The notes under the pieces: generated by a model
Databases searched by the model: none
The model's input: only the letters and a program-made list of their open reading frames with translations
What the model was told of the DNA's origin: nothing
In this document: one piece after another, positions 1 to 38,726 of the stretch
How the letters are laid out: every line of letters starts with the position of its first letter
How positions within the stretch are numbered: the stretch's first letter is position 1
Translations under genes and position numbers: made by a program
Source of the DNA: a virus
Lineage: Duplodnaviria > Caudoviricetes
Direction: 5' to 3' (one strand)
IMG/VR virus record: IMGVR_UViG_3300032111_000006
Location: 1-38,726 of that record
Length of the DNA: 38,726 nucleotides

Positions 1-401
1 GTAAAAATGTAATAAGTGGGGGGAAGTTTTCAGCCTACCTACGAGGAATTGAAACGTTAAGATCAGTCCGCCAAAGGCGCTCACTTAGACCAGTTTTCAG
101 CCTACCTACGAGGAATTGAAACATCAACTCCCGATTAGGTTCGTTACTTCCATATGGCGTTTTCAGCCTACCTACGAGGAATTGAAACGCCGGCCCACCA
201 AAACGACGTTGTTAAGCATTCTTAGTTTTCAGCCTACCTACGAGGAATTGAAACGGGGGTACTGTTATTCCGTGGAACATCGTTCCGGTTGTTTTCAGCC
301 TACCTACGAGGAATTGAAACTCTCTTGGATAGGGGCAAGGGTGGGTGTTGCACCAGGTTTTCAGCCTACCTACGAGGAATTGAAACTGTTTCCATCCCTA
401 T
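1..401 (+). CRISPR. CRISPR array, left part (6 repeats; continues beyond window start)
   Basis: Identical 30-bp repeats GTTTTCAGCCTACCTACGAGGAATTGAAAC at 26, 93, 159, 225, 291 and 357 with 36-37 nt spacers. Orientation inferred from the 3' ATTGAAAC end typical of Cas6-processed type I-B/III repeats. 387-401 is the left piece of an interrupted spacer. Confidence 0.98.
397..401 (+). repeat. Left copy of 5-bp target-site duplication CCTAT
   Basis: CCTAT also at 37119-37123. Removing the element plus one copy restores a 39-nt spacer between two intact repeats. Confidence 0.85.
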
Positions 402-408
402 TATCAAA

Positions 409-426
409 TCTCATGTAACTTGTCCG
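409..426 (+). repeat. Putative transposase-binding site L1
   Basis: TCTCATGTAACTTGTCCG matches the reverse complement of the right-end 18-mer (TCTCACGCAAAATGGCCG) at 13/18 positions, at the same 7-bp offset from the terminus. Confidence 0.7.
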
Positions 427-960
427 GGCGGGGACAGGCGGGAAGACCCGGGAAAACCAGGGATATCGCGGGATTGCGGGGATTTCGCTGAGTGAGATTT
501 TTCCGGCGGCGCGCGGCGCGCCCTGCGGGCGCGGAAACAGTCTCTGAAGGTATGAGGCCGTAAGCGTGAGAGGGGTTTTCGGCGGCGCGGGTCGGCGGCG
601 ATCCTGCCGGCCCTAGGTAACGAAGAGGCATGGAAACAGTAACAGGTTGGAGAGAATCTGTTACTTTATAACACGGTGGCCGTCGTTGTGGTCGGCCACG
701 AGATGAGATCTCGGAAAATATGCGTGTTACCGATCGTTACTAAGGGGGTCTTAAGGTGGATCTGCCGCTAACAGAGGGAGTATTAGAGTAACATATTTCC
801 ATGGAATGGATACCATGACATGGATATAATCCCGCGCAACCTAACCGCGCAACCTTATGAGCGAAGTTGCGCGGATGTATCTTAGGATTATTAAGAATGT
901 GGCGACTTCGTAAAAATAGCGAAGTTGATTACAAATACTATAAAAGAATAACAGATGCTT

Positions 961-995
961 ATAAATAAAAGGACCCCCTAGTCGGGGGCCCTTTG
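961..995 (-). terminator. Probable intrinsic terminator downstream of repressor
   Basis: Minus strand reads AAAGGGCCCCC-GACTA-GGGGGTCCTTTT-ATTTAT: GC stem followed by a U-rich tail. Confidence 0.6.
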
Positions 996-1086
996 CTCAG
1001 AAATGGTTAGTATAATGTCGGTAGCAATGATCTAATAGCTCACTTCCTTTATTAACAAGTATTAACAAGTAGCCTCACTCCCCATA

Positions 1087-1980
1087 TCACCGTGATGGGT
1101 GAGGCTTTTGTTGAGGGGCTTCCATAATGGAAGCCTCTTTTTCCTGGTCTGGTCCAGGTGGTTCCCTCGTTCGGTAGGGGTTATTTGGTGACTCGTGGAC
1201 ACCTTGAGGATAGACCTTGCTGGCCAGAAGATCAACTAACTCGTCGTGATCCTGAATGTTAACCTTACGATCAAGAAGACTAGCTAGGTAAGCAAAAACC
1301 TGCTGTCGCTCAGCGACACTGAGGCGCCGCCCGGCCTGACAGAGTAATTCTAAATCTTCTGCTTCTGTCTTTGATTTTGTTTCAATGATAAGGGTTTTGC
1401 CGTTTCCATAGCTAGCAGTGATATCTGGCCTGCTTTGTCGCTGGCTCAAAATCGAATTAAAAGCTTGCTGAATTGCTTGTTGAGCTAGACGTAGTCCATC
1501 CTCAAAAGTCAACTCCCCTATTACACCGGATGGGGCTCGGGGATCAGTCCCAGTTAGTAACCAGGGTATGGAAACACCAAGCCTGTCAGCGATCATCATA
1601 AGAGTAAAACCATCGGGAACGTATCCATCTACAATTCTACATAACTGATTAACAGGCATTTTTAGGGCCTGTGCGAGGGCATCAGTTGTGACTCCTTTAG
1701 CTTTCATAGTCTCTTTAAGTCGAGTTGAAAACGCAATATCGTGAATATCTGGTGGTTCACCTTCTCCTTTAAGGAGCCACTCTACGGTTGTACCAAGAGC
1801 TTTGGCAATCTTATAAAGAATACTTGCCCGCGGGATGCGCCCCTTAACATAGTTCGAAATGGAATCCTTGTTAAGGCCCAGGCGTTCAGCCAGCTCCAGT
1901 TGAGTAATACCCTCCAGCTCTATCGCCCTTCGCAATCTTTTACCAAATTCGGGGTCAAAATCATCCCTAATGCCTGTCAC
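1087..1980 (-). CDS. Prophage repressor, two tandem XRE/HTH_3 domains plus C-terminal extension
   Basis: FGKRLRRAIELEGITQLELAERLG...GRIP and FSTRLKETMKAKGVTTDALAQAL...VSIPWLLTG. Divergent from the early operon at the left end, like Mu c. GTG start at 1980 chosen from a GGGAGGGG SD (ORF track start is 2016). Confidence 0.85.
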   Translation of the reverse strand: MTGIRDDFDPEFGKRLRRAIELEGITQLELAERLGLNKDSISNYVKGRIPRASILYKIAKALGTTVEWLLKGEGEPPDIHDIAFSTRLKETMKAKGVTTDALAQALKMPVNQLCRIVDGYVPDGFTLMMIADRLGVSIPWLLTGTDPRAPSGVIGELTFEDGLRLAQQAIQQAFNSILSQRQSRPDITASYGNGKTLIIETKSKTEAEDLELLCQAGRRLSVAERQQVFAYLASLLDRKVNIQDHDELVDLLASKVYPQGVHESPNNPYRTREPPGPDQEKEASIMEAPQQKPHPSR

Positions 1981-2046
1981 CCCCTCCCGCCGGCGACCGC
2001 ATACGGCGATCATCATAAATCCCTGCTGACAATCGACATAAGTAAC

Positions 2047-2075
2047 TTGACTGATTATGACAATCGCCGTAAAAT
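2047..2075 (+). promoter_or_regulatory. Putative sigma-A early promoter (Pe-like)
   Basis: TTGACT-N17-TAAAAT in the repressor/cro intergenic region. Confidence 0.6.
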
Positions 2076-2210
2076 GAATTTAGCGGGTGGTTTTTCTACC
2101 TCAAGAGTATGCTACCACATCCGATGACCATCCGAAACTCTAACTGTTCGACAAATGTGACGAGTGGGTGACGCAATCCGACAAGTTGCTTTTCGGAGGA
2201 TGCGCTTTAG

Positions 2211-2411
2211 ATGAACGATCTCGGCAAGTTAATCAAAAAGAACCTTATTGATAAAGGAATGACTCAGGGCGAGCTAGCCAGCAGGATCGGTGTTAGTGAA
2301 AAATACCTTTCCCGCATTGTTCGCGGTGAACGGGGGCCAGGAAAGTACGTTCCGGCCTTGGCGCGGGAATTGAATGTTCCCGAGGAGACGATCCGCGAGC
2401 TGGCGAGCTGA
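2211..2411 (+). CDS. Cro/Ner-like HTH regulator
   Basis: 66-aa XRE HTH (GMTQGELASRIGVSEKYLSRIVRG), GGAGG SD, first early gene. Confidence 0.85.
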   Translation: MNDLGKLIKKNLIDKGMTQGELASRIGVSEKYLSRIVRGERGPGKYVPALARELNVPEETIRELAS

Positions 2412-2441
2412 ACGCCCAAAACTGAGGGGGGGGCGCCACCG

Positions 2442-2900
2442 GTGCAGCAAGGTAGCCTCTTTAAGAACGCAGATATGGGAAAGCGGGAACGGATGATTCC
2501 TGCCGGCACTGTTTTGGCGGAGATGCGGCGGATTAACCGGCGAATGGGCAGCCTACAGTCAGATCTGCGAGCACTCGAACGGCTGATCGTCGAGGAACAC
2601 GAAGCCAGCCGCCCGCGCCGGCATCACAGCTTTGAGCCGGCGGCGCTTGCCTACCTGGTGGAGCTGCACGGGGAGAACCCTGGCGCTAAGAGTCGCCAGT
2701 TGATCAAGCAGTTGATGGATAAGGCTGCCGAGCGGGGCTGGCGGATCGGCTCTCTGAAGACGATTTACCGCGTTTTGAAGGAGCTGCGCGCCGGTGCCCG
2801 CTTAGACATCAGCGACCGAAAGGGGGTGGAACATGGAGGTCAGCAAGCATGCGGCCAAGAGGTGGGTGGAGCGGATCGACCGCACGGCGATGGAAGCTGA
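2442..2900 (+). CDS. Small protein with Mu-transposase I-gamma-like HTH
   Basis: PAALAYLVELHG...AAERGWRIGSLKTIYRVL parallels the transposase segment PELIRFIKREYL...AEELGVPAPSRATVYRII. Start uncertain. Confidence 0.55.
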   Translation: MQQGSLFKNADMGKRERMIPAGTVLAEMRRINRRMGSLQSDLRALERLIVEEHEASRPRRHHSFEPAALAYLVELHGENPGAKSRQLIKQLMDKAAERGWRIGSLKTIYRVLKELRAGARLDISDRKGVEHGGQQACGQEVGGADRPHGDGS

Positions 2901-3390
2901 CGCCGTCGCCGCGGTGGCCGACGCGGTTATCCGGGCAGAACTGCTGTATCGGAAGCCGGAAGAAGACGGACAGATTGTAGAGTTCTATCTATTGGACGAC
3001 GTCGTGCTGGTTGCCAAGAACAATACGGTCTTGACGGTCTTCAGGGCGGAATACGGCTTCAACGCCGAAATCGACCGACAGGTATGCACTCAGTTGAAGC
3101 TCGCGCTTGCCGGTGCGCGGGAAGAGCTACGGCGGGCACGGGAAGAAGCGGAGCAGCATGCCACGGCGGCCCAGGACCAGTTGGATAGGATCAATGCGGA
3201 GCGGCAGCAACTCGAAGCCCGCTTACAGATGCTGCGGGCGCGCGAGAACAAGCTACTGGAGGAGCAGACGGAGCTGGACAGGCGGGTCGACGAGTTGGAG
3301 CACCTGGTTGAATCTTACGCGATGAAGATCGTGTACTCGGTCCTCTATCGCTCTGAATGGACAAGCGGCAAGGTTAAGCAACTTGGGTAA
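2833..3390 (+). CDS. Hypothetical protein, N-terminal SKHAxxRWxER domain plus coiled coil
   Basis: 185-aa ORF with GGGGGTGG SD and heptad-rich C-terminal half. Confidence 0.7.
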   Translation: MEVSKHAAKRWVERIDRTAMEADAVAAVADAVIRAELLYRKPEEDGQIVEFYLLDDVVLVAKNNTVLTVFRAEYGFNAEIDRQVCTQLKLALAGAREELRRAREEAEQHATAAQDQLDRINAERQQLEARLQMLRARENKLLEEQTELDRRVDELEHLVESYAMKIVYSVLYRSEWTSGKVKQLG

Positions 3391-3393
3391 CAA

Positions 3394-3548
3394 GGCTGGG
3401 GCGGCGTGGTGGGCACACGCTGATGATCACAAGGTGATACCAAGCCTGCCTAGCCCTCGCGAGGGTATCGGCAAACCGGTATCCTGGCGAGGGCGATGGA
3501 TGCAGGCGGTGAAAAGGCACCAAGCCGGTTCGAATCCGGCCCCCGACC
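3394..3548 (+). ncRNA. tRNA-like structured RNA with ~100-nt insertion in place of the anticodon arm
   Basis: Acceptor-like GGCTGGGG/CCCCGACC, D-arm GCGTG-GTGGGCA-CACGC, perfect T-arm GCCGG-TTCGAAT-CCGGC (3524-3540), nested hairpins between them. Confidence 0.6.
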
Positions 3549-3570
3549 TACCTCTAACGGAAGGGGGGAA

Positions 3571-5490
3571 GTGAAGATAAGCAGCGAGATTTGGCTGACG
3601 ACGGCTGAAGTAGCTGACGTACTTAAAATGTCGGCATTCTCAGTGCGGAAACAGATCGCAAGGGGTCTGTACGTTATCCGGGAAGAACCCGGTAACGGCG
3701 GGGCTTGCCGGAAGCGGTATCTAATCGCGCTATCTTCTCTCCCCCCTGACATTCAGAGGCAGTTCGCTCAAGACCAAGCCGAGCAGGAAGCCGACCCTCT
3801 CCCCGCCCAGGCGGACGATTCCAGCTCGGCGGCGCAAAGGACAACGTGCACCTTGGCCGAGCTGGAGAGCCGTCTCTCTGACGAGGAGTACCGGCGCGTG
3901 ATGGACGAGGCCTGGCAGAAGGTAGCCATCTGCGAGGAGGTGATTGCTCTACGCGACGACCCAGACCGGGCGGCGAAGCTCGCCACTCTGATGAGCAAAC
4001 ACCATGTCAGCGACCGCACCCTGCGCCGCTGGGTCGCAGCCTACGAACGGGAGGGGATCGATGGGTTGATCCACCAGAAGTACCGCCAAGCGGTCGCCCA
4101 GCGCCGGGTCCATCCGGAGCTTATCCGGTTCATCAAGCGCGAATACCTACAGCCGCACAAACCTACGAAGCAACACGTCTACGAGCGGGCGTGCCGTTAC
4201 GCCGAGGAATTGGGTGTCCCGGCGCCGTCGCGGGCTACGGTGTACCGCATCATCGACGAGGACATCCTCCCGGGCGAGCGAGTGATGGGCCGGGAGGGCA
4301 TAGAGGCTTTCCGGAAGACGATCGAGCCCAAGTGCCGACGCGACCTGAGCGACCTGCAAAAGAACGAGATCTGGACGGGGGACGGCCACACAATTCCAGT
4401 GTTCCTGAACTTTGGCGGTCGTCCCTTAAAAGCCGTGGTCTCGGTTTGGATGGACATGCGCACCGAGGTTGTAACCGGCTTCTGCGTCAGCCAATACGAC
4501 AACAGCCAGAGCATCGCCCTGGCGCTCCGGCATGGCATACTGCCGAAACCCAACTCTCCAATTCAGGGCATCCCCGCCCAGGTCTACACCGATAACGGCA
4601 AGGACTACAGGAGCAAACACCTCGCCGCCGTCTATGCCAGCCTGCGGATCGACGAGCGGTTCTGCACCCCGCACAGTCCCTGGACAAAGCCCATCGAGCG
4701 ATTCTTCTCCACTATGCACTTGCGCTTTAGCAAGTACCTGCCCGGGTACTGTGGCAACAAACCGGAGGACAGGCCCGAAGGGTTCGACGAGAAAGCTCTT
4801 TGCAGGGCGGGCAAACTGCTCACGCCCGAAGAGTTTGCCTCGCGCCTGGCGGAGTGGATTGAGACCGACTACCATAAACGCCGGCATTCCGGGCTCGGCA
4901 TGTCACCGATGGAACTCTACGAGTCATTACCCGCTGCCCGGCCGGAGATGCCGGATGCCCGTGTCCTGGACCTTCTTTTAATGAAGCTCAACGAAGTCAA
5001 GATCTACCCGGACGGCATACGGCGTTTCGGACGGCTGTTCTGGGCCGAGGAGTTGGTGCCATTCATCGGGGATACGGTGACGGTTCGTTACGACCCGTCC
5101 AATGTCGGCGAACTGGTCGTCTTTCGCCGGGGCCGGTACCTGTGCGTGGCGAAGAACGCGGAACTGCTTTCAATGCGCGCCACCGAGGCGCAGGTCAAGG
5201 AGCATATCGCGCGCCAGCGGCGGGCGCGCAAGTTCTTCCGGCAGCGCCTGGCCGAACTAGATGCACCGCTCAGCGAGGTCCAGGATATACCCAAGGTCGT
5301 CGGTGCCAACGACGAGGGCGTCAGGCCGCAGGTGCAGATGCTCACCGGGCTGGAAGCCGCGGCCAGGGCGCGGGCCGCGGCACAGGACGATCTTCCCCCG
5401 CCGCCGGCCGTGGAAAAACGTGACCGCGTCAAGGATTTCCTGGTGGCCCGGGGCGACCGGGTCGCAAAGAGATTAGCCAAGGAGGGATGA
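3571..5490 (+). CDS. MuA-like DDE transposase
   Basis: N-terminal HTH, WTGDGH / YTDNGKDY / KPIERFF DDE triad, Mu-transposase C-terminal VRYDP region. GTG start at 3571 after GGAAGGGGGG. Confidence 0.95.
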   Translation: MKISSEIWLTTAEVADVLKMSAFSVRKQIARGLYVIREEPGNGGACRKRYLIALSSLPPDIQRQFAQDQAEQEADPLPAQADDSSSAAQRTTCTLAELESRLSDEEYRRVMDEAWQKVAICEEVIALRDDPDRAAKLATLMSKHHVSDRTLRRWVAAYEREGIDGLIHQKYRQAVAQRRVHPELIRFIKREYLQPHKPTKQHVYERACRYAEELGVPAPSRATVYRIIDEDILPGERVMGREGIEAFRKTIEPKCRRDLSDLQKNEIWTGDGHTIPVFLNFGGRPLKAVVSVWMDMRTEVVTGFCVSQYDNSQSIALALRHGILPKPNSPIQGIPAQVYTDNGKDYRSKHLAAVYASLRIDERFCTPHSPWTKPIERFFSTMHLRFSKYLPGYCGNKPEDRPEGFDEKALCRAGKLLTPEEFASRLAEWIETDYHKRRHSGLGMSPMELYESLPAARPEMPDARVLDLLLMKLNEVKIYPDGIRRFGRLFWAEELVPFIGDTVTVRYDPSNVGELVVFRRGRYLCVAKNAELLSMRATEAQVKEHIARQRRARKFFRQRLAELDAPLSEVQDIPKVVGANDEGVRPQVQMLTGLEAAARARAAAQDDLPPPPAVEKRDRVKDFLVARGDRVAKRLAKEG

Positions 5491-6470
5491 CAGTGGGACA
5501 GGTTGTGAGGATGGACGAGGCTGACCGCAGGGCGGTCGACGACCTGCGGCTGTATTTCAAGATGATGGTCGAGGACCGGGGGGCCACGGTCAGCGGCATC
5601 GCCCGGGAAATCGGCGTGAGCCACACGTATGTCAGCCGGTTCCTCGCCGGCGAGGACGGGAGCGCCAACCTGCGCGAAAAGCTGACGGAGCTAAAAGCCC
5701 GGTGGGAAGCGGCCACAGCCGAGGACCAGGCCGAGAAGCGCGAGTACCGGCGGGAGATTGACTTTTTCCTGACGAGTGACGCGAAGCAGGTCCTGGCAGT
5801 TTGCGATCTCTGCCAGTCGGAGCGCGAGATCGGCGTCATCGTGGGGCCGGCCGGCACCGGCAAAACGACGGCTCTCCTGAAGTTCTGCGAGAGCAACCCC
5901 GACGCGGTGTATGTGCGCGGTGACGTATCGATGACCGCCAAGGAGCTGCTGATCGAAATTGCCGACCGGCTGGGCATCGATGCCGGGTACGGGTCCCTGC
6001 GGTCGGTGATGAGACGAATTGTTACCCGGTTGAAGGAGCGGCCCGCGCTGATCATCATCGACGAAGCGGATCTCCTTGTGAGCTTCACAGTGCGGAAGCT
6101 CGAACTGCTGCGGACGATCTTCGATGAGTCCAGGTGCGGCCTGGTCCTCTGTGGCATGCCTCGTTTGGCGGGCTATCTGTTGCGTGGCCCGTCGATGAAG
6201 GAGAACCTGGCGCAGATCTACTCCCGGGTGGCGTACACCGCAAAGCTCGGCGGCCTGGCCCGCGCGGAAGCGGAGCAGATCCTCAGCGAGTATGAGCTGA
6301 CCGAGGCCGCGCGGAAGCTGCTGGTAGAGCGGGCGCTCGACTCAAAGCGAGGCGGCTTGCGGCGCTTTACGAAGCTGCTGGGCCGGGCGCTGGATCTGGC
6401 CGGCGAGCAGAAGATCACCCGGGAGATCGTTGAAGACGCCGGCCGGCTCATCCTCTCGTTAGAAGACTAG
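5487..6470 (+). CDS. MuB-like AAA+ transposition ATPase
   Basis: N-terminal HTH, Walker A GPAGTGKT, Walker B IIIDEAD; ATGA overlap with the transposase. Confidence 0.93.
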   Translation: MTVGQVVRMDEADRRAVDDLRLYFKMMVEDRGATVSGIAREIGVSHTYVSRFLAGEDGSANLREKLTELKARWEAATAEDQAEKREYRREIDFFLTSDAKQVLAVCDLCQSEREIGVIVGPAGTGKTTALLKFCESNPDAVYVRGDVSMTAKELLIEIADRLGIDAGYGSLRSVMRRIVTRLKERPALIIIDEADLLVSFTVRKLELLRTIFDESRCGLVLCGMPRLAGYLLRGPSMKENLAQIYSRVAYTAKLGGLARAEAEQILSEYELTEAARKLLVERALDSKRGGLRRFTKLLGRALDLAGEQKITREIVEDAGRLILSLED

Positions 6471-6471
6471 A

Positions 6472-6571
6472 TGCCGAAACCCTCGGCCTGGCCGGCCGGG
6501 GGTCGTGGAAGGGGTGGCGCCCCTTCTACCTGACGACCGCGGAAGCGGGCCGGGCAACCGGCGGCAAGCCA
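6472..6571 (+). ncRNA. Type II hammerhead ribozyme (variant with core insertion)
   Basis: TGCC-GAAA-stem III (10 bp)-GTC (cut after 6504)-stem I (10 bp, loop TGGCG)-CTGACGA-[26-nt insert]-GGCA, then GCCA able to pair with the stem I loop as a pseudoknot. Confidence 0.8.
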
Positions 6572-6601
6572 ATAGCCAATCCACAAGGGGGATGAAAAAC
6601 C

Positions 6602-6916
6602 ATGCGTTGGGGTGACACCGGGCCCCGCTATATTAACCACACGATCTGCCCCGTACCGCTCAAAGACCCAGACCCCACCAACTGCAGTTGTTGGGGCTGT
6701 CGGCACGACTTAGGCACGCGGTGCGGGGCAGGACATCCTTACCCGCACCACTACACCAGCGGCGAGATGTTCTGCTGGGATTTCGAGGATACCCTCATCG
6801 AAGCGCTTATCCAAGACCGGGGCAAGTGGATTGGTTGGGCTATCCTGGCGGTCGCCGGGCTGACCATTACAGCCTACGTTGTGGTGGCGGCCGTACGCTG
6901 GGGGTGGCCGGCGTGA
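6602..6916 (+). CDS. Hypothetical Cys/His-rich protein with C-terminal TM helix
   Basis: 104-aa ORF, AAGGGGG SD, hydrophobic C-terminus. Confidence 0.65.
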   Translation: MRWGDTGPRYINHTICPVPLKDPDPTNCSCWGCRHDLGTRCGAGHPYPHHYTSGEMFCWDFEDTLIEALIQDRGKWIGWAILAVAGLTITAYVVVAAVRWGWPA

Positions 6917-7005
6917 TCGACGGGGGCATGGTTGTCACCCTGATGTTTGTTGCCGTGGCCCTGGCCGCCCTGGCCGCAACCGGACACCGCGGGAGGATGC
7001 CGTGA
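6913..7005 (+). CDS. Small membrane peptide (30 aa)
   Basis: GTGA-coupled to both neighbours; MIDGGMVVTLMFVAVALAALAATGHRGRMP. Confidence 0.45.
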   Translation: MIDGGMVVTLMFVAVALAALAATGHRGRMP

Positions 7006-7478
7006 GATACCTGGTGGTAGCCATCGCGGCGGCCATCGTCCTGGCGGCGCCGGCGCCGGCCGCGGCGCCGGGACGAAGTTGGACGCCCGCCGGCGGGACT
7101 CCCGTTTCTCAGGGCTTCGGCGACGTTCGAAAAGTCGACGTGTTGGACACCGCCGAACACCTGCTTGTGGAGGCCACCGGGTACAGCTATGACGACGGCA
7201 ACGGCGACGGGGTAACGGCTACCGGTACCGTCCCCCGCCCCGGGGTTTGCGCCGTCGACCCCGGGGTGATTCCGCTGGGTACCAAACTCTGGGTACCGGG
7301 CTATGGCTGGGCCAGGGCCGAGGATACCGGTGGCGCGATCCGGGGGGCGAAGATCGACCTCTTCTTCCCCACCCGCGAGGCGGCCCTACAGTGGGGCCGG
7401 CGGACGGTTCAAGTGAAGGTGGTGACTGACAGTGCTTCGGGCATCCCACTTGAAGGCAACCAACTTGGTGCTCAGTGA
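7002..7478 (+). CDS. Secreted 3D-domain (MltA-like) peptidoglycan-active protein
   Basis: Signal peptide MRYLVVAIAAAIVLAAPAPAAA; 3D motif AVDPGVIPLGT...AEDTGGAIRGAKIDLF; GGGAGG SD before GTG 7002. Confidence 0.85.
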   Translation: MRYLVVAIAAAIVLAAPAPAAAPGRSWTPAGGTPVSQGFGDVRKVDVLDTAEHLLVEATGYSYDDGNGDGVTATGTVPRPGVCAVDPGVIPLGTKLWVPGYGWARAEDTGGAIRGAKIDLFFPTREAALQWGRRTVQVKVVTDSASGIPLEGNQLGAQ

Positions 7479-7680
7479 ACTCGAACGAGCAGTGCAGACC
7501 TACTCCGCCTTTAACAGCGCACATGAGGGTTACGCAGTGATACTCGAAGAACTGGATGAGCTTTGGGAAGAGATCCGCAAACGCAACCCGGACCCGCACC
7601 GTATACAGAAAGAAGTCGTCCAGGTTGGGGCCATGGCGATACGGTTCCTGGTTGATGTTTGCAAAGTATCCGCGGAGTAG
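7432..7680 (+). CDS. MazG-like NTP pyrophosphohydrolase family protein
   Basis: EGYAVILEELDELWEEI...KEVVQVGAMA (ExxE...E motif of the all-alpha NTP-PPases). Confidence 0.6.
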   Translation: MLRASHLKATNLVLSELERAVQTYSAFNSAHEGYAVILEELDELWEEIRKRNPDPHRIQKEVVQVGAMAIRFLVDVCKVSAE

Positions 7681-7684
7681 GTGA

Positions 7685-8368
7685 TTGACCTTGGGTAAGT
7701 GTTTCGCCTGCGGAAACGATCAGGGGAAACCTCGGCCGGACTGCGAGGTCGAGGTCTGTGATGCTTGCTGGGCGGAACACCTCTGGCGGAACGAAGCCCA
7801 GGTCGAACGCGGACGCGCGGCGGTGGCCGAGCTTCGAAAGGAGAAAGCTTTGACGCCCATAAGCAGCCTGCTGGATCTGCGGCCGGGTGAAGAGATCAAG
7901 GTCCAGTGGGCAAAAAGGGAAACTGGGCTGGGTAGTGAGTGCTACGGGGATGGGGGCAAGGTGCTACAGGTAACTGCCAAATTTGTAGCGATACGTCACC
8001 CGTTCGGGTTTACTTTTACCGTAGCGGCTGGGGATCTCGCCTGCGGAACGAAGATCCTGGCCGAGCGAGAGATTGCGGCGATAGCGCCCGAGGGCGTTAA
8101 TACAATCAAACCGGTGCGAGAGGAGGAGAACAACGTGGGTAATCAGGCACTAGAGAGTTTTACAGCTGAGCAGTACATAGCTCGGAAGGAACAAGGCCAG
8201 ACAGATGCCAAGATCCGGGCCGAACTGGGGGTCCAATCGGTAGTATTTGCGGAATGGAAGCGCAAGAACAATCTGGAGCAGTACAGCCTGAAGCCCCGGA
8301 AGAAGGTTCGGGATGCCGATAACCAGGAACCGGAACCGGCTGCTGCCGCTGCGGGGGGGGGGCGTTGA
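7685..8368 (+). CDS. Hypothetical protein (N-terminal Cys motif); possibly 5' part of a gene frameshifted at a G10 tract
   Basis: 227-aa ORF ending right after G10 at 8353-8362. Confidence 0.6.
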   Translation: MTLGKCFACGNDQGKPRPDCEVEVCDACWAEHLWRNEAQVERGRAAVAELRKEKALTPISSLLDLRPGEEIKVQWAKRETGLGSECYGDGGKVLQVTAKFVAIRHPFGFTFTVAAGDLACGTKILAEREIAAIAPEGVNTIKPVREEENNVGNQALESFTAEQYIARKEQGQTDAKIRAELGVQSVVFAEWKRKNNLEQYSLKPRKKVRDADNQEPEPAAAAAGGGR

Positions 8369-8678
8369 GCAATTGTCAGCTGAACCGAGTCCGGCACCGG
8401 AGACGTCGGCAGACTTGGTACCGCAGGCGGAACCTGACAATGGCCACAAGTGCGCCTGCGCTTGCGGTGGGAAGTGCCAGGGCCAGGGCGGCGGGATGAC
8501 GCTGGCGGATGCACTGGCTAGGTTGGAGCGGTTGCGGGAGAACATCGTGGGTGCTGAGCACCTGGTGAGGTCGATCAAATACAGCGATGATATCAAGGCG
8601 CTGGTCGCGTCCGCCCTGGACGGATGGAAGCAGGAACTCGCCCAGCTAGAGAGCGCGAAGGTGCAGGTACCGGCCTAG
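8313..8678 (+). CDS. Hypothetical; probable 3' continuation of the preceding gene
   Basis: +1 frame continues the acidic/Pro-rich linker (VEQLSAEPSPAPET) into a helical C-terminus. Confidence 0.5.
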   Translation: MPITRNRNRLLPLRGGGVEQLSAEPSPAPETSADLVPQAEPDNGHKCACACGGKCQGQGGGMTLADALARLERLRENIVGAEHLVRSIKYSDDIKALVASALDGWKQELAQLESAKVQVPA

Positions 8679-8740
8679 ACCGTTAGGTTTGACTCCGGCC
8701 CGGCGTGTCGCCGGGCGGGGGTGAGCCCTAGCAGAAAGGG

Positions 8741-9727
8741 GTGATCAATACGGAACGTTTGGTGAATGAACTGGTGGCAGCAGTGAAGTCACACTCTTCC
8801 GATGCTGACGAGCCGGCCATCATCAGAGCTATTCAAGGGATACTGGTGCGCTATGAGATAAGGCCGGTGGACGTGGACGTTAACCACCAGATTGCCGAGA
8901 AGGTCAGGCTTTTCCTGGCGGCCAAGAAGCTTGAAGGCGCCAGTATTTACACGCTGAAAGGCTATGGCCTTGAGCTTAAGATCTTCGGCCAGTATTTCAC
9001 CAAGGACGTCGATCAAATTTCGACCAGCGACATCCGGTGGTACTTAAGCCAGTTCCCGAACCATAAGGCCTCGACGATCGGCCGGAAGCTCGCGGTCCTG
9101 AAGTCGTTCTTTGCCTGGTTAACGGACGAGGAGATCGTCCCGCGGGACCCCGCCCGGAAGATCAAATACCCGAAGGGATCAAAGCGGCTTCCCAAAGCCC
9201 TCACCATCGAAGAGTTGGAGCTGTTGCGCGAAGGCTGCCAGACACTGCGGGACCGGGCGCTTGTCGAGTTCTTGTATCACACCGGTTGCCGCCTGTCGGA
9301 AGTCTACGGTTTGAACCGCTCGGACATCAACTGGCAGGAGCAGTCGGCCAGGGTGGTTGGCAAGGGAAACAAGGAGAGGGTGGTGTTCTTCGGCGCCAAG
9401 GCCGCGATTCACCTACGGCGGTATCTGGATTTGCGTAAAGATGCACACCCGGCGGTGTTTGTGACGGACGTCGGCCTTGTCCGTCGGCTGTCACGGCGGG
9501 CCATCCAGTACGCGGTGCAAAAGATCGCGGACAGGGCTCCGATAGATAAAGGCGTGCACCCGCACATTCTTCGGCACACACTCGCCACCCTGCTCCTGAA
9601 CTCGGGCGCGGATCTGGCGGCGGTACAGGATCAACTGGGGCATGCCAATCCGGCGACGACGCAGATCTACGCCGCTTTGACTCCGGAACGCCGACGGGAA
9701 CAGTATCGCAGGCATTTGGTGCAGTAA
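8741..9727 (+). CDS. XerC/D-like tyrosine recombinase
   Basis: SAM-like N-domain, TGCRLSE (R), GKGNKER (K), HPHILRH (HxxR), LGHANPATTQIY (H, Y). Confidence 0.92.
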   Translation: MINTERLVNELVAAVKSHSSDADEPAIIRAIQGILVRYEIRPVDVDVNHQIAEKVRLFLAAKKLEGASIYTLKGYGLELKIFGQYFTKDVDQISTSDIRWYLSQFPNHKASTIGRKLAVLKSFFAWLTDEEIVPRDPARKIKYPKGSKRLPKALTIEELELLREGCQTLRDRALVEFLYHTGCRLSEVYGLNRSDINWQEQSARVVGKGNKERVVFFGAKAAIHLRRYLDLRKDAHPAVFVTDVGLVRRLSRRAIQYAVQKIADRAPIDKGVHPHILRHTLATLLLNSGADLAAVQDQLGHANPATTQIYAALTPERRREQYRRHLVQ

Positions 9728-9746
9728 TCATCAAGGAGGGATAGCG

Positions 9747-10235
9747 ATGGCGCGGGTGAGATTGGAAGGGACGACGCTGAGAAGCTGGGACGATGTGAAC
9801 TTGAACCTGAAGGAGATTGGGGAATGCGAGTTGGCGATCGAGCAGATCGAGGCCGACATGAACGCAAAAATCCAGGACCTGAAGCTTGATGCGGAGCTGC
9901 GGGCTAAGCAGCATCAGGACAGGATCAAGAGGCTTGCCCAGGAGATCAAGGAGTTTGTCGAAGCGAATCGGGACGATCTTAAAGGCAAGACCCGGACTCT
10001 GAACTTCGGAGCGTGTGGTTTCCGCCGCAGCACGAAGATCATCCTGAAAAACGTGCAGGCAGTGATCAAGGCACTCAAGGCGCGCGGAATGACCGATTGT
10101 ATCATCGTCAAGGAGACTGTGGCCAAGGACAATCTCAAAGACTACCCCGATGACGTGATCGCCGCCGTGGGCGCCAGCAAGAAGGTTGAAGATGTCTTCT
10201 GGTACGAGGTTAACCGGGAGAAGCTGCAAGACTAG
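9747..10235 (+). CDS. gam: Mu Gam-like host-nuclease inhibitor
   Basis: Coiled-coil N-terminus plus KTRTLNFGACGFRRS motif; AAGGAGG SD; position in Mu early region. Confidence 0.85.
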   Translation: MARVRLEGTTLRSWDDVNLNLKEIGECELAIEQIEADMNAKIQDLKLDAELRAKQHQDRIKRLAQEIKEFVEANRDDLKGKTRTLNFGACGFRRSTKIILKNVQAVIKALKARGMTDCIIVKETVAKDNLKDYPDDVIAAVGASKKVEDVFWYEVNREKLQD

Positions 10236-10248
10236 CTGAGGTGGGACC

Positions 10249-10599
10249 GTGGGTAAAAAGTCGAAGCAAAGCTACACAGCAGAGGAGCAGGCCCTGGTTG
10301 CAGCGTTCAGAGAGAAGCTGAAGGCGTTGGGGGTTCTGAAGTTCCCGCGGGACTGGCACTTAAAACAACTGTCCACGGCGAGGGCAATGCTGGCCGGGGA
10401 TAATGCTCCATCAGTGGAGCAATGGGTGGAATGCATCGAATGGGCGTTTACGGAGCCGTATTGGCGGACACGGATAGATCACCTGGCGAGGATCGAGGCG
10501 CTTTGGCCGAGGTACTGCCTACAGAACCCGCCGGGAAAAAAAGCCGAGCGGGACCGGCGCAAGCGAGAACTGGAGATCCTCAAAGAGTTGTACTACTAG
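10249..10599 (+). CDS. Hypothetical protein
   Basis: 116-aa ORF with GAGGTG SD. Confidence 0.65.
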   Translation: MGKKSKQSYTAEEQALVAAFREKLKALGVLKFPRDWHLKQLSTARAMLAGDNAPSVEQWVECIEWAFTEPYWRTRIDHLARIEALWPRYCLQNPPGKKAERDRRKRELEILKELYY

Positions 10600-10628
10600 C
10601 GGAGTGAGCACGTGGAGGGAGTGGCGGC

Positions 10629-11045
10629 GTGGAGCAGACGGCGCTCATCGGCCGGATGACGGCCGACGAAATCCGGGTGGCAAAGATCATCACCAAGTGC
10701 CGGGGGCGGGCCCGGGCGATTACCGCGCGGCAGATCGCCTACAAAACGGGGATCGACGGGCGGCGCGTGCGGGACATCATCAAGGCCCTCGTTGAGGAGC
10801 AACACATGGCTGTCGGCTCTTCCCCCGCCGCCCCCGCGGGTTACTACATCATTACCGACCCGGCCGAGCTGCGGCAGGTACGCCGCAGCCTGGTTGGCCG
10901 GGCAGTGTCGATCCTGAACCGCGCCAGGGCCTACGATCGCGCCGGGTGGGTTAAGGAAATGGCTGGCCAACTGAGCATGCGCCTGGAAGCGGATCAGACC
11001 GAAGAGCAGTATAGCCTCTTTGAGGGAGGTGACGGCCATGCCTGA
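10629..11045 (+). CDS. Hypothetical winged-HTH-like protein
   Basis: ITARQIAYKTGIDGRRVRDIIKAL...GYYI pattern; GGAGGGAG SD. Confidence 0.65.
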   Translation: MEQTALIGRMTADEIRVAKIITKCRGRARAITARQIAYKTGIDGRRVRDIIKALVEEQHMAVGSSPAAPAGYYIITDPAELRQVRRSLVGRAVSILNRARAYDRAGWVKEMAGQLSMRLEADQTEEQYSLFEGGDGHA

Positions 11046-11294
11046 GACGATCCAGCCAGCGAGGGCCTATAGGCTTCCCGACGGCCGGGTGGCGTTCGTC
11101 CACCCCGGCCTGGGCGGCGGCGGGTACGGCACTTTCTGGCGAACCGCAAGAGGTGCACTGCATCGCATAAAGTCACCGCGGATGCCCATGGTCGGCTCAC
11201 GCAAGGCGGCCCAGGAGAACTTGGACGCCTGGGCGCTGGCGCGCAGGCTGCCAGAGGTGGAGAACCCAGAGGGCGGTGACGGCCATGCCTGAGA
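11022..11294 (+). repeat. 26-bp direct repeats (1 mismatch) at 11022-11047 and 11269-11294
   Basis: GAGGG(A/C)GGTGACGGCCATGCCTGAGA; each copy contains SD, start codon and upstream stop. Confidence 0.9.
11038..11292 (+). CDS. Hypothetical protein flanked by 26-bp direct repeats
   Basis: ATG at 11038 after GGAGGTG. Confidence 0.6.
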   Translation: MPETIQPARAYRLPDGRVAFVHPGLGGGGYGTFWRTARGALHRIKSPRMPMVGSRKAAQENLDAWALARRLPEVENPEGGDGHA

Positions 11295-11692
11295 AGATTA
11301 ACGCTGCCCAGAAGAGAAAGATCTACGCGACGGCCCGCAATCTGGGCATGGACAATGACCTGCTGCATGCGTTTGTCGAGGCCCGAACCGGCTGCAAACA
11401 CATCTCCGACCTCACAAAGCCCCAGGGTATCCGGATCATCGAGGAGATGACGGCGCACATCGAGGGCCGCCCGGGGATGGCCACCAGGCGTGAGCTATGG
11501 AAGATCGATCAGCTCGTCGAGAAACTCGGGTGGGCCGATAACCCGAAGCGGCTACGGGCTTTTCTCCGGAAGTATTACCATGTGGACGATCCGAGGTTTC
11601 TGACCCACCGGGATGCCTGGAGGGTGGTCGAGAGTCTGAAGATGCTCTTGAAGAAGGCCAAAGGGGGTGCCGATGCCAGTGAACGAGGTTAA
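11285..11692 (+). CDS. GemA/gp16 (DUF1018)-like regulatory protein
   Basis: KIYATARNLGMDNDL...SDLTK...LRAFLRK...VVESLK pattern, directly upstream of mor as in Mu. Confidence 0.75.
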   Translation: MPEKINAAQKRKIYATARNLGMDNDLLHAFVEARTGCKHISDLTKPQGIRIIEEMTAHIEGRPGMATRRELWKIDQLVEKLGWADNPKRLRAFLRKYYHVDDPRFLTHRDAWRVVESLKMLLKKAKGGADASERG

Positions 11693-11918
11693 GCTGCCGC
11701 AGCCCTATCACAGGATAGCCAGGATAATCGGGGTAGATGCCACGCTGAAGCTGGCCAGAGAGTTGGGCGGAGAGAGGATCTACCTGCCGAAGTTGACAAC
11801 TGTGACAAGGGATGAGGAGATCCGGCAAAGATATGACGGGTACAACATCAGGGAGCTGGCAAGGGAATATGGCCTGTCGGAACGGTGGATCAGGAAGATC
11901 GTGAACGCGCAGCAATAG
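11673..11918 (+). CDS. Mor/C family transcription activator
   Basis: LARELGGERIYLPK...RDEEIRQRYDGYNIRELAREYGLSERWIRKIV. Confidence 0.9.
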   Translation: MPVNEVKLPQPYHRIARIIGVDATLKLARELGGERIYLPKLTTVTRDEEIRQRYDGYNIRELAREYGLSERWIRKIVNAQQ

Positions 11919-11949
11919 CTGCGCCTTCTTTTTGCGTGGAACTGTTTGA

Positions 11950-12010
11950 CTGAATTAATTCAGCAAAATACTTCCGAAATCGGGGTTTTACGGCAGATGG
12001 CTGGTACAAT
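11950..12010 (+). promoter_or_regulatory. Putative activator-dependent late promoter
   Basis: Perfect palindrome CTGAATTAATTCAG (11950-11963) and TGGTACAAT extended -10 (12002-12010) with no good -35, upstream of the lysis/structural operon. Confidence 0.5.
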
Positions 12011-12030
12011 TTTCCCAAGGGTGAGTTCAT

Positions 12031-12369
12031 ATGAAAGGCTTTTGGACAGATGCTGAAGGTTTGAGTATTACTGAAACACTTGCGCTCTGTTTCACGGGGA
12101 TACATCTGATTGTCGTCACTGTCCTGCTCGTGATGTTGGTTAAGGGGCACCCGGCACCTATGCTTGCAGACTTTCTAAACGCTTGCTCCTGGCCCATTCT
12201 CACAGTACTGGCCGGGTACTTCGGTGACAAGGTAGCCGCCCGCTTTGGCGGGCTCAGAAGCGGACGGATGATCGCCCCACCCGTCTTGCCTACACCAGCG
12301 CAACAGGCGGAGATGCAGGCGACTGATGACCAGAAGGACGACAGGGGGCAAGAGTATGGTCGCATCTAG
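12031..12369 (+). CDS. Two-TM membrane protein, possible holin/antiholin
   Basis: Hydrophobic segments; first gene of the lysis cassette. Confidence 0.6.
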   Translation: MKGFWTDAEGLSITETLALCFTGIHLIVVTVLLVMLVKGHPAPMLADFLNACSWPILTVLAGYFGDKVAARFGGLRSGRMIAPPVLPTPAQQAEMQATDDQKDDRGQEYGRI

Positions 12370-13153
12370 GCAAGTGCTTCTCACGCCGAAACGAGGCGGC
12401 CGCCCCGGCCGCAAGATAAAGCCCAAGGCCCTGGTCATCCACTGGACGGCGAACCGCGACCGCGGGGCGAACGCAATCGCGAACCGTAACTACTTCGAGA
12501 ACCACCCCCAGAACAAGGTGTCCGCCAATTGGATTGTCGACGACCGCGAAGCCGTCCTCTGCGTGCCCGAAGATGAGATGGCTTATCACGTCGGGGCTAA
12601 GTCCTATCCTGCGCGGGCGCGGAGTGAACTGTCGGCGTATCCGAACGACTGCACCATCGGCGTAGAGATCTGCGTCAACGCCGATGCGGACTTTGCCACG
12701 ACCTACCGCAACGCCGTGGAGCTGGCTGCGGAGATCCTGGCCCGGCATGGTTGGGGGATCGACCGGCTGTGGAGGCATTACGACGTAACGGGCAAGGACT
12801 GCCCGCGGTTTTTTGTGGCTGACGCCACGGCGCGGGAGTTCGGGTTTGAATCCGCGGCCGCCGGCTGGGCGAAGTTCCGCCAAGACGTCCAGACTGAGCT
12901 GGTAGCGAAAGGAGTGGAAGCGGTGTTCAGCGACATCGCGGGGCATTGGGCGCAGCGGACGATCGAGGAAGCGGCCAAGATCGGCCTGGTCGCCGGCGGG
13001 ACGGATGGGCTGTTCCATCCCGACGACGCGCAGACCCGGGCGGCGGGGGTCGTCGTTGCCATGCGTTTACGCGATATTATCAAGCGCGAGATGCGCGAGG
13101 AAATCAGGAGTATCGTGCGCGAGGAACTCGCCCGGCTCCAGAACGGGGGTTAA
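12356..13153 (+). CDS. Endolysin: N-acetylmuramoyl-L-alanine amidase (Amidase_2) with C-terminal SLH domain
   Basis: VIHWTAN...AYHVG...IGVEIC...RHYDVTGKDCP; FSDIAGHWA...GLFHPDDAQTRA. Confidence 0.9.
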   Translation: MVASRQVLLTPKRGGRPGRKIKPKALVIHWTANRDRGANAIANRNYFENHPQNKVSANWIVDDREAVLCVPEDEMAYHVGAKSYPARARSELSAYPNDCTIGVEICVNADADFATTYRNAVELAAEILARHGWGIDRLWRHYDVTGKDCPRFFVADATAREFGFESAAAGWAKFRQDVQTELVAKGVEAVFSDIAGHWAQRTIEEAAKIGLVAGGTDGLFHPDDAQTRAAGVVVAMRLRDIIKREMREEIRSIVREELARLQNGG

Positions 13154-13156
13154 GAG

Positions 13157-13552
13157 ATGATGGACTCCGGCCCGATCGTGGAAGCGGCCCGGGCCGCGTT
13201 GGCGGTAATCATCCCCATCGGCGCTGCCTACGTCGTCGAACTGCTGCGGCGCAAGGTCGGCGTCGAACGCCTGCGGCGCGTCCAGCAGGAGCTGGAAGCA
13301 AAGCGCGAGCTGGCGACGCTGGCCGTGAAGTTCGCGGAGCAGGCGTTCCGCGACTACGGCGGCGACAAGAAGTTCCTGGCGGCCGCCGATTGGCTCACTG
13401 AACGAGCCAGGTCCCTGGGACTTAATGTGACAGAGGACGAGGTTGAGGGCCTGATTGAGTCCGCCCTGCGCGAGATCAAGGATGCTCTCGGCGAGGAGTG
13501 GGCCGCCCGAGTCACCGCTGGGGAGGGCTGCGCGTGCCAGACCTCCCGCTAG
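13157..13552 (+). CDS. Holin, LL-H-like
   Basis: Single N-terminal TM then AVKFAEQ...G..K...LIESAL pattern; follows the endolysin. Confidence 0.75.
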   Translation: MMDSGPIVEAARAALAVIIPIGAAYVVELLRRKVGVERLRRVQQELEAKRELATLAVKFAEQAFRDYGGDKKFLAAADWLTERARSLGLNVTEDEVEGLIESALREIKDALGEEWAARVTAGEGCACQTSR

Positions 13553-13857
13553 ACCTGTACAAGCCCGCCGCGACCCTGTTGTTTGGACTGTTATGTACCG
13601 CCATGGGGATCATCGGGTACTTTCTTCGGGACATCCGCCAGGCGGTTAAAGAAAAACACGCTGAACAGGACGAGAAGATCAAGGCCGTGGAGAAGGACGT
13701 CGCGAGTCTGCGTGAGGCCCTGCCGCAGAAATACGTGCTACGGGATGATTTCGTGCGGGCGATCGCCGGCCTGGACAACAAGGTTGACAGCATTTTCAAA
13801 GAGGTCGGCGAGATCAACAAGAGCCTGAACCGTCTGATCGGAGGGGGTAAAGAATGA
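13534..13857 (+). CDS. Membrane-anchored coiled-coil protein
   Basis: N-terminal TM plus LPQKYVLRDDF; GGGGAGGG SD before GTG. Confidence 0.7.
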   Translation: MPDLPLDLYKPAATLLFGLLCTAMGIIGYFLRDIRQAVKEKHAEQDEKIKAVEKDVASLREALPQKYVLRDDFVRAIAGLDNKVDSIFKEVGEINKSLNRLIGGGKE

Positions 13858-14159
13858 GCGGCCTGGCGCGTTATGAAGCCCGCGTGATCCGCGGGCACAT
13901 CATGCAGATCCTGAAGGTCGCCTACCCCGGGCCGGCGACCCTGGAAGTATTGGAGATCACCCTCAACGATCGGGCCTGCCCGACGTCGCCGGCGGTGCTC
14001 AATGGCTACATCGCCTACCTGGCGGAGAAGGGTTACGTCACCACCTGGGAGGCGGGCGACGAGGTCCTCGGCATTTCCCGGACGATGGTCAAGCTAACGG
14101 CCACAGGGATAGATTTGTTGGAGGGCAACATCCCGCCCGACCCCGGGGTGGTGCTGTAG
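13854..14159 (+). CDS. Mu gp26-like winged-helix protein
   Basis: IRGHIMQIL...YLAEKGYV...KLTATGIDLLEG...PGV; synteny. Confidence 0.7.
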   Translation: MSGLARYEARVIRGHIMQILKVAYPGPATLEVLEITLNDRACPTSPAVLNGYIAYLAEKGYVTTWEAGDEVLGISRTMVKLTATGIDLLEGNIPPDPGVVL

Positions 14160-14726
14160 GTGTCCAAGAGCAAGGGCCGCGACAGGAACCGACGCAAGCA
14201 CTTCAAGATCGAGGCCCTCCCTACCGGGATCATGGAAGCCGTCAACCGGAAGCTCGTGGAGGGGCATACGTACCAGGAGATAACTGAATGGCTCAACCAG
14301 CTCGGGCACGAGGTTAGCAAGTCGTCGGTCGGGCGCTACGGCAAAGACTTCCTCTCCCGCTTGGAACGGCTGAAGGTCGTGAAGGAGCAGGCCAAGGCCA
14401 TTGTCGAGGTCAACCCCGACGCGCCGGCTACCGAAATGGCCGAGGCCGCCAACCAGCTCGCGACGCAACTCATCATGGAGTTTTTGATGGAGCTGGATAT
14501 CAGCGACCTACAGGAGGCCAAGGTCACGGAAATTCTCAAAGCCCTGGCCAAACTGGAGGCCTCGGGGGTCCGGCGTGAGCAGTTGAAGTTCAACTTCAAC
14601 AAGGGCGTCGAGGCCGCCGTGGAACGGATCAAGGCCGGGCTGCGGGCCGAGGTGGCGGCGGACAAGGATCTCCTGGCCAGGCTGTCCGAGATGGTCGACC
14701 GCCAGGCGGAGGCGTTGAGAAAGTAA
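14160..14726 (+). CDS. DUF3486 / Mu gp27-like (small terminase)
   Basis: KIEALP...TYQEITEWL...VSKSSVGRY; directly upstream of the large terminase. Confidence 0.8.
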   Translation: MSKSKGRDRNRRKHFKIEALPTGIMEAVNRKLVEGHTYQEITEWLNQLGHEVSKSSVGRYGKDFLSRLERLKVVKEQAKAIVEVNPDAPATEMAEAANQLATQLIMEFLMELDISDLQEAKVTEILKALAKLEASGVRREQLKFNFNKGVEAAVERIKAGLRAEVAADKDLLARLSEMVDRQAEALRK

Positions 14727-16363
14727 TGCTGATCAAGGATCTAGTCGGGGAACGCCAGGCTAACATGGCGTTTGCCGAGTGGATGCACCAAAACGTGAGG
14801 CTCGACGATGGTCGTCCCTGGGATATGACCCAGCGGGAGCCGCTGCGCGAGATCGTTGACAGCTTAAAACACAGGCAGGTCACCATCCTGAAGGGCGCAC
14901 AGACCGGCTTCTCTACTTTGTTTCTAGGTTTTGCGATCTGGCTCTTGGACCAGGTTCGCCGAAACGCCATTTACTTTCTGCCTACCCAGAAGATGTCGGA
15001 CCGGTTCTCGACCACCCGGATGGATGCCTTTGTGAACCGCAGTGAGTATCTGCGGAGCCGGTTGCAGGGCACGGACCAGACCGCGCTCAAGGAGATCGAC
15101 ACCCACTTCCTGTACTTCGTCGGACTCCAAACCGTGTTGGGTGCCATCTCAATTCCGAGTGACTGCAACCTATATGACGAGGTTGACCTGATCGACCAGG
15201 AGAACCTGGACTGGTCTATGGACCGTATCGCGGCATCCGACCTGGCGCTGCTCAGGTTTTTCTCAGTGGGCATGTTCCCGGGGATCGGCATTGACGAGCG
15301 GTTTCAGGACGGTGACCAGCGGCTATGGTACGTAAGGTGTCCGGGCTGCCGTCTCGAACAGGTGGTGGAAGACGACTTTCCCGCCAACTTCATTCGGAAG
15401 GACGGCCGAGTGCTCCTGGTGTGCGTCCGGTGCGGCACGCCGCTGGACGTAAACCAGGGTCACTGGGTTCCCCAGAATCCGGAGCGCAGCCAGGACCATG
15501 TGAGCTTCCGGGTTCCGCAGTTGATCATGTCGGGACTGAACCTGCAGTTTATCTGGGACCGGTACCAGCGGGTGAAGAATAAACCCAGCAAGCTGGCCAA
15601 ATTCAAGTGTTCGGTGCTGGCCAAGCCCGACGGTGGCAACCTGCAGCCCATCACCGAGGAAGTCTTGGAACGAGTGCGCCTGGTAAGCGACTACTACTTC
15701 CACGACGTCTGGGGGGAAAGCGTGACCGGAATCGGCATCGACATGGGTGACAAGGCTCATATCGCCGTGGTGGCGCCCTTCGGCCCGGAAGGCATCAGGC
15801 CCCTGCACTTCGAGGAGGTTGACGTGGAAGATCTCCTGGATCGGGTTAAGGTGCTGGAATTGGCTTATAACGCTGGCGCCCTGGTGATAGACGCGATGCC
15901 GTACAAGACCACCAGCAAGCAGGTGGTCCGGGCACTGACAAGGGCCACGGGTTATATCCAGTACTTTAAGGGCGACGACGTCAAGGAGGGCACCGAAGGC
16001 GAGGGCGACCGCGCGGTGCGGAAGGTGACCGTGGACCGAGACGAGTCCTTGGACGAAACGACAGATCTGTTTGCTACTGTTCCCCCGCTGGCCACGCTAC
16101 CCAAGCCGCGGACGGCGGCCGAGGACGAGACGATTAAAACGGTATGTCAGCACCTAAAGCGGCTGGTCAAGGAGAAGGAAAAGGACGGCGACGACGACAG
16201 CCCGGCCCACTACAAAAGGAACGTCCCGAACCACTTCGGGATGGCACTGAATTCTGCCCGGATTGCGCTCTGGCTGGCGACCGGTAAGGGCGCCAAGACG
16301 GGACCCGCGGAGTATACGACGGTGTCAACCAGGCGGGCCAGGTTTGAGAAAGGGGCTTATTAG
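14726..16363 (+). CDS. Terminase large subunit (lambda gpA-like)
   Basis: KGAQTGFS Walker A variant, YDEVD Walker B, CPGC...CVRC zinc motif, GIDMG nuclease aspartate. Confidence 0.85.
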   Translation: MLIKDLVGERQANMAFAEWMHQNVRLDDGRPWDMTQREPLREIVDSLKHRQVTILKGAQTGFSTLFLGFAIWLLDQVRRNAIYFLPTQKMSDRFSTTRMDAFVNRSEYLRSRLQGTDQTALKEIDTHFLYFVGLQTVLGAISIPSDCNLYDEVDLIDQENLDWSMDRIAASDLALLRFFSVGMFPGIGIDERFQDGDQRLWYVRCPGCRLEQVVEDDFPANFIRKDGRVLLVCVRCGTPLDVNQGHWVPQNPERSQDHVSFRVPQLIMSGLNLQFIWDRYQRVKNKPSKLAKFKCSVLAKPDGGNLQPITEEVLERVRLVSDYYFHDVWGESVTGIGIDMGDKAHIAVVAPFGPEGIRPLHFEEVDVEDLLDRVKVLELAYNAGALVIDAMPYKTTSKQVVRALTRATGYIQYFKGDDVKEGTEGEGDRAVRKVTVDRDESLDETTDLFATVPPLATLPKPRTAAEDETIKTVCQHLKRLVKEKEKDGDDDSPAHYKRNVPNHFGMALNSARIALWLATGKGAKTGPAEYTTVSTRRARFEKGAY

Positions 16364-17923
16364 TTGATCTACGGTCCGGATGGGAAACCGATTAGCGGCC
16401 GCAATAAAGGCCCGATCATCGACGAGATCGCGGTCGTTTCCGTGCGCGACCGGTGGTCGACGTACCCGTCCGCCGGGCTTACTCCGGAGAAGCTGGCGCG
16501 GATCTTCCGAGAGGCCGACGCCGGCGACGTTTACCGGCAGATGGAACTCTTCGAGGAGATGGAGGAAAAGGACTGTCACCTCTCCTGTGAACTGGGCAAG
16601 CGCAAGCAGGCGGTTCTGGCCCTGGACTGGGAGATCATCCCTTACTCCAACAGCCGGGCGGACAAAAAAGCGGCCCAGCTTGTGGCCGATGCTATGGAGT
16701 TTGAGGGCCTTGAAGAGGTCCTGCTGGACATCCTGGACGCGATCGGCAAGGGATTCTCGGTGACGGAGATCATCTGGAAGATCGTCAATGGACAGGTTGG
16801 TATCGACAGGTTGAAATGGGTGCATCCGAAACGCATCACCTTCGGAGAGCTGCCGTGGGGCCACCCGGACCAGTTCCGGTTGCTGACTGACGAGGAGCCG
16901 GTTCGCGGGATCGAACTGCCGGACAATAAGTTTATCATTCACCGCTACAAGGCGCGCAGCGGCCACCCTTCGCGGGCCGGGATTATCCGGGTCTGTGCCT
17001 GGATGTATCTCTTCAAGAACTACAGCCTCAAGGACTGGGTCACCTTTGCCGAGGTCTACGGGATGCCCCTGCGACTCGGAAAGTACGATGCCAGCACCAG
17101 CGAAGAGGATAAAGAGAAGCTAATCCAGGCGGTCATCCAGTTGGGTACCGACGCCGCCGGCATCATTTCAAAGAGCACCGAGATCGAATTCGTCCAGGCC
17201 ATGAAGAACGCCGGCGACAACATCTACGAGACCTTGGCAGAGTTCTGTAACCGGGAGATGTCCAAGGCCATTTTGGGACAGACTCTGACCGCCGACGTCG
17301 GGGACCGGGGATCCTATGCCGCAGGCAAGGTTCATAATGAAGTCCGTCAGGATCTCACTAGGGCCGATGCCAAGGCCCTGGCCGAGACCCTGCGGCGGGA
17401 CCTCTTCCGGCCGCTCGTGCGGTTCAACCTGGGCGATGGCCCGAACCTCCCCTGGATGAAGTTTGACTTAAGTGAACCCGAGGACCTTGAGAAGTCGGCC
17501 AATGTCTACAGCATTCTGATCCGCGATGTCGGCCTGCCTGTGAGCAAGAAGCACGTCTATGAGAAGTTCGGCATTCCGGAGCCGGAGCCGGGCGAGGAAC
17601 TGTTGGTCCCCGCCATGGCGTCGCCGGTTCCGGGATTGGCGATGAAGGCGTTCAAAGATACCGCGCCGGCGCCGCCGCCGGCGAACCCGCAGGCCGAGGT
17701 GGACGCCTTGGCGGACCGGGCGCGTGAGCAAGCGGCCGCGGCGATCGACACCCTGACGGCTCCGCTGCGCGAGCTGATCGAATCCGGGGCCAGCCTGGAA
17801 GAAATCCGGGACCGGCTGGCGGAGATCTATAGCGAGATGGACACCAGCGAGCTGGAGGAGTTGATTGCCCGGGCGGTGTTTGTGGCGGATCTCTTCGGCA
17901 GGTGGGCGGCCGATGGCCATTAA
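16364..17923 (+). CDS. Portal protein, DUF935 / Mu gp29
   Basis: ELFEEMEEKD, WVTFAEVYGMPLRLGKY, MSKAILGQTLT motifs. Confidence 0.92.
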   Translation: MIYGPDGKPISGRNKGPIIDEIAVVSVRDRWSTYPSAGLTPEKLARIFREADAGDVYRQMELFEEMEEKDCHLSCELGKRKQAVLALDWEIIPYSNSRADKKAAQLVADAMEFEGLEEVLLDILDAIGKGFSVTEIIWKIVNGQVGIDRLKWVHPKRITFGELPWGHPDQFRLLTDEEPVRGIELPDNKFIIHRYKARSGHPSRAGIIRVCAWMYLFKNYSLKDWVTFAEVYGMPLRLGKYDASTSEEDKEKLIQAVIQLGTDAAGIISKSTEIEFVQAMKNAGDNIYETLAEFCNREMSKAILGQTLTADVGDRGSYAAGKVHNEVRQDLTRADAKALAETLRRDLFRPLVRFNLGDGPNLPWMKFDLSEPEDLEKSANVYSILIRDVGLPVSKKHVYEKFGIPEPEPGEELLVPAMASPVPGLAMKAFKDTAPAPPPANPQAEVDALADRAREQAAAAIDTLTAPLRELIESGASLEEIRDRLAEIYSEMDTSELEELIARAVFVADLFGRWAADGH

Positions 17924-18641
17924 GCTTGAGCCGCTAACCTTCGACCAGGCAGTTGAGTTCTTTAAGGATAAGGTCGTCCTCTCCCCCGACCAGTATGAGA
18001 AGCTTTGGGGTGAGCAAAAAAACCTTGCTTTTTCCGTTGCGAGGATCGCGGCCCTGGACATCCTCCACGACATTTATAACGAGGTGCTCAGGGCCATCAA
18101 GGACGGCCTCACCGCCCAGGAGTGGGGCAAGCAGGTCAACGAGATCCTGGCTGCCCGCGGCTGGAAAGGCCTGACTCCCTTCCGCCTAGACAACATCTTT
18201 CGGACTAACGTCCAGACCGCCTATATGGTCGGACACTACCGCCGCATGACCGATCCGGAAGTGATCGAGCGGCGCCCGTACTGGATGTACGATGCGATCA
18301 ACGACAGCCGTACGCGGCCCACACACCGGGCGCTCGACGGCAAGGTCTTCCCGGCGGATCACCCCTTTTGGGACACCTGGTACCCCCCGAATGGGTACCG
18401 GTGCCGGTGCGGGGTAATCAGCCTCACCGGTGACCAGGTTCGCCGCCGCGGGCTGAAGGTCGAGACGGAGGCACCCAAGATGGTCGAGCCTCCCGGCCAG
18501 GCGGCCCGGCCCCTGCTGCCGGACCCGGGGTTCGACCACAATCCGGCCAAGGTGCGCTGGGAACCGGATCTAAGCAAGTACCCTGCCGCCTTGCGCAAGG
18601 CCTACGAGGCCCGCGCGAAGGCGGATGTAACAACAAAGTAA
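17913..18641 (+). CDS. Mu gpF/gp30-like minor head protein
   Basis: IFRTNVQTAY...DSRTRPTH...YPPNGYRCRCGV. Confidence 0.9.
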   Translation: MAIKLEPLTFDQAVEFFKDKVVLSPDQYEKLWGEQKNLAFSVARIAALDILHDIYNEVLRAIKDGLTAQEWGKQVNEILAARGWKGLTPFRLDNIFRTNVQTAYMVGHYRRMTDPEVIERRPYWMYDAINDSRTRPTHRALDGKVFPADHPFWDTWYPPNGYRCRCGVISLTGDQVRRRGLKVETEAPKMVEPPGQAARPLLPDPGFDHNPAKVRWEPDLSKYPAALRKAYEARAKADVTTK

Positions 18642-18847
18642 CCGGAAACGCGAGACGATTCCGGACATGTAACAGGTGGTAACGGCAAAAAGCGGCCATG
18701 TAACGGGGCAAGTAACGGGCGGGAACCAAAAAAGTAACGGTTATGTAACAGCCAGTAACAACGGGCGCAAGGCCCTGTAAGGGCCGCAAAGCCTTGCAAA
18801 TCAAGGGTTCCCCGCTGCGATGTAACAGGCTGTAACGAGGTGATAAC
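18627..18847 (+). repeat. Helically phased GTAAC array at the prophage midpoint (strong-gyrase-site-like position)
   Basis: 11 GTAAC copies, all on one strand, mostly spaced 10-12 or 21-22 bp. Confidence 0.75.
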
Positions 18848-18850
18848 GAA

Positions 18851-19978
18851 ATGCTGCTGGCCTGTAAGGCGCACCCCGAACCGGGGCACGAAACCCTAAA
18901 ACTCTCTCTCGAAGTACCCGAAGTACCCGCGGGCGACGCGCCCGAGTACATCCAGGTGCTGCCGGCCGGCATCGTGCACACCGAGAAGTACGGCGACTTT
19001 GTAGTTGACGATGAAGCCAAGCGGGCCATCATTGCCGACTTCGCCGCCCGGGAGAACGATCTGGTCATCGACTACGAGCATCAGACCCTGACCGGCCAGG
19101 AGGCGCCGGCTGCCGGCTGGATTAAAGAGCTGGTCGATCGGGGCCCTGACGGACTCTGGGCACGGGTGGAGTGGACGCCGCGGGCGGCCGCGTACCTGGC
19201 CAACAAGGAATACCGGTACTTCTCCCCCGTCGTTTTTAAGCGGGTTTCCGACGGGCGGATTGTGCGCCTGCACTCGGGCGCCCTGACAAACACTCCGGCG
19301 ATCGACGGCATGGTGCCGCTGGTCAATAAATCTGGAGGCGTCAGCCTCCCCATGAAGGAGGGAACGGGTTTGGATCAACTGTTGGAACAGATCCGGTGGA
19401 TGCTTAACCTGCCTGTAACGGCCACGGTTGAAGAAATCATCGCCGAACTGCAGAAGCTGATCGACCAGGTCAAGGCCGCCGAACAGCAGATGGCCGCCAA
19501 GGATGTCACCGGGCCGCGCGTGGCGCCGGCGGTTCTTCTGACCGACCAGCGGCGGGTGGCGGCCAAGGAGATCCTGGATCTCCTGGAGTGCCCCGAGACC
19601 GCGGACCTGACGACGGTCAAGGGCAAGATCCTGGCGCTCAAGAACCCGAGCGGTTACGTCCGTGTCGAGGAGTTCCGCGCTCTGCAGGAAAAGCTGGCGC
19701 TCAAAGAGCGGGACGAGCTGGTCGACCTGGCCTTGAAGCAGGGCAAGATCGCCCCGGCGCAAAAGGACTGGGCCGAGCAGTACGCTCTCAAGGACCCCGA
19801 CGGTTTTCGGGCTTTCATCGCCCAGGCGCCGCAGGTGGTACCTGTGGGACAGGAGATCAGCGCCGGCGCCGGTCCGGGCAGCGGCAAGGGACCTGCCCTC
19901 GACGAGATCCAGATGCTGGTGAACAAGCAGCTCGGGATCTCGGACGAGGTGTTCAAGATGTATGGAGGTGATCAGTAA
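18851..19978 (+). CDS. Mu gpI-like prohead protease with C-terminal scaffold
   Basis: LVIDYEHQT...PAAGW...YRYFSPV...ALTNTPAIDGM. Internal AAGGAGG plus TTG at 19370 could give an in-frame scaffold (Mu gpZ-like). Confidence 0.9.
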   Translation: MLLACKAHPEPGHETLKLSLEVPEVPAGDAPEYIQVLPAGIVHTEKYGDFVVDDEAKRAIIADFAARENDLVIDYEHQTLTGQEAPAAGWIKELVDRGPDGLWARVEWTPRAAAYLANKEYRYFSPVVFKRVSDGRIVRLHSGALTNTPAIDGMVPLVNKSGGVSLPMKEGTGLDQLLEQIRWMLNLPVTATVEEIIAELQKLIDQVKAAEQQMAAKDVTGPRVAPAVLLTDQRRVAAKEILDLLECPETADLTTVKGKILALKNPSGYVRVEEFRALQEKLALKERDELVDLALKQGKIAPAQKDWAEQYALKDPDGFRAFIAQAPQVVPVGQEISAGAGPGSGKGPALDEIQMLVNKQLGISDEVFKMYGGDQ

Positions 19979-20382
19979 TGCCGCTTGCGGCAGACCGGAA
20001 CACTCCGCGGCGTGAGGGGGACCTGCTGGCGCTGCCGGTGGCGGCCGGCGTGAAGATCTACGCCGGCGCCCTGGTGGCGGTGAACGCCGCCGGGTATGCA
20101 GTACCCGGCTCGACGGCGGCGAACCTCAAGGCCGCCGGACGGGCCGAGGGGCAGGTCGACAACACCGGCGGCGTCGATGGGGCCCAGACCGTGACCGTCC
20201 GGCGGGGCGTCTTCAAGTGGGCCAACGCCGGCGCCGACCCCGTCGGCCAGGCCCACGTGTTGAGCGACTGCTACATCGTCGATGACCAGACGGTGGCCGC
20301 CACTGATGGCGCCGGTACCCGCTCGAAGGCGGGCAAGGTCTTGGGCGTGGATGTCAACGGCGTCTGGGTCGAGATCCGCTAA
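19978..20382 (+). CDS. Capsid decoration/cement-like protein
   Basis: 134-aa Gly/Ala/Val-rich ORF between protease and capsid. Confidence 0.7.
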   Translation: MPLAADRNTPRREGDLLALPVAAGVKIYAGALVAVNAAGYAVPGSTAANLKAAGRAEGQVDNTGGVDGAQTVTVRRGVFKWANAGADPVGQAHVLSDCYIVDDQTVAATDGAGTRSKAGKVLGVDVNGVWVEIR

Positions 20383-20407
20383 TTAATCGTGAAAGGAGGT
20401 TAATGCC

Positions 20408-21286
20408 TTGATTCTGAACGCTCAAACCCTGCGTGCGGCCACTAAGGGGTTCCGGGCGCTGTTCTTCGACACCCTGGCCGGGGTCAAGACCCCCTATGAG
20501 CAATTGGCCATGGTTATCGATTCGACGTCACCCGAGGAAACCTACAACTGGCTTGCCGCGCTGCCGCGCATGCGGGAGTGGATCGGGGAACGGGTCATTC
20601 ACGCCCTGGCCGCTCACGGCTTCACGATTAAAAAGAAAGACTGGGAAGCCACCATTGAGGTAGGCCGCGACGACATCATCTTTGACAAGTTGAACCTCGT
20701 GCGTCCGCGCATCCAGATGCTTGCCCAGGGAGCTGGGGAGCACTACATGGACATGCTCGTCGACCTGCTGGTCAATGGCTTTACCCAGCTCTGCTACGAC
20801 GGCCAGTATTTCTTCGACCCCGACCACGAGGGCGGCAGCAATTACTCCACAGCCCCCCTGAGCGCGGAGAGTTATAACGCCGCTTACGCCGCGATGAGCA
20901 GCCTCACGGACGAACAGGAGCGGTCGCTCAACATCACGCCGACGCATCTCGTTTACCCGCCGCAGCTCCGGGAGACCGCGCTGAAGATCTTGCAGGCGGA
21001 GCGTCTGGCGAACGGAGAGACCAACATCAACCGCAACTCCGCGGAGCCGCTGATGCTGCCTCAGTTGGCCGGCCATCCGACGAAGTGGTTCTTGCTCGAT
21101 CTATCGAAGCCGATCAAGCCGTTCATCATTCAGGTCGTGAAGAAGATCGACTTCGTCGCGCTCGATAACCCGGACGACCTGAACGTCTTCATGAAGAAGA
21201 TGTTCCTGTACGGGGTCGACTGCATTGACAATGCAGGTTATGGGCTCTGGCAACTGGCCTACGGCTCCACCGGCACCGGCGCGTAA
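20408..21286 (+). CDS. Mu gpT-like major capsid protein
   Basis: ETYNWL...MREWIGER, CYDGQYFFDPDH, AGYGLWQLAYGS; GAAAGGAGG SD. Confidence 0.92.
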   Translation: MILNAQTLRAATKGFRALFFDTLAGVKTPYEQLAMVIDSTSPEETYNWLAALPRMREWIGERVIHALAAHGFTIKKKDWEATIEVGRDDIIFDKLNLVRPRIQMLAQGAGEHYMDMLVDLLVNGFTQLCYDGQYFFDPDHEGGSNYSTAPLSAESYNAAYAAMSSLTDEQERSLNITPTHLVYPPQLRETALKILQAERLANGETNINRNSAEPLMLPQLAGHPTKWFLLDLSKPIKPFIIQVVKKIDFVALDNPDDLNVFMKKMFLYGVDCIDNAGYGLWQLAYGSTGTGA

Positions 21287-21308
21287 GCACCTTTCCCGCC
21301 CCGCAACC

Positions 21309-21372
21309 GCTCGCCGCCTTCGGGCGGCGGGCATCGGTAAGCGCCGGGCCGAGTACCGGCGCCTGCCGATGC
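21309..21372 (+). other. Tandem GC-rich RNA hairpins after the capsid gene
   Basis: GCTCGCCGCC-TTCG-GGCGGCGGGC and GCATCGGTAAGCGCCGG...CCGGCGCCTGCCGATGC; no U-tail, so more likely a stabiliser or processing site than a terminator. Confidence 0.5.
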
Positions 21373-21400
21373 CTAAGTCAACACGAAAGGAGCGACAAGC

Positions 21401-21622
21401 ATGCCCCTGAAGATCATTGCGAGGAGAGAAGGCTTTCGGCGCTGCGGCGTGGCGCATCCGACCGGCCCAACCGTCTACCCGGACGGCACCTTCACGCCGG
21501 AGCAGATCAAGATCCTGAAGGCCGAGCCGATGCTGATCGTCGAGGAGATCCCCACCGAGAAGTCGGCCAGGCCCAAGGATGACAAGGGCGACAAGTCCAA
21601 GGACGATAAGGGCGACAAGTAA
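21401..21622 (+). CDS. HI1506-related (Mu gp35-like) protein
   Basis: GFRRCGVAHP...LKAEPMLIVEE; C-terminal KDDKGDK duplication. Confidence 0.75.
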   Translation: MPLKIIARREGFRRCGVAHPTGPTVYPDGTFTPEQIKILKAEPMLIVEEIPTEKSARPKDDKGDKSKDDKGDK

Positions 21623-22056
21623 TGTACTGTACGCTCGACGATCTCAAGGCCCAGGTCAGCGAGGCCGTCCTTGTCGAGCTGACGGATGATGAGGGTACCG
21701 GCCAGGTTGACCAAGCAAGGGTCGACGCGGCCATCACGGCGGCCACCGATGAGATTAACGGTTACTGTCAGGCGCGGTACCCGGTCCCCTTCGACCCGGT
21801 GCCGGGATTTATCCGCAAGCTGGCCGTGGACATCGCCCTATACAACCTGTTCTCTCGCCGGGGCTACAACGACCAGGCGGAAGAGGGCGGCGACAAGGCG
21901 ATCATCGACCGGTACCGGGCTGCAGTGCGGACCCTGGAGAACATCGCCAAGGGGGTTGTCACCCTGGGGGTCCCCAACCCGCCGCCGGCGACGGACGGCA
22001 CCGACATCCGTAGCAACCCCCGGATCTTCAGCCGTGAGAGACTGGAGGGTTTCTAG
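21622..22056 (+). CDS. DUF1320 / Mu gp36 head-tail adaptor
   Basis: MYCTLDDL...INGYCQARYPVP...DIALYNL...RY..AV..LE.IAKG. Confidence 0.88.
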   Translation: MYCTLDDLKAQVSEAVLVELTDDEGTGQVDQARVDAAITAATDEINGYCQARYPVPFDPVPGFIRKLAVDIALYNLFSRRGYNDQAEEGGDKAIIDRYRAAVRTLENIAKGVVTLGVPNPPPATDGTDIRSNPRIFSRERLEGF

Positions 22057-22536
22057 TTGAGCGGGGTCAAGCTGGACGGTGACTGGTCGAAGCTGAACCG
22101 GCACCTGCACCGCCTGGCCGGCGTCAACTGGACCGGGCTGCACAAGGAGATCGGCGAGGAACTTGTCGCCAGCACGCAGCTCCGGTTCCGCGAGGAGACG
22201 GCGCCCGACAGCACCAAGTGGCCCCAATCGATCCGTGCCCGCGAGGAAGGCGGGCAAACCCTCAGCGACACCCGCCGGCTGCGCAACTCCATCACCGCGG
22301 CCGCCCGGCCGGACCGGGTCGAGGTCGGAACAAACGACAAGAGGGCGGCTGTGCACCAGTTCGGGGCCGTCATCCGGCCCAAGCGGGCGAAGGCCCTGCG
22401 CTTCCGGGTCGGCAAGCGGTGGGCGACGAAGCAAGAGGTGTCCATCCCGGCGCGGCCCTTCCTGGGGGTCAGCGACGACGATGAACAGGCGATTAAGGAG
22501 ATCATCCAGGAGCGGATCGGGGAGCTGCTAAAGTGA
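22057..22536 (+). CDS. Virion morphogenesis protein (Mu gpG / P2 gpS-like)
   Basis: L.DT.RLRNSI...VGTN...AAVHQFG...IPARPFLG. Confidence 0.88.
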   Translation: MSGVKLDGDWSKLNRHLHRLAGVNWTGLHKEIGEELVASTQLRFREETAPDSTKWPQSIRAREEGGQTLSDTRRLRNSITAAARPDRVEVGTNDKRAAVHQFGAVIRPKRAKALRFRVGKRWATKQEVSIPARPFLGVSDDDEQAIKEIIQERIGELLK

Positions 22537-23045
22537 TCAAGACCTGTAAGGAGTACCTGGCCGAGCGGCTTCGGGCCGCCGGCGTGTCCAAGATCTCTTT
22601 CAGCCGCGAGGGATCGGACAAGCACAACGTCCCCCCCTTCGCGGTGGTGCTGACCGGCGACGAAACAATGCGTTATGACGGGTCGATGGTGGCCAAAGGT
22701 GAAGGCCCTGGAGTGGATGAACGAACTTACCGCCGGCGCACGCACCGCCGGGCGCTGGATCTGAAGGTGTTGATCGTCCACCGTACCGACGACGAGGCTC
22801 AGGCCGTGGGGGAAACCTTCCTGACCGGCCTAACCAGGCGCATTCTGGACGACCAGGGCAACGCGATCCTGGTCGCCGTTCGCGGATCGGAGCCGGACGA
22901 AGAGGATCGCAGCATCTTGCGCCAGCGGTCCGGAGCGGTTTACCTAGTGACGTTTGAGGGAGGGGTCTATCAAGATAAAGTCGTCAAGGTCCTGCCCCTG
23001 GAGACCGCCATGGAGGTCGAACAAGAGCTTACGGAGGAGGTGTAA
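22533..23045 (+). CDS. Probable tail terminator/completion protein
   Basis: Position before the sheath; 170-aa coupled ORF. Confidence 0.55.
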   Translation: MIKTCKEYLAERLRAAGVSKISFSREGSDKHNVPPFAVVLTGDETMRYDGSMVAKGEGPGVDERTYRRRTHRRALDLKVLIVHRTDDEAQAVGETFLTGLTRRILDDQGNAILVAVRGSEPDEEDRSILRQRSGAVYLVTFEGGVYQDKVVKVLPLETAMEVEQELTEEV

Positions 23046-23048
23046 GTC

Positions 23049-23255
23049 TTGCCGAAAAAGGCCGATGTCCAGGAAGGCCAGGAGTCCAAGCTGTATCCGG
23101 TCGGAGAGCTGGCGAAGCGTTTTGGCGTTCCGGGCTGGACCCTGGACGGCATGATGGTGCGCTACAACTGGGGCCGGGGTAAAGAACTGAGTGAGAAGGA
23201 ATTCCTGCAGGCCAGGGATGCCTTCCTCGGAGGCCCCATGAAGGGAGTGAGGTAA
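23049..23255 (+). CDS. Small hypothetical protein
   Basis: GGAGGAGG SD, TTG start, abuts the sheath gene. Confidence 0.6.
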   Translation: MPKKADVQEGQESKLYPVGELAKRFGVPGWTLDGMMVRYNWGRGKELSEKEFLQARDAFLGGPMKGVR

Positions 23256-24674
23256 ATGCCGCTACCCGACGTCACTATCGAGATACTTGACGGCGGGCTG
23301 GGCATGCTGCCGCCGTCGGCGGCGGGACTGCATGCCAAGGTCGGCGTCTCGTCGGCCGGCACCGTCAACGAGATCGTAGCCGTGACCGATCCGGGCAAAG
23401 TCTCTGAGCTGTTCGGGACCGGCCCCCTGGCCAATGCGCTGTATGACTCTTTCGCCGCCGGCGCCCGGACGATTTACGCGGTGCGGGCTAACGGCGACAT
23501 CGCCGGCGAGATCGGCGCCGTGACCGCCACAAAGACCGGTCAGGGCAACCTGACCGTTACCGGTACCCCGCTCGATGCATACGAGTTGGTGGTTGAAATC
23601 GTCGACCCGGGAGCCAAGAACGTGGCGACGTTCAAGTACAGCCTGGACGGCGGGGACAACTTCTCCCAAAAGATCACCGTGCCGACGGCGCTTACCTATG
23701 ACGTGCCCGGTACCGGCCTGACCCTGAACTTCACCGAATACGTGACCGACCCGAACCAGTCTTTCCTCGCCGGCGACAGGTACACGTGCAAGACCGAGGC
23801 GCCCCAGGCCAGCGTTAACAGCGTGAACGCCGCGATCGACGCCCTGCTTGACTCGGGCTATCTGTACGAGTTCGTGCACGTGGTCGGGGAGTCAGACGCC
23901 GCAATGTGGGCCGCCTTGGCCGCCAAGGCCACCGAGGCCGAGGGCAAATACCGGTACATTCACTTCCTTGCCGAGGCCGCCGGCCCCGCTGCGGGTGAAA
24001 CCGTTGACCAGTGGGTTACCGGGCTGCTCGCGGCAAAGGCATCCTTTGCGTCGACGCGGGTTTCCATCTGCGCCGGCCGCCTTGAGCTGATCGACATGGG
24101 CACCGGCCGCCAGGTGGACCGCAACGGCGCGGGGATCTATGCCGGCCGGGTGAGCGCGATCCCGGTCCAGGAATCGCCCGGGAAAGTTATGACCGGCCCC
24201 CTGCCGGCCGTGGTTCGCCTGAACCCGGCGGGTATCAACGACGGCCACATCCTGGCCCTTGACGAGGCCGGGTTCATCACCTTCCGTCAGTACATCGGTC
24301 TGTCGGGCTTCTACATCACGAACGGCCGGATGGCCGCGGAGGCCATCTCCGACTTTCGTTTCGTAGAGCTGCGCCGGGTGATGGACAAGGCGTGCGGACA
24401 AGTCCGCACCGCCGCCCTGCGCTTCGAGCACGCGGAGGTCGACCCGATCAATGTTGAGAAGAGCTTCGCGGCCATCGAGGCACAGTTGGCGGCGCCGCTC
24501 GACATCATGGTCGGCGCCGGCGAGATCGCCCGCGGCCGGGTTGTTATACCGCGGGATCAGGACGTCCTGGCCACGTCCAAGCTGCGCATCAAGGTCCGGC
24601 TGGTACCGTTGGGTTACCTGCGGGAGATCGAGGCTGAAATTGGCTTCGAGAACCCCTTCCAGTCCGCGGCGTAA
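23256..24674 (+). CDS. Contractile tail sheath protein (DUF2586-like)
   Basis: 472 aa; LPDVTIEILDGGLG start, RRVMDKA and VRLVPLGYLREIEAEIG C-terminus. Confidence 0.85.
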   Translation: MPLPDVTIEILDGGLGMLPPSAAGLHAKVGVSSAGTVNEIVAVTDPGKVSELFGTGPLANALYDSFAAGARTIYAVRANGDIAGEIGAVTATKTGQGNLTVTGTPLDAYELVVEIVDPGAKNVATFKYSLDGGDNFSQKITVPTALTYDVPGTGLTLNFTEYVTDPNQSFLAGDRYTCKTEAPQASVNSVNAAIDALLDSGYLYEFVHVVGESDAAMWAALAAKATEAEGKYRYIHFLAEAAGPAAGETVDQWVTGLLAAKASFASTRVSICAGRLELIDMGTGRQVDRNGAGIYAGRVSAIPVQESPGKVMTGPLPAVVRLNPAGINDGHILALDEAGFITFRQYIGLSGFYITNGRMAAEAISDFRFVELRRVMDKACGQVRTAALRFEHAEVDPINVEKSFAAIEAQLAAPLDIMVGAGEIARGRVVIPRDQDVLATSKLRIKVRLVPLGYLREIEAEIGFENPFQSAA

Positions 24675-24687
24675 GGGGGTGTGTTAG

Positions 24688-25119
24688 TTGATCAACGGTA
24701 AGGAGTACAGTTGGGAAGACATCAGCGTGACCCTGCCCCATGGCGAACTGATCGGTATTCAGAACATTGAGTACTCCGACGGCAAGGAAATCGAGCCCAC
24801 TTACGGCAAGGGCTCGAACCCGCTGGGCTACGGCAACGGGAACTATTCTGCCGAGGGCAAGCTCACGCTTTTGAAGTCGGAGCACGACCGCTTTGTCGCC
24901 TACGCCAAGAAGCAGGGCAAGACCCTGTACGGCCTGGCGCCGTTTTCGATCAGCGTGAGCTACGCCAATGAGGACCAGCCGACCGTGACGGACGTCTTGA
25001 AGGCCTGCAAGATAACGAAAGTCAGCCGGTCGAGCGGCCAGGGCGACAAGGACGTCAAGGTGGAGTACGAGCTGAAGATCCTGGGCGGCATCGTCTGGGA
25101 CGGGCTGGAAGCCAACTGA
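24688..25119 (+). CDS. Tail tube protein
   Basis: INGKEYSWEDI...YGKGSNPLGYGNGNYSAEG; follows the sheath. Confidence 0.82.
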   Translation: MINGKEYSWEDISVTLPHGELIGIQNIEYSDGKEIEPTYGKGSNPLGYGNGNYSAEGKLTLLKSEHDRFVAYAKKQGKTLYGLAPFSISVSYANEDQPTVTDVLKACKITKVSRSSGQGDKDVKVEYELKILGGIVWDGLEAN

Positions 25120-25261
25120 CGCAACACCCTAACTGAGGGTTGATGCAAATAGAGGAGCCCTGGTCGGGGTGAGCACCGGCACCCCGGGGTGGGCGCCAGG
25201 GCAGGCACCCGGGCAGGCGGGGGTCCGGGGCAAACTGCAAAACTGGGGGCGTGACGCGGCT

Positions 25262-25582
25262 ATGCCGAATGAAGAGCAAATCAAAGCGTGGAAAGAGCAG
25301 CACGGCGATGTCTTTGAGATCCGCGGCGAGGATGCCGGCGACCAGGAGATGACCTTCTACTTCCGCAAGCCCGGCCGGGCGGATCTTTCCCGCTTCGCGA
25401 AGGAAGCGACAAAGGACGTCCTTCTGGCCACGAACAACCTGGTGGTCAACTGCCTGCTGCACCCCGGGCCGGACGTTCTGCGCAAACTGATTGACGACAA
25501 GCCCGGGATCGTGCTCGCCCTGGGGGCGGAGCTGCAGAAGCTGATCGGGAGTAACCAGGATTTTTTCAGCAGGAAATTGTAA
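25262..25582 (+). CDS. Tail assembly chaperone (G)
   Basis: EQIKAWKEQHGDVF...YFRKPGR; between tube and tape measure. Confidence 0.8.
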   Translation: MPNEEQIKAWKEQHGDVFEIRGEDAGDQEMTFYFRKPGRADLSRFAKEATKDVLLATNNLVVNCLLHPGPDVLRKLIDDKPGIVLALGAELQKLIGSNQDFFSRKL

Positions 25583-25788
25583 GGCGGGTCGAGGGCCTGC
25601 GTCAGGACGGCATCGACCAGGCGGAGGCCCTCATCCGTTACCACTTCAGCTTGGCACCGGAGGAGATCCAGCAGCTCGACGATGAGACTTTCTGTGACCT
25701 TGCGGCCCACGCCTATTTCTACGAGGACCGCCGGGCGCTGGCCGTCAAGCGGGGTGTGATCATGGCGATCCAGGAGGTCTTCAAATAG
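25561..25788 (+). CDS. -1 frameshift extension of tail chaperone (GT)
   Basis: Slippery T-TTT-TTC at 25561-25567 in the correct register; -1 frame open to TAG 25788 (QQEIVRRVEGLRQDG...AIQEVFK). Confidence 0.8.
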   Translation, partial: FFQQEIVRRVEGLRQDGIDQAEALIRYHFSLAPEEIQQLDDETFCDLAAHAYFYEDRRALAVKRGVIMAIQEVFK

Positions 25789-25804
25789 GGAAAACCGGCA
25801 GCGG

Positions 25805-25993
25805 TCACTGCCGGCTACGGGATTCCTGAGCGGCCTGGCGGCGTTTAAGTTCTTCACCGCCTTCGCGCCAACCCTGAATGGCACCTTGGACGCCACATTT
25901 AATCACGTGCGGGATGCCCCAGATGGCGGCGATAAGGAGTCCGAGCATGGCGCCGATGCCGATGCAGATGAAGAAGACGGTCAACCAACCCAT
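25805..25993 (-). CDS. Antisense moron: small single-TM membrane protein
   Basis: MGWLTVFFICIGIGAMLGLLIAAIWG..., GGGAGG SD, own promoter. Confidence 0.7.
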   Translation of the reverse strand: MGWLTVFFICIGIGAMLGLLIAAIWGIPHVIKCGVQGAIQGWREGGEELKRRQAAQESRSRQ

Positions 25994-26016
25994 TGCCAAG
26001 ACCTCCCTTCCCCTGT

Positions 26017-26045
26017 AGCGTACACCAACACAAGGGGCGTGTCAA
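26017..26045 (-). promoter_or_regulatory. Putative sigma-A promoter of the moron
   Basis: Minus strand TTGACA-N17-TACGCT. Confidence 0.55.
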
Positions 26046-26048
26046 TAA

Positions 26049-28370
26049 ATGGATTCGCTTTACAACCTGGCCGTAATTGTCAGTGTTGTGGATAAGCTCA
26101 CCGGGCCGGTGCAGAAGATGGCCCAGGTCTTCAGCAACTTCGAGAATAAGGTGCAGAAGGCTCAAGGCATGATCGATTTTGGAAACCGCCTGGCCGTGTC
26201 GGGAGCCCTTGCCCAGGGGGCTGCCGACAAGACCGTGCGCGCTCTGAGCGGATTACTTACCCCGGTCGTCGCCAACCAGGCCGCCCTCGGCGAACTGTCT
26301 TCGTTAGGGATCAAGGATCTGGGCGCCTTGACCAGCGCCGCCCAGCGGTTCAGTGCGCAATGGGCTGGCACCACTGAGGCTCAGTTCATCAGCGCCGCAT
26401 ACGATATCAAATCGGGGATCGCGTCCCTCACCGACGAAGGCGTGGCGCAGTTTACCACCCTGGCCGCGCTGACAGCCAAAGCCACGAAAGCTACCACGGC
26501 CGAGATGACATCCCTGTTCGCCACCGGCTACGGGATCTTTAAGGACCTGTACGGCAACATGTCCGATCTCCAGTTCGGGGAGATGTTCTCCGCCGGCATT
26601 GCGGCCGCCGTGCAACAGTTTAAGACGACCGGCAGCGGTATGAGCCAAGCCTTAACCACCCTGGGCGCCGCGGCTTCTACGGCGAAACGGCCGTTCGAGG
26701 AACAGCTTGCAGTATTGGGGATGCTACAGGCGACGATGCCTGGGGGTGAAGCCGGCACGAAGTACAAGGCCTTCATGCAGGCGGCTGCCCGGGCCGGCAC
26801 AACTCTCGGACTCAGTTTTGTCGACGCCAATGGCCAGCTCCTGGGCATGGTAGACATTCTGGAGCGGTTGCGGGGGAAGTACGGCGACACCTTAGACGCC
26901 ATTGAGAAGCAGCAGATCCAGAAGGCGTTCGGGTCTGATGAGGCCGTGGCATTGATCGATCTTTTGTACGGCAAGGTCGACGCGCTGCGCGGTAATATTA
27001 CCACGCTCAATACGGCGATGGGGCAGGGGGTGGTCTTCACCGAAGGCATGGCCCGGGCGATGAATGACGATCTGGGCGCCAGCCTTGCGGTGCTTAACCA
27101 GAATATTGAGATAACCAAGGGCTTTATCGGTGATCAACTGGCCCCTCTGATCAAGGCGTTTATTCCCAGCGTTCAGGATTGGGTGGCCGGGCTGCAGAGT
27201 TTTTCCAAGACGCATCCCACCCTCACACGTCTGGCGGTGCTCTTTGCTGCTTTGGCTGCTGCGGCTCTCTCGGTCATTGCGCCCATACTGTCGGTCGCGG
27301 GAGCCCTGTACATCTTTGGGGGCCAAGGAATCAAAGCCTTCGCTTGGTTGGGTAGGGGTGTAGGCGCTGTACTCAGCAGGCTGTTCTATGGTTTACGTTT
27401 ACTGGGGCCGGTGACTCTGCGTGCTGGGGTGATGATCGGCCAGCTCGCCTTCCGCGTTTTGTTTTTCGCCACGGCGGCCGGGATACGGGCTTATGGCGCT
27501 CTCCTGCGGCTGGCATCCGGCATCGGTGCTTTTGCTCGTGGGGCGATCCTCGCCGCCGCCCGGGCGCTGCCGGCACTGATCGCATCCGTCTGGTCCTTCA
27601 CCGCGGCCCTGCTGGCCAACCCCATCACTTGGGTTGTTGTGGCCATTGTGGGCCTCGGAGCGGCGGTCTGGGCGCTGGCCAGGAACTGGGATACGGTCGT
27701 GGCCTGGATGGGTAATGCCTGGCAGCGGATGGTCGCTTTCGCGCGTCAAAACGCCCCGCTTCTCCTGGCCGTGATTATGCCGGTGGTCGGCATTCCACTG
27801 CTGATCGCCCGCAACTGGGACACCATCAAGGACGCCGTCGGCAATGCCATCACGGCGGCGGTCAACCGCATACGCGCCAGGGCTCAGGAACTGTGGGCTT
27901 CCGGCCGCGCGCTGATCGACGCCTTTGTGGCCGGCATAAGGAGCATCATCAACAAGCCGGCCGAGGTCGTTCACGCCGGTCTGGCCAAGCTGCGGCGGCT
28001 GCTCCCCTTCTCGGACGCGAAGGAAGGACCGCTTTCCACGCTGACTTATAGCGGCATGGCGCTGATCAATACTTTCGCCTCTGGCATCCAGGCGCGCGCG
28101 CCGTACCTGCAGGCCGTGGCGGCCTCGGCTCTCGGCGGCATCGCGCTGCCCGCCGCCGGCCTGGGGTCCTGGGGTACGTCCCCCTTGGGCCGGACGCCGG
28201 CCGTGAATTTGCGGGAGGTCATCCGCGAATCCAGCCGCGAACGCGAAAGCGTCTTCACCCGCGACCGGCGGCCGATCGTGGTCGTCGTGGGCGGCGGTCA
28301 GAAGCCAGCCAGGGGCTTTGAGGACTACATCGACCAGGCGCTGCGGTACCTGGATATGCAAGGCGATTAG
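26049..28370 (+). CDS. Tail tape measure protein
   Basis: 773-aa Ala-rich helical protein, TP901-type core, ANPITWVV/RNWD repeats, PFSDAKEGPLS. Confidence 0.92.
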   Translation: MDSLYNLAVIVSVVDKLTGPVQKMAQVFSNFENKVQKAQGMIDFGNRLAVSGALAQGAADKTVRALSGLLTPVVANQAALGELSSLGIKDLGALTSAAQRFSAQWAGTTEAQFISAAYDIKSGIASLTDEGVAQFTTLAALTAKATKATTAEMTSLFATGYGIFKDLYGNMSDLQFGEMFSAGIAAAVQQFKTTGSGMSQALTTLGAAASTAKRPFEEQLAVLGMLQATMPGGEAGTKYKAFMQAAARAGTTLGLSFVDANGQLLGMVDILERLRGKYGDTLDAIEKQQIQKAFGSDEAVALIDLLYGKVDALRGNITTLNTAMGQGVVFTEGMARAMNDDLGASLAVLNQNIEITKGFIGDQLAPLIKAFIPSVQDWVAGLQSFSKTHPTLTRLAVLFAALAAAALSVIAPILSVAGALYIFGGQGIKAFAWLGRGVGAVLSRLFYGLRLLGPVTLRAGVMIGQLAFRVLFFATAAGIRAYGALLRLASGIGAFARGAILAAARALPALIASVWSFTAALLANPITWVVVAIVGLGAAVWALARNWDTVVAWMGNAWQRMVAFARQNAPLLLAVIMPVVGIPLLIARNWDTIKDAVGNAITAAVNRIRARAQELWASGRALIDAFVAGIRSIINKPAEVVHAGLAKLRRLLPFSDAKEGPLSTLTYSGMALINTFASGIQARAPYLQAVAASALGGIALPAAGLGSWGTSPLGRTPAVNLREVIRESSRERESVFTRDRRPIVVVVGGGQKPARGFEDYIDQALRYLDMQGD

Positions 28371-28382
28371 GAGGCCCCGCGC

Positions 28383-29039
28383 GTGCAGTTGATCACGACC
28401 GACATCGGACAAATCAAAGTCGGCGACGTCGTCCTGCCGGGTACGTTCGAGAGCCTGGAGATCCAGGCCGCCGTCAAGATGGACGAGGTCGAGATTAAGG
28501 GTAAGAAGGAGAAGGTCACGCAGGCCGTGGGCTACGACAACGCCCGCGTGCGGCTCAACCTGATCCTCCTGCCGGCCGAAGACGGCGGCGACTGCACTAC
28601 CCAGGTGCAGACGATCCAGGCGATTTTCCGCCGGTCTCCGGACCAGGAGAAGCCCGGCGTTTACCGGATCGTCAATAAGCACGTCCAGGCCCGGGGAATC
28701 AATGAGGTTATCTTCTCCGACTTCAAGACGTTCGAGGATAACCGCTCCGATAAGGTCCTGGTAATCTGCGAGTTTGTCGAGCATGTCCCGATCAAAGTGA
28801 CGGTGGCGCCGAAGAAGAGCACCGCGCAGGCCCCGAAACGGCCGGCACCCAAGAAAACGCCGCCGCCGGGCTTCGGCGATCTGCGCAAGGCCGAGCTGAC
28901 CAAGCCCCCGGGGATGGGGGACCTGCGGCGGCTGGAAATGCAGGACAAGAAGGCGGCCACGCCAGCGAAGGATACGCGTGAGCCGAGCCTTGGGAAAAAG
29001 ATCCTGGCCTGGCTGAGGGGGTCAGACAATCTTGGATAA
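28383..29039 (+). CDS. Probable tail tube initiator / baseplate protein
   Basis: Position immediately after the TMP; 218 aa. Confidence 0.6.
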   Translation: MQLITTDIGQIKVGDVVLPGTFESLEIQAAVKMDEVEIKGKKEKVTQAVGYDNARVRLNLILLPAEDGGDCTTQVQTIQAIFRRSPDQEKPGVYRIVNKHVQARGINEVIFSDFKTFEDNRSDKVLVICEFVEHVPIKVTVAPKKSTAQAPKRPAPKKTPPPGFGDLRKAELTKPPGMGDLRRLEMQDKKAATPAKDTREPSLGKKILAWLRGSDNLG

Positions 29040-29832
29040 CCTGTTCTCACCCTACATCGAACTCCGGGTCGCCGGCGCCCAGGTCCGCAACCTCTTCGAC
29101 GCTTTCGACCTGTGGCTGTCGCGAAAAGAGCCGGCGGACGTCTGCGAGTTTGCCCTGCGGAAGGGGTTGCCCGATCTGGGGCTGATGAAGGACACAACGA
29201 TCGAGATTTGGGGCGGATATGACCTTAACCAGTCGTGGCTTCTCTTTTCCGGATATGTGACCGATCCCCGCGCCCCCCGGTTTCTTTGCAAAGATGAGGC
29301 GGTCAAGCTGTTTGGGACGCCGATAGTGCAGACATTTATGGACGTGGCCCCCCAGGACGTCATCCGCTTTGGCTTGCGGCGGGCGGGGGTTACAGATTTC
29401 AACCTGGATGCCACGGCCTACCCGCGGAAGGCGCGGTTTGTGGCCTCGGAAAACGTGTCCGACCTGGTCCGCAGGGTAAACACGACCTGGGGGCTCAAAC
29501 ACGACTGGTACTTCGTGGGCAGGCGGTTTAACTGGACGGCGCCGGTACCACAGCCGGGGCCGGTTTACAGCTATCAGTACGGGGAAAACATCATCGACTT
29601 GGATTTCACAACCGACCGCGATCCCGTCGGGCAGCGCCCGGCCGGCAGCACTACGGGCACCGGTAAGCTATTGACCGTCTTTTCGCCCTTTGTCGGGCAT
29701 TCGCAGGAAATCGAGGTCGTCTGGCCCGAGGTCAAGGCCAGCAGGTTCTTTGTTGAGACGGTGCGGCATTTCATCAACGACCAGGGCGCCCTGCGGACAG
29801 AAATCCACTTCCGAGAACTGGAGGCCGCCTGA
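29032..29832 (+). CDS. Probable baseplate hub protein
   Basis: Synteny; IEIWGGYD...LLFSGYV pattern. Confidence 0.65.
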   Translation: MDNLFSPYIELRVAGAQVRNLFDAFDLWLSRKEPADVCEFALRKGLPDLGLMKDTTIEIWGGYDLNQSWLLFSGYVTDPRAPRFLCKDEAVKLFGTPIVQTFMDVAPQDVIRFGLRRAGVTDFNLDATAYPRKARFVASENVSDLVRRVNTTWGLKHDWYFVGRRFNWTAPVPQPGPVYSYQYGENIIDLDFTTDRDPVGQRPAGSTTGTGKLLTVFSPFVGHSQEIEVVWPEVKASRFFVETVRHFINDQGALRTEIHFRELEAA

Positions 29833-30275
29833 TGGATGCGCCGGACAAGCTTATCGAACTTGTGAGAAAAGTGGTGCTCCGTCTCTTCCCGGAGCTTGCC
29901 GGCCGGTATCACGTTACCGCCCGGGCGAAGGTGATCAGCACGCAGGGGGGGCTGCATTTGGCCCCGCTGACTAACGATGGAAACGTGGATCCGGCCGCTC
30001 CGGCCATCAAGTGCGACCCGGTACCGGTAACATTGGCCCCGGGTAATGTGGTTGGGCTGGGGTTTCGCTATGGAGACCCGTCGGAGCCGTTCGTGCAGTG
30101 TTTATCCACGGCGGCACTTGGTACCTACACGGGTAGCACGATAGACTTTCCGGGGTACGGGTCGGTAACGGATTTCATAATGGCTGCCCACCTGTCGGGC
30201 ATCGAGGTGGGCAGCCAGGTGGCAGCCGTTCCGATTGAAGAGGGCAAGCGGTTCGTTGTCCTGGCCAAGATCTAA
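29832..30275 (+). CDS. Probable baseplate spike protein
   Basis: OB-fold-like ARAKVIS...VGLGFRYGDPSEPFV; synteny. Confidence 0.6.
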   Translation: MDAPDKLIELVRKVVLRLFPELAGRYHVTARAKVISTQGGLHLAPLTNDGNVDPAAPAIKCDPVPVTLAPGNVVGLGFRYGDPSEPFVQCLSTAALGTYTGSTIDFPGYGSVTDFIMAAHLSGIEVGSQVAAVPIEEGKRFVVLAKI

Positions 30276-30286
30276 GGAGGACGTCG

Positions 30287-30721
30287 ATGGAAGACATCCT
30301 GCTCGACGACAACGGGAATTTTGTCTTGGCCGCCGACGGCGACGTCGAGACAGTCGTTGACCTCGAATGCTTGGTCCAGGATGTCAAACACCGGCTGCTC
30401 ACCTTTCCGGGTGATCTGTGGCAGCATCGGGAATACGGCGTGGGCATCCAGGCCTGGAACCAGGCCGAGAATACCGAACTCAACCGGCTGGAGTTGGCGC
30501 AGGCCATACGCTTGGGAATCGCTAGAGACGAGCGGATCGACCCGGAGTCGATCAGGGTACATATCACGTCTTGGACACGGGATGCCATCACCGTGACTAT
30601 CACCTTCCGGCCGACGGCCACCGCGTTTGACGACGATTACGGCGACATCCCCGAGGACCAGGCGGCCATCGTACTGACCATCAGCCAGGACGGCATCACG
30701 TTCGAGGGGGCCGGCGCATGA
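30287..30721 (+). CDS. Baseplate wedge / sheath initiator (gp25/W-like)
   Basis: HRLLT.PGDLWQHREYG...DERIDP. Confidence 0.75.
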   Translation: MEDILLDDNGNFVLAADGDVETVVDLECLVQDVKHRLLTFPGDLWQHREYGVGIQAWNQAENTELNRLELAQAIRLGIARDERIDPESIRVHITSWTRDAITVTITFRPTATAFDDDYGDIPEDQAAIVLTISQDGITFEGAGA

Positions 30722-31860
30722 TCAAGCCCGAAGACATCATCCCGATCAAGACCTTCACTGAACTTATGGATGCTACGAAGACCAGGCTCCGGGATCTGGC
30801 CTTCCGGATCACAAATCTTCGGGCCGGCGGCGTCTTCTACACCCTCTTGGAAATGGCCAACCAGGGCCTTGCGGACTTGTACTCTTTGCTGAAGGACACA
30901 ACGCCGCAACTATACCTGGACACCGCCACAGGGGACTGGCTGGACTTGCGCGCGGCCGAGTTCGAGGTCTACCGCAAGCTGGCCCAGAAGACCCAGGGCA
31001 ACGTCGTTTTCGGGCGCGCCGCCGCCGGCGGGAATGTCGTCATCCCCGCAGGCACCGTGGTCTCGACGGCTGTGGATCGATATGGGGAAAAGCTGCAGTA
31101 CATCGTGACGGCACAGGCGGTTCTTGAAGGCCTTGAAGTCGCCGTGCCAGTAGAAGCCGAGTTCGCCGGCGCCCAGTATAACGTTGGTGCCGGACAGATC
31201 AACCAACTGGTGACCTTTATTCCCGGCGTGGATTATGTGACCAATGCCGCGGATTGGATTACTCGCGAGGGCACCGACGACGAGACCGACGAATCGCTGC
31301 GCTTCCGCGCGAAGGGCAAGTGGAGCCAATTGTCCGCCGGCGGCGGCCGGGATGCGTACATCGCTTGGGCGCAGGAAGTGACTGGCGTGGTCGTCGTGCA
31401 AATCGACGACCAGCATCCGCGCGGACAGGGCACGGTCGACGTGATCATCACTGGGGCGGCGGGACTGCCCACCCAGGACCTGATTGACCAGGTGCAGGCC
31501 CACATCAACGCGCGCCGGCCGCTCTGCGCTGATGTCCTCGTTCTCGGGCCGACGCCCGTCGAGGTGGACTTTGACGTTACGCTGCATGTCCACCCCGATT
31601 ACGGCGACCTGGACGAGATCCGGGCCGAGGCCGAGGAGATCATCGACATCATGTTCAGGTACGGGGACACCGAGCACGCGGACATTGCCAGAGTATCGCC
31701 TGAGTTTGGCGTTGTGCGGGCGCAGGTGATCGCGAACCTTATGAAGATCGAACACGTTGTCAACGTCACCCTGACGGCGCCGGCGGCCGACGTGCCGGTC
31801 ACCGCCCGGGAACTTGCCGTAAAGGGTAGTGTTACCGTAACGGCACAGAGGGTGAGTTAA
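30718..31860 (+). CDS. Baseplate J / Mu gp47-like protein
   Basis: DTATGDWLDL, GTDDETDESLR, RGQGTVDV motifs. Confidence 0.92.
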   Translation: MIKPEDIIPIKTFTELMDATKTRLRDLAFRITNLRAGGVFYTLLEMANQGLADLYSLLKDTTPQLYLDTATGDWLDLRAAEFEVYRKLAQKTQGNVVFGRAAAGGNVVIPAGTVVSTAVDRYGEKLQYIVTAQAVLEGLEVAVPVEAEFAGAQYNVGAGQINQLVTFIPGVDYVTNAADWITREGTDDETDESLRFRAKGKWSQLSAGGGRDAYIAWAQEVTGVVVVQIDDQHPRGQGTVDVIITGAAGLPTQDLIDQVQAHINARRPLCADVLVLGPTPVEVDFDVTLHVHPDYGDLDEIRAEAEEIIDIMFRYGDTEHADIARVSPEFGVVRAQVIANLMKIEHVVNVTLTAPAADVPVTARELAVKGSVTVTAQRVS

Positions 31861-32486
31861 TGACGTTCGCGGAGTATTTCTGGTACCTGTTGCATCGCGT
31901 TTTCAAGCGGGCGCCCAAGAACAGCGACGCGGAAAAGCTGGCCAAGGCCCTGGGGCCGAACTATGACCTGGCCCAGGAAACCATTTTCCGCCTGCGGGAG
32001 CAGTCCTTCCTGGCCACGGCCACCGGGAAGGCCCTGGACCAACTAGGCCGGGACCGGGGACTTCCGAGGTACCGGGAAGAGACCGACGAAGAGTACCAAC
32101 TCCGGTTATTGGCCGCGTACAGCATCCACAGCCAGATCGGGACGGCCGCAGCTATGTTGGATACCTTCCAGCGTCTGGGCTTTACAGATGCCGAGATTCA
32201 GGAGCTAAGGGCCGAGGACCCGAACAGGTGGGCAGAGTTCCGTGTGAACTTACCCCTACCCGAGGCCAGCTTCACAGAGGCGCAGCGCACCAATCTACTT
32301 AACACAATCAGCAGGATGAAGCCGGCACATACAAAGCTGGCCGGTCTCAATATCGAAGCTCCGGCGCGAGACATTGGTGCCGATCCGGATCTCATCACCT
32401 GGGGGGAGCAGGTAACGACAAACCTCTTTGCCTGTCCCCTGCCGGCTGAAAGCCTGTATCCTGCAGAGGATCTATACCCATGTTAA
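31860..32486 (+). CDS. Baseplate wedge protein (P2 gpI / Mu gp48-like)
   Basis: TATGKALDQLGRDRGL, MKPAHT. Confidence 0.8.
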   Translation: MTFAEYFWYLLHRVFKRAPKNSDAEKLAKALGPNYDLAQETIFRLREQSFLATATGKALDQLGRDRGLPRYREETDEEYQLRLLAAYSIHSQIGTAAAMLDTFQRLGFTDAEIQELRAEDPNRWAEFRVNLPLPEASFTEAQRTNLLNTISRMKPAHTKLAGLNIEAPARDIGADPDLITWGEQVTTNLFACPLPAESLYPAEDLYPC

Positions 32487-32989
32487 GGAGGCCGGCCATG
32501 CGAGACTTTTTGCGGCAGTTGCTTAATCGAAGATCCAGGCGCCCAGGAGAATGTCTCTTATGGCTCCCCGGCCGCTTCCGAGCATATCATTGCGGCCGGG
32601 AGTGGGTCTTCGAAAACACCATCACCGACGCCGGCCTGCAGTGGTTTCTCGACCTCTGGCGCGGTGTCGAGACCCCGGGCTTCAAGTACATTGCCTTGGG
32701 GACCTCGGACGTGGCCACGCAGTACAGCCAAACGCAGCTCGGCGGTGAGCAGATCCGCAAGGTCATCGAAAGCTTCAACCCCGCCCTGCCGGCGCTGGAA
32801 TCAATCGTGACCTTTTTGGACACCGAGGCGAACTTTCTTATTAGAGAGATTGGCCTGTTCGCCGGGGCCGCAGCGACCGCAGATCCAAACACCGGCATCT
32901 TGGTGGCCAGGGCGGTGGTCAACATCAACAAGACGGCCGCCGGCAGCCTCAAGATTGTTCGTGAAGACCGTCTAGGGAGGGCTGTATAG
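32480..32989 (+). CDS. Tail fibre attachment/collar-like protein
   Basis: NTITDAG...YIALGT...IREIGLF...LVAR. Confidence 0.7.
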   Translation: MLRRPAMRDFLRQLLNRRSRRPGECLLWLPGRFRAYHCGREWVFENTITDAGLQWFLDLWRGVETPGFKYIALGTSDVATQYSQTQLGGEQIRKVIESFNPALPALESIVTFLDTEANFLIREIGLFAGAAATADPNTGILVARAVVNINKTAAGSLKIVREDRLGRAV

Positions 32990-33411
32990 TGCCTTACGAA
33001 AAGATACCGTTTGTCAATCAGGGACCGCCCGGTATCTCGGCCGAACGGCTGAACCATATACAAACCCAGTACGACGAGGCAAAGGCGGACTATGAGGGCG
33101 GCGCATGGACTCCCCCGGGGAATACCGTGAAGAACGCCGGCGGCGTCCCGGAGCTGCTGGCCGGCACCCTGGCCGAGAGACCGCAACCCGGCACCATGGG
33201 CCGATGTTACTTTGCCACAGACACAGGGGAGATCTACAGGGATACGGGATCGGCTTGGGAATTGGCGGCCGCCAGCCAGGCAGGGTACCTTGCACACTTG
33301 GCCGAAACCATGCCACACCGATATCAAGATATCGGTACTGGCACAACGTACCAGTACGGCTTCAAACAGCAAGATAACCATCTGGTGTTTATGTATCAGG
33401 AGGTGGTCTAA
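32989..33411 (+). CDS. Tail fibre-associated protein
   Basis: ISAERLNHI, GTLAERP...YFATDTGEIYRD; GGGAGG SD. Confidence 0.6.
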   Translation: MPYEKIPFVNQGPPGISAERLNHIQTQYDEAKADYEGGAWTPPGNTVKNAGGVPELLAGTLAERPQPGTMGRCYFATDTGEIYRDTGSAWELAAASQAGYLAHLAETMPHRYQDIGTGTTYQYGFKQQDNHLVFMYQEVV

Positions 33412-33737
33412 TGCCGGAAATTCTGCTTCCTAACCGAGATGATGTGCTTAATAGCGCCACAACTAGTGCCCCGGCGGTCGGTACAAAGACGATAGCGGCA
33501 ACGGCGGCAGAGGTGTTTGCCGGGGCGTCGCCTAAGTCCAATCGCCGCAGGTTAATCATCAAGAACGAAGATCCTGTTCTGCGACTGCGCGTCGGTCCGG
33601 CCTCGGTGACACAGCAAACCGGTTTTCCGGTTGAGCCTGGCGCTACCGTTGAATTTGTATTTGATCCGACAGTTCCGGTGACTATATACGGCATCTCGGA
33701 GGGTGCAAGTCTGAATGTGGCGGTGATTGAAGAATGA
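33411..33737 (+). CDS. Hypothetical virion protein
   Basis: 108-aa coupled ORF, AGGAGG SD. Confidence 0.6.
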   Translation: MPEILLPNRDDVLNSATTSAPAVGTKTIAATAAEVFAGASPKSNRRRLIIKNEDPVLRLRVGPASVTQQTGFPVEPGATVEFVFDPTVPVTIYGISEGASLNVAVIEE

Positions 33738-33946
33738 CATACGTTCTTACAGTGAATGGCGATGGCACTACGACCATCGAGATCAGTTTTATTGACGAGG
33801 GCGTCGACATCCAAGGGCGCACGAACGTCAAGGGTGGCGAGGCCGAGGCACTGAGTTATCTGCCAGTCTTTGAGGCGGACCTACGGCGCAATTACGCTGA
33901 TCTGTTTCCCCTGCCCCCGATGCCGGAAGGAGGTATGTTTGAGTGA
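33734..33946 (+). CDS. Hypothetical protein
   Basis: 70-aa ORF coupled to both neighbours. Confidence 0.6.
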   Translation: MTYVLTVNGDGTTTIEISFIDEGVDIQGRTNVKGGEAEALSYLPVFEADLRRNYADLFPLPPMPEGGMFE

Positions 33947-35172
33947 GGTATATTAGCGGCCCATATACGCAGGGGCAACTGCTGAAGGAAATCCACGAAA
34001 TCGAGATTGCGCTGGCCAACCGATTCTTGCGTAACGGTGTCATTACCGACGCTGCTGAGCAGCGTTCCTGGCGCGAGCGCGTTGAGGAGGCCAGCTTTGG
34101 TCGTAACACGGTGCTATACGACGACCAAGGCAACCCCTCGGTGATGGTGGCGGTGCCGCTTATGACTGAGGCCGATCTACTTACCGGCGGGCGGAATATG
34201 CCCCACCCGGCCTTTATCGTCAACGGCATTACAAAACCACTGATCTACGTCTCAAAGTACCAAAACATAACCACCGGCTCCGGGACGACATTACGAGCCC
34301 TGAGCCTCAAACATCAGGACCCGGCGAATTCTATAACCTTTGACAACGCCCTTTTGGCGTGCAAGCAAAAGGGCACCGGATGGCACCTTCTGACTAACGC
34401 CGAGTGGGCCGCCATTGCGCTTTGGTGCAAAAAACAGGGCTTCTGGCCGCGCGGCAACAATGGCTTCGGCAAAGATTATGCCGTCGCCAGTGAAGCCGGG
34501 GTCCCGAGTTATTATTACGATGACGCTGGCACTAAGCGAATTGGGCGAGTCTTAACTGGTTCCGGCCCGTTACCCTGGTCGCATGACGGAAGCCCGTTCG
34601 GTATCTTTGACCTGAACGGCAATGTCTGGGAGTGGGTCGGCGGGCTGCGGTTAAATGTAGGAGAAATCCAAGTGCTCGCCGACAATAACGCTGCCGACAA
34701 CACTAAAGACCAGAGCTCCGCAAGCGCGGAGTGGAAAGCAATTCTCCAGGATGGTAGTCTCGTTGCGCCGGGTACCGCCAATACGCTCAAGATTGATTCG
34801 CCAGTCGCTGGGGATGGCGTGGGTGCTAACGACCTGGGAGCGCCGTTCATCAACACAACTATTACCAACAGCATGAACCCCGGCAATACCGCTTCGAACG
34901 AATACCTGGATTACGGCAGTTGTCCACTTGAGACCTTGACAGCTGCTGGCGGAGTCACCGTTCCAAACATTCTCAAATTGCTCGGTGTTGCTCCTGTTGA
35001 CAGCAACCACGGCGGGGACCGCTTTTGGGCGCGCAATTACGGCGAGCGTCTCCCGCTCCGGGGTGGGTGCTGGCTCCGCGGCTCCGCTGCGGGCGTTTTC
35101 GCTCTGGACCTGATCGGCCCTCGTTCGTACGTGCTCAGCAACGTCGGCTTCCGCGCGGCTTTTATTCCGTAA
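33943..35172 (+). CDS. DGR target protein, C-type-lectin/FGE-fold (Mtd-like receptor-binding protein)
   Basis: WHLLTNAEWAAI, GIFDLNGNVWEW, C-terminal RGG.W...GVF...R...GFRAA encoded by the VR. Confidence 0.92.
   Translation: MRYISGPYTQGQLLKEIHEIEIALANRFLRNGVITDAAEQRSWRERVEEASFGRNTVLYDDQGNPSVMVAVPLMTEADLLTGGRNMPHPAFIVNGITKPLIYVSKYQNITTGSGTTLRALSLKHQDPANSITFDNALLACKQKGTGWHLLTNAEWAAIALWCKKQGFWPRGNNGFGKDYAVASEAGVPSYYYDDAGTKRIGRVLTGSGPLPWSHDGSPFGIFDLNGNVWEWVGGLRLNVGEIQVLADNNAADNTKDQSSASAEWKAILQDGSLVAPGTANTLKIDSPVAGDGVGANDLGAPFINTTITNSMNPGNTASNEYLDYGSCPLETLTAAGGVTVPNILKLLGVAPVDSNHGGDRFWARNYGERLPLRGGCWLRGSAAGVFALDLIGPRSYVLSNVGFRAAFIP
35044..35161 (+). repeat. DGR variable repeat (VR)
   Basis: 118-nt ungapped match to 35590-35707 with 12 mismatches. 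Confidence 0.95.
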
Positions 35173-35198
35173 TCTGGCACCTGTAGAACTGTAATCTG

Positions 35199-35224
35199 TT
35201 TTGGCGGGCGGTAGCCCGCCAAAA
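35199..35224 (+). promoter_or_regulatory. DGR target-recognition hairpin/cruciform
   Basis: TTTTGGCGGGC-GGTA-GCCCGCCAAAA: 11-bp stem with a GRNA-type loop just downstream of the VR/IMH. Confidence 0.85.
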
Positions 35225-35235
35225 GGAAGGCGTCG

Positions 35236-35571
35236 ATGGAAGAACTAAAAATACTGCAAAAGACCTATGACATGATGCAGTATGGCTACGTCTGCCTGCG
35301 CCAATTCCCAAAGTCTGAGAAGTTTGCTTTGGCGGGCGAGATAAAGTTGGCGATGGCCAGAATGTTGCGGCTGATCATTCAGGCCAATAAGCGGTACTTC
35401 AAAAAGAGCACGCTCCAGGACATCGATGTAGAGCTGGCAACGGTCAAGACTTATGTCCGATTGGCAAGGGATCTGGGCTTTCTGCCTTTTAACAAATACG
35501 AGCACTGGTCTAAGATGCTCGATGAAATCGGCAGGATGCTCGGAGGCTGGATAAAGAGCGTAAAGCAATGA
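35236..35571 (+). CDS. avd: DGR accessory variability determinant
   Basis: 111-aa four-helix-bundle pattern FPKSEKFALA...EIGRMLGGW between VR and TR. Confidence 0.92.
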   Translation: MEELKILQKTYDMMQYGYVCLRQFPKSEKFALAGEIKLAMARMLRLIIQANKRYFKKSTLQDIDVELATVKTYVRLARDLGFLPFNKYEHWSKMLDEIGRMLGGWIKSVKQ

Positions 35572-35589
35572 TTTACGGGGAGGAAGCCA

Positions 35590-35707
35590 GAGCGTCTCCC
35601 GCTCCGGGGTGGGGTCTGGAACAGCGGCTCCGCTGCGGGCGTTTTCGCTCTGAACCTGAACGGCCCTCGTTCGTACGTGCTCGGCGGCATCGGCGTCCGC
35701 GCGGCTT
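35590..35707 (+). repeat. DGR template repeat (TR)
   Basis: Copy of the VR between avd and RT; retains AAC codons at 3 positions. Confidence 0.93.
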
Positions 35708-35886
35708 CATCCTGCAGCCAGAAGTGGTTGGCTCACGGGCCAATCTCCAGCGCACAGGGATAAAGGGGCTTTCTTCCCTGCCGCGTTCCGCATTGGACCG
35801 GCAAAAAACTGAACTGCTGGGAAGGCAGTTAGTAGCCCGCAAGGGCGAAGGGTGCCACGCCCAGTCTAATTAAACGGAGGCAGCAC

Positions 35887-36966
35887 TTGAAGCGGCATAA
35901 GGGCTTATATCCAAAGATCTACGACTTCGAGAACCTATTCCTGGCCTATCTTGAGGCCAGGAAGTGCAAGCGTTACCGTTCTGAGGTTTTGAGCTTTACT
36001 GCTAATCTAGAAGAGAACCTGATCAACCTGCAAAATGAGCTGATTTGGCGCACATACCGGGTTGGGCGGTACCGGGAGTTTTTCGTGTACGAACCCAAAA
36101 AGCGGCTTATTATGGCCCTGCCGTTTCGGGACCGGGTGGTCCAGTGGGCCATTTATCGAGCGCTTAACCCGCTCCTTGACAGGCGCTATATCCAGGACTC
36201 CTACGCTTGCCGGGTAGGATACGGCACTCACCGGGCCGTGGACCGGCTGCAATATTGGCTCCGGGGTCTGGAGCGGAAGCATGCCAGGGTATACGTGCTG
36301 AAGCTCGACATATCCAAGTACTTCTACCGGGTGGATCATGATGTTCTGATGGCTATTCTGCGCCGGCTAATTGATGACCAGGATCTGCTGTGGCTCTTGG
36401 AGACTATTATCCGGTGCGAACATACCAAGTTCGGCTTGGCCCTGGGAGACCAGGGCTTCACCGGCGAGCGGGTGGACGGCGTGGGAATGCCCATCGGAAA
36501 CCTGACAAGCCAGATGTTTGCAAATTTGTACCTCAATGAACTGGACCAATTCGTAAAACACGAGCTGCGGGTCAGGCACTATATGCGGTATATGGATGAC
36601 GCCCTGGTGCTTCACTGGGAAAAACCCTACCTATGGTGGGTAAAGCAGGAAATCCAGCGGTTCCTCGACGAGCACCTGCGCTTAGTCCTGAATAGCAAAA
36701 CCACTATCAGGACCGTAGACCAGGGCATTGAGTGGGTTGGTTACTGGGTCTGGAGCACCCACAGGAAGTTACGAAAGTCCACGGTCAAGAAAATGAAGCG
36801 GCGCCTGAAATACCTCCAGAGGGCCTATGCCCGAGGCGAGGTTGATTGGGAGGAGGTAAACGCCAGCGTACAGAGTTACCTTGGCCTGTTGAAGCACTGC
36901 AACAGCTTTTGTTTGAGGGAAAAGTTCTTCGGTGATCTGGTGTTTTGCCGAAGGGTTACACAGTAG
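35887..36966 (+). CDS. DGR reverse transcriptase
   Basis: FRDRVVQ, LKLDISKYF, GMPIGNLTSQMFAN (DGR-type SQ), YMRYMDD; GGAGG SD with TTG start. Confidence 0.96.
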   Translation: MKRHKGLYPKIYDFENLFLAYLEARKCKRYRSEVLSFTANLEENLINLQNELIWRTYRVGRYREFFVYEPKKRLIMALPFRDRVVQWAIYRALNPLLDRRYIQDSYACRVGYGTHRAVDRLQYWLRGLERKHARVYVLKLDISKYFYRVDHDVLMAILRRLIDDQDLLWLLETIIRCEHTKFGLALGDQGFTGERVDGVGMPIGNLTSQMFANLYLNELDQFVKHELRVRHYMRYMDDALVLHWEKPYLWWVKQEIQRFLDEHLRLVLNSKTTIRTVDQGIEWVGYWVWSTHRKLRKSTVKKMKRRLKYLQRAYARGEVDWEEVNASVQSYLGLLKHCNSFCLREKFFGDLVFCRRVTQ

Positions 36967-37048
36967 GACGGTAGTGCGCAAGCTTTAGGGTGGGCCAGGA
37001 CGGCGACCGGCAGGAAATAGAAGCATCAATAACGGTAAGTTATGGAAT

Positions 37049-37111
37049 TCTCGCGTAAAATTACGCTGGCGCGGCCATTTTGCGTGAGACTTCCGGCCAT
37101 TTTGCGTGAGA
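37049..37111. repeat. Right-end transposase-binding sites R1-R3
   Basis: CGGCCATTTTGCGTGAGA at 37072-37089 and 37094-37111 (22-bp period) plus an inverted degenerate copy TCTCGCGTAAAATTACGC at 37049-37066, the same layout as Mu attR. Confidence 0.8.
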
Positions 37112-37118
37112 AGCTATA

Positions 37119-37123
37119 CCTAT
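37119..37123 (+). repeat. Right copy of target-site duplication CCTAT
   Basis: Matches 397-401. Confidence 0.85.
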
Positions 37124-38634
37124 CTAACAGACGAAATGAGGATGTGTGTTTTCAGCCTACCTACGAGGAATTGAAACACCGTTTTTGGCAGTGCATTCTA
37201 AAATGGAGGTGAAGGTTTTCAGCCTACCTACGAGGAATTGAAACTCTGCAACGGGATGCCAACCCTCATGATTGAGCTTCAACGTTTTCAGCCTACCTAC
37301 GAGGAATTGAAACGCGGGCAGCTGGCTGGCGTAGAACCGATGGTTCTTGGTTTTCAGCCTACCTACGAGGAATTGAAACCCGTCTGACCGTAGGGGTTGT
37401 CGCCGCTGTCGAGTTTTCAGCCTACGAGCCGTCGGGGTTTTTCTTCATCGGGCGGTCCACGTTGTCGCCGCTGTCGAGTTTTCAGCCTACCTACGAGGAA
37501 TTGAAACTTTTCTCAATGTCTTCTTTGGTTAGGCGGCCTTTTTGTTTTCAGCCTACCTACGAGGAATTGAAACCGCGGAAGCGGTAAAAATGTAATAAGT
37601 GGGGGGAAGTTTTCAGCCTACCTACGAGGAATTGAAACCCTTTGACGCCGACGCCTGCACGAACCCCAATGTCGGTTTTCAGCCTACCTACGAGGAATTG
37701 AAACGCTTCTTCCTCGACGACCTCGAAGGCCGGGTTCCTGTTTTCAGCCTACCTACGAGGAATTGAAACGCGGGCAGCTGGCTGGCGTAGAACCGATGGT
37801 TCTTGGTTTTCAGCCTACCTACGAGGAATTGAAACTGGGCTTGCGGAGTCGACCACATCCGCAAGACCCGGGTTTTCAGCCTACCTACGAGGAATTGAAA
37901 CGCAAACGCGAATTTTACAAGCTTGCCGATTTCATCAGGTTTTCAGCCTACCTACGAGGAATTGAAACAAATGTTGAAAGCCTGCAACATTAAAACCAGA
38001 ACCGGGTTTTCAGCCTACCTACGAGGAATTGAAACACCAAAGAAGAGATCGAACAAGTTCTGACCAACTTGTGTTTTCAGCCTACCTACGAGGAATTGAA
38101 ACGGGTCTGGCGGTATCCAACCCCAACCGTTCCACGCAAGTTTTCAGCCTACCTACGAGGAATTGAAACCCTTTCTGCCTGGCCTGCGGCACAACCCGAA
38201 CCTGGTTTTCAGCCTACCTACGAGGAATTGAAACTGCAGCCAACGATAAGGCCAAGCAGGAATACCACCATGTTTTCAGCCTACCTACGAGGAATTGAAA
38301 CCGGTGCAGGTTCGGGTTGTGCCGCAGGCCCGGAAGAAGTTTTCAGCCTACCTACGAGGAATTGAAACAAGGTTAGCATTGTTACCCTCTCCTTTGTATT
38401 CGGGTTTTCAGCCTACCTACGAGGAATTGAAACGTGATCGGATTGATAACGTGCGTCATACCTCGTCACAGTTTTCAGCCTACCTACGAGGAATTGAAAC
38501 AACCGAGGCATCCAGGCTACCCGAATGCCGTTCACCGGTTTTCAGCCTACCTACGAGGAATTGAAACCAGCCAAGCGTTCGCCAGCTAGCCAATATGCCG
38601 TCGGGTTTTCAGCCTACCTACGAGGAATTGAAAC
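37119..38634 (+). CRISPR. CRISPR array, right part (22 full repeats plus one irregular unit)
   Basis: Same 30-bp repeat from 37148 to 38634, spacers 33-39 nt, irregular unit at 37396-37490. Confidence 0.98.
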
Positions 38635-38649
38635 AGTAAGTCTACTTCT

Positions 38650-38679
38650 TTGACGGTAATGGCCTCGACGGGTTATAAT
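38650..38679 (+). promoter_or_regulatory. Possible sigma-A promoter after the last repeat
   Basis: TTGACG-N18-TATAAT pointing out of the array. Confidence 0.45.
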
Positions 38680-38726
38680 GGACCCAAGAATTTAGACACG
38701 AAAAAGACAACGTTTAAGGTGTATCA

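What the first reader, a model, noticed from the sequence alone, without database searches (positions are those of the whole stretch)
387..37147. Intact Mu-like prophage transposed into the middle of a CRISPR spacer, splitting the array
Seen: repeat (357-386), TGTTTCCATC-CCTAT, 36,717-bp prophage, CCTAT-CTAACAGACGAAATGAGGATGTGT, repeat (37148). Excision rebuilds a 39-nt spacer, the same length as spacer 37245-37283. Established: Mu-type transposition makes 5-bp duplications, and arrays are transcribed from one leader. Inference: with the leader to the left (ATTGAAAC orientation), one spacer is destroyed and about 22 distal units are cut off from their promoter, so lysogeny itself would disable part of the host immune memory. 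Integrase-driven prophage insertion into repeats is known. A DDE-transposed phage inside a spacer could be chance or could reflect array targeting, for example via nicked integration intermediates or bound Cas proteins.
Basis: partly seen in the sequence, partly recalled or inferred. Interest (0 to 1): 0.85.

Follow-up and report, generated by a model that had tools for sequence, protein, structure and literature searches.

The report
Jumping phage splits a CRISPR spacer
A complete 36.7-kb Mu-type "jumping" prophage sits inside one spacer of a bacterial CRISPR array, where it likely silences the immune memories behind it; its relatives mostly land elsewhere, so this is probably a chance hit that was kept, although one of 17 mapped relatives also split a CRISPR leader.

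Summary
A Mu-like myoviral prophage with a diversity-generating retroelement occupies 402-37118, between two copies of CCTAT inside one spacer. Contigs of two runs of one sample bridge both junctions without differences. Its ends read TA...TA, not TG...CA as in all 17 relatives mapped at both ends. The leader lies to the left by homology but outside the contig; silencing of the distal spacers is likely but untested, and their number is uncertain (15 to 21+; an IS3 element cuts the array's right end). The family does not aim at arrays as a rule: 16 of 17 relatives sit elsewhere. The 17th (G086) splits the conserved palindrome of a CRISPR leader, 138 bp from a 55-repeat array; chance gives one such hit 3-9% of the time, more if dispensable DNA is favoured. 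The phage's own subclade could not be mapped. No window spacer matches the phage. Precedents: an integrase phage in repeats, Tn7-like elements in spacers. I found no paper on a whole transposable phage in a spacer; this scan has noted TA-ended Mu-like prophages and small elements in arrays on other DNA, but not this. Verdict: real, unusual, probably accidental, with a testable hint of bias.

The parts
1..25 (+). Partial spacer, identical to 37584-37608; the contig starts here, leader not included
   Evidence: this spacer has about 3 times the depth of others in X1 and X2
26..386 (+). Left (leader-proximal, inferred) array segment: 6 repeats, 5 whole spacers
   Evidence: orientation from G106 and G086
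387..401 (+). Left half of the split spacer, with the first copy of the 5-bp duplication at 397-401
402..37118 (+). Mu-like myoviral prophage, 36,717 bp, 92% covered by open frames, ends TA...TA
402..427 (+). Left end, imperfect inverted repeat of the right end (17 of 26)
968..1102 (.). Two G+C-rich hairpins (968-994, about 1070-1102) after the repressor; predicted terminators that would stop leader-driven transcription
   Evidence: function inferred
1087..2016 (-). Repressor (c-like)
2211..2411 (+). Ner/Cro-like regulator
3571..5490 (+). MuA-type DDE transposase; D271, D341, E376 (DD35E spacing), invariant in 6 aligned proteins
5487..6470 (+). MuB-type AAA+ target-capture ATPase
8741..9727 (+). 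Tyrosine recombinase (accessory; not the enzyme of this insertion)
   Evidence: present in some relatives, not found in others with the same ends
9747..11918 (+). Gam (9747-10235), GemA (11276-11692), Mor (11667-11918)
12326..33946 (+). Lysis, head (terminase, Portal_Mu, protease, capsid) and contractile tail genes
33943..36966 (+). Diversity-generating retroelement: target gene 33943-35172 with variable repeat 35044-35161, avd 35236-35571, template repeat 35590-35707, RT-14 RNA 35705-35864, reverse transcriptase 35887-36966
37072..37118 (-). Right end with two 18-nt direct repeats (37072-37089, 37094-37111), predicted transposase sites
   Evidence: function inferred from Mu
37119..37147 (+). 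Second copy of the duplication (37119-37123) and right half of the split spacer
37148..38634 (+). Right (distal) array segment: 22 exact repeats, 21 intervals; one interval (37380-37477) holds a truncated repeat; 37314-37349 = 37770-37805
38635..38673 (+). Further spacer-length stretch (37 nt plus the first two repeat letters, or 39 nt)
38674..38726 (+). Left end of an IS3-family element; second mobile insertion at this array
   Evidence: 100% match to an IS end in G106 and G107; OrfA and rve OrfB, 3-bp duplication in L463

Best explanation
A Mu-type temperate phage lies inside one spacer of a CRISPR array between two copies of a 5-base target, likely placed there by ordinary low-specificity MuA/MuB transposition and likely kept because arrays are dispensable, and it would cut the downstream spacers off from the leader. 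Steps: (1) MuA cut the phage ends (here TA) and joined them to a 5-bp staggered target 10 bases after a repeat; repair duplicated CCTAT (product shown, chemistry from Mu). (2) The spacer was split and no longer yields its guide (shown at DNA level). (3) Leader-driven transcription would end at the hairpins near the phage's left end, so 15 to 21+ older spacers lose the leader (inferred); any distal crRNA would have to come from phage read-through or cryptic promoters (untested). (4) Mu prophages rarely excise, so the split is close to permanent in this lineage (from PMC3562280). (5) The same array has also taken an IS3 insertion and internal duplications, which fits a locus under weak selection (inferred).
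For: MuA with DD35E, MuB, Gam, GemA, Mor, Portal_Mu. End motif shared with 17 relatives, each with a 5-bp duplication. The target fits the family's bias: AT at one end in 12 of 17 relatives and here. 16 of 17 relatives mapped at both ends have no array in the fetched flanks and no leader motif within 1.5 kb (G958 has under 300 bp of flank); for 5 examined gene by gene the sites are in unrelated frames or between genes. 7 left-only ends and the G005 copies show none either. Arrays of this repeat family make up 0 to 0.5% of 5 hosts counted. No window spacer matches the phage (best 24 of 37); 0 of 212 G086 spacers match its prophage. IS3 end at 38674. Mu-like integration has low sequence preference (PMC11406979, passages).
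Against: 1 of 17 relatives (G086:C1 1768362-1799935) splits a leader palindrome that is intact in 5 other leaders of that genome; expected 3-9% of the time at 0.2-0.5% array content. All 17 relatives are distant (24-39% transposase identity); the window's own clade (P0002-P0006, 52-70%) has no mapped site. Short-read assemblies break at arrays (G106's contig ends after two repeats), which hides array insertions. One X1 contig looks like a same-family spacer matching the phage's variable repeat, and X2 contigs at host-like depth carry matches to two spacers, which leaves room for selection.
Confidence: 0.57

Rival explanations
1. Random insertion followed by selection: lysogens survived preferentially because the insertion silenced distal spacers that target the phage or another resident element.
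For: Distal spacer 38036-38072 matches, with 1 difference, an 8.8-kb X2 contig of depth 44.3, beside 43.8 for the prophage. An X1 contig of depth 47.7 joins about 34 letters of the phage's variable repeat (to 35162) to a repeat, as a spacer would (read from the joint table and bin depth, letters not seen). Precedents: PhiAP1.1 lysogens are selected this way (bioRxiv 2020.10.09.333658, section 6); Mu-like DMS3 deletes CRISPR regions under self-targeting (PMC11406979, passages).
Against: No spacer of the window matches this phage; none of 212 in G086 matches its own. Proximal spacer 255-290, not cut off, has a perfect match on a 1.5-kb X2 contig of depth 46.6. The phage-matching joint is absent from X2. 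Equal depth does not place contigs in one cell.
Confidence: 0.18
2. Mild target bias: MuA/MuB of this family prefer the bent, protein-bound or untranslated DNA of CRISPR leaders and arrays, so CRISPR loci are hit above their share.
For: Two hits in the same repeat family; the G086 insertion falls between the two inverted repeats of the leader motif. Inverted repeats in bacterial leaders flank a bend that recruits the Cas integrase in type I-F (PMC13748974, passage). Assembly breaks at arrays bias the count downward.
Against: Only G086 counts, as the window was picked for this trait; 1 of 17 (about 1 of 26 with one-sided sites) is not significant once dispensable, AT-rich DNA is allowed for (24-33% at a tripled share). 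G086's three nearest relatives in the tree are outside CRISPR loci. Mu avoids transcribed DNA (PMC7350765, passages). None of 14 viral loci with this repeat family showed MuA or MuB.
Confidence: 0.18
3. Dedicated array targeting by a selector protein, as in the cyanobacterial Tn7-like family.
For: Insertion in a spacer with repeats left whole, as in PMC11837452 (18 of 22 elements in arrays). The window's subclade is unmapped and has unusual ends; several early genes have no family.
Against: No TniQ/TnsD hit among the 22 proteins scanned with Pfam or 53 with PHROGs; no fixed distance (10 bases after a repeat here, 138 before one in G086); 16 of 17 elsewhere.
Confidence: 0.03
4. Misassembly joining a free phage genome to array fragments, or integration by the phage's tyrosine recombinase.
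For: The contig starts at a duplicated spacer and spacer order is ambiguous; X1 and X2 are one sample and may be the source of the window; a tyrosine recombinase is encoded.
Against: Both junctions lie in unique spacer sequence and are bridged by 40-56 flanking letters in two runs; an assembler would not create the duplication plus a spacer-length remainder; the overlap is exactly 5 bases; relatives without the recombinase hit have the same ends.
Confidence: 0.04

Closest known systems
Phage Mu and Mu-like transposable phages (proposed family Saltoviridae), including the Firmicute Mu-like prophages with DGRs (Toussaint 2013, seen only as a reference title in PMC4406082)
   Same: Gene order repressor-ner-A-B-gam-gemA-mor-lysis-head-tail, DDE transposase, 5-bp duplication, about 37 kb, DGR at the right end
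   Different: Ends TA...TA instead of TG...CA; extra tyrosine recombinase; target is a CRISPR spacer
Streptococcus pyogenes phage PhiAP1.1 (bioRxiv 10.1101/2020.10.09.333658; abstract and section 6 read)
   Same: A whole prophage inside a CRISPR array; downstream spacers lose their crRNAs there, the effect predicted here
   Different: PhiAP1.1 recombines into repeats site-specifically, excises and carries AcrIIA23; this phage transposed into a spacer, leaves repeats whole, and its family shows no fixed site
Array-targeting Tn7-like transposons of Cyanobacteria (PMC11837452; passages read)
   Same: DDE transposition into a spacer, repeats intact
   Different: Minimal transposons with TnsD, fixed position, 18 of 22 in arrays; here a phage without TnsD and 1 of 17 relatives in a CRISPR locus
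Leptospira TA-TA transposable prophages, WETA1 group (PMC8705779; passages read)
   Same: TA at both ends of a complete transposable prophage
   Different: B3/Tn552-type with 6-bp duplication in spirochaetes; here 5-bp, in a Firmicute group whose mapped members all end TG...CA
Mu-like DMS3 in Pseudomonas aeruginosa PA14 (PMC11406979) and IS insertion into CRISPR-cas loci (PMC10359306); passages read
   Same: Transposition that disables CRISPR immunity
   Different: DMS3 causes deletions under proven self-targeting; the IS cases hit cas genes; neither passage set shows a whole phage inside a spacer

Membership tests
Mu-like transposable phage (Saltoviridae as summarised in PMC7761591) | DDE transposase (MuA) | tested here: met
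   Mu-transpos_C, HTH_Tnp_Mu_2, rve; D271, D341, E376
Mu-like transposable phage (Saltoviridae as summarised in PMC7761591) | MuB-type ATPase after A | tested here: met
   phrog_296, AAA_22
Mu-like transposable phage (Saltoviridae as summarised in PMC7761591) | GemA, Mor and Mu portal | tested here: met
   PF06252, PF08765, PF06074 above cut-off
Mu-like transposable phage (Saltoviridae as summarised in PMC7761591) | 5-bp target duplication | tested here: met
Mu-like transposable phage (Saltoviridae as summarised in PMC7761591) | TG...CA ends | tested here: not met
   TA...TA; 17 of 17 relatives TG...CA. TA-ended transposable prophages are described (PMC8705779), so this makes it a variant, not an outsider
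Mu-like transposable phage (Saltoviridae as summarised in PMC7761591) | Replicative transposition and virions with host DNA at the ends | not testable with these tools
   No second insertion junction was visible in contigs of X1, X2; contigs drop rare variants
Diversity-generating retroelement | RT, Avd, template and variable repeat | tested here: met
Diversity-generating retroelement | Template-variable differences confined to template adenines | tested here: inconclusive
   6 of 12 differences are at template A; the template may have drifted
Type I-B CRISPR array | Repeat associated with a cas8b-cas7-cas5-cas3-cas4-cas1-cas2 operon and a 5' leader | tested here: inconclusive
   Met in G106 for the identical repeat; no cas gene or leader in the window. 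Rfam CRISPR-DR2 scores the repeat on the minus strand, against this orientation
Array-targeting Tn7-like transposons | TnsD/TniQ selector | tested here: not met
   No such hit
Array-targeting Tn7-like transposons | Most family members in arrays at a fixed position | tested here: not met
   1 of 17, and in a leader
Repeat-integrating prophages (PhiAP1.1 type) | Recombination into a repeat, att core shared with the repeat | tested here: not met
   Repeats 357-386 and 37148-37177 are whole; overlap is 5 bases of spacer
Repeat-integrating prophages (PhiAP1.1 type) | Anti-CRISPR gene | not tested
   Several small early genes have no family; no dedicated Acr search was run

The most novel reading that the evidence does not exclude
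Firmicute Mu-like phages hit CRISPR loci well above chance, at the bent leader or within arrays, and the TA-ended subclade of this phage may do so routinely. Transposition itself would then be a near-irreversible anti-CRISPR route: insertion in a leader would block spacer acquisition (G086), insertion in a spacer would silence older memory (this window).
Probability: 0.2. Interest if true: 0.8.

Novelty: new variant of a known kind. Interest (0 to 1): 0.5.

Why it matters
Mobile elements in CRISPR arrays are known from an integrase phage, Tn7-like transposons and small elements. A whole transposable phage adds a route that needs no att site and is hard to reverse. Even as an accident it is a natural split array in which crRNA output left and right of a 37-kb block can be compared. 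The second case is the more useful one: G086 is a closed genome with one leader split by a prophage and five intact leaders with the same palindrome, a built-in control for what that motif does in spacer acquisition. If a survey confirms an excess, it would give transposable phages an anti-CRISPR strategy with no Acr protein. The TA ends, in a group that otherwise keeps TG...CA, are a natural test of why that dinucleotide is conserved.

Tried and rejected
Intact spacer or its target: the right half (37124-37147) gave 0 exact hits in metagenome and viral contigs; not in G106, G107, G101. An empty site was not among the listed loose ends of X1/X2, but lists were cut and contigs drop rare forms. 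No RNA holder listed. Ends at TG...CA (387 and 37129): no duplication, remainder too short for a spacer; rejected (by eye; one search finds no such pair). Window spacers against 462 held loci: best 17 letters. Right-end motif in viral contigs: 0 hits. RT, MuB and baseplate-J scans of viral contigs (80, 80 and 6 loci): no array in any locus and no end of a close relative. 205 loci held, nearly all around transposase relatives: 4 with periodic k-mers, not followed up; many lack flanks or are not phages, so they were not counted. End mapping was tried on 21 elements and succeeded for 17 (G030:C5, G368:C1, G960 and G005:C20 failed; G803:C24 is borderline). Elements with one end, short contigs or no clear end (G001, G083, G116, G118:C43, G366, G373, G520, G933, G953:C18, G956, G957, G959, G1133) were left out of the count; 8 genomes were not scored. 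No close cultured phage (terminase best 25%). Depth of phage against spacers differs between runs (about 2:1 in X1, about 1:1 in X2) and was not used. The careful tree did not finish; one search is the quick tree.
Full report
Observation. The window is the whole record held. It has 28 exact copies of a 30-nt repeat: 6 at 26-386 and 22 at 37148-38634. Between copies 6 and 7 lie 10 bases, CCTAT (397-401), 36,717 bases (402-37118), CCTAT (37119-37123) and 24 bases. The halves with one CCTAT give 39 nt, the top of the 35-39 range. Such a 5-bp repeat alone would arise 0.16 times by chance, but it is the only one within 40 nt of the two repeats, and the ends it defines are an inverted repeat at 17 of 26 bases. 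It ranks first of 5,283 candidate pairs. The ends begin TA on both strands, not TG.

Assembly. Of 14 runs listed, 2 hold half or more of the words; both are sample S1 and may be the source of the window, so they are not independent biology. Their contigs cross both junctions with 0 differences and 40-56 flanking letters. Only contigs were available, so a rare empty site cannot be excluded. Array order is less safe. The contig starts in a spacer that recurs at 37574-37608, and 37314-37349 recurs at 37770-37805. By my reading a second path through these duplicates uses the same pieces and leaves 15 rather than 21 intervals behind the phage. The last 53 bases match an IS end in G106 and G107 at 100%; in L463 that element has OrfA, an rve OrfB and a 3-bp duplication, which I read as IS3 family. 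The array may go on beyond it.

The phage. PHROGs and Pfam give repressor, Ner, MuA, MuB, Gam, GemA, Mor, lysis, Mu portal, head and contractile tail genes; the transposase has D271, D341, E376; open frames cover 92%. The right end holds a DGR. Mu-like prophages with DGRs in Firmicutes are known (reference title in PMC4406082). A tyrosine recombinase is present, but the junctions share only 5 bases and relatives without that hit have the same ends.

Host and orientation. The exact repeat occurs in 2 of 162 genomes of the class of G002, the same two that carry the IS end; the host is probably near G106 and G107 (inference; G002 is the record titled Pelotomaculum propionicicum). In G106 the repeat follows cas8b-cas7-cas5-cas3-cas4-cas1-cas2 and a leader in this orientation, and 6 of 7 arrays of G086 decay at the 3' end in this orientation. 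Rfam's CRISPR-DR2 model scores the opposite strand; I weigh the cas2-leader evidence higher. So the leader is to the left, at least 6 spacers upstream, outside the contig.

Effect on the array. Two hairpins at 968-994 and about 1070-1102 and the oncoming repressor would stop leader transcripts (consensus scans, 5 found against 2.5 in shuffles). None was found between the RT stop and the right end, so phage transcripts could reach the distal array. With PhiAP1.1, downstream spacers lose their crRNAs (bioRxiv 2020.10.09.333658, section 6). Silencing is therefore likely, not shown. One distal spacer keeps a copy upstream (1-25).

Does the family aim at arrays? I searched genomes with an alignment of the six closest transposases, fetched flanks and mapped ends by 5-bp duplication plus end motif. 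17 of 21 elements tried were mapped at both ends. All 17 end TG...CA; 10 of 17 targets begin with AT and 12 have AT at one end, as CCTAT does. Sixteen show no array or leader motif. The seventeenth, G086:C1 1768362-1799935, lies 138 bp from the first of 55 repeats; taking it out restores the leader palindrome found in 5 other leaders of that genome. Seven left-only ends and the G005 copies show no array. Repeat counts in 5 of the hosts (213, 76, 0, 196, 2) give 0-0.5% of the genome. One hit in 17-18 is expected 3-9% of the time at 0.2-0.5%, and 24% at 1.5%. Against over-reading: the window itself cannot be counted; the two hits share no fixed distance; G086 groups with three phages outside CRISPR loci. 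Against dismissing it: all mapped relatives are 24-39% identical, the window's own clade (52-70%) is unmapped, and short-read contigs break at arrays. Of 14 viral loci with this repeat family none showed MuA or MuB.

Selection? No window spacer matches the phage (best 24 of 37) and none of 212 G086 spacers matches its prophage. Three hints from contig tables: an X1 contig (depth 47.7) joins about 34 letters ending at 35162 to a repeat, as a spacer against the phage's variable repeat would, and is absent in X2; distal spacer 38036-38072 matches an 8.8-kb X2 contig at host-like depth with 1 difference; proximal spacer 255-290 matches a 1.5-kb X2 contig perfectly. I did not see these contigs' letters, and depth does not place them in one cell. 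If they are resident, the proximal match suggests that interference is off, which fits a decaying array.

Literature. Searches: Mu-like, prophage, CRISPR array, inserted, spacer; the phrase 'inserted in the CRISPR' had 0 occurrences in the 15 listed; I saw listings and abstract starts only, except where passages are named. None listed a whole transposable phage in a spacer or leader. Passages read: PMC4406082, PMC11406979, PMC7761591, PMC11837452, PMC3562280, PMC3145075, PMC8705779, PMC13748974, PMC10359306, PMC7350765; abstract and section 6 of the bioRxiv paper; PMC8146710 gave 0 hits for the terms tried. The library lacks most subscription papers and I opened no supplements; insertion-site tables there could hold such cases. 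TA-ended transposable prophages are described in Leptospira (28 of 74 complete ones, PMC8705779). Earlier notes of this scan report TA-ended Mu-like prophages, an integrase prophage in a repeat, a MITE in a spacer and a gene-less Mu-type remnant in a last repeat; apart from the Leptospira paper I did not check them.

Verdict. A real insertion, a new variant of a known kind. Most likely ordinary Mu-type transposition into dispensable DNA (0.57); selection after insertion (0.18) or a mild bias (0.18) remain; dedicated targeting (0.03) and artefact or integrase (0.04) are unlikely.

Noticed in passing
G086:C1 1768362-1799935 (L212, L441): 31.6-kb Mu-like prophage inside a CRISPR leader, between the two inverted repeats of a motif that is intact in 5 other leaders of the genome.
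   Followed up: yes
window 402-403 and 37117-37118: Both ends read TA where 17 relatives read TG; the rest of the right end matches G075's for 13 further bases. Lineage trait or private change is unresolved.
   Followed up: partly
17 mapped relatives: Target bias: 10 of 17 duplications begin with AT on the phage's strand, 12 have AT at one end (rough binomial 4e-7 and 2e-6; phages treated as independent).
   Followed up: partly
window 38674-38726: IS3-family end, also starting TA; with the upstream spacer it forms an 11-of-12 sigma-70-like promoter at 38650-38679.
   Followed up: partly
window 3394-3546: tRNA-like structured non-coding stretch just before the transposase (fold z -5.7); its two ends recur in G106:C3 and in a high-depth contig of X1/X2; no tRNA or Rfam call.
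   Followed up: partly
window 35044-35161 and 35590-35707: Only 6 of 12 template-variable differences are at template adenines; three are template G against variable A, as if the template itself had been mutated.
   Followed up: no
window about 35129-35163: An X1 contig appears to be a same-family spacer matching the end of the DGR variable repeat.
   Followed up: partly
window 38170-38204 and 38302-38338: Two spacers share 24 bases on opposite strands and differ beyond, as if taken from related elements.
   Followed up: no
window 37380-37477: Odd unit: a truncated repeat lacking one CTAC, with a 17-base duplication of the preceding spacer end; contig joints disagree on the order here.
   Followed up: no
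window 10226-18361: An X1 contig of depth 21 matches in short collinear pieces, probably a related phage in the sample.
   Followed up: no
G005 (L021-L023, L258-L261): Three identical copies of one Mu-like DGR prophage in one genome; the left flank on C20 pairs by duplication with the right flank on C38, so these scaffolds look crossed.
   Followed up: partly
L460: Viral record with three repeats of this family about 3 kb before a DGR cassette; whether it is a Mu-like phage was not determined.
   Followed up: no

Follow-up and report, generated by a model that had tools for sequence, protein, structure and literature searches.

Can a hammerhead ribozyme still work when two additional hairpins lie inside its catalytic core? 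The question is raised by an element located just downstream of the MuB gene in IMG/VR virus record IMGVR_UViG_3300032111_000006, a stretch of 38,726 nucleotides that was analysed as a whole and is called here the window. The element (positions 6472–6571, plus strand, as are all the features described below for this locus) is a type II hammerhead with the full core, stems I to III and also the loop I pseudoknot, and 26 nt are placed between A9 and G10.1. As judged by comparison with its natural relatives, it is real, conserved and probably active. We give a probability of about 0.6 to the reading that this conserved two-hairpin hammerhead cleaves itself after C6504, its hairpins being stacked in a perfect four-way junction that does not displace the catalytic core.

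The window corresponds to a complete-looking Mu-like prophage, with a repressor, MuA, MuB, Gam, head and contractile tail genes, and a diversity-generating retroelement. The start of MuA is probably near 3571 and not at 3496 (its relatives align from about residue 23–40). A tyrosine recombinase gene (8741–9727), with a homologue in L329, is found within the early region of this transposable phage. The retroelement (33943–36966) shows the order target gene, avd, template repeat and reverse transcriptase (RT); the variable repeat is near 35047–35170, in the target gene, the template repeat is near 35591–35705, and a match to the Rfam RT-14 RNA (35705–35864, 65.8 bits) covers the stretch between the template repeat and the RT. 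The prophage is situated within a CRISPR array. The repeats of this array are at 26–386 and 37148–38634, the whole prophage lies inside one spacer with a 5-bp duplication on both sides (397–401 and 37119–37123), and the two spacer halves rejoin to give 39 nt. The phage ends are apparently an inverted TAT, as against the TG...CA ends of Mu. A literature search on Mu-like prophages in CRISPR arrays gave no usable source.

The gene for the MuB-like transposition ATPase (5487–6470; phrog_296, E 2e-63; Pfam AAA_22) ends with a stop codon at 6468–6470. One base separates it from the ribozyme, in agreement with the first-pass annotation, in which the element was said to start 2 nt after this stop. 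The 5′ strand of stem II (6472–6475, C11.1 being 6475) is followed by the core bases G12, A13, A14 and A15.1 (GAAA, 6476–6479) and by the stem III hairpin (6479–6503), whose 10 bp are formed by 6479–6488 and 6494–6503, with the A15.1–U16.1 pair at the base, according to the fold and its pairing probabilities. The GUC triplet occupies 6502–6504 and the cut predicted from the hammerhead consensus falls between 6504 and 6505. Stem I is another folded hairpin of 10 bp (6505–6529; strands 6505–6514 and 6520–6529), and its loop (6515–6519) carries the 5′ strand of the pseudoknot (6515–6518). Core positions C3–A9 (CUGACGA) are at 6530–6536. Hairpin A (4 bp, 6537–6548) begins directly 3′ of A9, and hairpin B (5 bp, 6549–6562) abuts both hairpin A and G10.1 (6563) without any linker, both being placed by fold and covariation. 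The 3′ strand of stem II (6563–6566) and the 3′ strand of the pseudoknot (6568–6571) complete the element; the latter, recognized by sequence comparison, forms 4 bp with loop I in the window and 5 in most relatives. All the core elements listed in the first-pass annotation were thus recovered in the same order and place, together with its 26-nt insert of two hairpins between CUGACGA and stem II, a point that is occupied in 16 copies. A Shine-Dalgarno-like sequence (6585–6591) is located 13 nt after the ribozyme and belongs to an ORF of 104 amino acids (6602–6916) that would head the 3′ cleavage product. This ORF had no match in PHROG or Pfam, and a weak relative of it lies 3′ of the ribozyme in L398 and L758 (tblastn E about 1e-5).

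The five-helix fold is both the minimum free energy structure and the centroid of 6465–6580 (−63.1 kcal/mol, z −3.4). None of 200 shuffles was as stable, and the junction base pairs have probabilities of 0.80–1.00. In 400 dinucleotide shuffles of the window, searched on both strands, a match to the full descriptor (the core, all three stems and the two hairpins without linker) appeared in a single shuffle, and the core with stems I and III alone was matched in 11. A chance origin is settled against, because 15 further distinct natural copies exist.

Some other readings of the locus were considered and set aside. Stem II at first seemed disfavoured when the flanks were included in the fold (P near 0; 0–4.3 kcal/mol), but the cost in the window, 3.2 kcal/mol, is within the range of 96 ordinary copies (median 3.8, folding without the pseudoknot), and this argument was dropped. 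The insert was not retained as a terminator, as it has no U-run and a terminator scan found none, nor as a GNRA receptor partner, since its loop sequences are not conserved. The last MuB codons (6456–6462) provide a 7-nt complement to the core CUGACGA, which could sequester the core when MuB is untranslated; as a conserved attenuator this was also discarded, the complement being present in 1 of 16 copies.

The family is composed of 16 distinct copies in 15 records, nearly all of them 3′ of MuB in Mu-like prophages. A type II core scan that was blind to what follows CUGAnGA, applied to 7 of the 64 IMG/VR parts, yielded 129 loci, and one of them (L168) contains the same two-hairpin insert 3′ of a MuB that is 76% identical to that of the window. 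Further copies were obtained by pattern scans, by a MuB-profile scan and by a covariance model, which recovered L328, L312 and L370. Several of these copies were found by patterns containing insert letters. Four were found without insert sequence (L168/L387 by the core scan; L081/L478, L392a and L397 through MuB), and compensatory pairs are present in two of the four. A MuB homologue is located upstream in 14 of the 15 copies tested, the relatives being 31–76% identical to the MuB of the window. The L465 copy is near a contig start, with gam downstream. The L328 copy lies close to the end of its contig and has downstream of it a terminase small subunit that belongs to the same family as that of the window.

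The distribution of the family was explored with several searches. Single-protein MuB scans returned relatives of at most 43% identity, and 1 of 160 loci had a family copy (L081). This locus provides the only named host, Pelotomaculum propionicicum, with two copies; its strain MGP has L484, a copy whose core is intact. The model matched in 6 of 151 genomes from the class of this bacterium. Among 301 genomes sampled from another class there were 18 pattern matches, none of them hammerhead-like when the matched text was read. In a scan of 3 of 64 metagenome parts none of 120 loci had a family copy by descriptor, and L547, a weak core-only parse, was dropped. BLAST of 6400–6700 against 50,697 GenBank phage records gave no match.

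Ordinary type II hammerheads are also present in this phage clade, three in L393 and one in L397, the latter phage possessing one ordinary and one inserted hammerhead. In L398, L399 and L758 the MuB stop is immediately followed by a truncated ribozyme, a 5′ half that matches the first 17 nt of the window copy exactly, and then by another ORF; these truncated halves suggest that cassettes of ribozyme, ribosome-binding site and ORF are shuffled by recombination. On a 112-kb contig (L175–L180), at least 10 ordinary type II hammerheads are arranged in tandem over about 10 kb, each before a small gene.

In all 16 copies the insert, of 26–32 nt, forms two hairpins with no unpaired base before, between or after them. 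Covariation was evaluated in an alignment of 15 distinct rows (A4), whose counts lean towards the model and whose members are related (58–98% identical): every one of the 4 pairs of hairpin A shows two-sided change and 98% of its cells are paired, and for hairpin B the figures are 3 of 6 pairs and 94%. None of the 500 shuffles and none of the slid controls reached the score of the structure of this alignment, and RNAalifold recovers both inserted hairpins unaided. Three sequences (L397, L756 and L400) account for the compensatory changes in hairpin A, as single events. What this covariation demonstrates is a requirement for pairing in the insert, not a usefulness of the insert. The first-pass annotation had foreseen, as the adverse outcome, an unconserved insert in a dead ribozyme; what is found is an insert conserved with covariation. 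Its description of the insert as two GNRA hairpins holds for the window, where both loops are GNRA, but not as a feature of the family: this occurs in both loops of only 1 of the 16 copies, in loop A of 4 and in loop B of 5, and the loops vary between 3 and 8 nt. The first base of hairpin A is C in 15 of 16 copies, and the junction pair of hairpin B is GC in 8, AU in 5 and GU in 3.

The remaining parts of the element behave as follows. Stem III shows two-sided change at 5 of 8 modelled pairs and stem I also covaries. The inner three pairs of stem II are invariant (15/15) and the outer pair is kept in 9/15, hence this stem has no covariation signal of its own. The outer pair of the pseudoknot is UA in 6 and CG in 6 of 16 copies and the other pairs are near-invariant; L756 has 4 pairs and L465 one broken pair. 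The core is intact in 13 of 16 copies (GAAA in 15, C3–A9 in 14), and the other three retain the insert together with a core substitution, A15.1 to C in L478 and A9 to G in the near-identical L398 and L758. Mean column conservation is 0.98 for the core bases, as against 0.71–0.82 for stems I and III, and the junction-proximal pairs of the insert reach 0.86–0.90. Within the core, variation affects position 7, the free one (U, C or A), and the triplet is GUC, UUC, GUU or AUU, all of them allowed NUH forms. The stem I hairpin has 21–26 nt (median 24), the median of ordinary type II copies being 23. This unchanged length, together with a 3-bp stem II like that of ordinary copies, indicates that the pseudoknot register has not been shifted to accommodate the insert.

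How might the core accommodate two hairpins at this point? In a perfect four-way RNA junction the helices stack coaxially two by two, whereas perfect three-way junctions do not stack in this way until a few bases are bulged. In the portion available of the report on a pseudoknotted hammerhead crystal (PMC11300833), A9 and G12 are joined in a sheared pair beside G10.1–C11.1, following an abrupt bend from G8 to A9. If A9–G12 is counted as a helix end, what looked like a five-way junction can be read as an ordinary core with a four-way junction grafted at A9/G10.1: A9–G12, hairpin A, hairpin B and stem II would be four helices meeting without linkers. Linker bases are absent in 16/16 copies, and one arm would be a non-canonical pair taken from the structure in PMC11300833 and not from this RNA. 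In the conformer proposed, hairpin A would stack on hairpin B and A9–G12 on stem II, so that the active site and the pseudoknot register would be kept, which agrees with the unchanged lengths of stems I and II.

A cut at 6504/6505 would split the early transcript of the phage. Of the two products, the upstream one, with the MuA–MuB part, would terminate with the stem III hairpin and a cyclic phosphate. The downstream one would begin with a 5′-OH held by pairing in stem I, after which come the two hairpins and the ribosome-binding site. The genes on either side would thereby get separate, protected ends, expected to resist exonucleases. As for the insert itself, its main effect would be on folding, on the rate or on how stable the downstream RNA is, with no partner reading its loops, because these are free to vary. 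A Shine-Dalgarno-like site is present 2–16 nt after the pseudoknot in all 15 copies tested (generous pattern), and likewise in ordinary phage copies. Because of this shared position, the role is probably, by analogy, the same as that suggested for the hammerheads of prophages generally: according to the accessible text of Perreault et al. (2011, PMC3088659), that of phage type II hammerheads would be the cutting of long phage transcripts.

A different role for the insert would be regulation: the four-way junction could flip between active and inactive stacking, or bind a metal or a protein of the phage or of the host, so that cutting would be switched in the prophage cycle. This idea, which we consider unlikely although it is the strongest of the alternatives, finds some encouragement in the junction-proximal pairs of the insert, more conserved than stems I and III, in the maintenance of the insert across phages whose MuB proteins have diverged to the extent described above, though one base would do, and in the coexistence of an ordinary and an inserted copy in L397. 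Regulated cleavage has also been suggested for some phage hammerheads, in the part available of PMC3088659. However, the loops of the insert vary freely in length and sequence, and no unpaired bases are conserved that a ligand could recognize; the higher conservation of the stems may reflect descent only, and the neighbouring genes are not constant.

Could the hairpins instead have disabled catalysis, the element being kept as a structured leader, either an RNA stabiliser or a recombination repeat lying between gene cassettes, in which the core survives by descent? The three copies with core substitutions and an intact insert would fit such a fate, the truncated 5′ halves at the MuB stop show that these repeats do recombine, and published alignments, as far as PMC10085705 could be consulted, contain no insert longer than 2 nt here. 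Against it, the unpaired core bases are the most conserved of the element and only position 7 varies, the triplet is restricted to allowed NUH forms, the pseudoknot covaries, and two other phage groups carry hairpins at A9/G10.1 with intact cores. Loss of activity is rated slightly below regulation, and self-cleavage remains the preferred reading.

The first-pass annotation had proposed that RNA processing signals bracket the A–B cassette and release it as a separate mRNA, the ribozyme being paired with a tRNA-like element before MuA. That element (3393–3550) adopts a large tRNA-like cloverleaf fold (z −5.4) that has an enlarged middle as well as D-like and T-like arms, and the geometry of the window fits the proposal. 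In addition, the L400 copy also adjoins MuB, three loci keep the 5′ half there, and a type I hammerhead is found just before MuA in L397. The family as a whole does not follow this arrangement. Of 14 copies with MuB on the contig, only those of the window and L400 lie within 2 nt of its stop, whereas the other 12 are 170–1516 nt downstream, one of them beyond gam, and the close MuB relatives L389 and L390 had no match to the family model within 3 kb. The tRNA-like element was not called by ARAGORN and its Rfam matches are all below the gathering threshold, a scan of 24 related loci revealed no T-arm motif like its own before MuA, and the 3′ end of an A–B mRNA requires no terminator or second ribozyme. 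A matched pair releasing the A–B mRNA is thus improbable, more so than the two preceding alternatives. Processing on both sides of A–B may occur in the window phage, but it is not what the family conserves; the constant context is a ribosome-binding site shortly downstream of the ribozyme. A shorter look-alike of the tRNA-like element is located just upstream of the ribozyme in L465.

The Rfam Hammerhead_II model matches 6472–6548 with 26.3 bits, below the gathering score of 37; the alignment stops inside the insert and cannot place it, and no hammerhead match was obtained in the loci of four relatives at E up to 1. That the core is uninterrupted, with stem II formed by the bases just after CUGACGA (a 2-nt insert, as Rfam aligns 6472–6548) and the downstream hairpins being separate, is very improbable, since those bases pair and covary inside hairpin A, and the 3′ strands of stem II and of the pseudoknot, which come after hairpin B, show the same invariance, or the same covariation with loop I, as their counterparts in ordinary type II copies.

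The preferred reading, an interrupted core that still cleaves, leads to the question of what other hammerheads tolerate at A9/G10.1. In 101 distinct type II hammerhead-like hits from the core scan of IMG/VR parts there is nothing between A9 and stem II in 33, one base in 63 and other arrangements in 5, of which L168 is one; the single base is U in 56 hits, G in 5, A in 1 and C in 1. The extra base of the CChMVd hammerhead is a known case, for which De la Pena and Flores are reportedly the authors cited, with a work of 2001. As described in the part available of PMC3705267, it is a natural extra A10 at A9/G10.1, where C or G were strongly harmful and only U helped, the rate rising 3–4-fold. The A9 phosphate and G10.1 form a metal site (PMC7151607, from the portion consulted). 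Both observations weigh against the preferred reading, since this point is sensitive to what occupies it and hairpin A opens with C in nearly all copies.

An insert-blind census was carried out with two scans of all IMG/VR in which only the flanks were fixed and 8–69 nt were left free after CUGAYGA. It gave 113 loci, of which a stem filter removed 86 as chance matches and one was a duplicate, leaving 26 distinct copies (4 ordinary and 22 with inserts). Seven of the inserts are two-hairpin forms without linker and 15 are single hairpins, all with 3–4 unpaired bases; among copies with the scanned flanks, the census of IMG/VR contained neither an unstructured insert nor a linker-free single hairpin. 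Thirteen of the single-hairpin copies (L826, L842, L843, L847, L853, L856, L858, L861, L862, L868, L875, L876 and L878) combine one long hairpin with 3 unpaired bases and are distributed on 9 contigs of phages of about 14 kb, the only one annotated being phi29-like. Their hairpin is AU-rich and 26–63 nt long, its base helix shows two-sided change at 2 of 4 pairs (12 aligned copies), and, where checked, a copy is located near each genome end, pointing inward. L783 and L787, in two other phages, present a 3-bp GNRA hairpin and 4 unpaired bases at the same point.

These forms suggest a linker rule, in which two hairpins need no linker and one hairpin needs 3–4 bases, with about three independent origins behind it. 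The rule would follow from the stacking of junctions: two hairpins can stack mutually, and a single one needs 3–4 bases to reach G10.1. A broader idea is that A9/G10.1 is a general expansion port of the hammerhead, onto which helical domains have been grafted at least three times, and that the Mu-like junction is a stacking switch gating cleavage of the early transcript, that is, a natural allosteric hammerhead. We regard this as a speculative proposal with a low probability, similar to that of the regulated ribozyme.

Among known systems, the closest relatives of the family are the type II (type-GSC) phage hammerheads of Rfam RF02276. As presented in the accessible parts of PMC3088659, both share the block order, the core, a short stem II and a pseudoknot between loop I and the 3′ tail, and RF02276 hammerheads are also located between prophage genes, just before the ribosome-binding site. 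The family differs in the 26–32 nt, folded as two hairpins, between A9 and G10.1 and in an Rfam score below threshold. The window element has the core of the hammerhead class (C3–A9, G12, A13 and A14, A15.1–U16.1, H17) and its stems I–III, and, as in RF02276, both stem I and stem III are closed, stem II is open and loop I pairs with the tail; it departs from RF02276 in having more than the 1–2 nt at most allowed between CUGAnGA and stem II, and in not reaching the gathering score of 37 bits. The core variants of Perreault et al. are substitutions and insertions of 1–2 nt (PMC3088659, as far as accessible). Known alignments have at most 1–2 nt at A9/G10.1, and the enumeration of possible forms by Eckert et al. 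(2023, PMC10085705, in the portion available) assumes that CUGAnGA runs straight into stem II.

The hammerheads with one base at A9/G10.1, such as CChMVd (+) with its A10 (PMC3705267, in part), have the same point occupied, and there the insertion is tolerated in a natural active ribozyme; it is one bulged base in CChMVd (+), as against two closed hairpins in the family. The type-SGC hammerheads of Eckert et al. (PMC10085705, same portion) are, like the family, a natural rewiring with a conserved core, but the block order of the window is G-S-C, and hence it does not belong to that permuted type. Hairpins at A9/G10.1 are nowhere described in the literature covered, including the accessible parts of PMC6155905 and PMC13725137, a scope that leaves aside subscription journals, bioRxiv supplements and Dataset S1 of Perreault et al.

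No small ribozyme has been studied better than the hammerhead, and the searches made for it take for granted that stem II comes directly after CUGAnGA. A covarying family with two extra helices, together with two other architectures, means that descriptors and Rfam models miss natural hammerheads and that more topologies are possible. If these RNAs cleave, they would provide a simple linker rule and a new position for grafting aptamers, one base from the active site. The nearest structural parallel is the natural form of the hairpin ribozyme, whose four-way (4H) junction joins four helices without linker, supports the fold through paired stacking and docks the two catalytic loops. The family would use the same kind of junction in a different way, since one of its arms would be the active-site A9–G12 pair itself, in a geometry that we infer.

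Follow-up and report, generated by a model that had tools for sequence, protein, structure and literature searches.

How did a CRISPR array come to hold two identical stretches, half spacer and half repeat, on either side of a spacer-sized segment? The question is raised by a viral record of 38,726 bases, which was analyzed whole and is called the window below. On its + strand, positions 37396 to 37425 and 37461 to 37490 are identical over all 30 nt, which is the length of the repeat, and the bases flanking the two copies mismatch on both sides (G/C on the left and G/C on the right). Each copy comprises the last 17 nt of a spacer, here called spacer A (37380 to 37412), followed by repeat positions 1 to 13. 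The duplication is not an in-register copy of a whole repeat, being shifted 17 nt into spacer A. Between the copies lies a 35-nt insert (37426 to 37460), whose longest word in common with the rest of the window is at most 10 nt. Sequence comparison thus upheld the preliminary description of this locus on two points, namely, an exact, mismatch-bounded duplication around a unique 35-mer and a 30-mer of repeat length made of 17 nt of spacer and 13 nt of repeat.

The repeat was found as 28 exact full copies, 6 in a leader-side part of the array (26 to 386, + strand) and 22 in a leader-distal part that holds the scar (37148 to 38634, + strand). Upon removal of positions 37426 to 37490 by script, the array became regular again, with an intact repeat (37350 to 37379), spacer A (33 nt), a second intact repeat (37478 to 37507, the first 13 nt of which form part of the second copy of the 30-mer), a 36-nt spacer (37508 to 37543), and a further repeat. 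The insert, at 35 nt, has a length within the 35 to 39 nt of the 24 distinct ordinary spacers of the array. Spacer A has only 33 nt, and a length of 33 nt or less was seen in just 2 of 1,922 related spacers. The hybrid 30-mer is present as two copies only and is identical to the repeat at 9 of 30 positions. Two oddities are unexplained: the first three bases of the insert (GAG) are also those that would come next in the repeat following a CTAC slip, and insert nucleotides 4 to 14 are identical at 10 of 11 positions to the sequence across the cut site, a likeness reached by 34 of 3,000 shuffles (approximately 1%) and by 1 of 276 spacer pairs. Two spacers are seen twice, one at 37314 to 37349 and 37770 to 37805 and the other on opposite sides of a prophage (1 to 25, matching 37584 to 37608), and these could be due to array recombination, reacquisition, or strain mixing in the assembly.

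No cas gene was recognized among the 44 open reading frames scanned in the window. Two GTDB genomes carry the identical repeat, namely, a Bacillota MAG (G001) and the chromosome of a Desulforudis sp. (G002); it was found in no metagenome stretch and no viral stretch. At locus L042 of the Bacillota MAG, the genes cas3, cas4, cas1, and cas2 are followed by a leader ending in GG and then by the identical repeat, and cas1 scored 448 bits on cas1_HMARI (cut-off, 304), identifying it as type I-B cas1. Because of this arrangement, the array in the window was taken to be a host type I-B array on the + strand, with its leader leftward outside the contig; the leader and the cas genes of the array would then lie beyond the contig. 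The host itself is probably Desulforudis-like, judging from these relatives. No spacer of the window had three or more 12-mers in common with any one of the 1,916 related spacers. In the Desulforudis chromosome (L043), one exact copy of the repeat is found beside a partial copy, outside any array. The last 53 bases of the window (38674 to 38726) are 100% identical to several places in both genomes and showed high depth and varied flanks in the sequencing runs; they are probably the end of a multicopy insertion sequence.

Related arrays were surveyed for exact duplications of at least 20 nt that were spaced 45 to 89 nt apart and lay at least 8 nt off the repeat. The survey drew on 28 genomes of the same order, in array stretches at loci L061 to L110 (parts of arrays only), with L001 to L041 and L047 to L060 excluded as non-array loci. 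It returned 22 rows. One is the present scar, and the rest are edges of loci, repeats that have degenerated, tandem copies of whole units, or spacers that start alike. A comparable scar, for which the preliminary description had proposed such a survey, was thus found in none of the 1,922 distinct spacer units of the related arrays, and since none of them shows such a duplication, chance does not account for the one in the window. Where these units were anomalous, bases had been deleted, a whole unit had been copied in tandem, or the repeat was degenerate, and none of the six odd-length spacers that were checked had the form of the scar.

The origin of the insert was examined in public sequencing runs, 10 of which were found and 4 of which were compared over positions 37000 to 38726, as contig sets and not as raw reads. 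In run X4, from a different sample and a different study, a joint connected position 37460 to position 37245 (side 35, both 0) at a depth of 290.6. This is the depth of a 767-nt X4 contig that matches the spacer at 37245 to 37283 (+ strand) without repeat letters. The depth of the bin, 198.6, equals (7 x 192.3 + 35 x 290.6)/58, indicating that cover extends over the 35 letters of the insert exactly and into neither flank. The match of the insert, as derived from the joint row and the depth arithmetic at a likeness threshold of 90%, and the match of spacer 37245 to 37283 lie on the same contig in the same orientation. Because the insert matches a non-array contig over exactly its length, it is most likely not slipped array sequence, the origin that the preliminary description had set against its own reading. 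Spacer A was matched whole in X2 and X4 (side 33) and over side 30 in X1, on the contig bearing the target of the spacer at 37314 to 37349 (joints from 37412 to 37314 or 37770 in X1, X2, and X4). As this is also a non-array contig, the 17 nt are native to spacer A in their first copy, the second being the duplicate.

At least six X4 contigs (243 to 4,692 nt; depth, 141 to 363) each match one spacer of the array, the match ending at the spacer border or one base past it. Among the matches listed, the 5' flanks of the protospacers for the spacers at 37639 and 37705 both end in TCG, and the flanks were not repeats. TCN is a type I-B PAM, and we read these contigs as putative protospacers with a PAM. 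As the shared contig suggests, the insert most likely originated as a genuine prespacer, taken from the element targeted by the neighboring spacers. Between 37178 and 37805, at least eight spacers, including the insert, match abundant non-array contigs in X4. Translated by eye on the minus strand, the spacer at 37705 to 37739 with its flanks presumably belongs to a large serine recombinase-like gene (PYGY-type motif), which suggests a temperate phage or an integrative element as the target.

Other sources of the insert were considered. The possibility that the 35-mer is an ordinary spacer of another array was set aside, given that the matching pieces stop at spacer borders, that the contigs span 243 to 4,692 nt, and that the listed flanks are non-repeat; an array with an unrelated repeat is an unlikely source of the X4 match. 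A single 52-nt protospacer made up of the insert and the next 17 nt, which form an open frame on the minus strand, was also rejected, as the X4 match ends at 37460 and spacer A lies whole on another contig. The BLAST search for a donor that the preliminary description had suggested gave none, the best E value for 37426 to 37477 against phages and plasmids by blastn being 1. Exact matches to the 35-mer numbered zero in metagenome and viral contigs, a donor search with the 17-mer in viral contigs gave 41 matches, none with matching upstream sequence, and no donor was present in the three genomes of the G002 family. Sister-array searches in metagenome, viral, and GTDB genomes likewise found no array in the preinsertion state, which the same description had hoped to see in other strains.

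The target site was compared with the array starts of relatives. Profiles were built from 28 such starts, unselected, and 2,899 off-register positions were scored on both strands. Within spacer A, positions 37392 to 37401 (+ strand) read AGGG/GTTGTC, where the slash marks the cut, resembling the family consensus of approximately AYGG/GTTTTC and containing the junction-type pattern GG/GTT.TC; 17 of the 28 array starts are preceded by GG. In a post hoc test of five windows, position 37396 ranked 6th (-4 to +6), 5th (-2 to +6), 31st (+1 to +6), 50th (-4 to +10), and 960th (-4 to +30) of the 2,899, while the position one base upstream, 37395, ranked first in the -4 to +10 window. The insertion site therefore appears, by these profiles, to mimic the leader-repeat junction and not the body of the repeat. 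At positions 11 to 15 and 18 to 22 of the duplicated stretch, where mid-repeat motifs would lie, 0 of 5 and 1 of 5 bases, respectively, match this repeat's own. The 30-mer has G as its first base and C as its last. The pattern GG/GTT.T was found in 11 of the 1,916 related spacers.

The preliminary description had attributed the structure to Cas1-Cas2 integration 17 bp out of register, and this is the reading that the evidence supports best. We consider it probable that the host type I-B integrase placed both cuts 17 bp too far upstream in a single full-site integration, a reading that we prefer because it explains every base in one step. A prespacer would have been cut from the mobile element targeted by the neighboring spacers, probably amid a run of acquisitions against that element. 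The integrase would then have mistaken GG/GTT.TC inside spacer A for the leader-repeat junction and attacked the top strand between 37395 and 37396. The second attack would have followed 30 bp away, on the bottom strand between repeat positions 13 and 14, and gap filling would have doubled the 30 bp, making 37396 to 37425 the original copy and 37461 to 37490 the putative target site duplication. Later acquisitions would have continued at the normal repeat. The junctions of the insert are blunt. The short length of spacer A is left unexplained by the integration reading.

A second route to the same sequence would be the normal acquisition of the 35-mer followed by slippage or recombination between microhomologies, namely GTT on one side and AC or CTAC/GAG on the other, by which repeat positions 14 to 30 were deleted and 17 nt of spacer A were copied behind the insert. 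The array has evidently been rearranged already, as two of its spacers occur twice, both junctions look like repeat ends, the repeat contains an internal CTAC tandem, and the insert opens with GAG and has 10 of 11 nt in common with spacer A; a foreign origin of the insert is equally compatible with this course. However, two events would be needed whose sizes cancel exactly, with 17 nt lost and 17 nt gained, to leave a duplication of exactly repeat length. Furthermore, the 10-of-11 similarity is located at neither junction, and the anomalies among the 1,922 related units never took this form. We therefore regard slippage as unlikely.

An assembly or amplification artefact was considered as well, be it a chimeric product or repeats wrongly traversed in the assembly graph. 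Arrays are hard to assemble from short reads, and duplicated spacers are present here. In run X1, however, a contig of depth 46.5 returns from 37460 to 37396 (side 36, both 30). For the bin at 37406 to 37463, the depth of 60.4 equals (7 x 135 + 55 x 46.5)/58, so that the depth-46.5 contig covers 37406 to 37460, and by the same arithmetic no other X1 contig covers the 35-mer. The other listed array pieces had depths of 48.9 to 216.9, to which the 46.5 at the junction is close. This pattern would fit a 65-word loop in the assembly graph that carries both new junctions; as the words have 31 letters and the duplication has 30 nt, the graph cannot separate alleles with the loop from those without it. 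A wrong graph path cannot make new junction 31-mers, which X1 has at a mean depth of 46.5, and with no other contig over the 35-mer, a second template for a library chimera was not seen in X1. The read support envisaged in the preliminary description was thus obtained in part: the junction is held by an X1 contig, in contig sets only, and X1 may be the window's own source sample and hence not independent support. X2, a second run of the same sample, had zero cover over the scar (6.17 = 7 x 51.1/58), a hole that proves nothing, as X2 holds only 0.14 of the array's words. An artefact is, in our judgment, very improbable.

Insertion without Cas proteins was also considered, in which a staggered break took up a piece of an invader (e.g., in self-repair) or the MuA/MuB, tyrosine integrase, or reverse transcriptase encoded in the window left a footprint. 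It has a partial precedent in an insertion sequence found twice in repeat centers of a relative's array (L091), near the same repeat position, but is highly unlikely given that known target duplications are 4 to 12 bp for transposases and retroviruses and 14 to 15 bp for casposase, versus 30 here (from the available part of PMC4872114), and that the insert is as long as the array's spacers and matches nothing in the prophage (12 mismatches of 35 at best).

The available portions of published reports describe several events with which the proposed integration can be compared. In vitro, Cas1-Cas2 of P. furiosus carried out full-site integration off target, in stretches outside CRISPRs whose G/C borders lay 30 bp apart (Grainy et al. 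2019, PMC6698737). The scar shares with that system the paired cuts 30 bp apart, the non-repeat stretch, the G and C borders, and the partial junction likeness, the identity of the target to the repeat being 43% in the P. furiosus example and 30% here; it differs in that the former concerned a plasmid and an archaeal enzyme in vitro, whereas here a fixed natural scar lies in an array, half in a spacer and half in a repeat, in a bacterial type I-B system. In E. coli type I-E, noncanonical spacer integration produced "neo-CRISPR" arrays (Nivala et al. 2018, as described in 10.1101/148544 and PMC6698737). As in that case, a spacer would have entered a nonrepeat site in vivo and could in principle have founded a new repeat; unlike the E. 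coli events, which occurred at chromosomal sites under overexpression, the present one is in the cognate array and its new repeat was not reused. Off-target integration with duplication of repeat length has already been described in vitro and in E. coli (PMC6698737; 10.1101/148544, as far as the available text goes).

In type II-A systems, spacer ends resembling the leader directed ectopic spacer acquisition (Achigar et al. 2021, PMC7999890; Garrett 2021, PMC8047081), repeat mutants of S. thermophilus showed misplaced second-site cuts and partial spacer duplication, and off-target sites in S. thermophilus look like a leader-repeat junction (Kim et al. 2019, PMC6895254), according to the parts of these papers at hand. 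The scar is similar to the type II-A ectopic events in that integration in mid-array would have been aided by a leader look-alike in a spacer, but those events were in register and duplicated a whole repeat, whereas here the look-alike covers the junction itself, inside the spacer.

A system of the same subtype, type I-B, is that of H. hispanica, where, in the accessible part of Wang et al. 2016 (PMC4872114), mid-repeat motifs were essential, duplication always began at the real leader junction, and aberrant duplications changed in size by 1 to 3 bp; a 2-nt shifted repeat in E. coli is cited there as well. The two cases agree in the type, in the 30-bp repeat, in a second cut that is not sequence specific, and in that non-repeat bases can be duplicated. 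They differ in that the first cut in H. hispanica was at the true leader junction, whereas here both cuts would be shifted 17 bp and there is no in-register mid-repeat motif. By our analysis, the target site thus appears to agree with the P. furiosus and S. thermophilus findings and to disagree with those in H. hispanica. Several findings count against the integration reading, namely, the low likeness to the full repeat (9 of 30; rank 960 of 2,899), the rank of 50 at the site's own register in the -4 to +10 window, the lack of a counterpart to the H. hispanica mid-repeat motifs, the failure of the searches to find a preinsertion array, the zero cover of the scar in X2, and the absence of a cas gene from the window.

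A more specific proposal, which we think less likely than not, is that a bacterial type I-B integrase, in a primed run against one mobile element, used a ten-base junction mimic in a spacer that had been acquired recently and, with no mid-repeat motif, measured 30 bp. If this is true, type I-B would need no more than junction mimicry and a pure length ruler, which conflicts with the two-motif model for H. hispanica, and every invader-derived fragment with GG/GTT.T would introduce a decoy site for integration into the array. The scar offers a ready substrate for deciding whether mid-repeat motifs are required by a type I-B integrase or whether a junction look-alike and a 30-bp ruler suffice. 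Errors by Cas1-Cas2 are seldom recorded in nature (0 in 1,922 related spacer units), and the anatomy of this one is unusually full, with an intact target spacer, an exact duplication, and a traceable donor. It is likely to be a clean natural example of an error type that is already known. A natural mid-array off-register scar in type I-B was not found in the literature searched (titles and abstract openings, largely outside subscription journals), which is not proof of absence.

The preliminary description had gone further in seeing the hybrid as a route by which new repeat sequences could arise, and here it was not supported: the hybrid was never reused, it lacks the 3' half of the repeat, and the error type had been described before. 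All 28 full repeats are canonical, and so no new repeat was founded at this site. A type I crRNA carries an 8-nt 5' handle that originates in the repeat's 3' end. Since the hybrid repeat lacks the ATTGAAAC 3' end, it is predicted not to be cut into a separate crRNA, and the insert is predicted to yield no guide of its own. Spacer A retains its own 5' handle and might still be functional. On these predictions, it is likely that the scar is a dead end and not the origin of a new repeat. When folded, the repeat (z, -0.74) and the hybrid 30-mer (z, -0.16) both did no better than shuffled sequences, which makes folding uninformative with respect to processing.

The two parts of the array are parted by a complete-looking Mu-like transposable prophage (387 to 37147), which separates the 22 repeats from the leader side and encodes a repressor, MuA, MuB, Gam, and head and contractile-tail proteins. 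Its MuA relatives in viral contigs were 24 to 36% identical (14 loci). The left end, TGTT at 387, directly abuts a repeat, and at the right end 18 nt separate a matching AACA near 37129 from the repeat that follows. No target duplication of 4 to 6 bp was found for any TG..CA pair near the prophage ends, so that there may have been an adjacent deletion, or a join made in assembly; contigs in both X1 and X2 run across the right junction. No array spacer matched the prophage body (best, 10 mismatches of 33), and no report of a transposable phage inside a CRISPR array was found in the literature searched. Near the right end, two 18-nt direct repeats 22 nt apart (37072 to 37111), with an inverted look-alike just upstream, are candidate transposase binding sites. 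Besides muA, the early phage genes include one for a tyrosine integrase/recombinase (8741 to 9727).

A diversity-generating retroelement (DGR) is located at the right end of the prophage (33943 to 36966). It comprises a target gene (33943 to 35172) with a variable repeat near 35044 to 35161, avd (35236 to 35571), a template repeat (35590 to 35707) that is 90% identical to the variable repeat, and a reverse transcriptase gene (35887 to 36966); the repeat pair is 118 nt long, starting at 35044 and 35590. In the related array at L091 (G026:C1, about 1,900,800 to 1,906,200), an element of approximately 1.7 kb with terminal inverted repeats is inserted twice in repeat centers, at approximately positions 12 to 15, near the repeat position of the scar's second cut.
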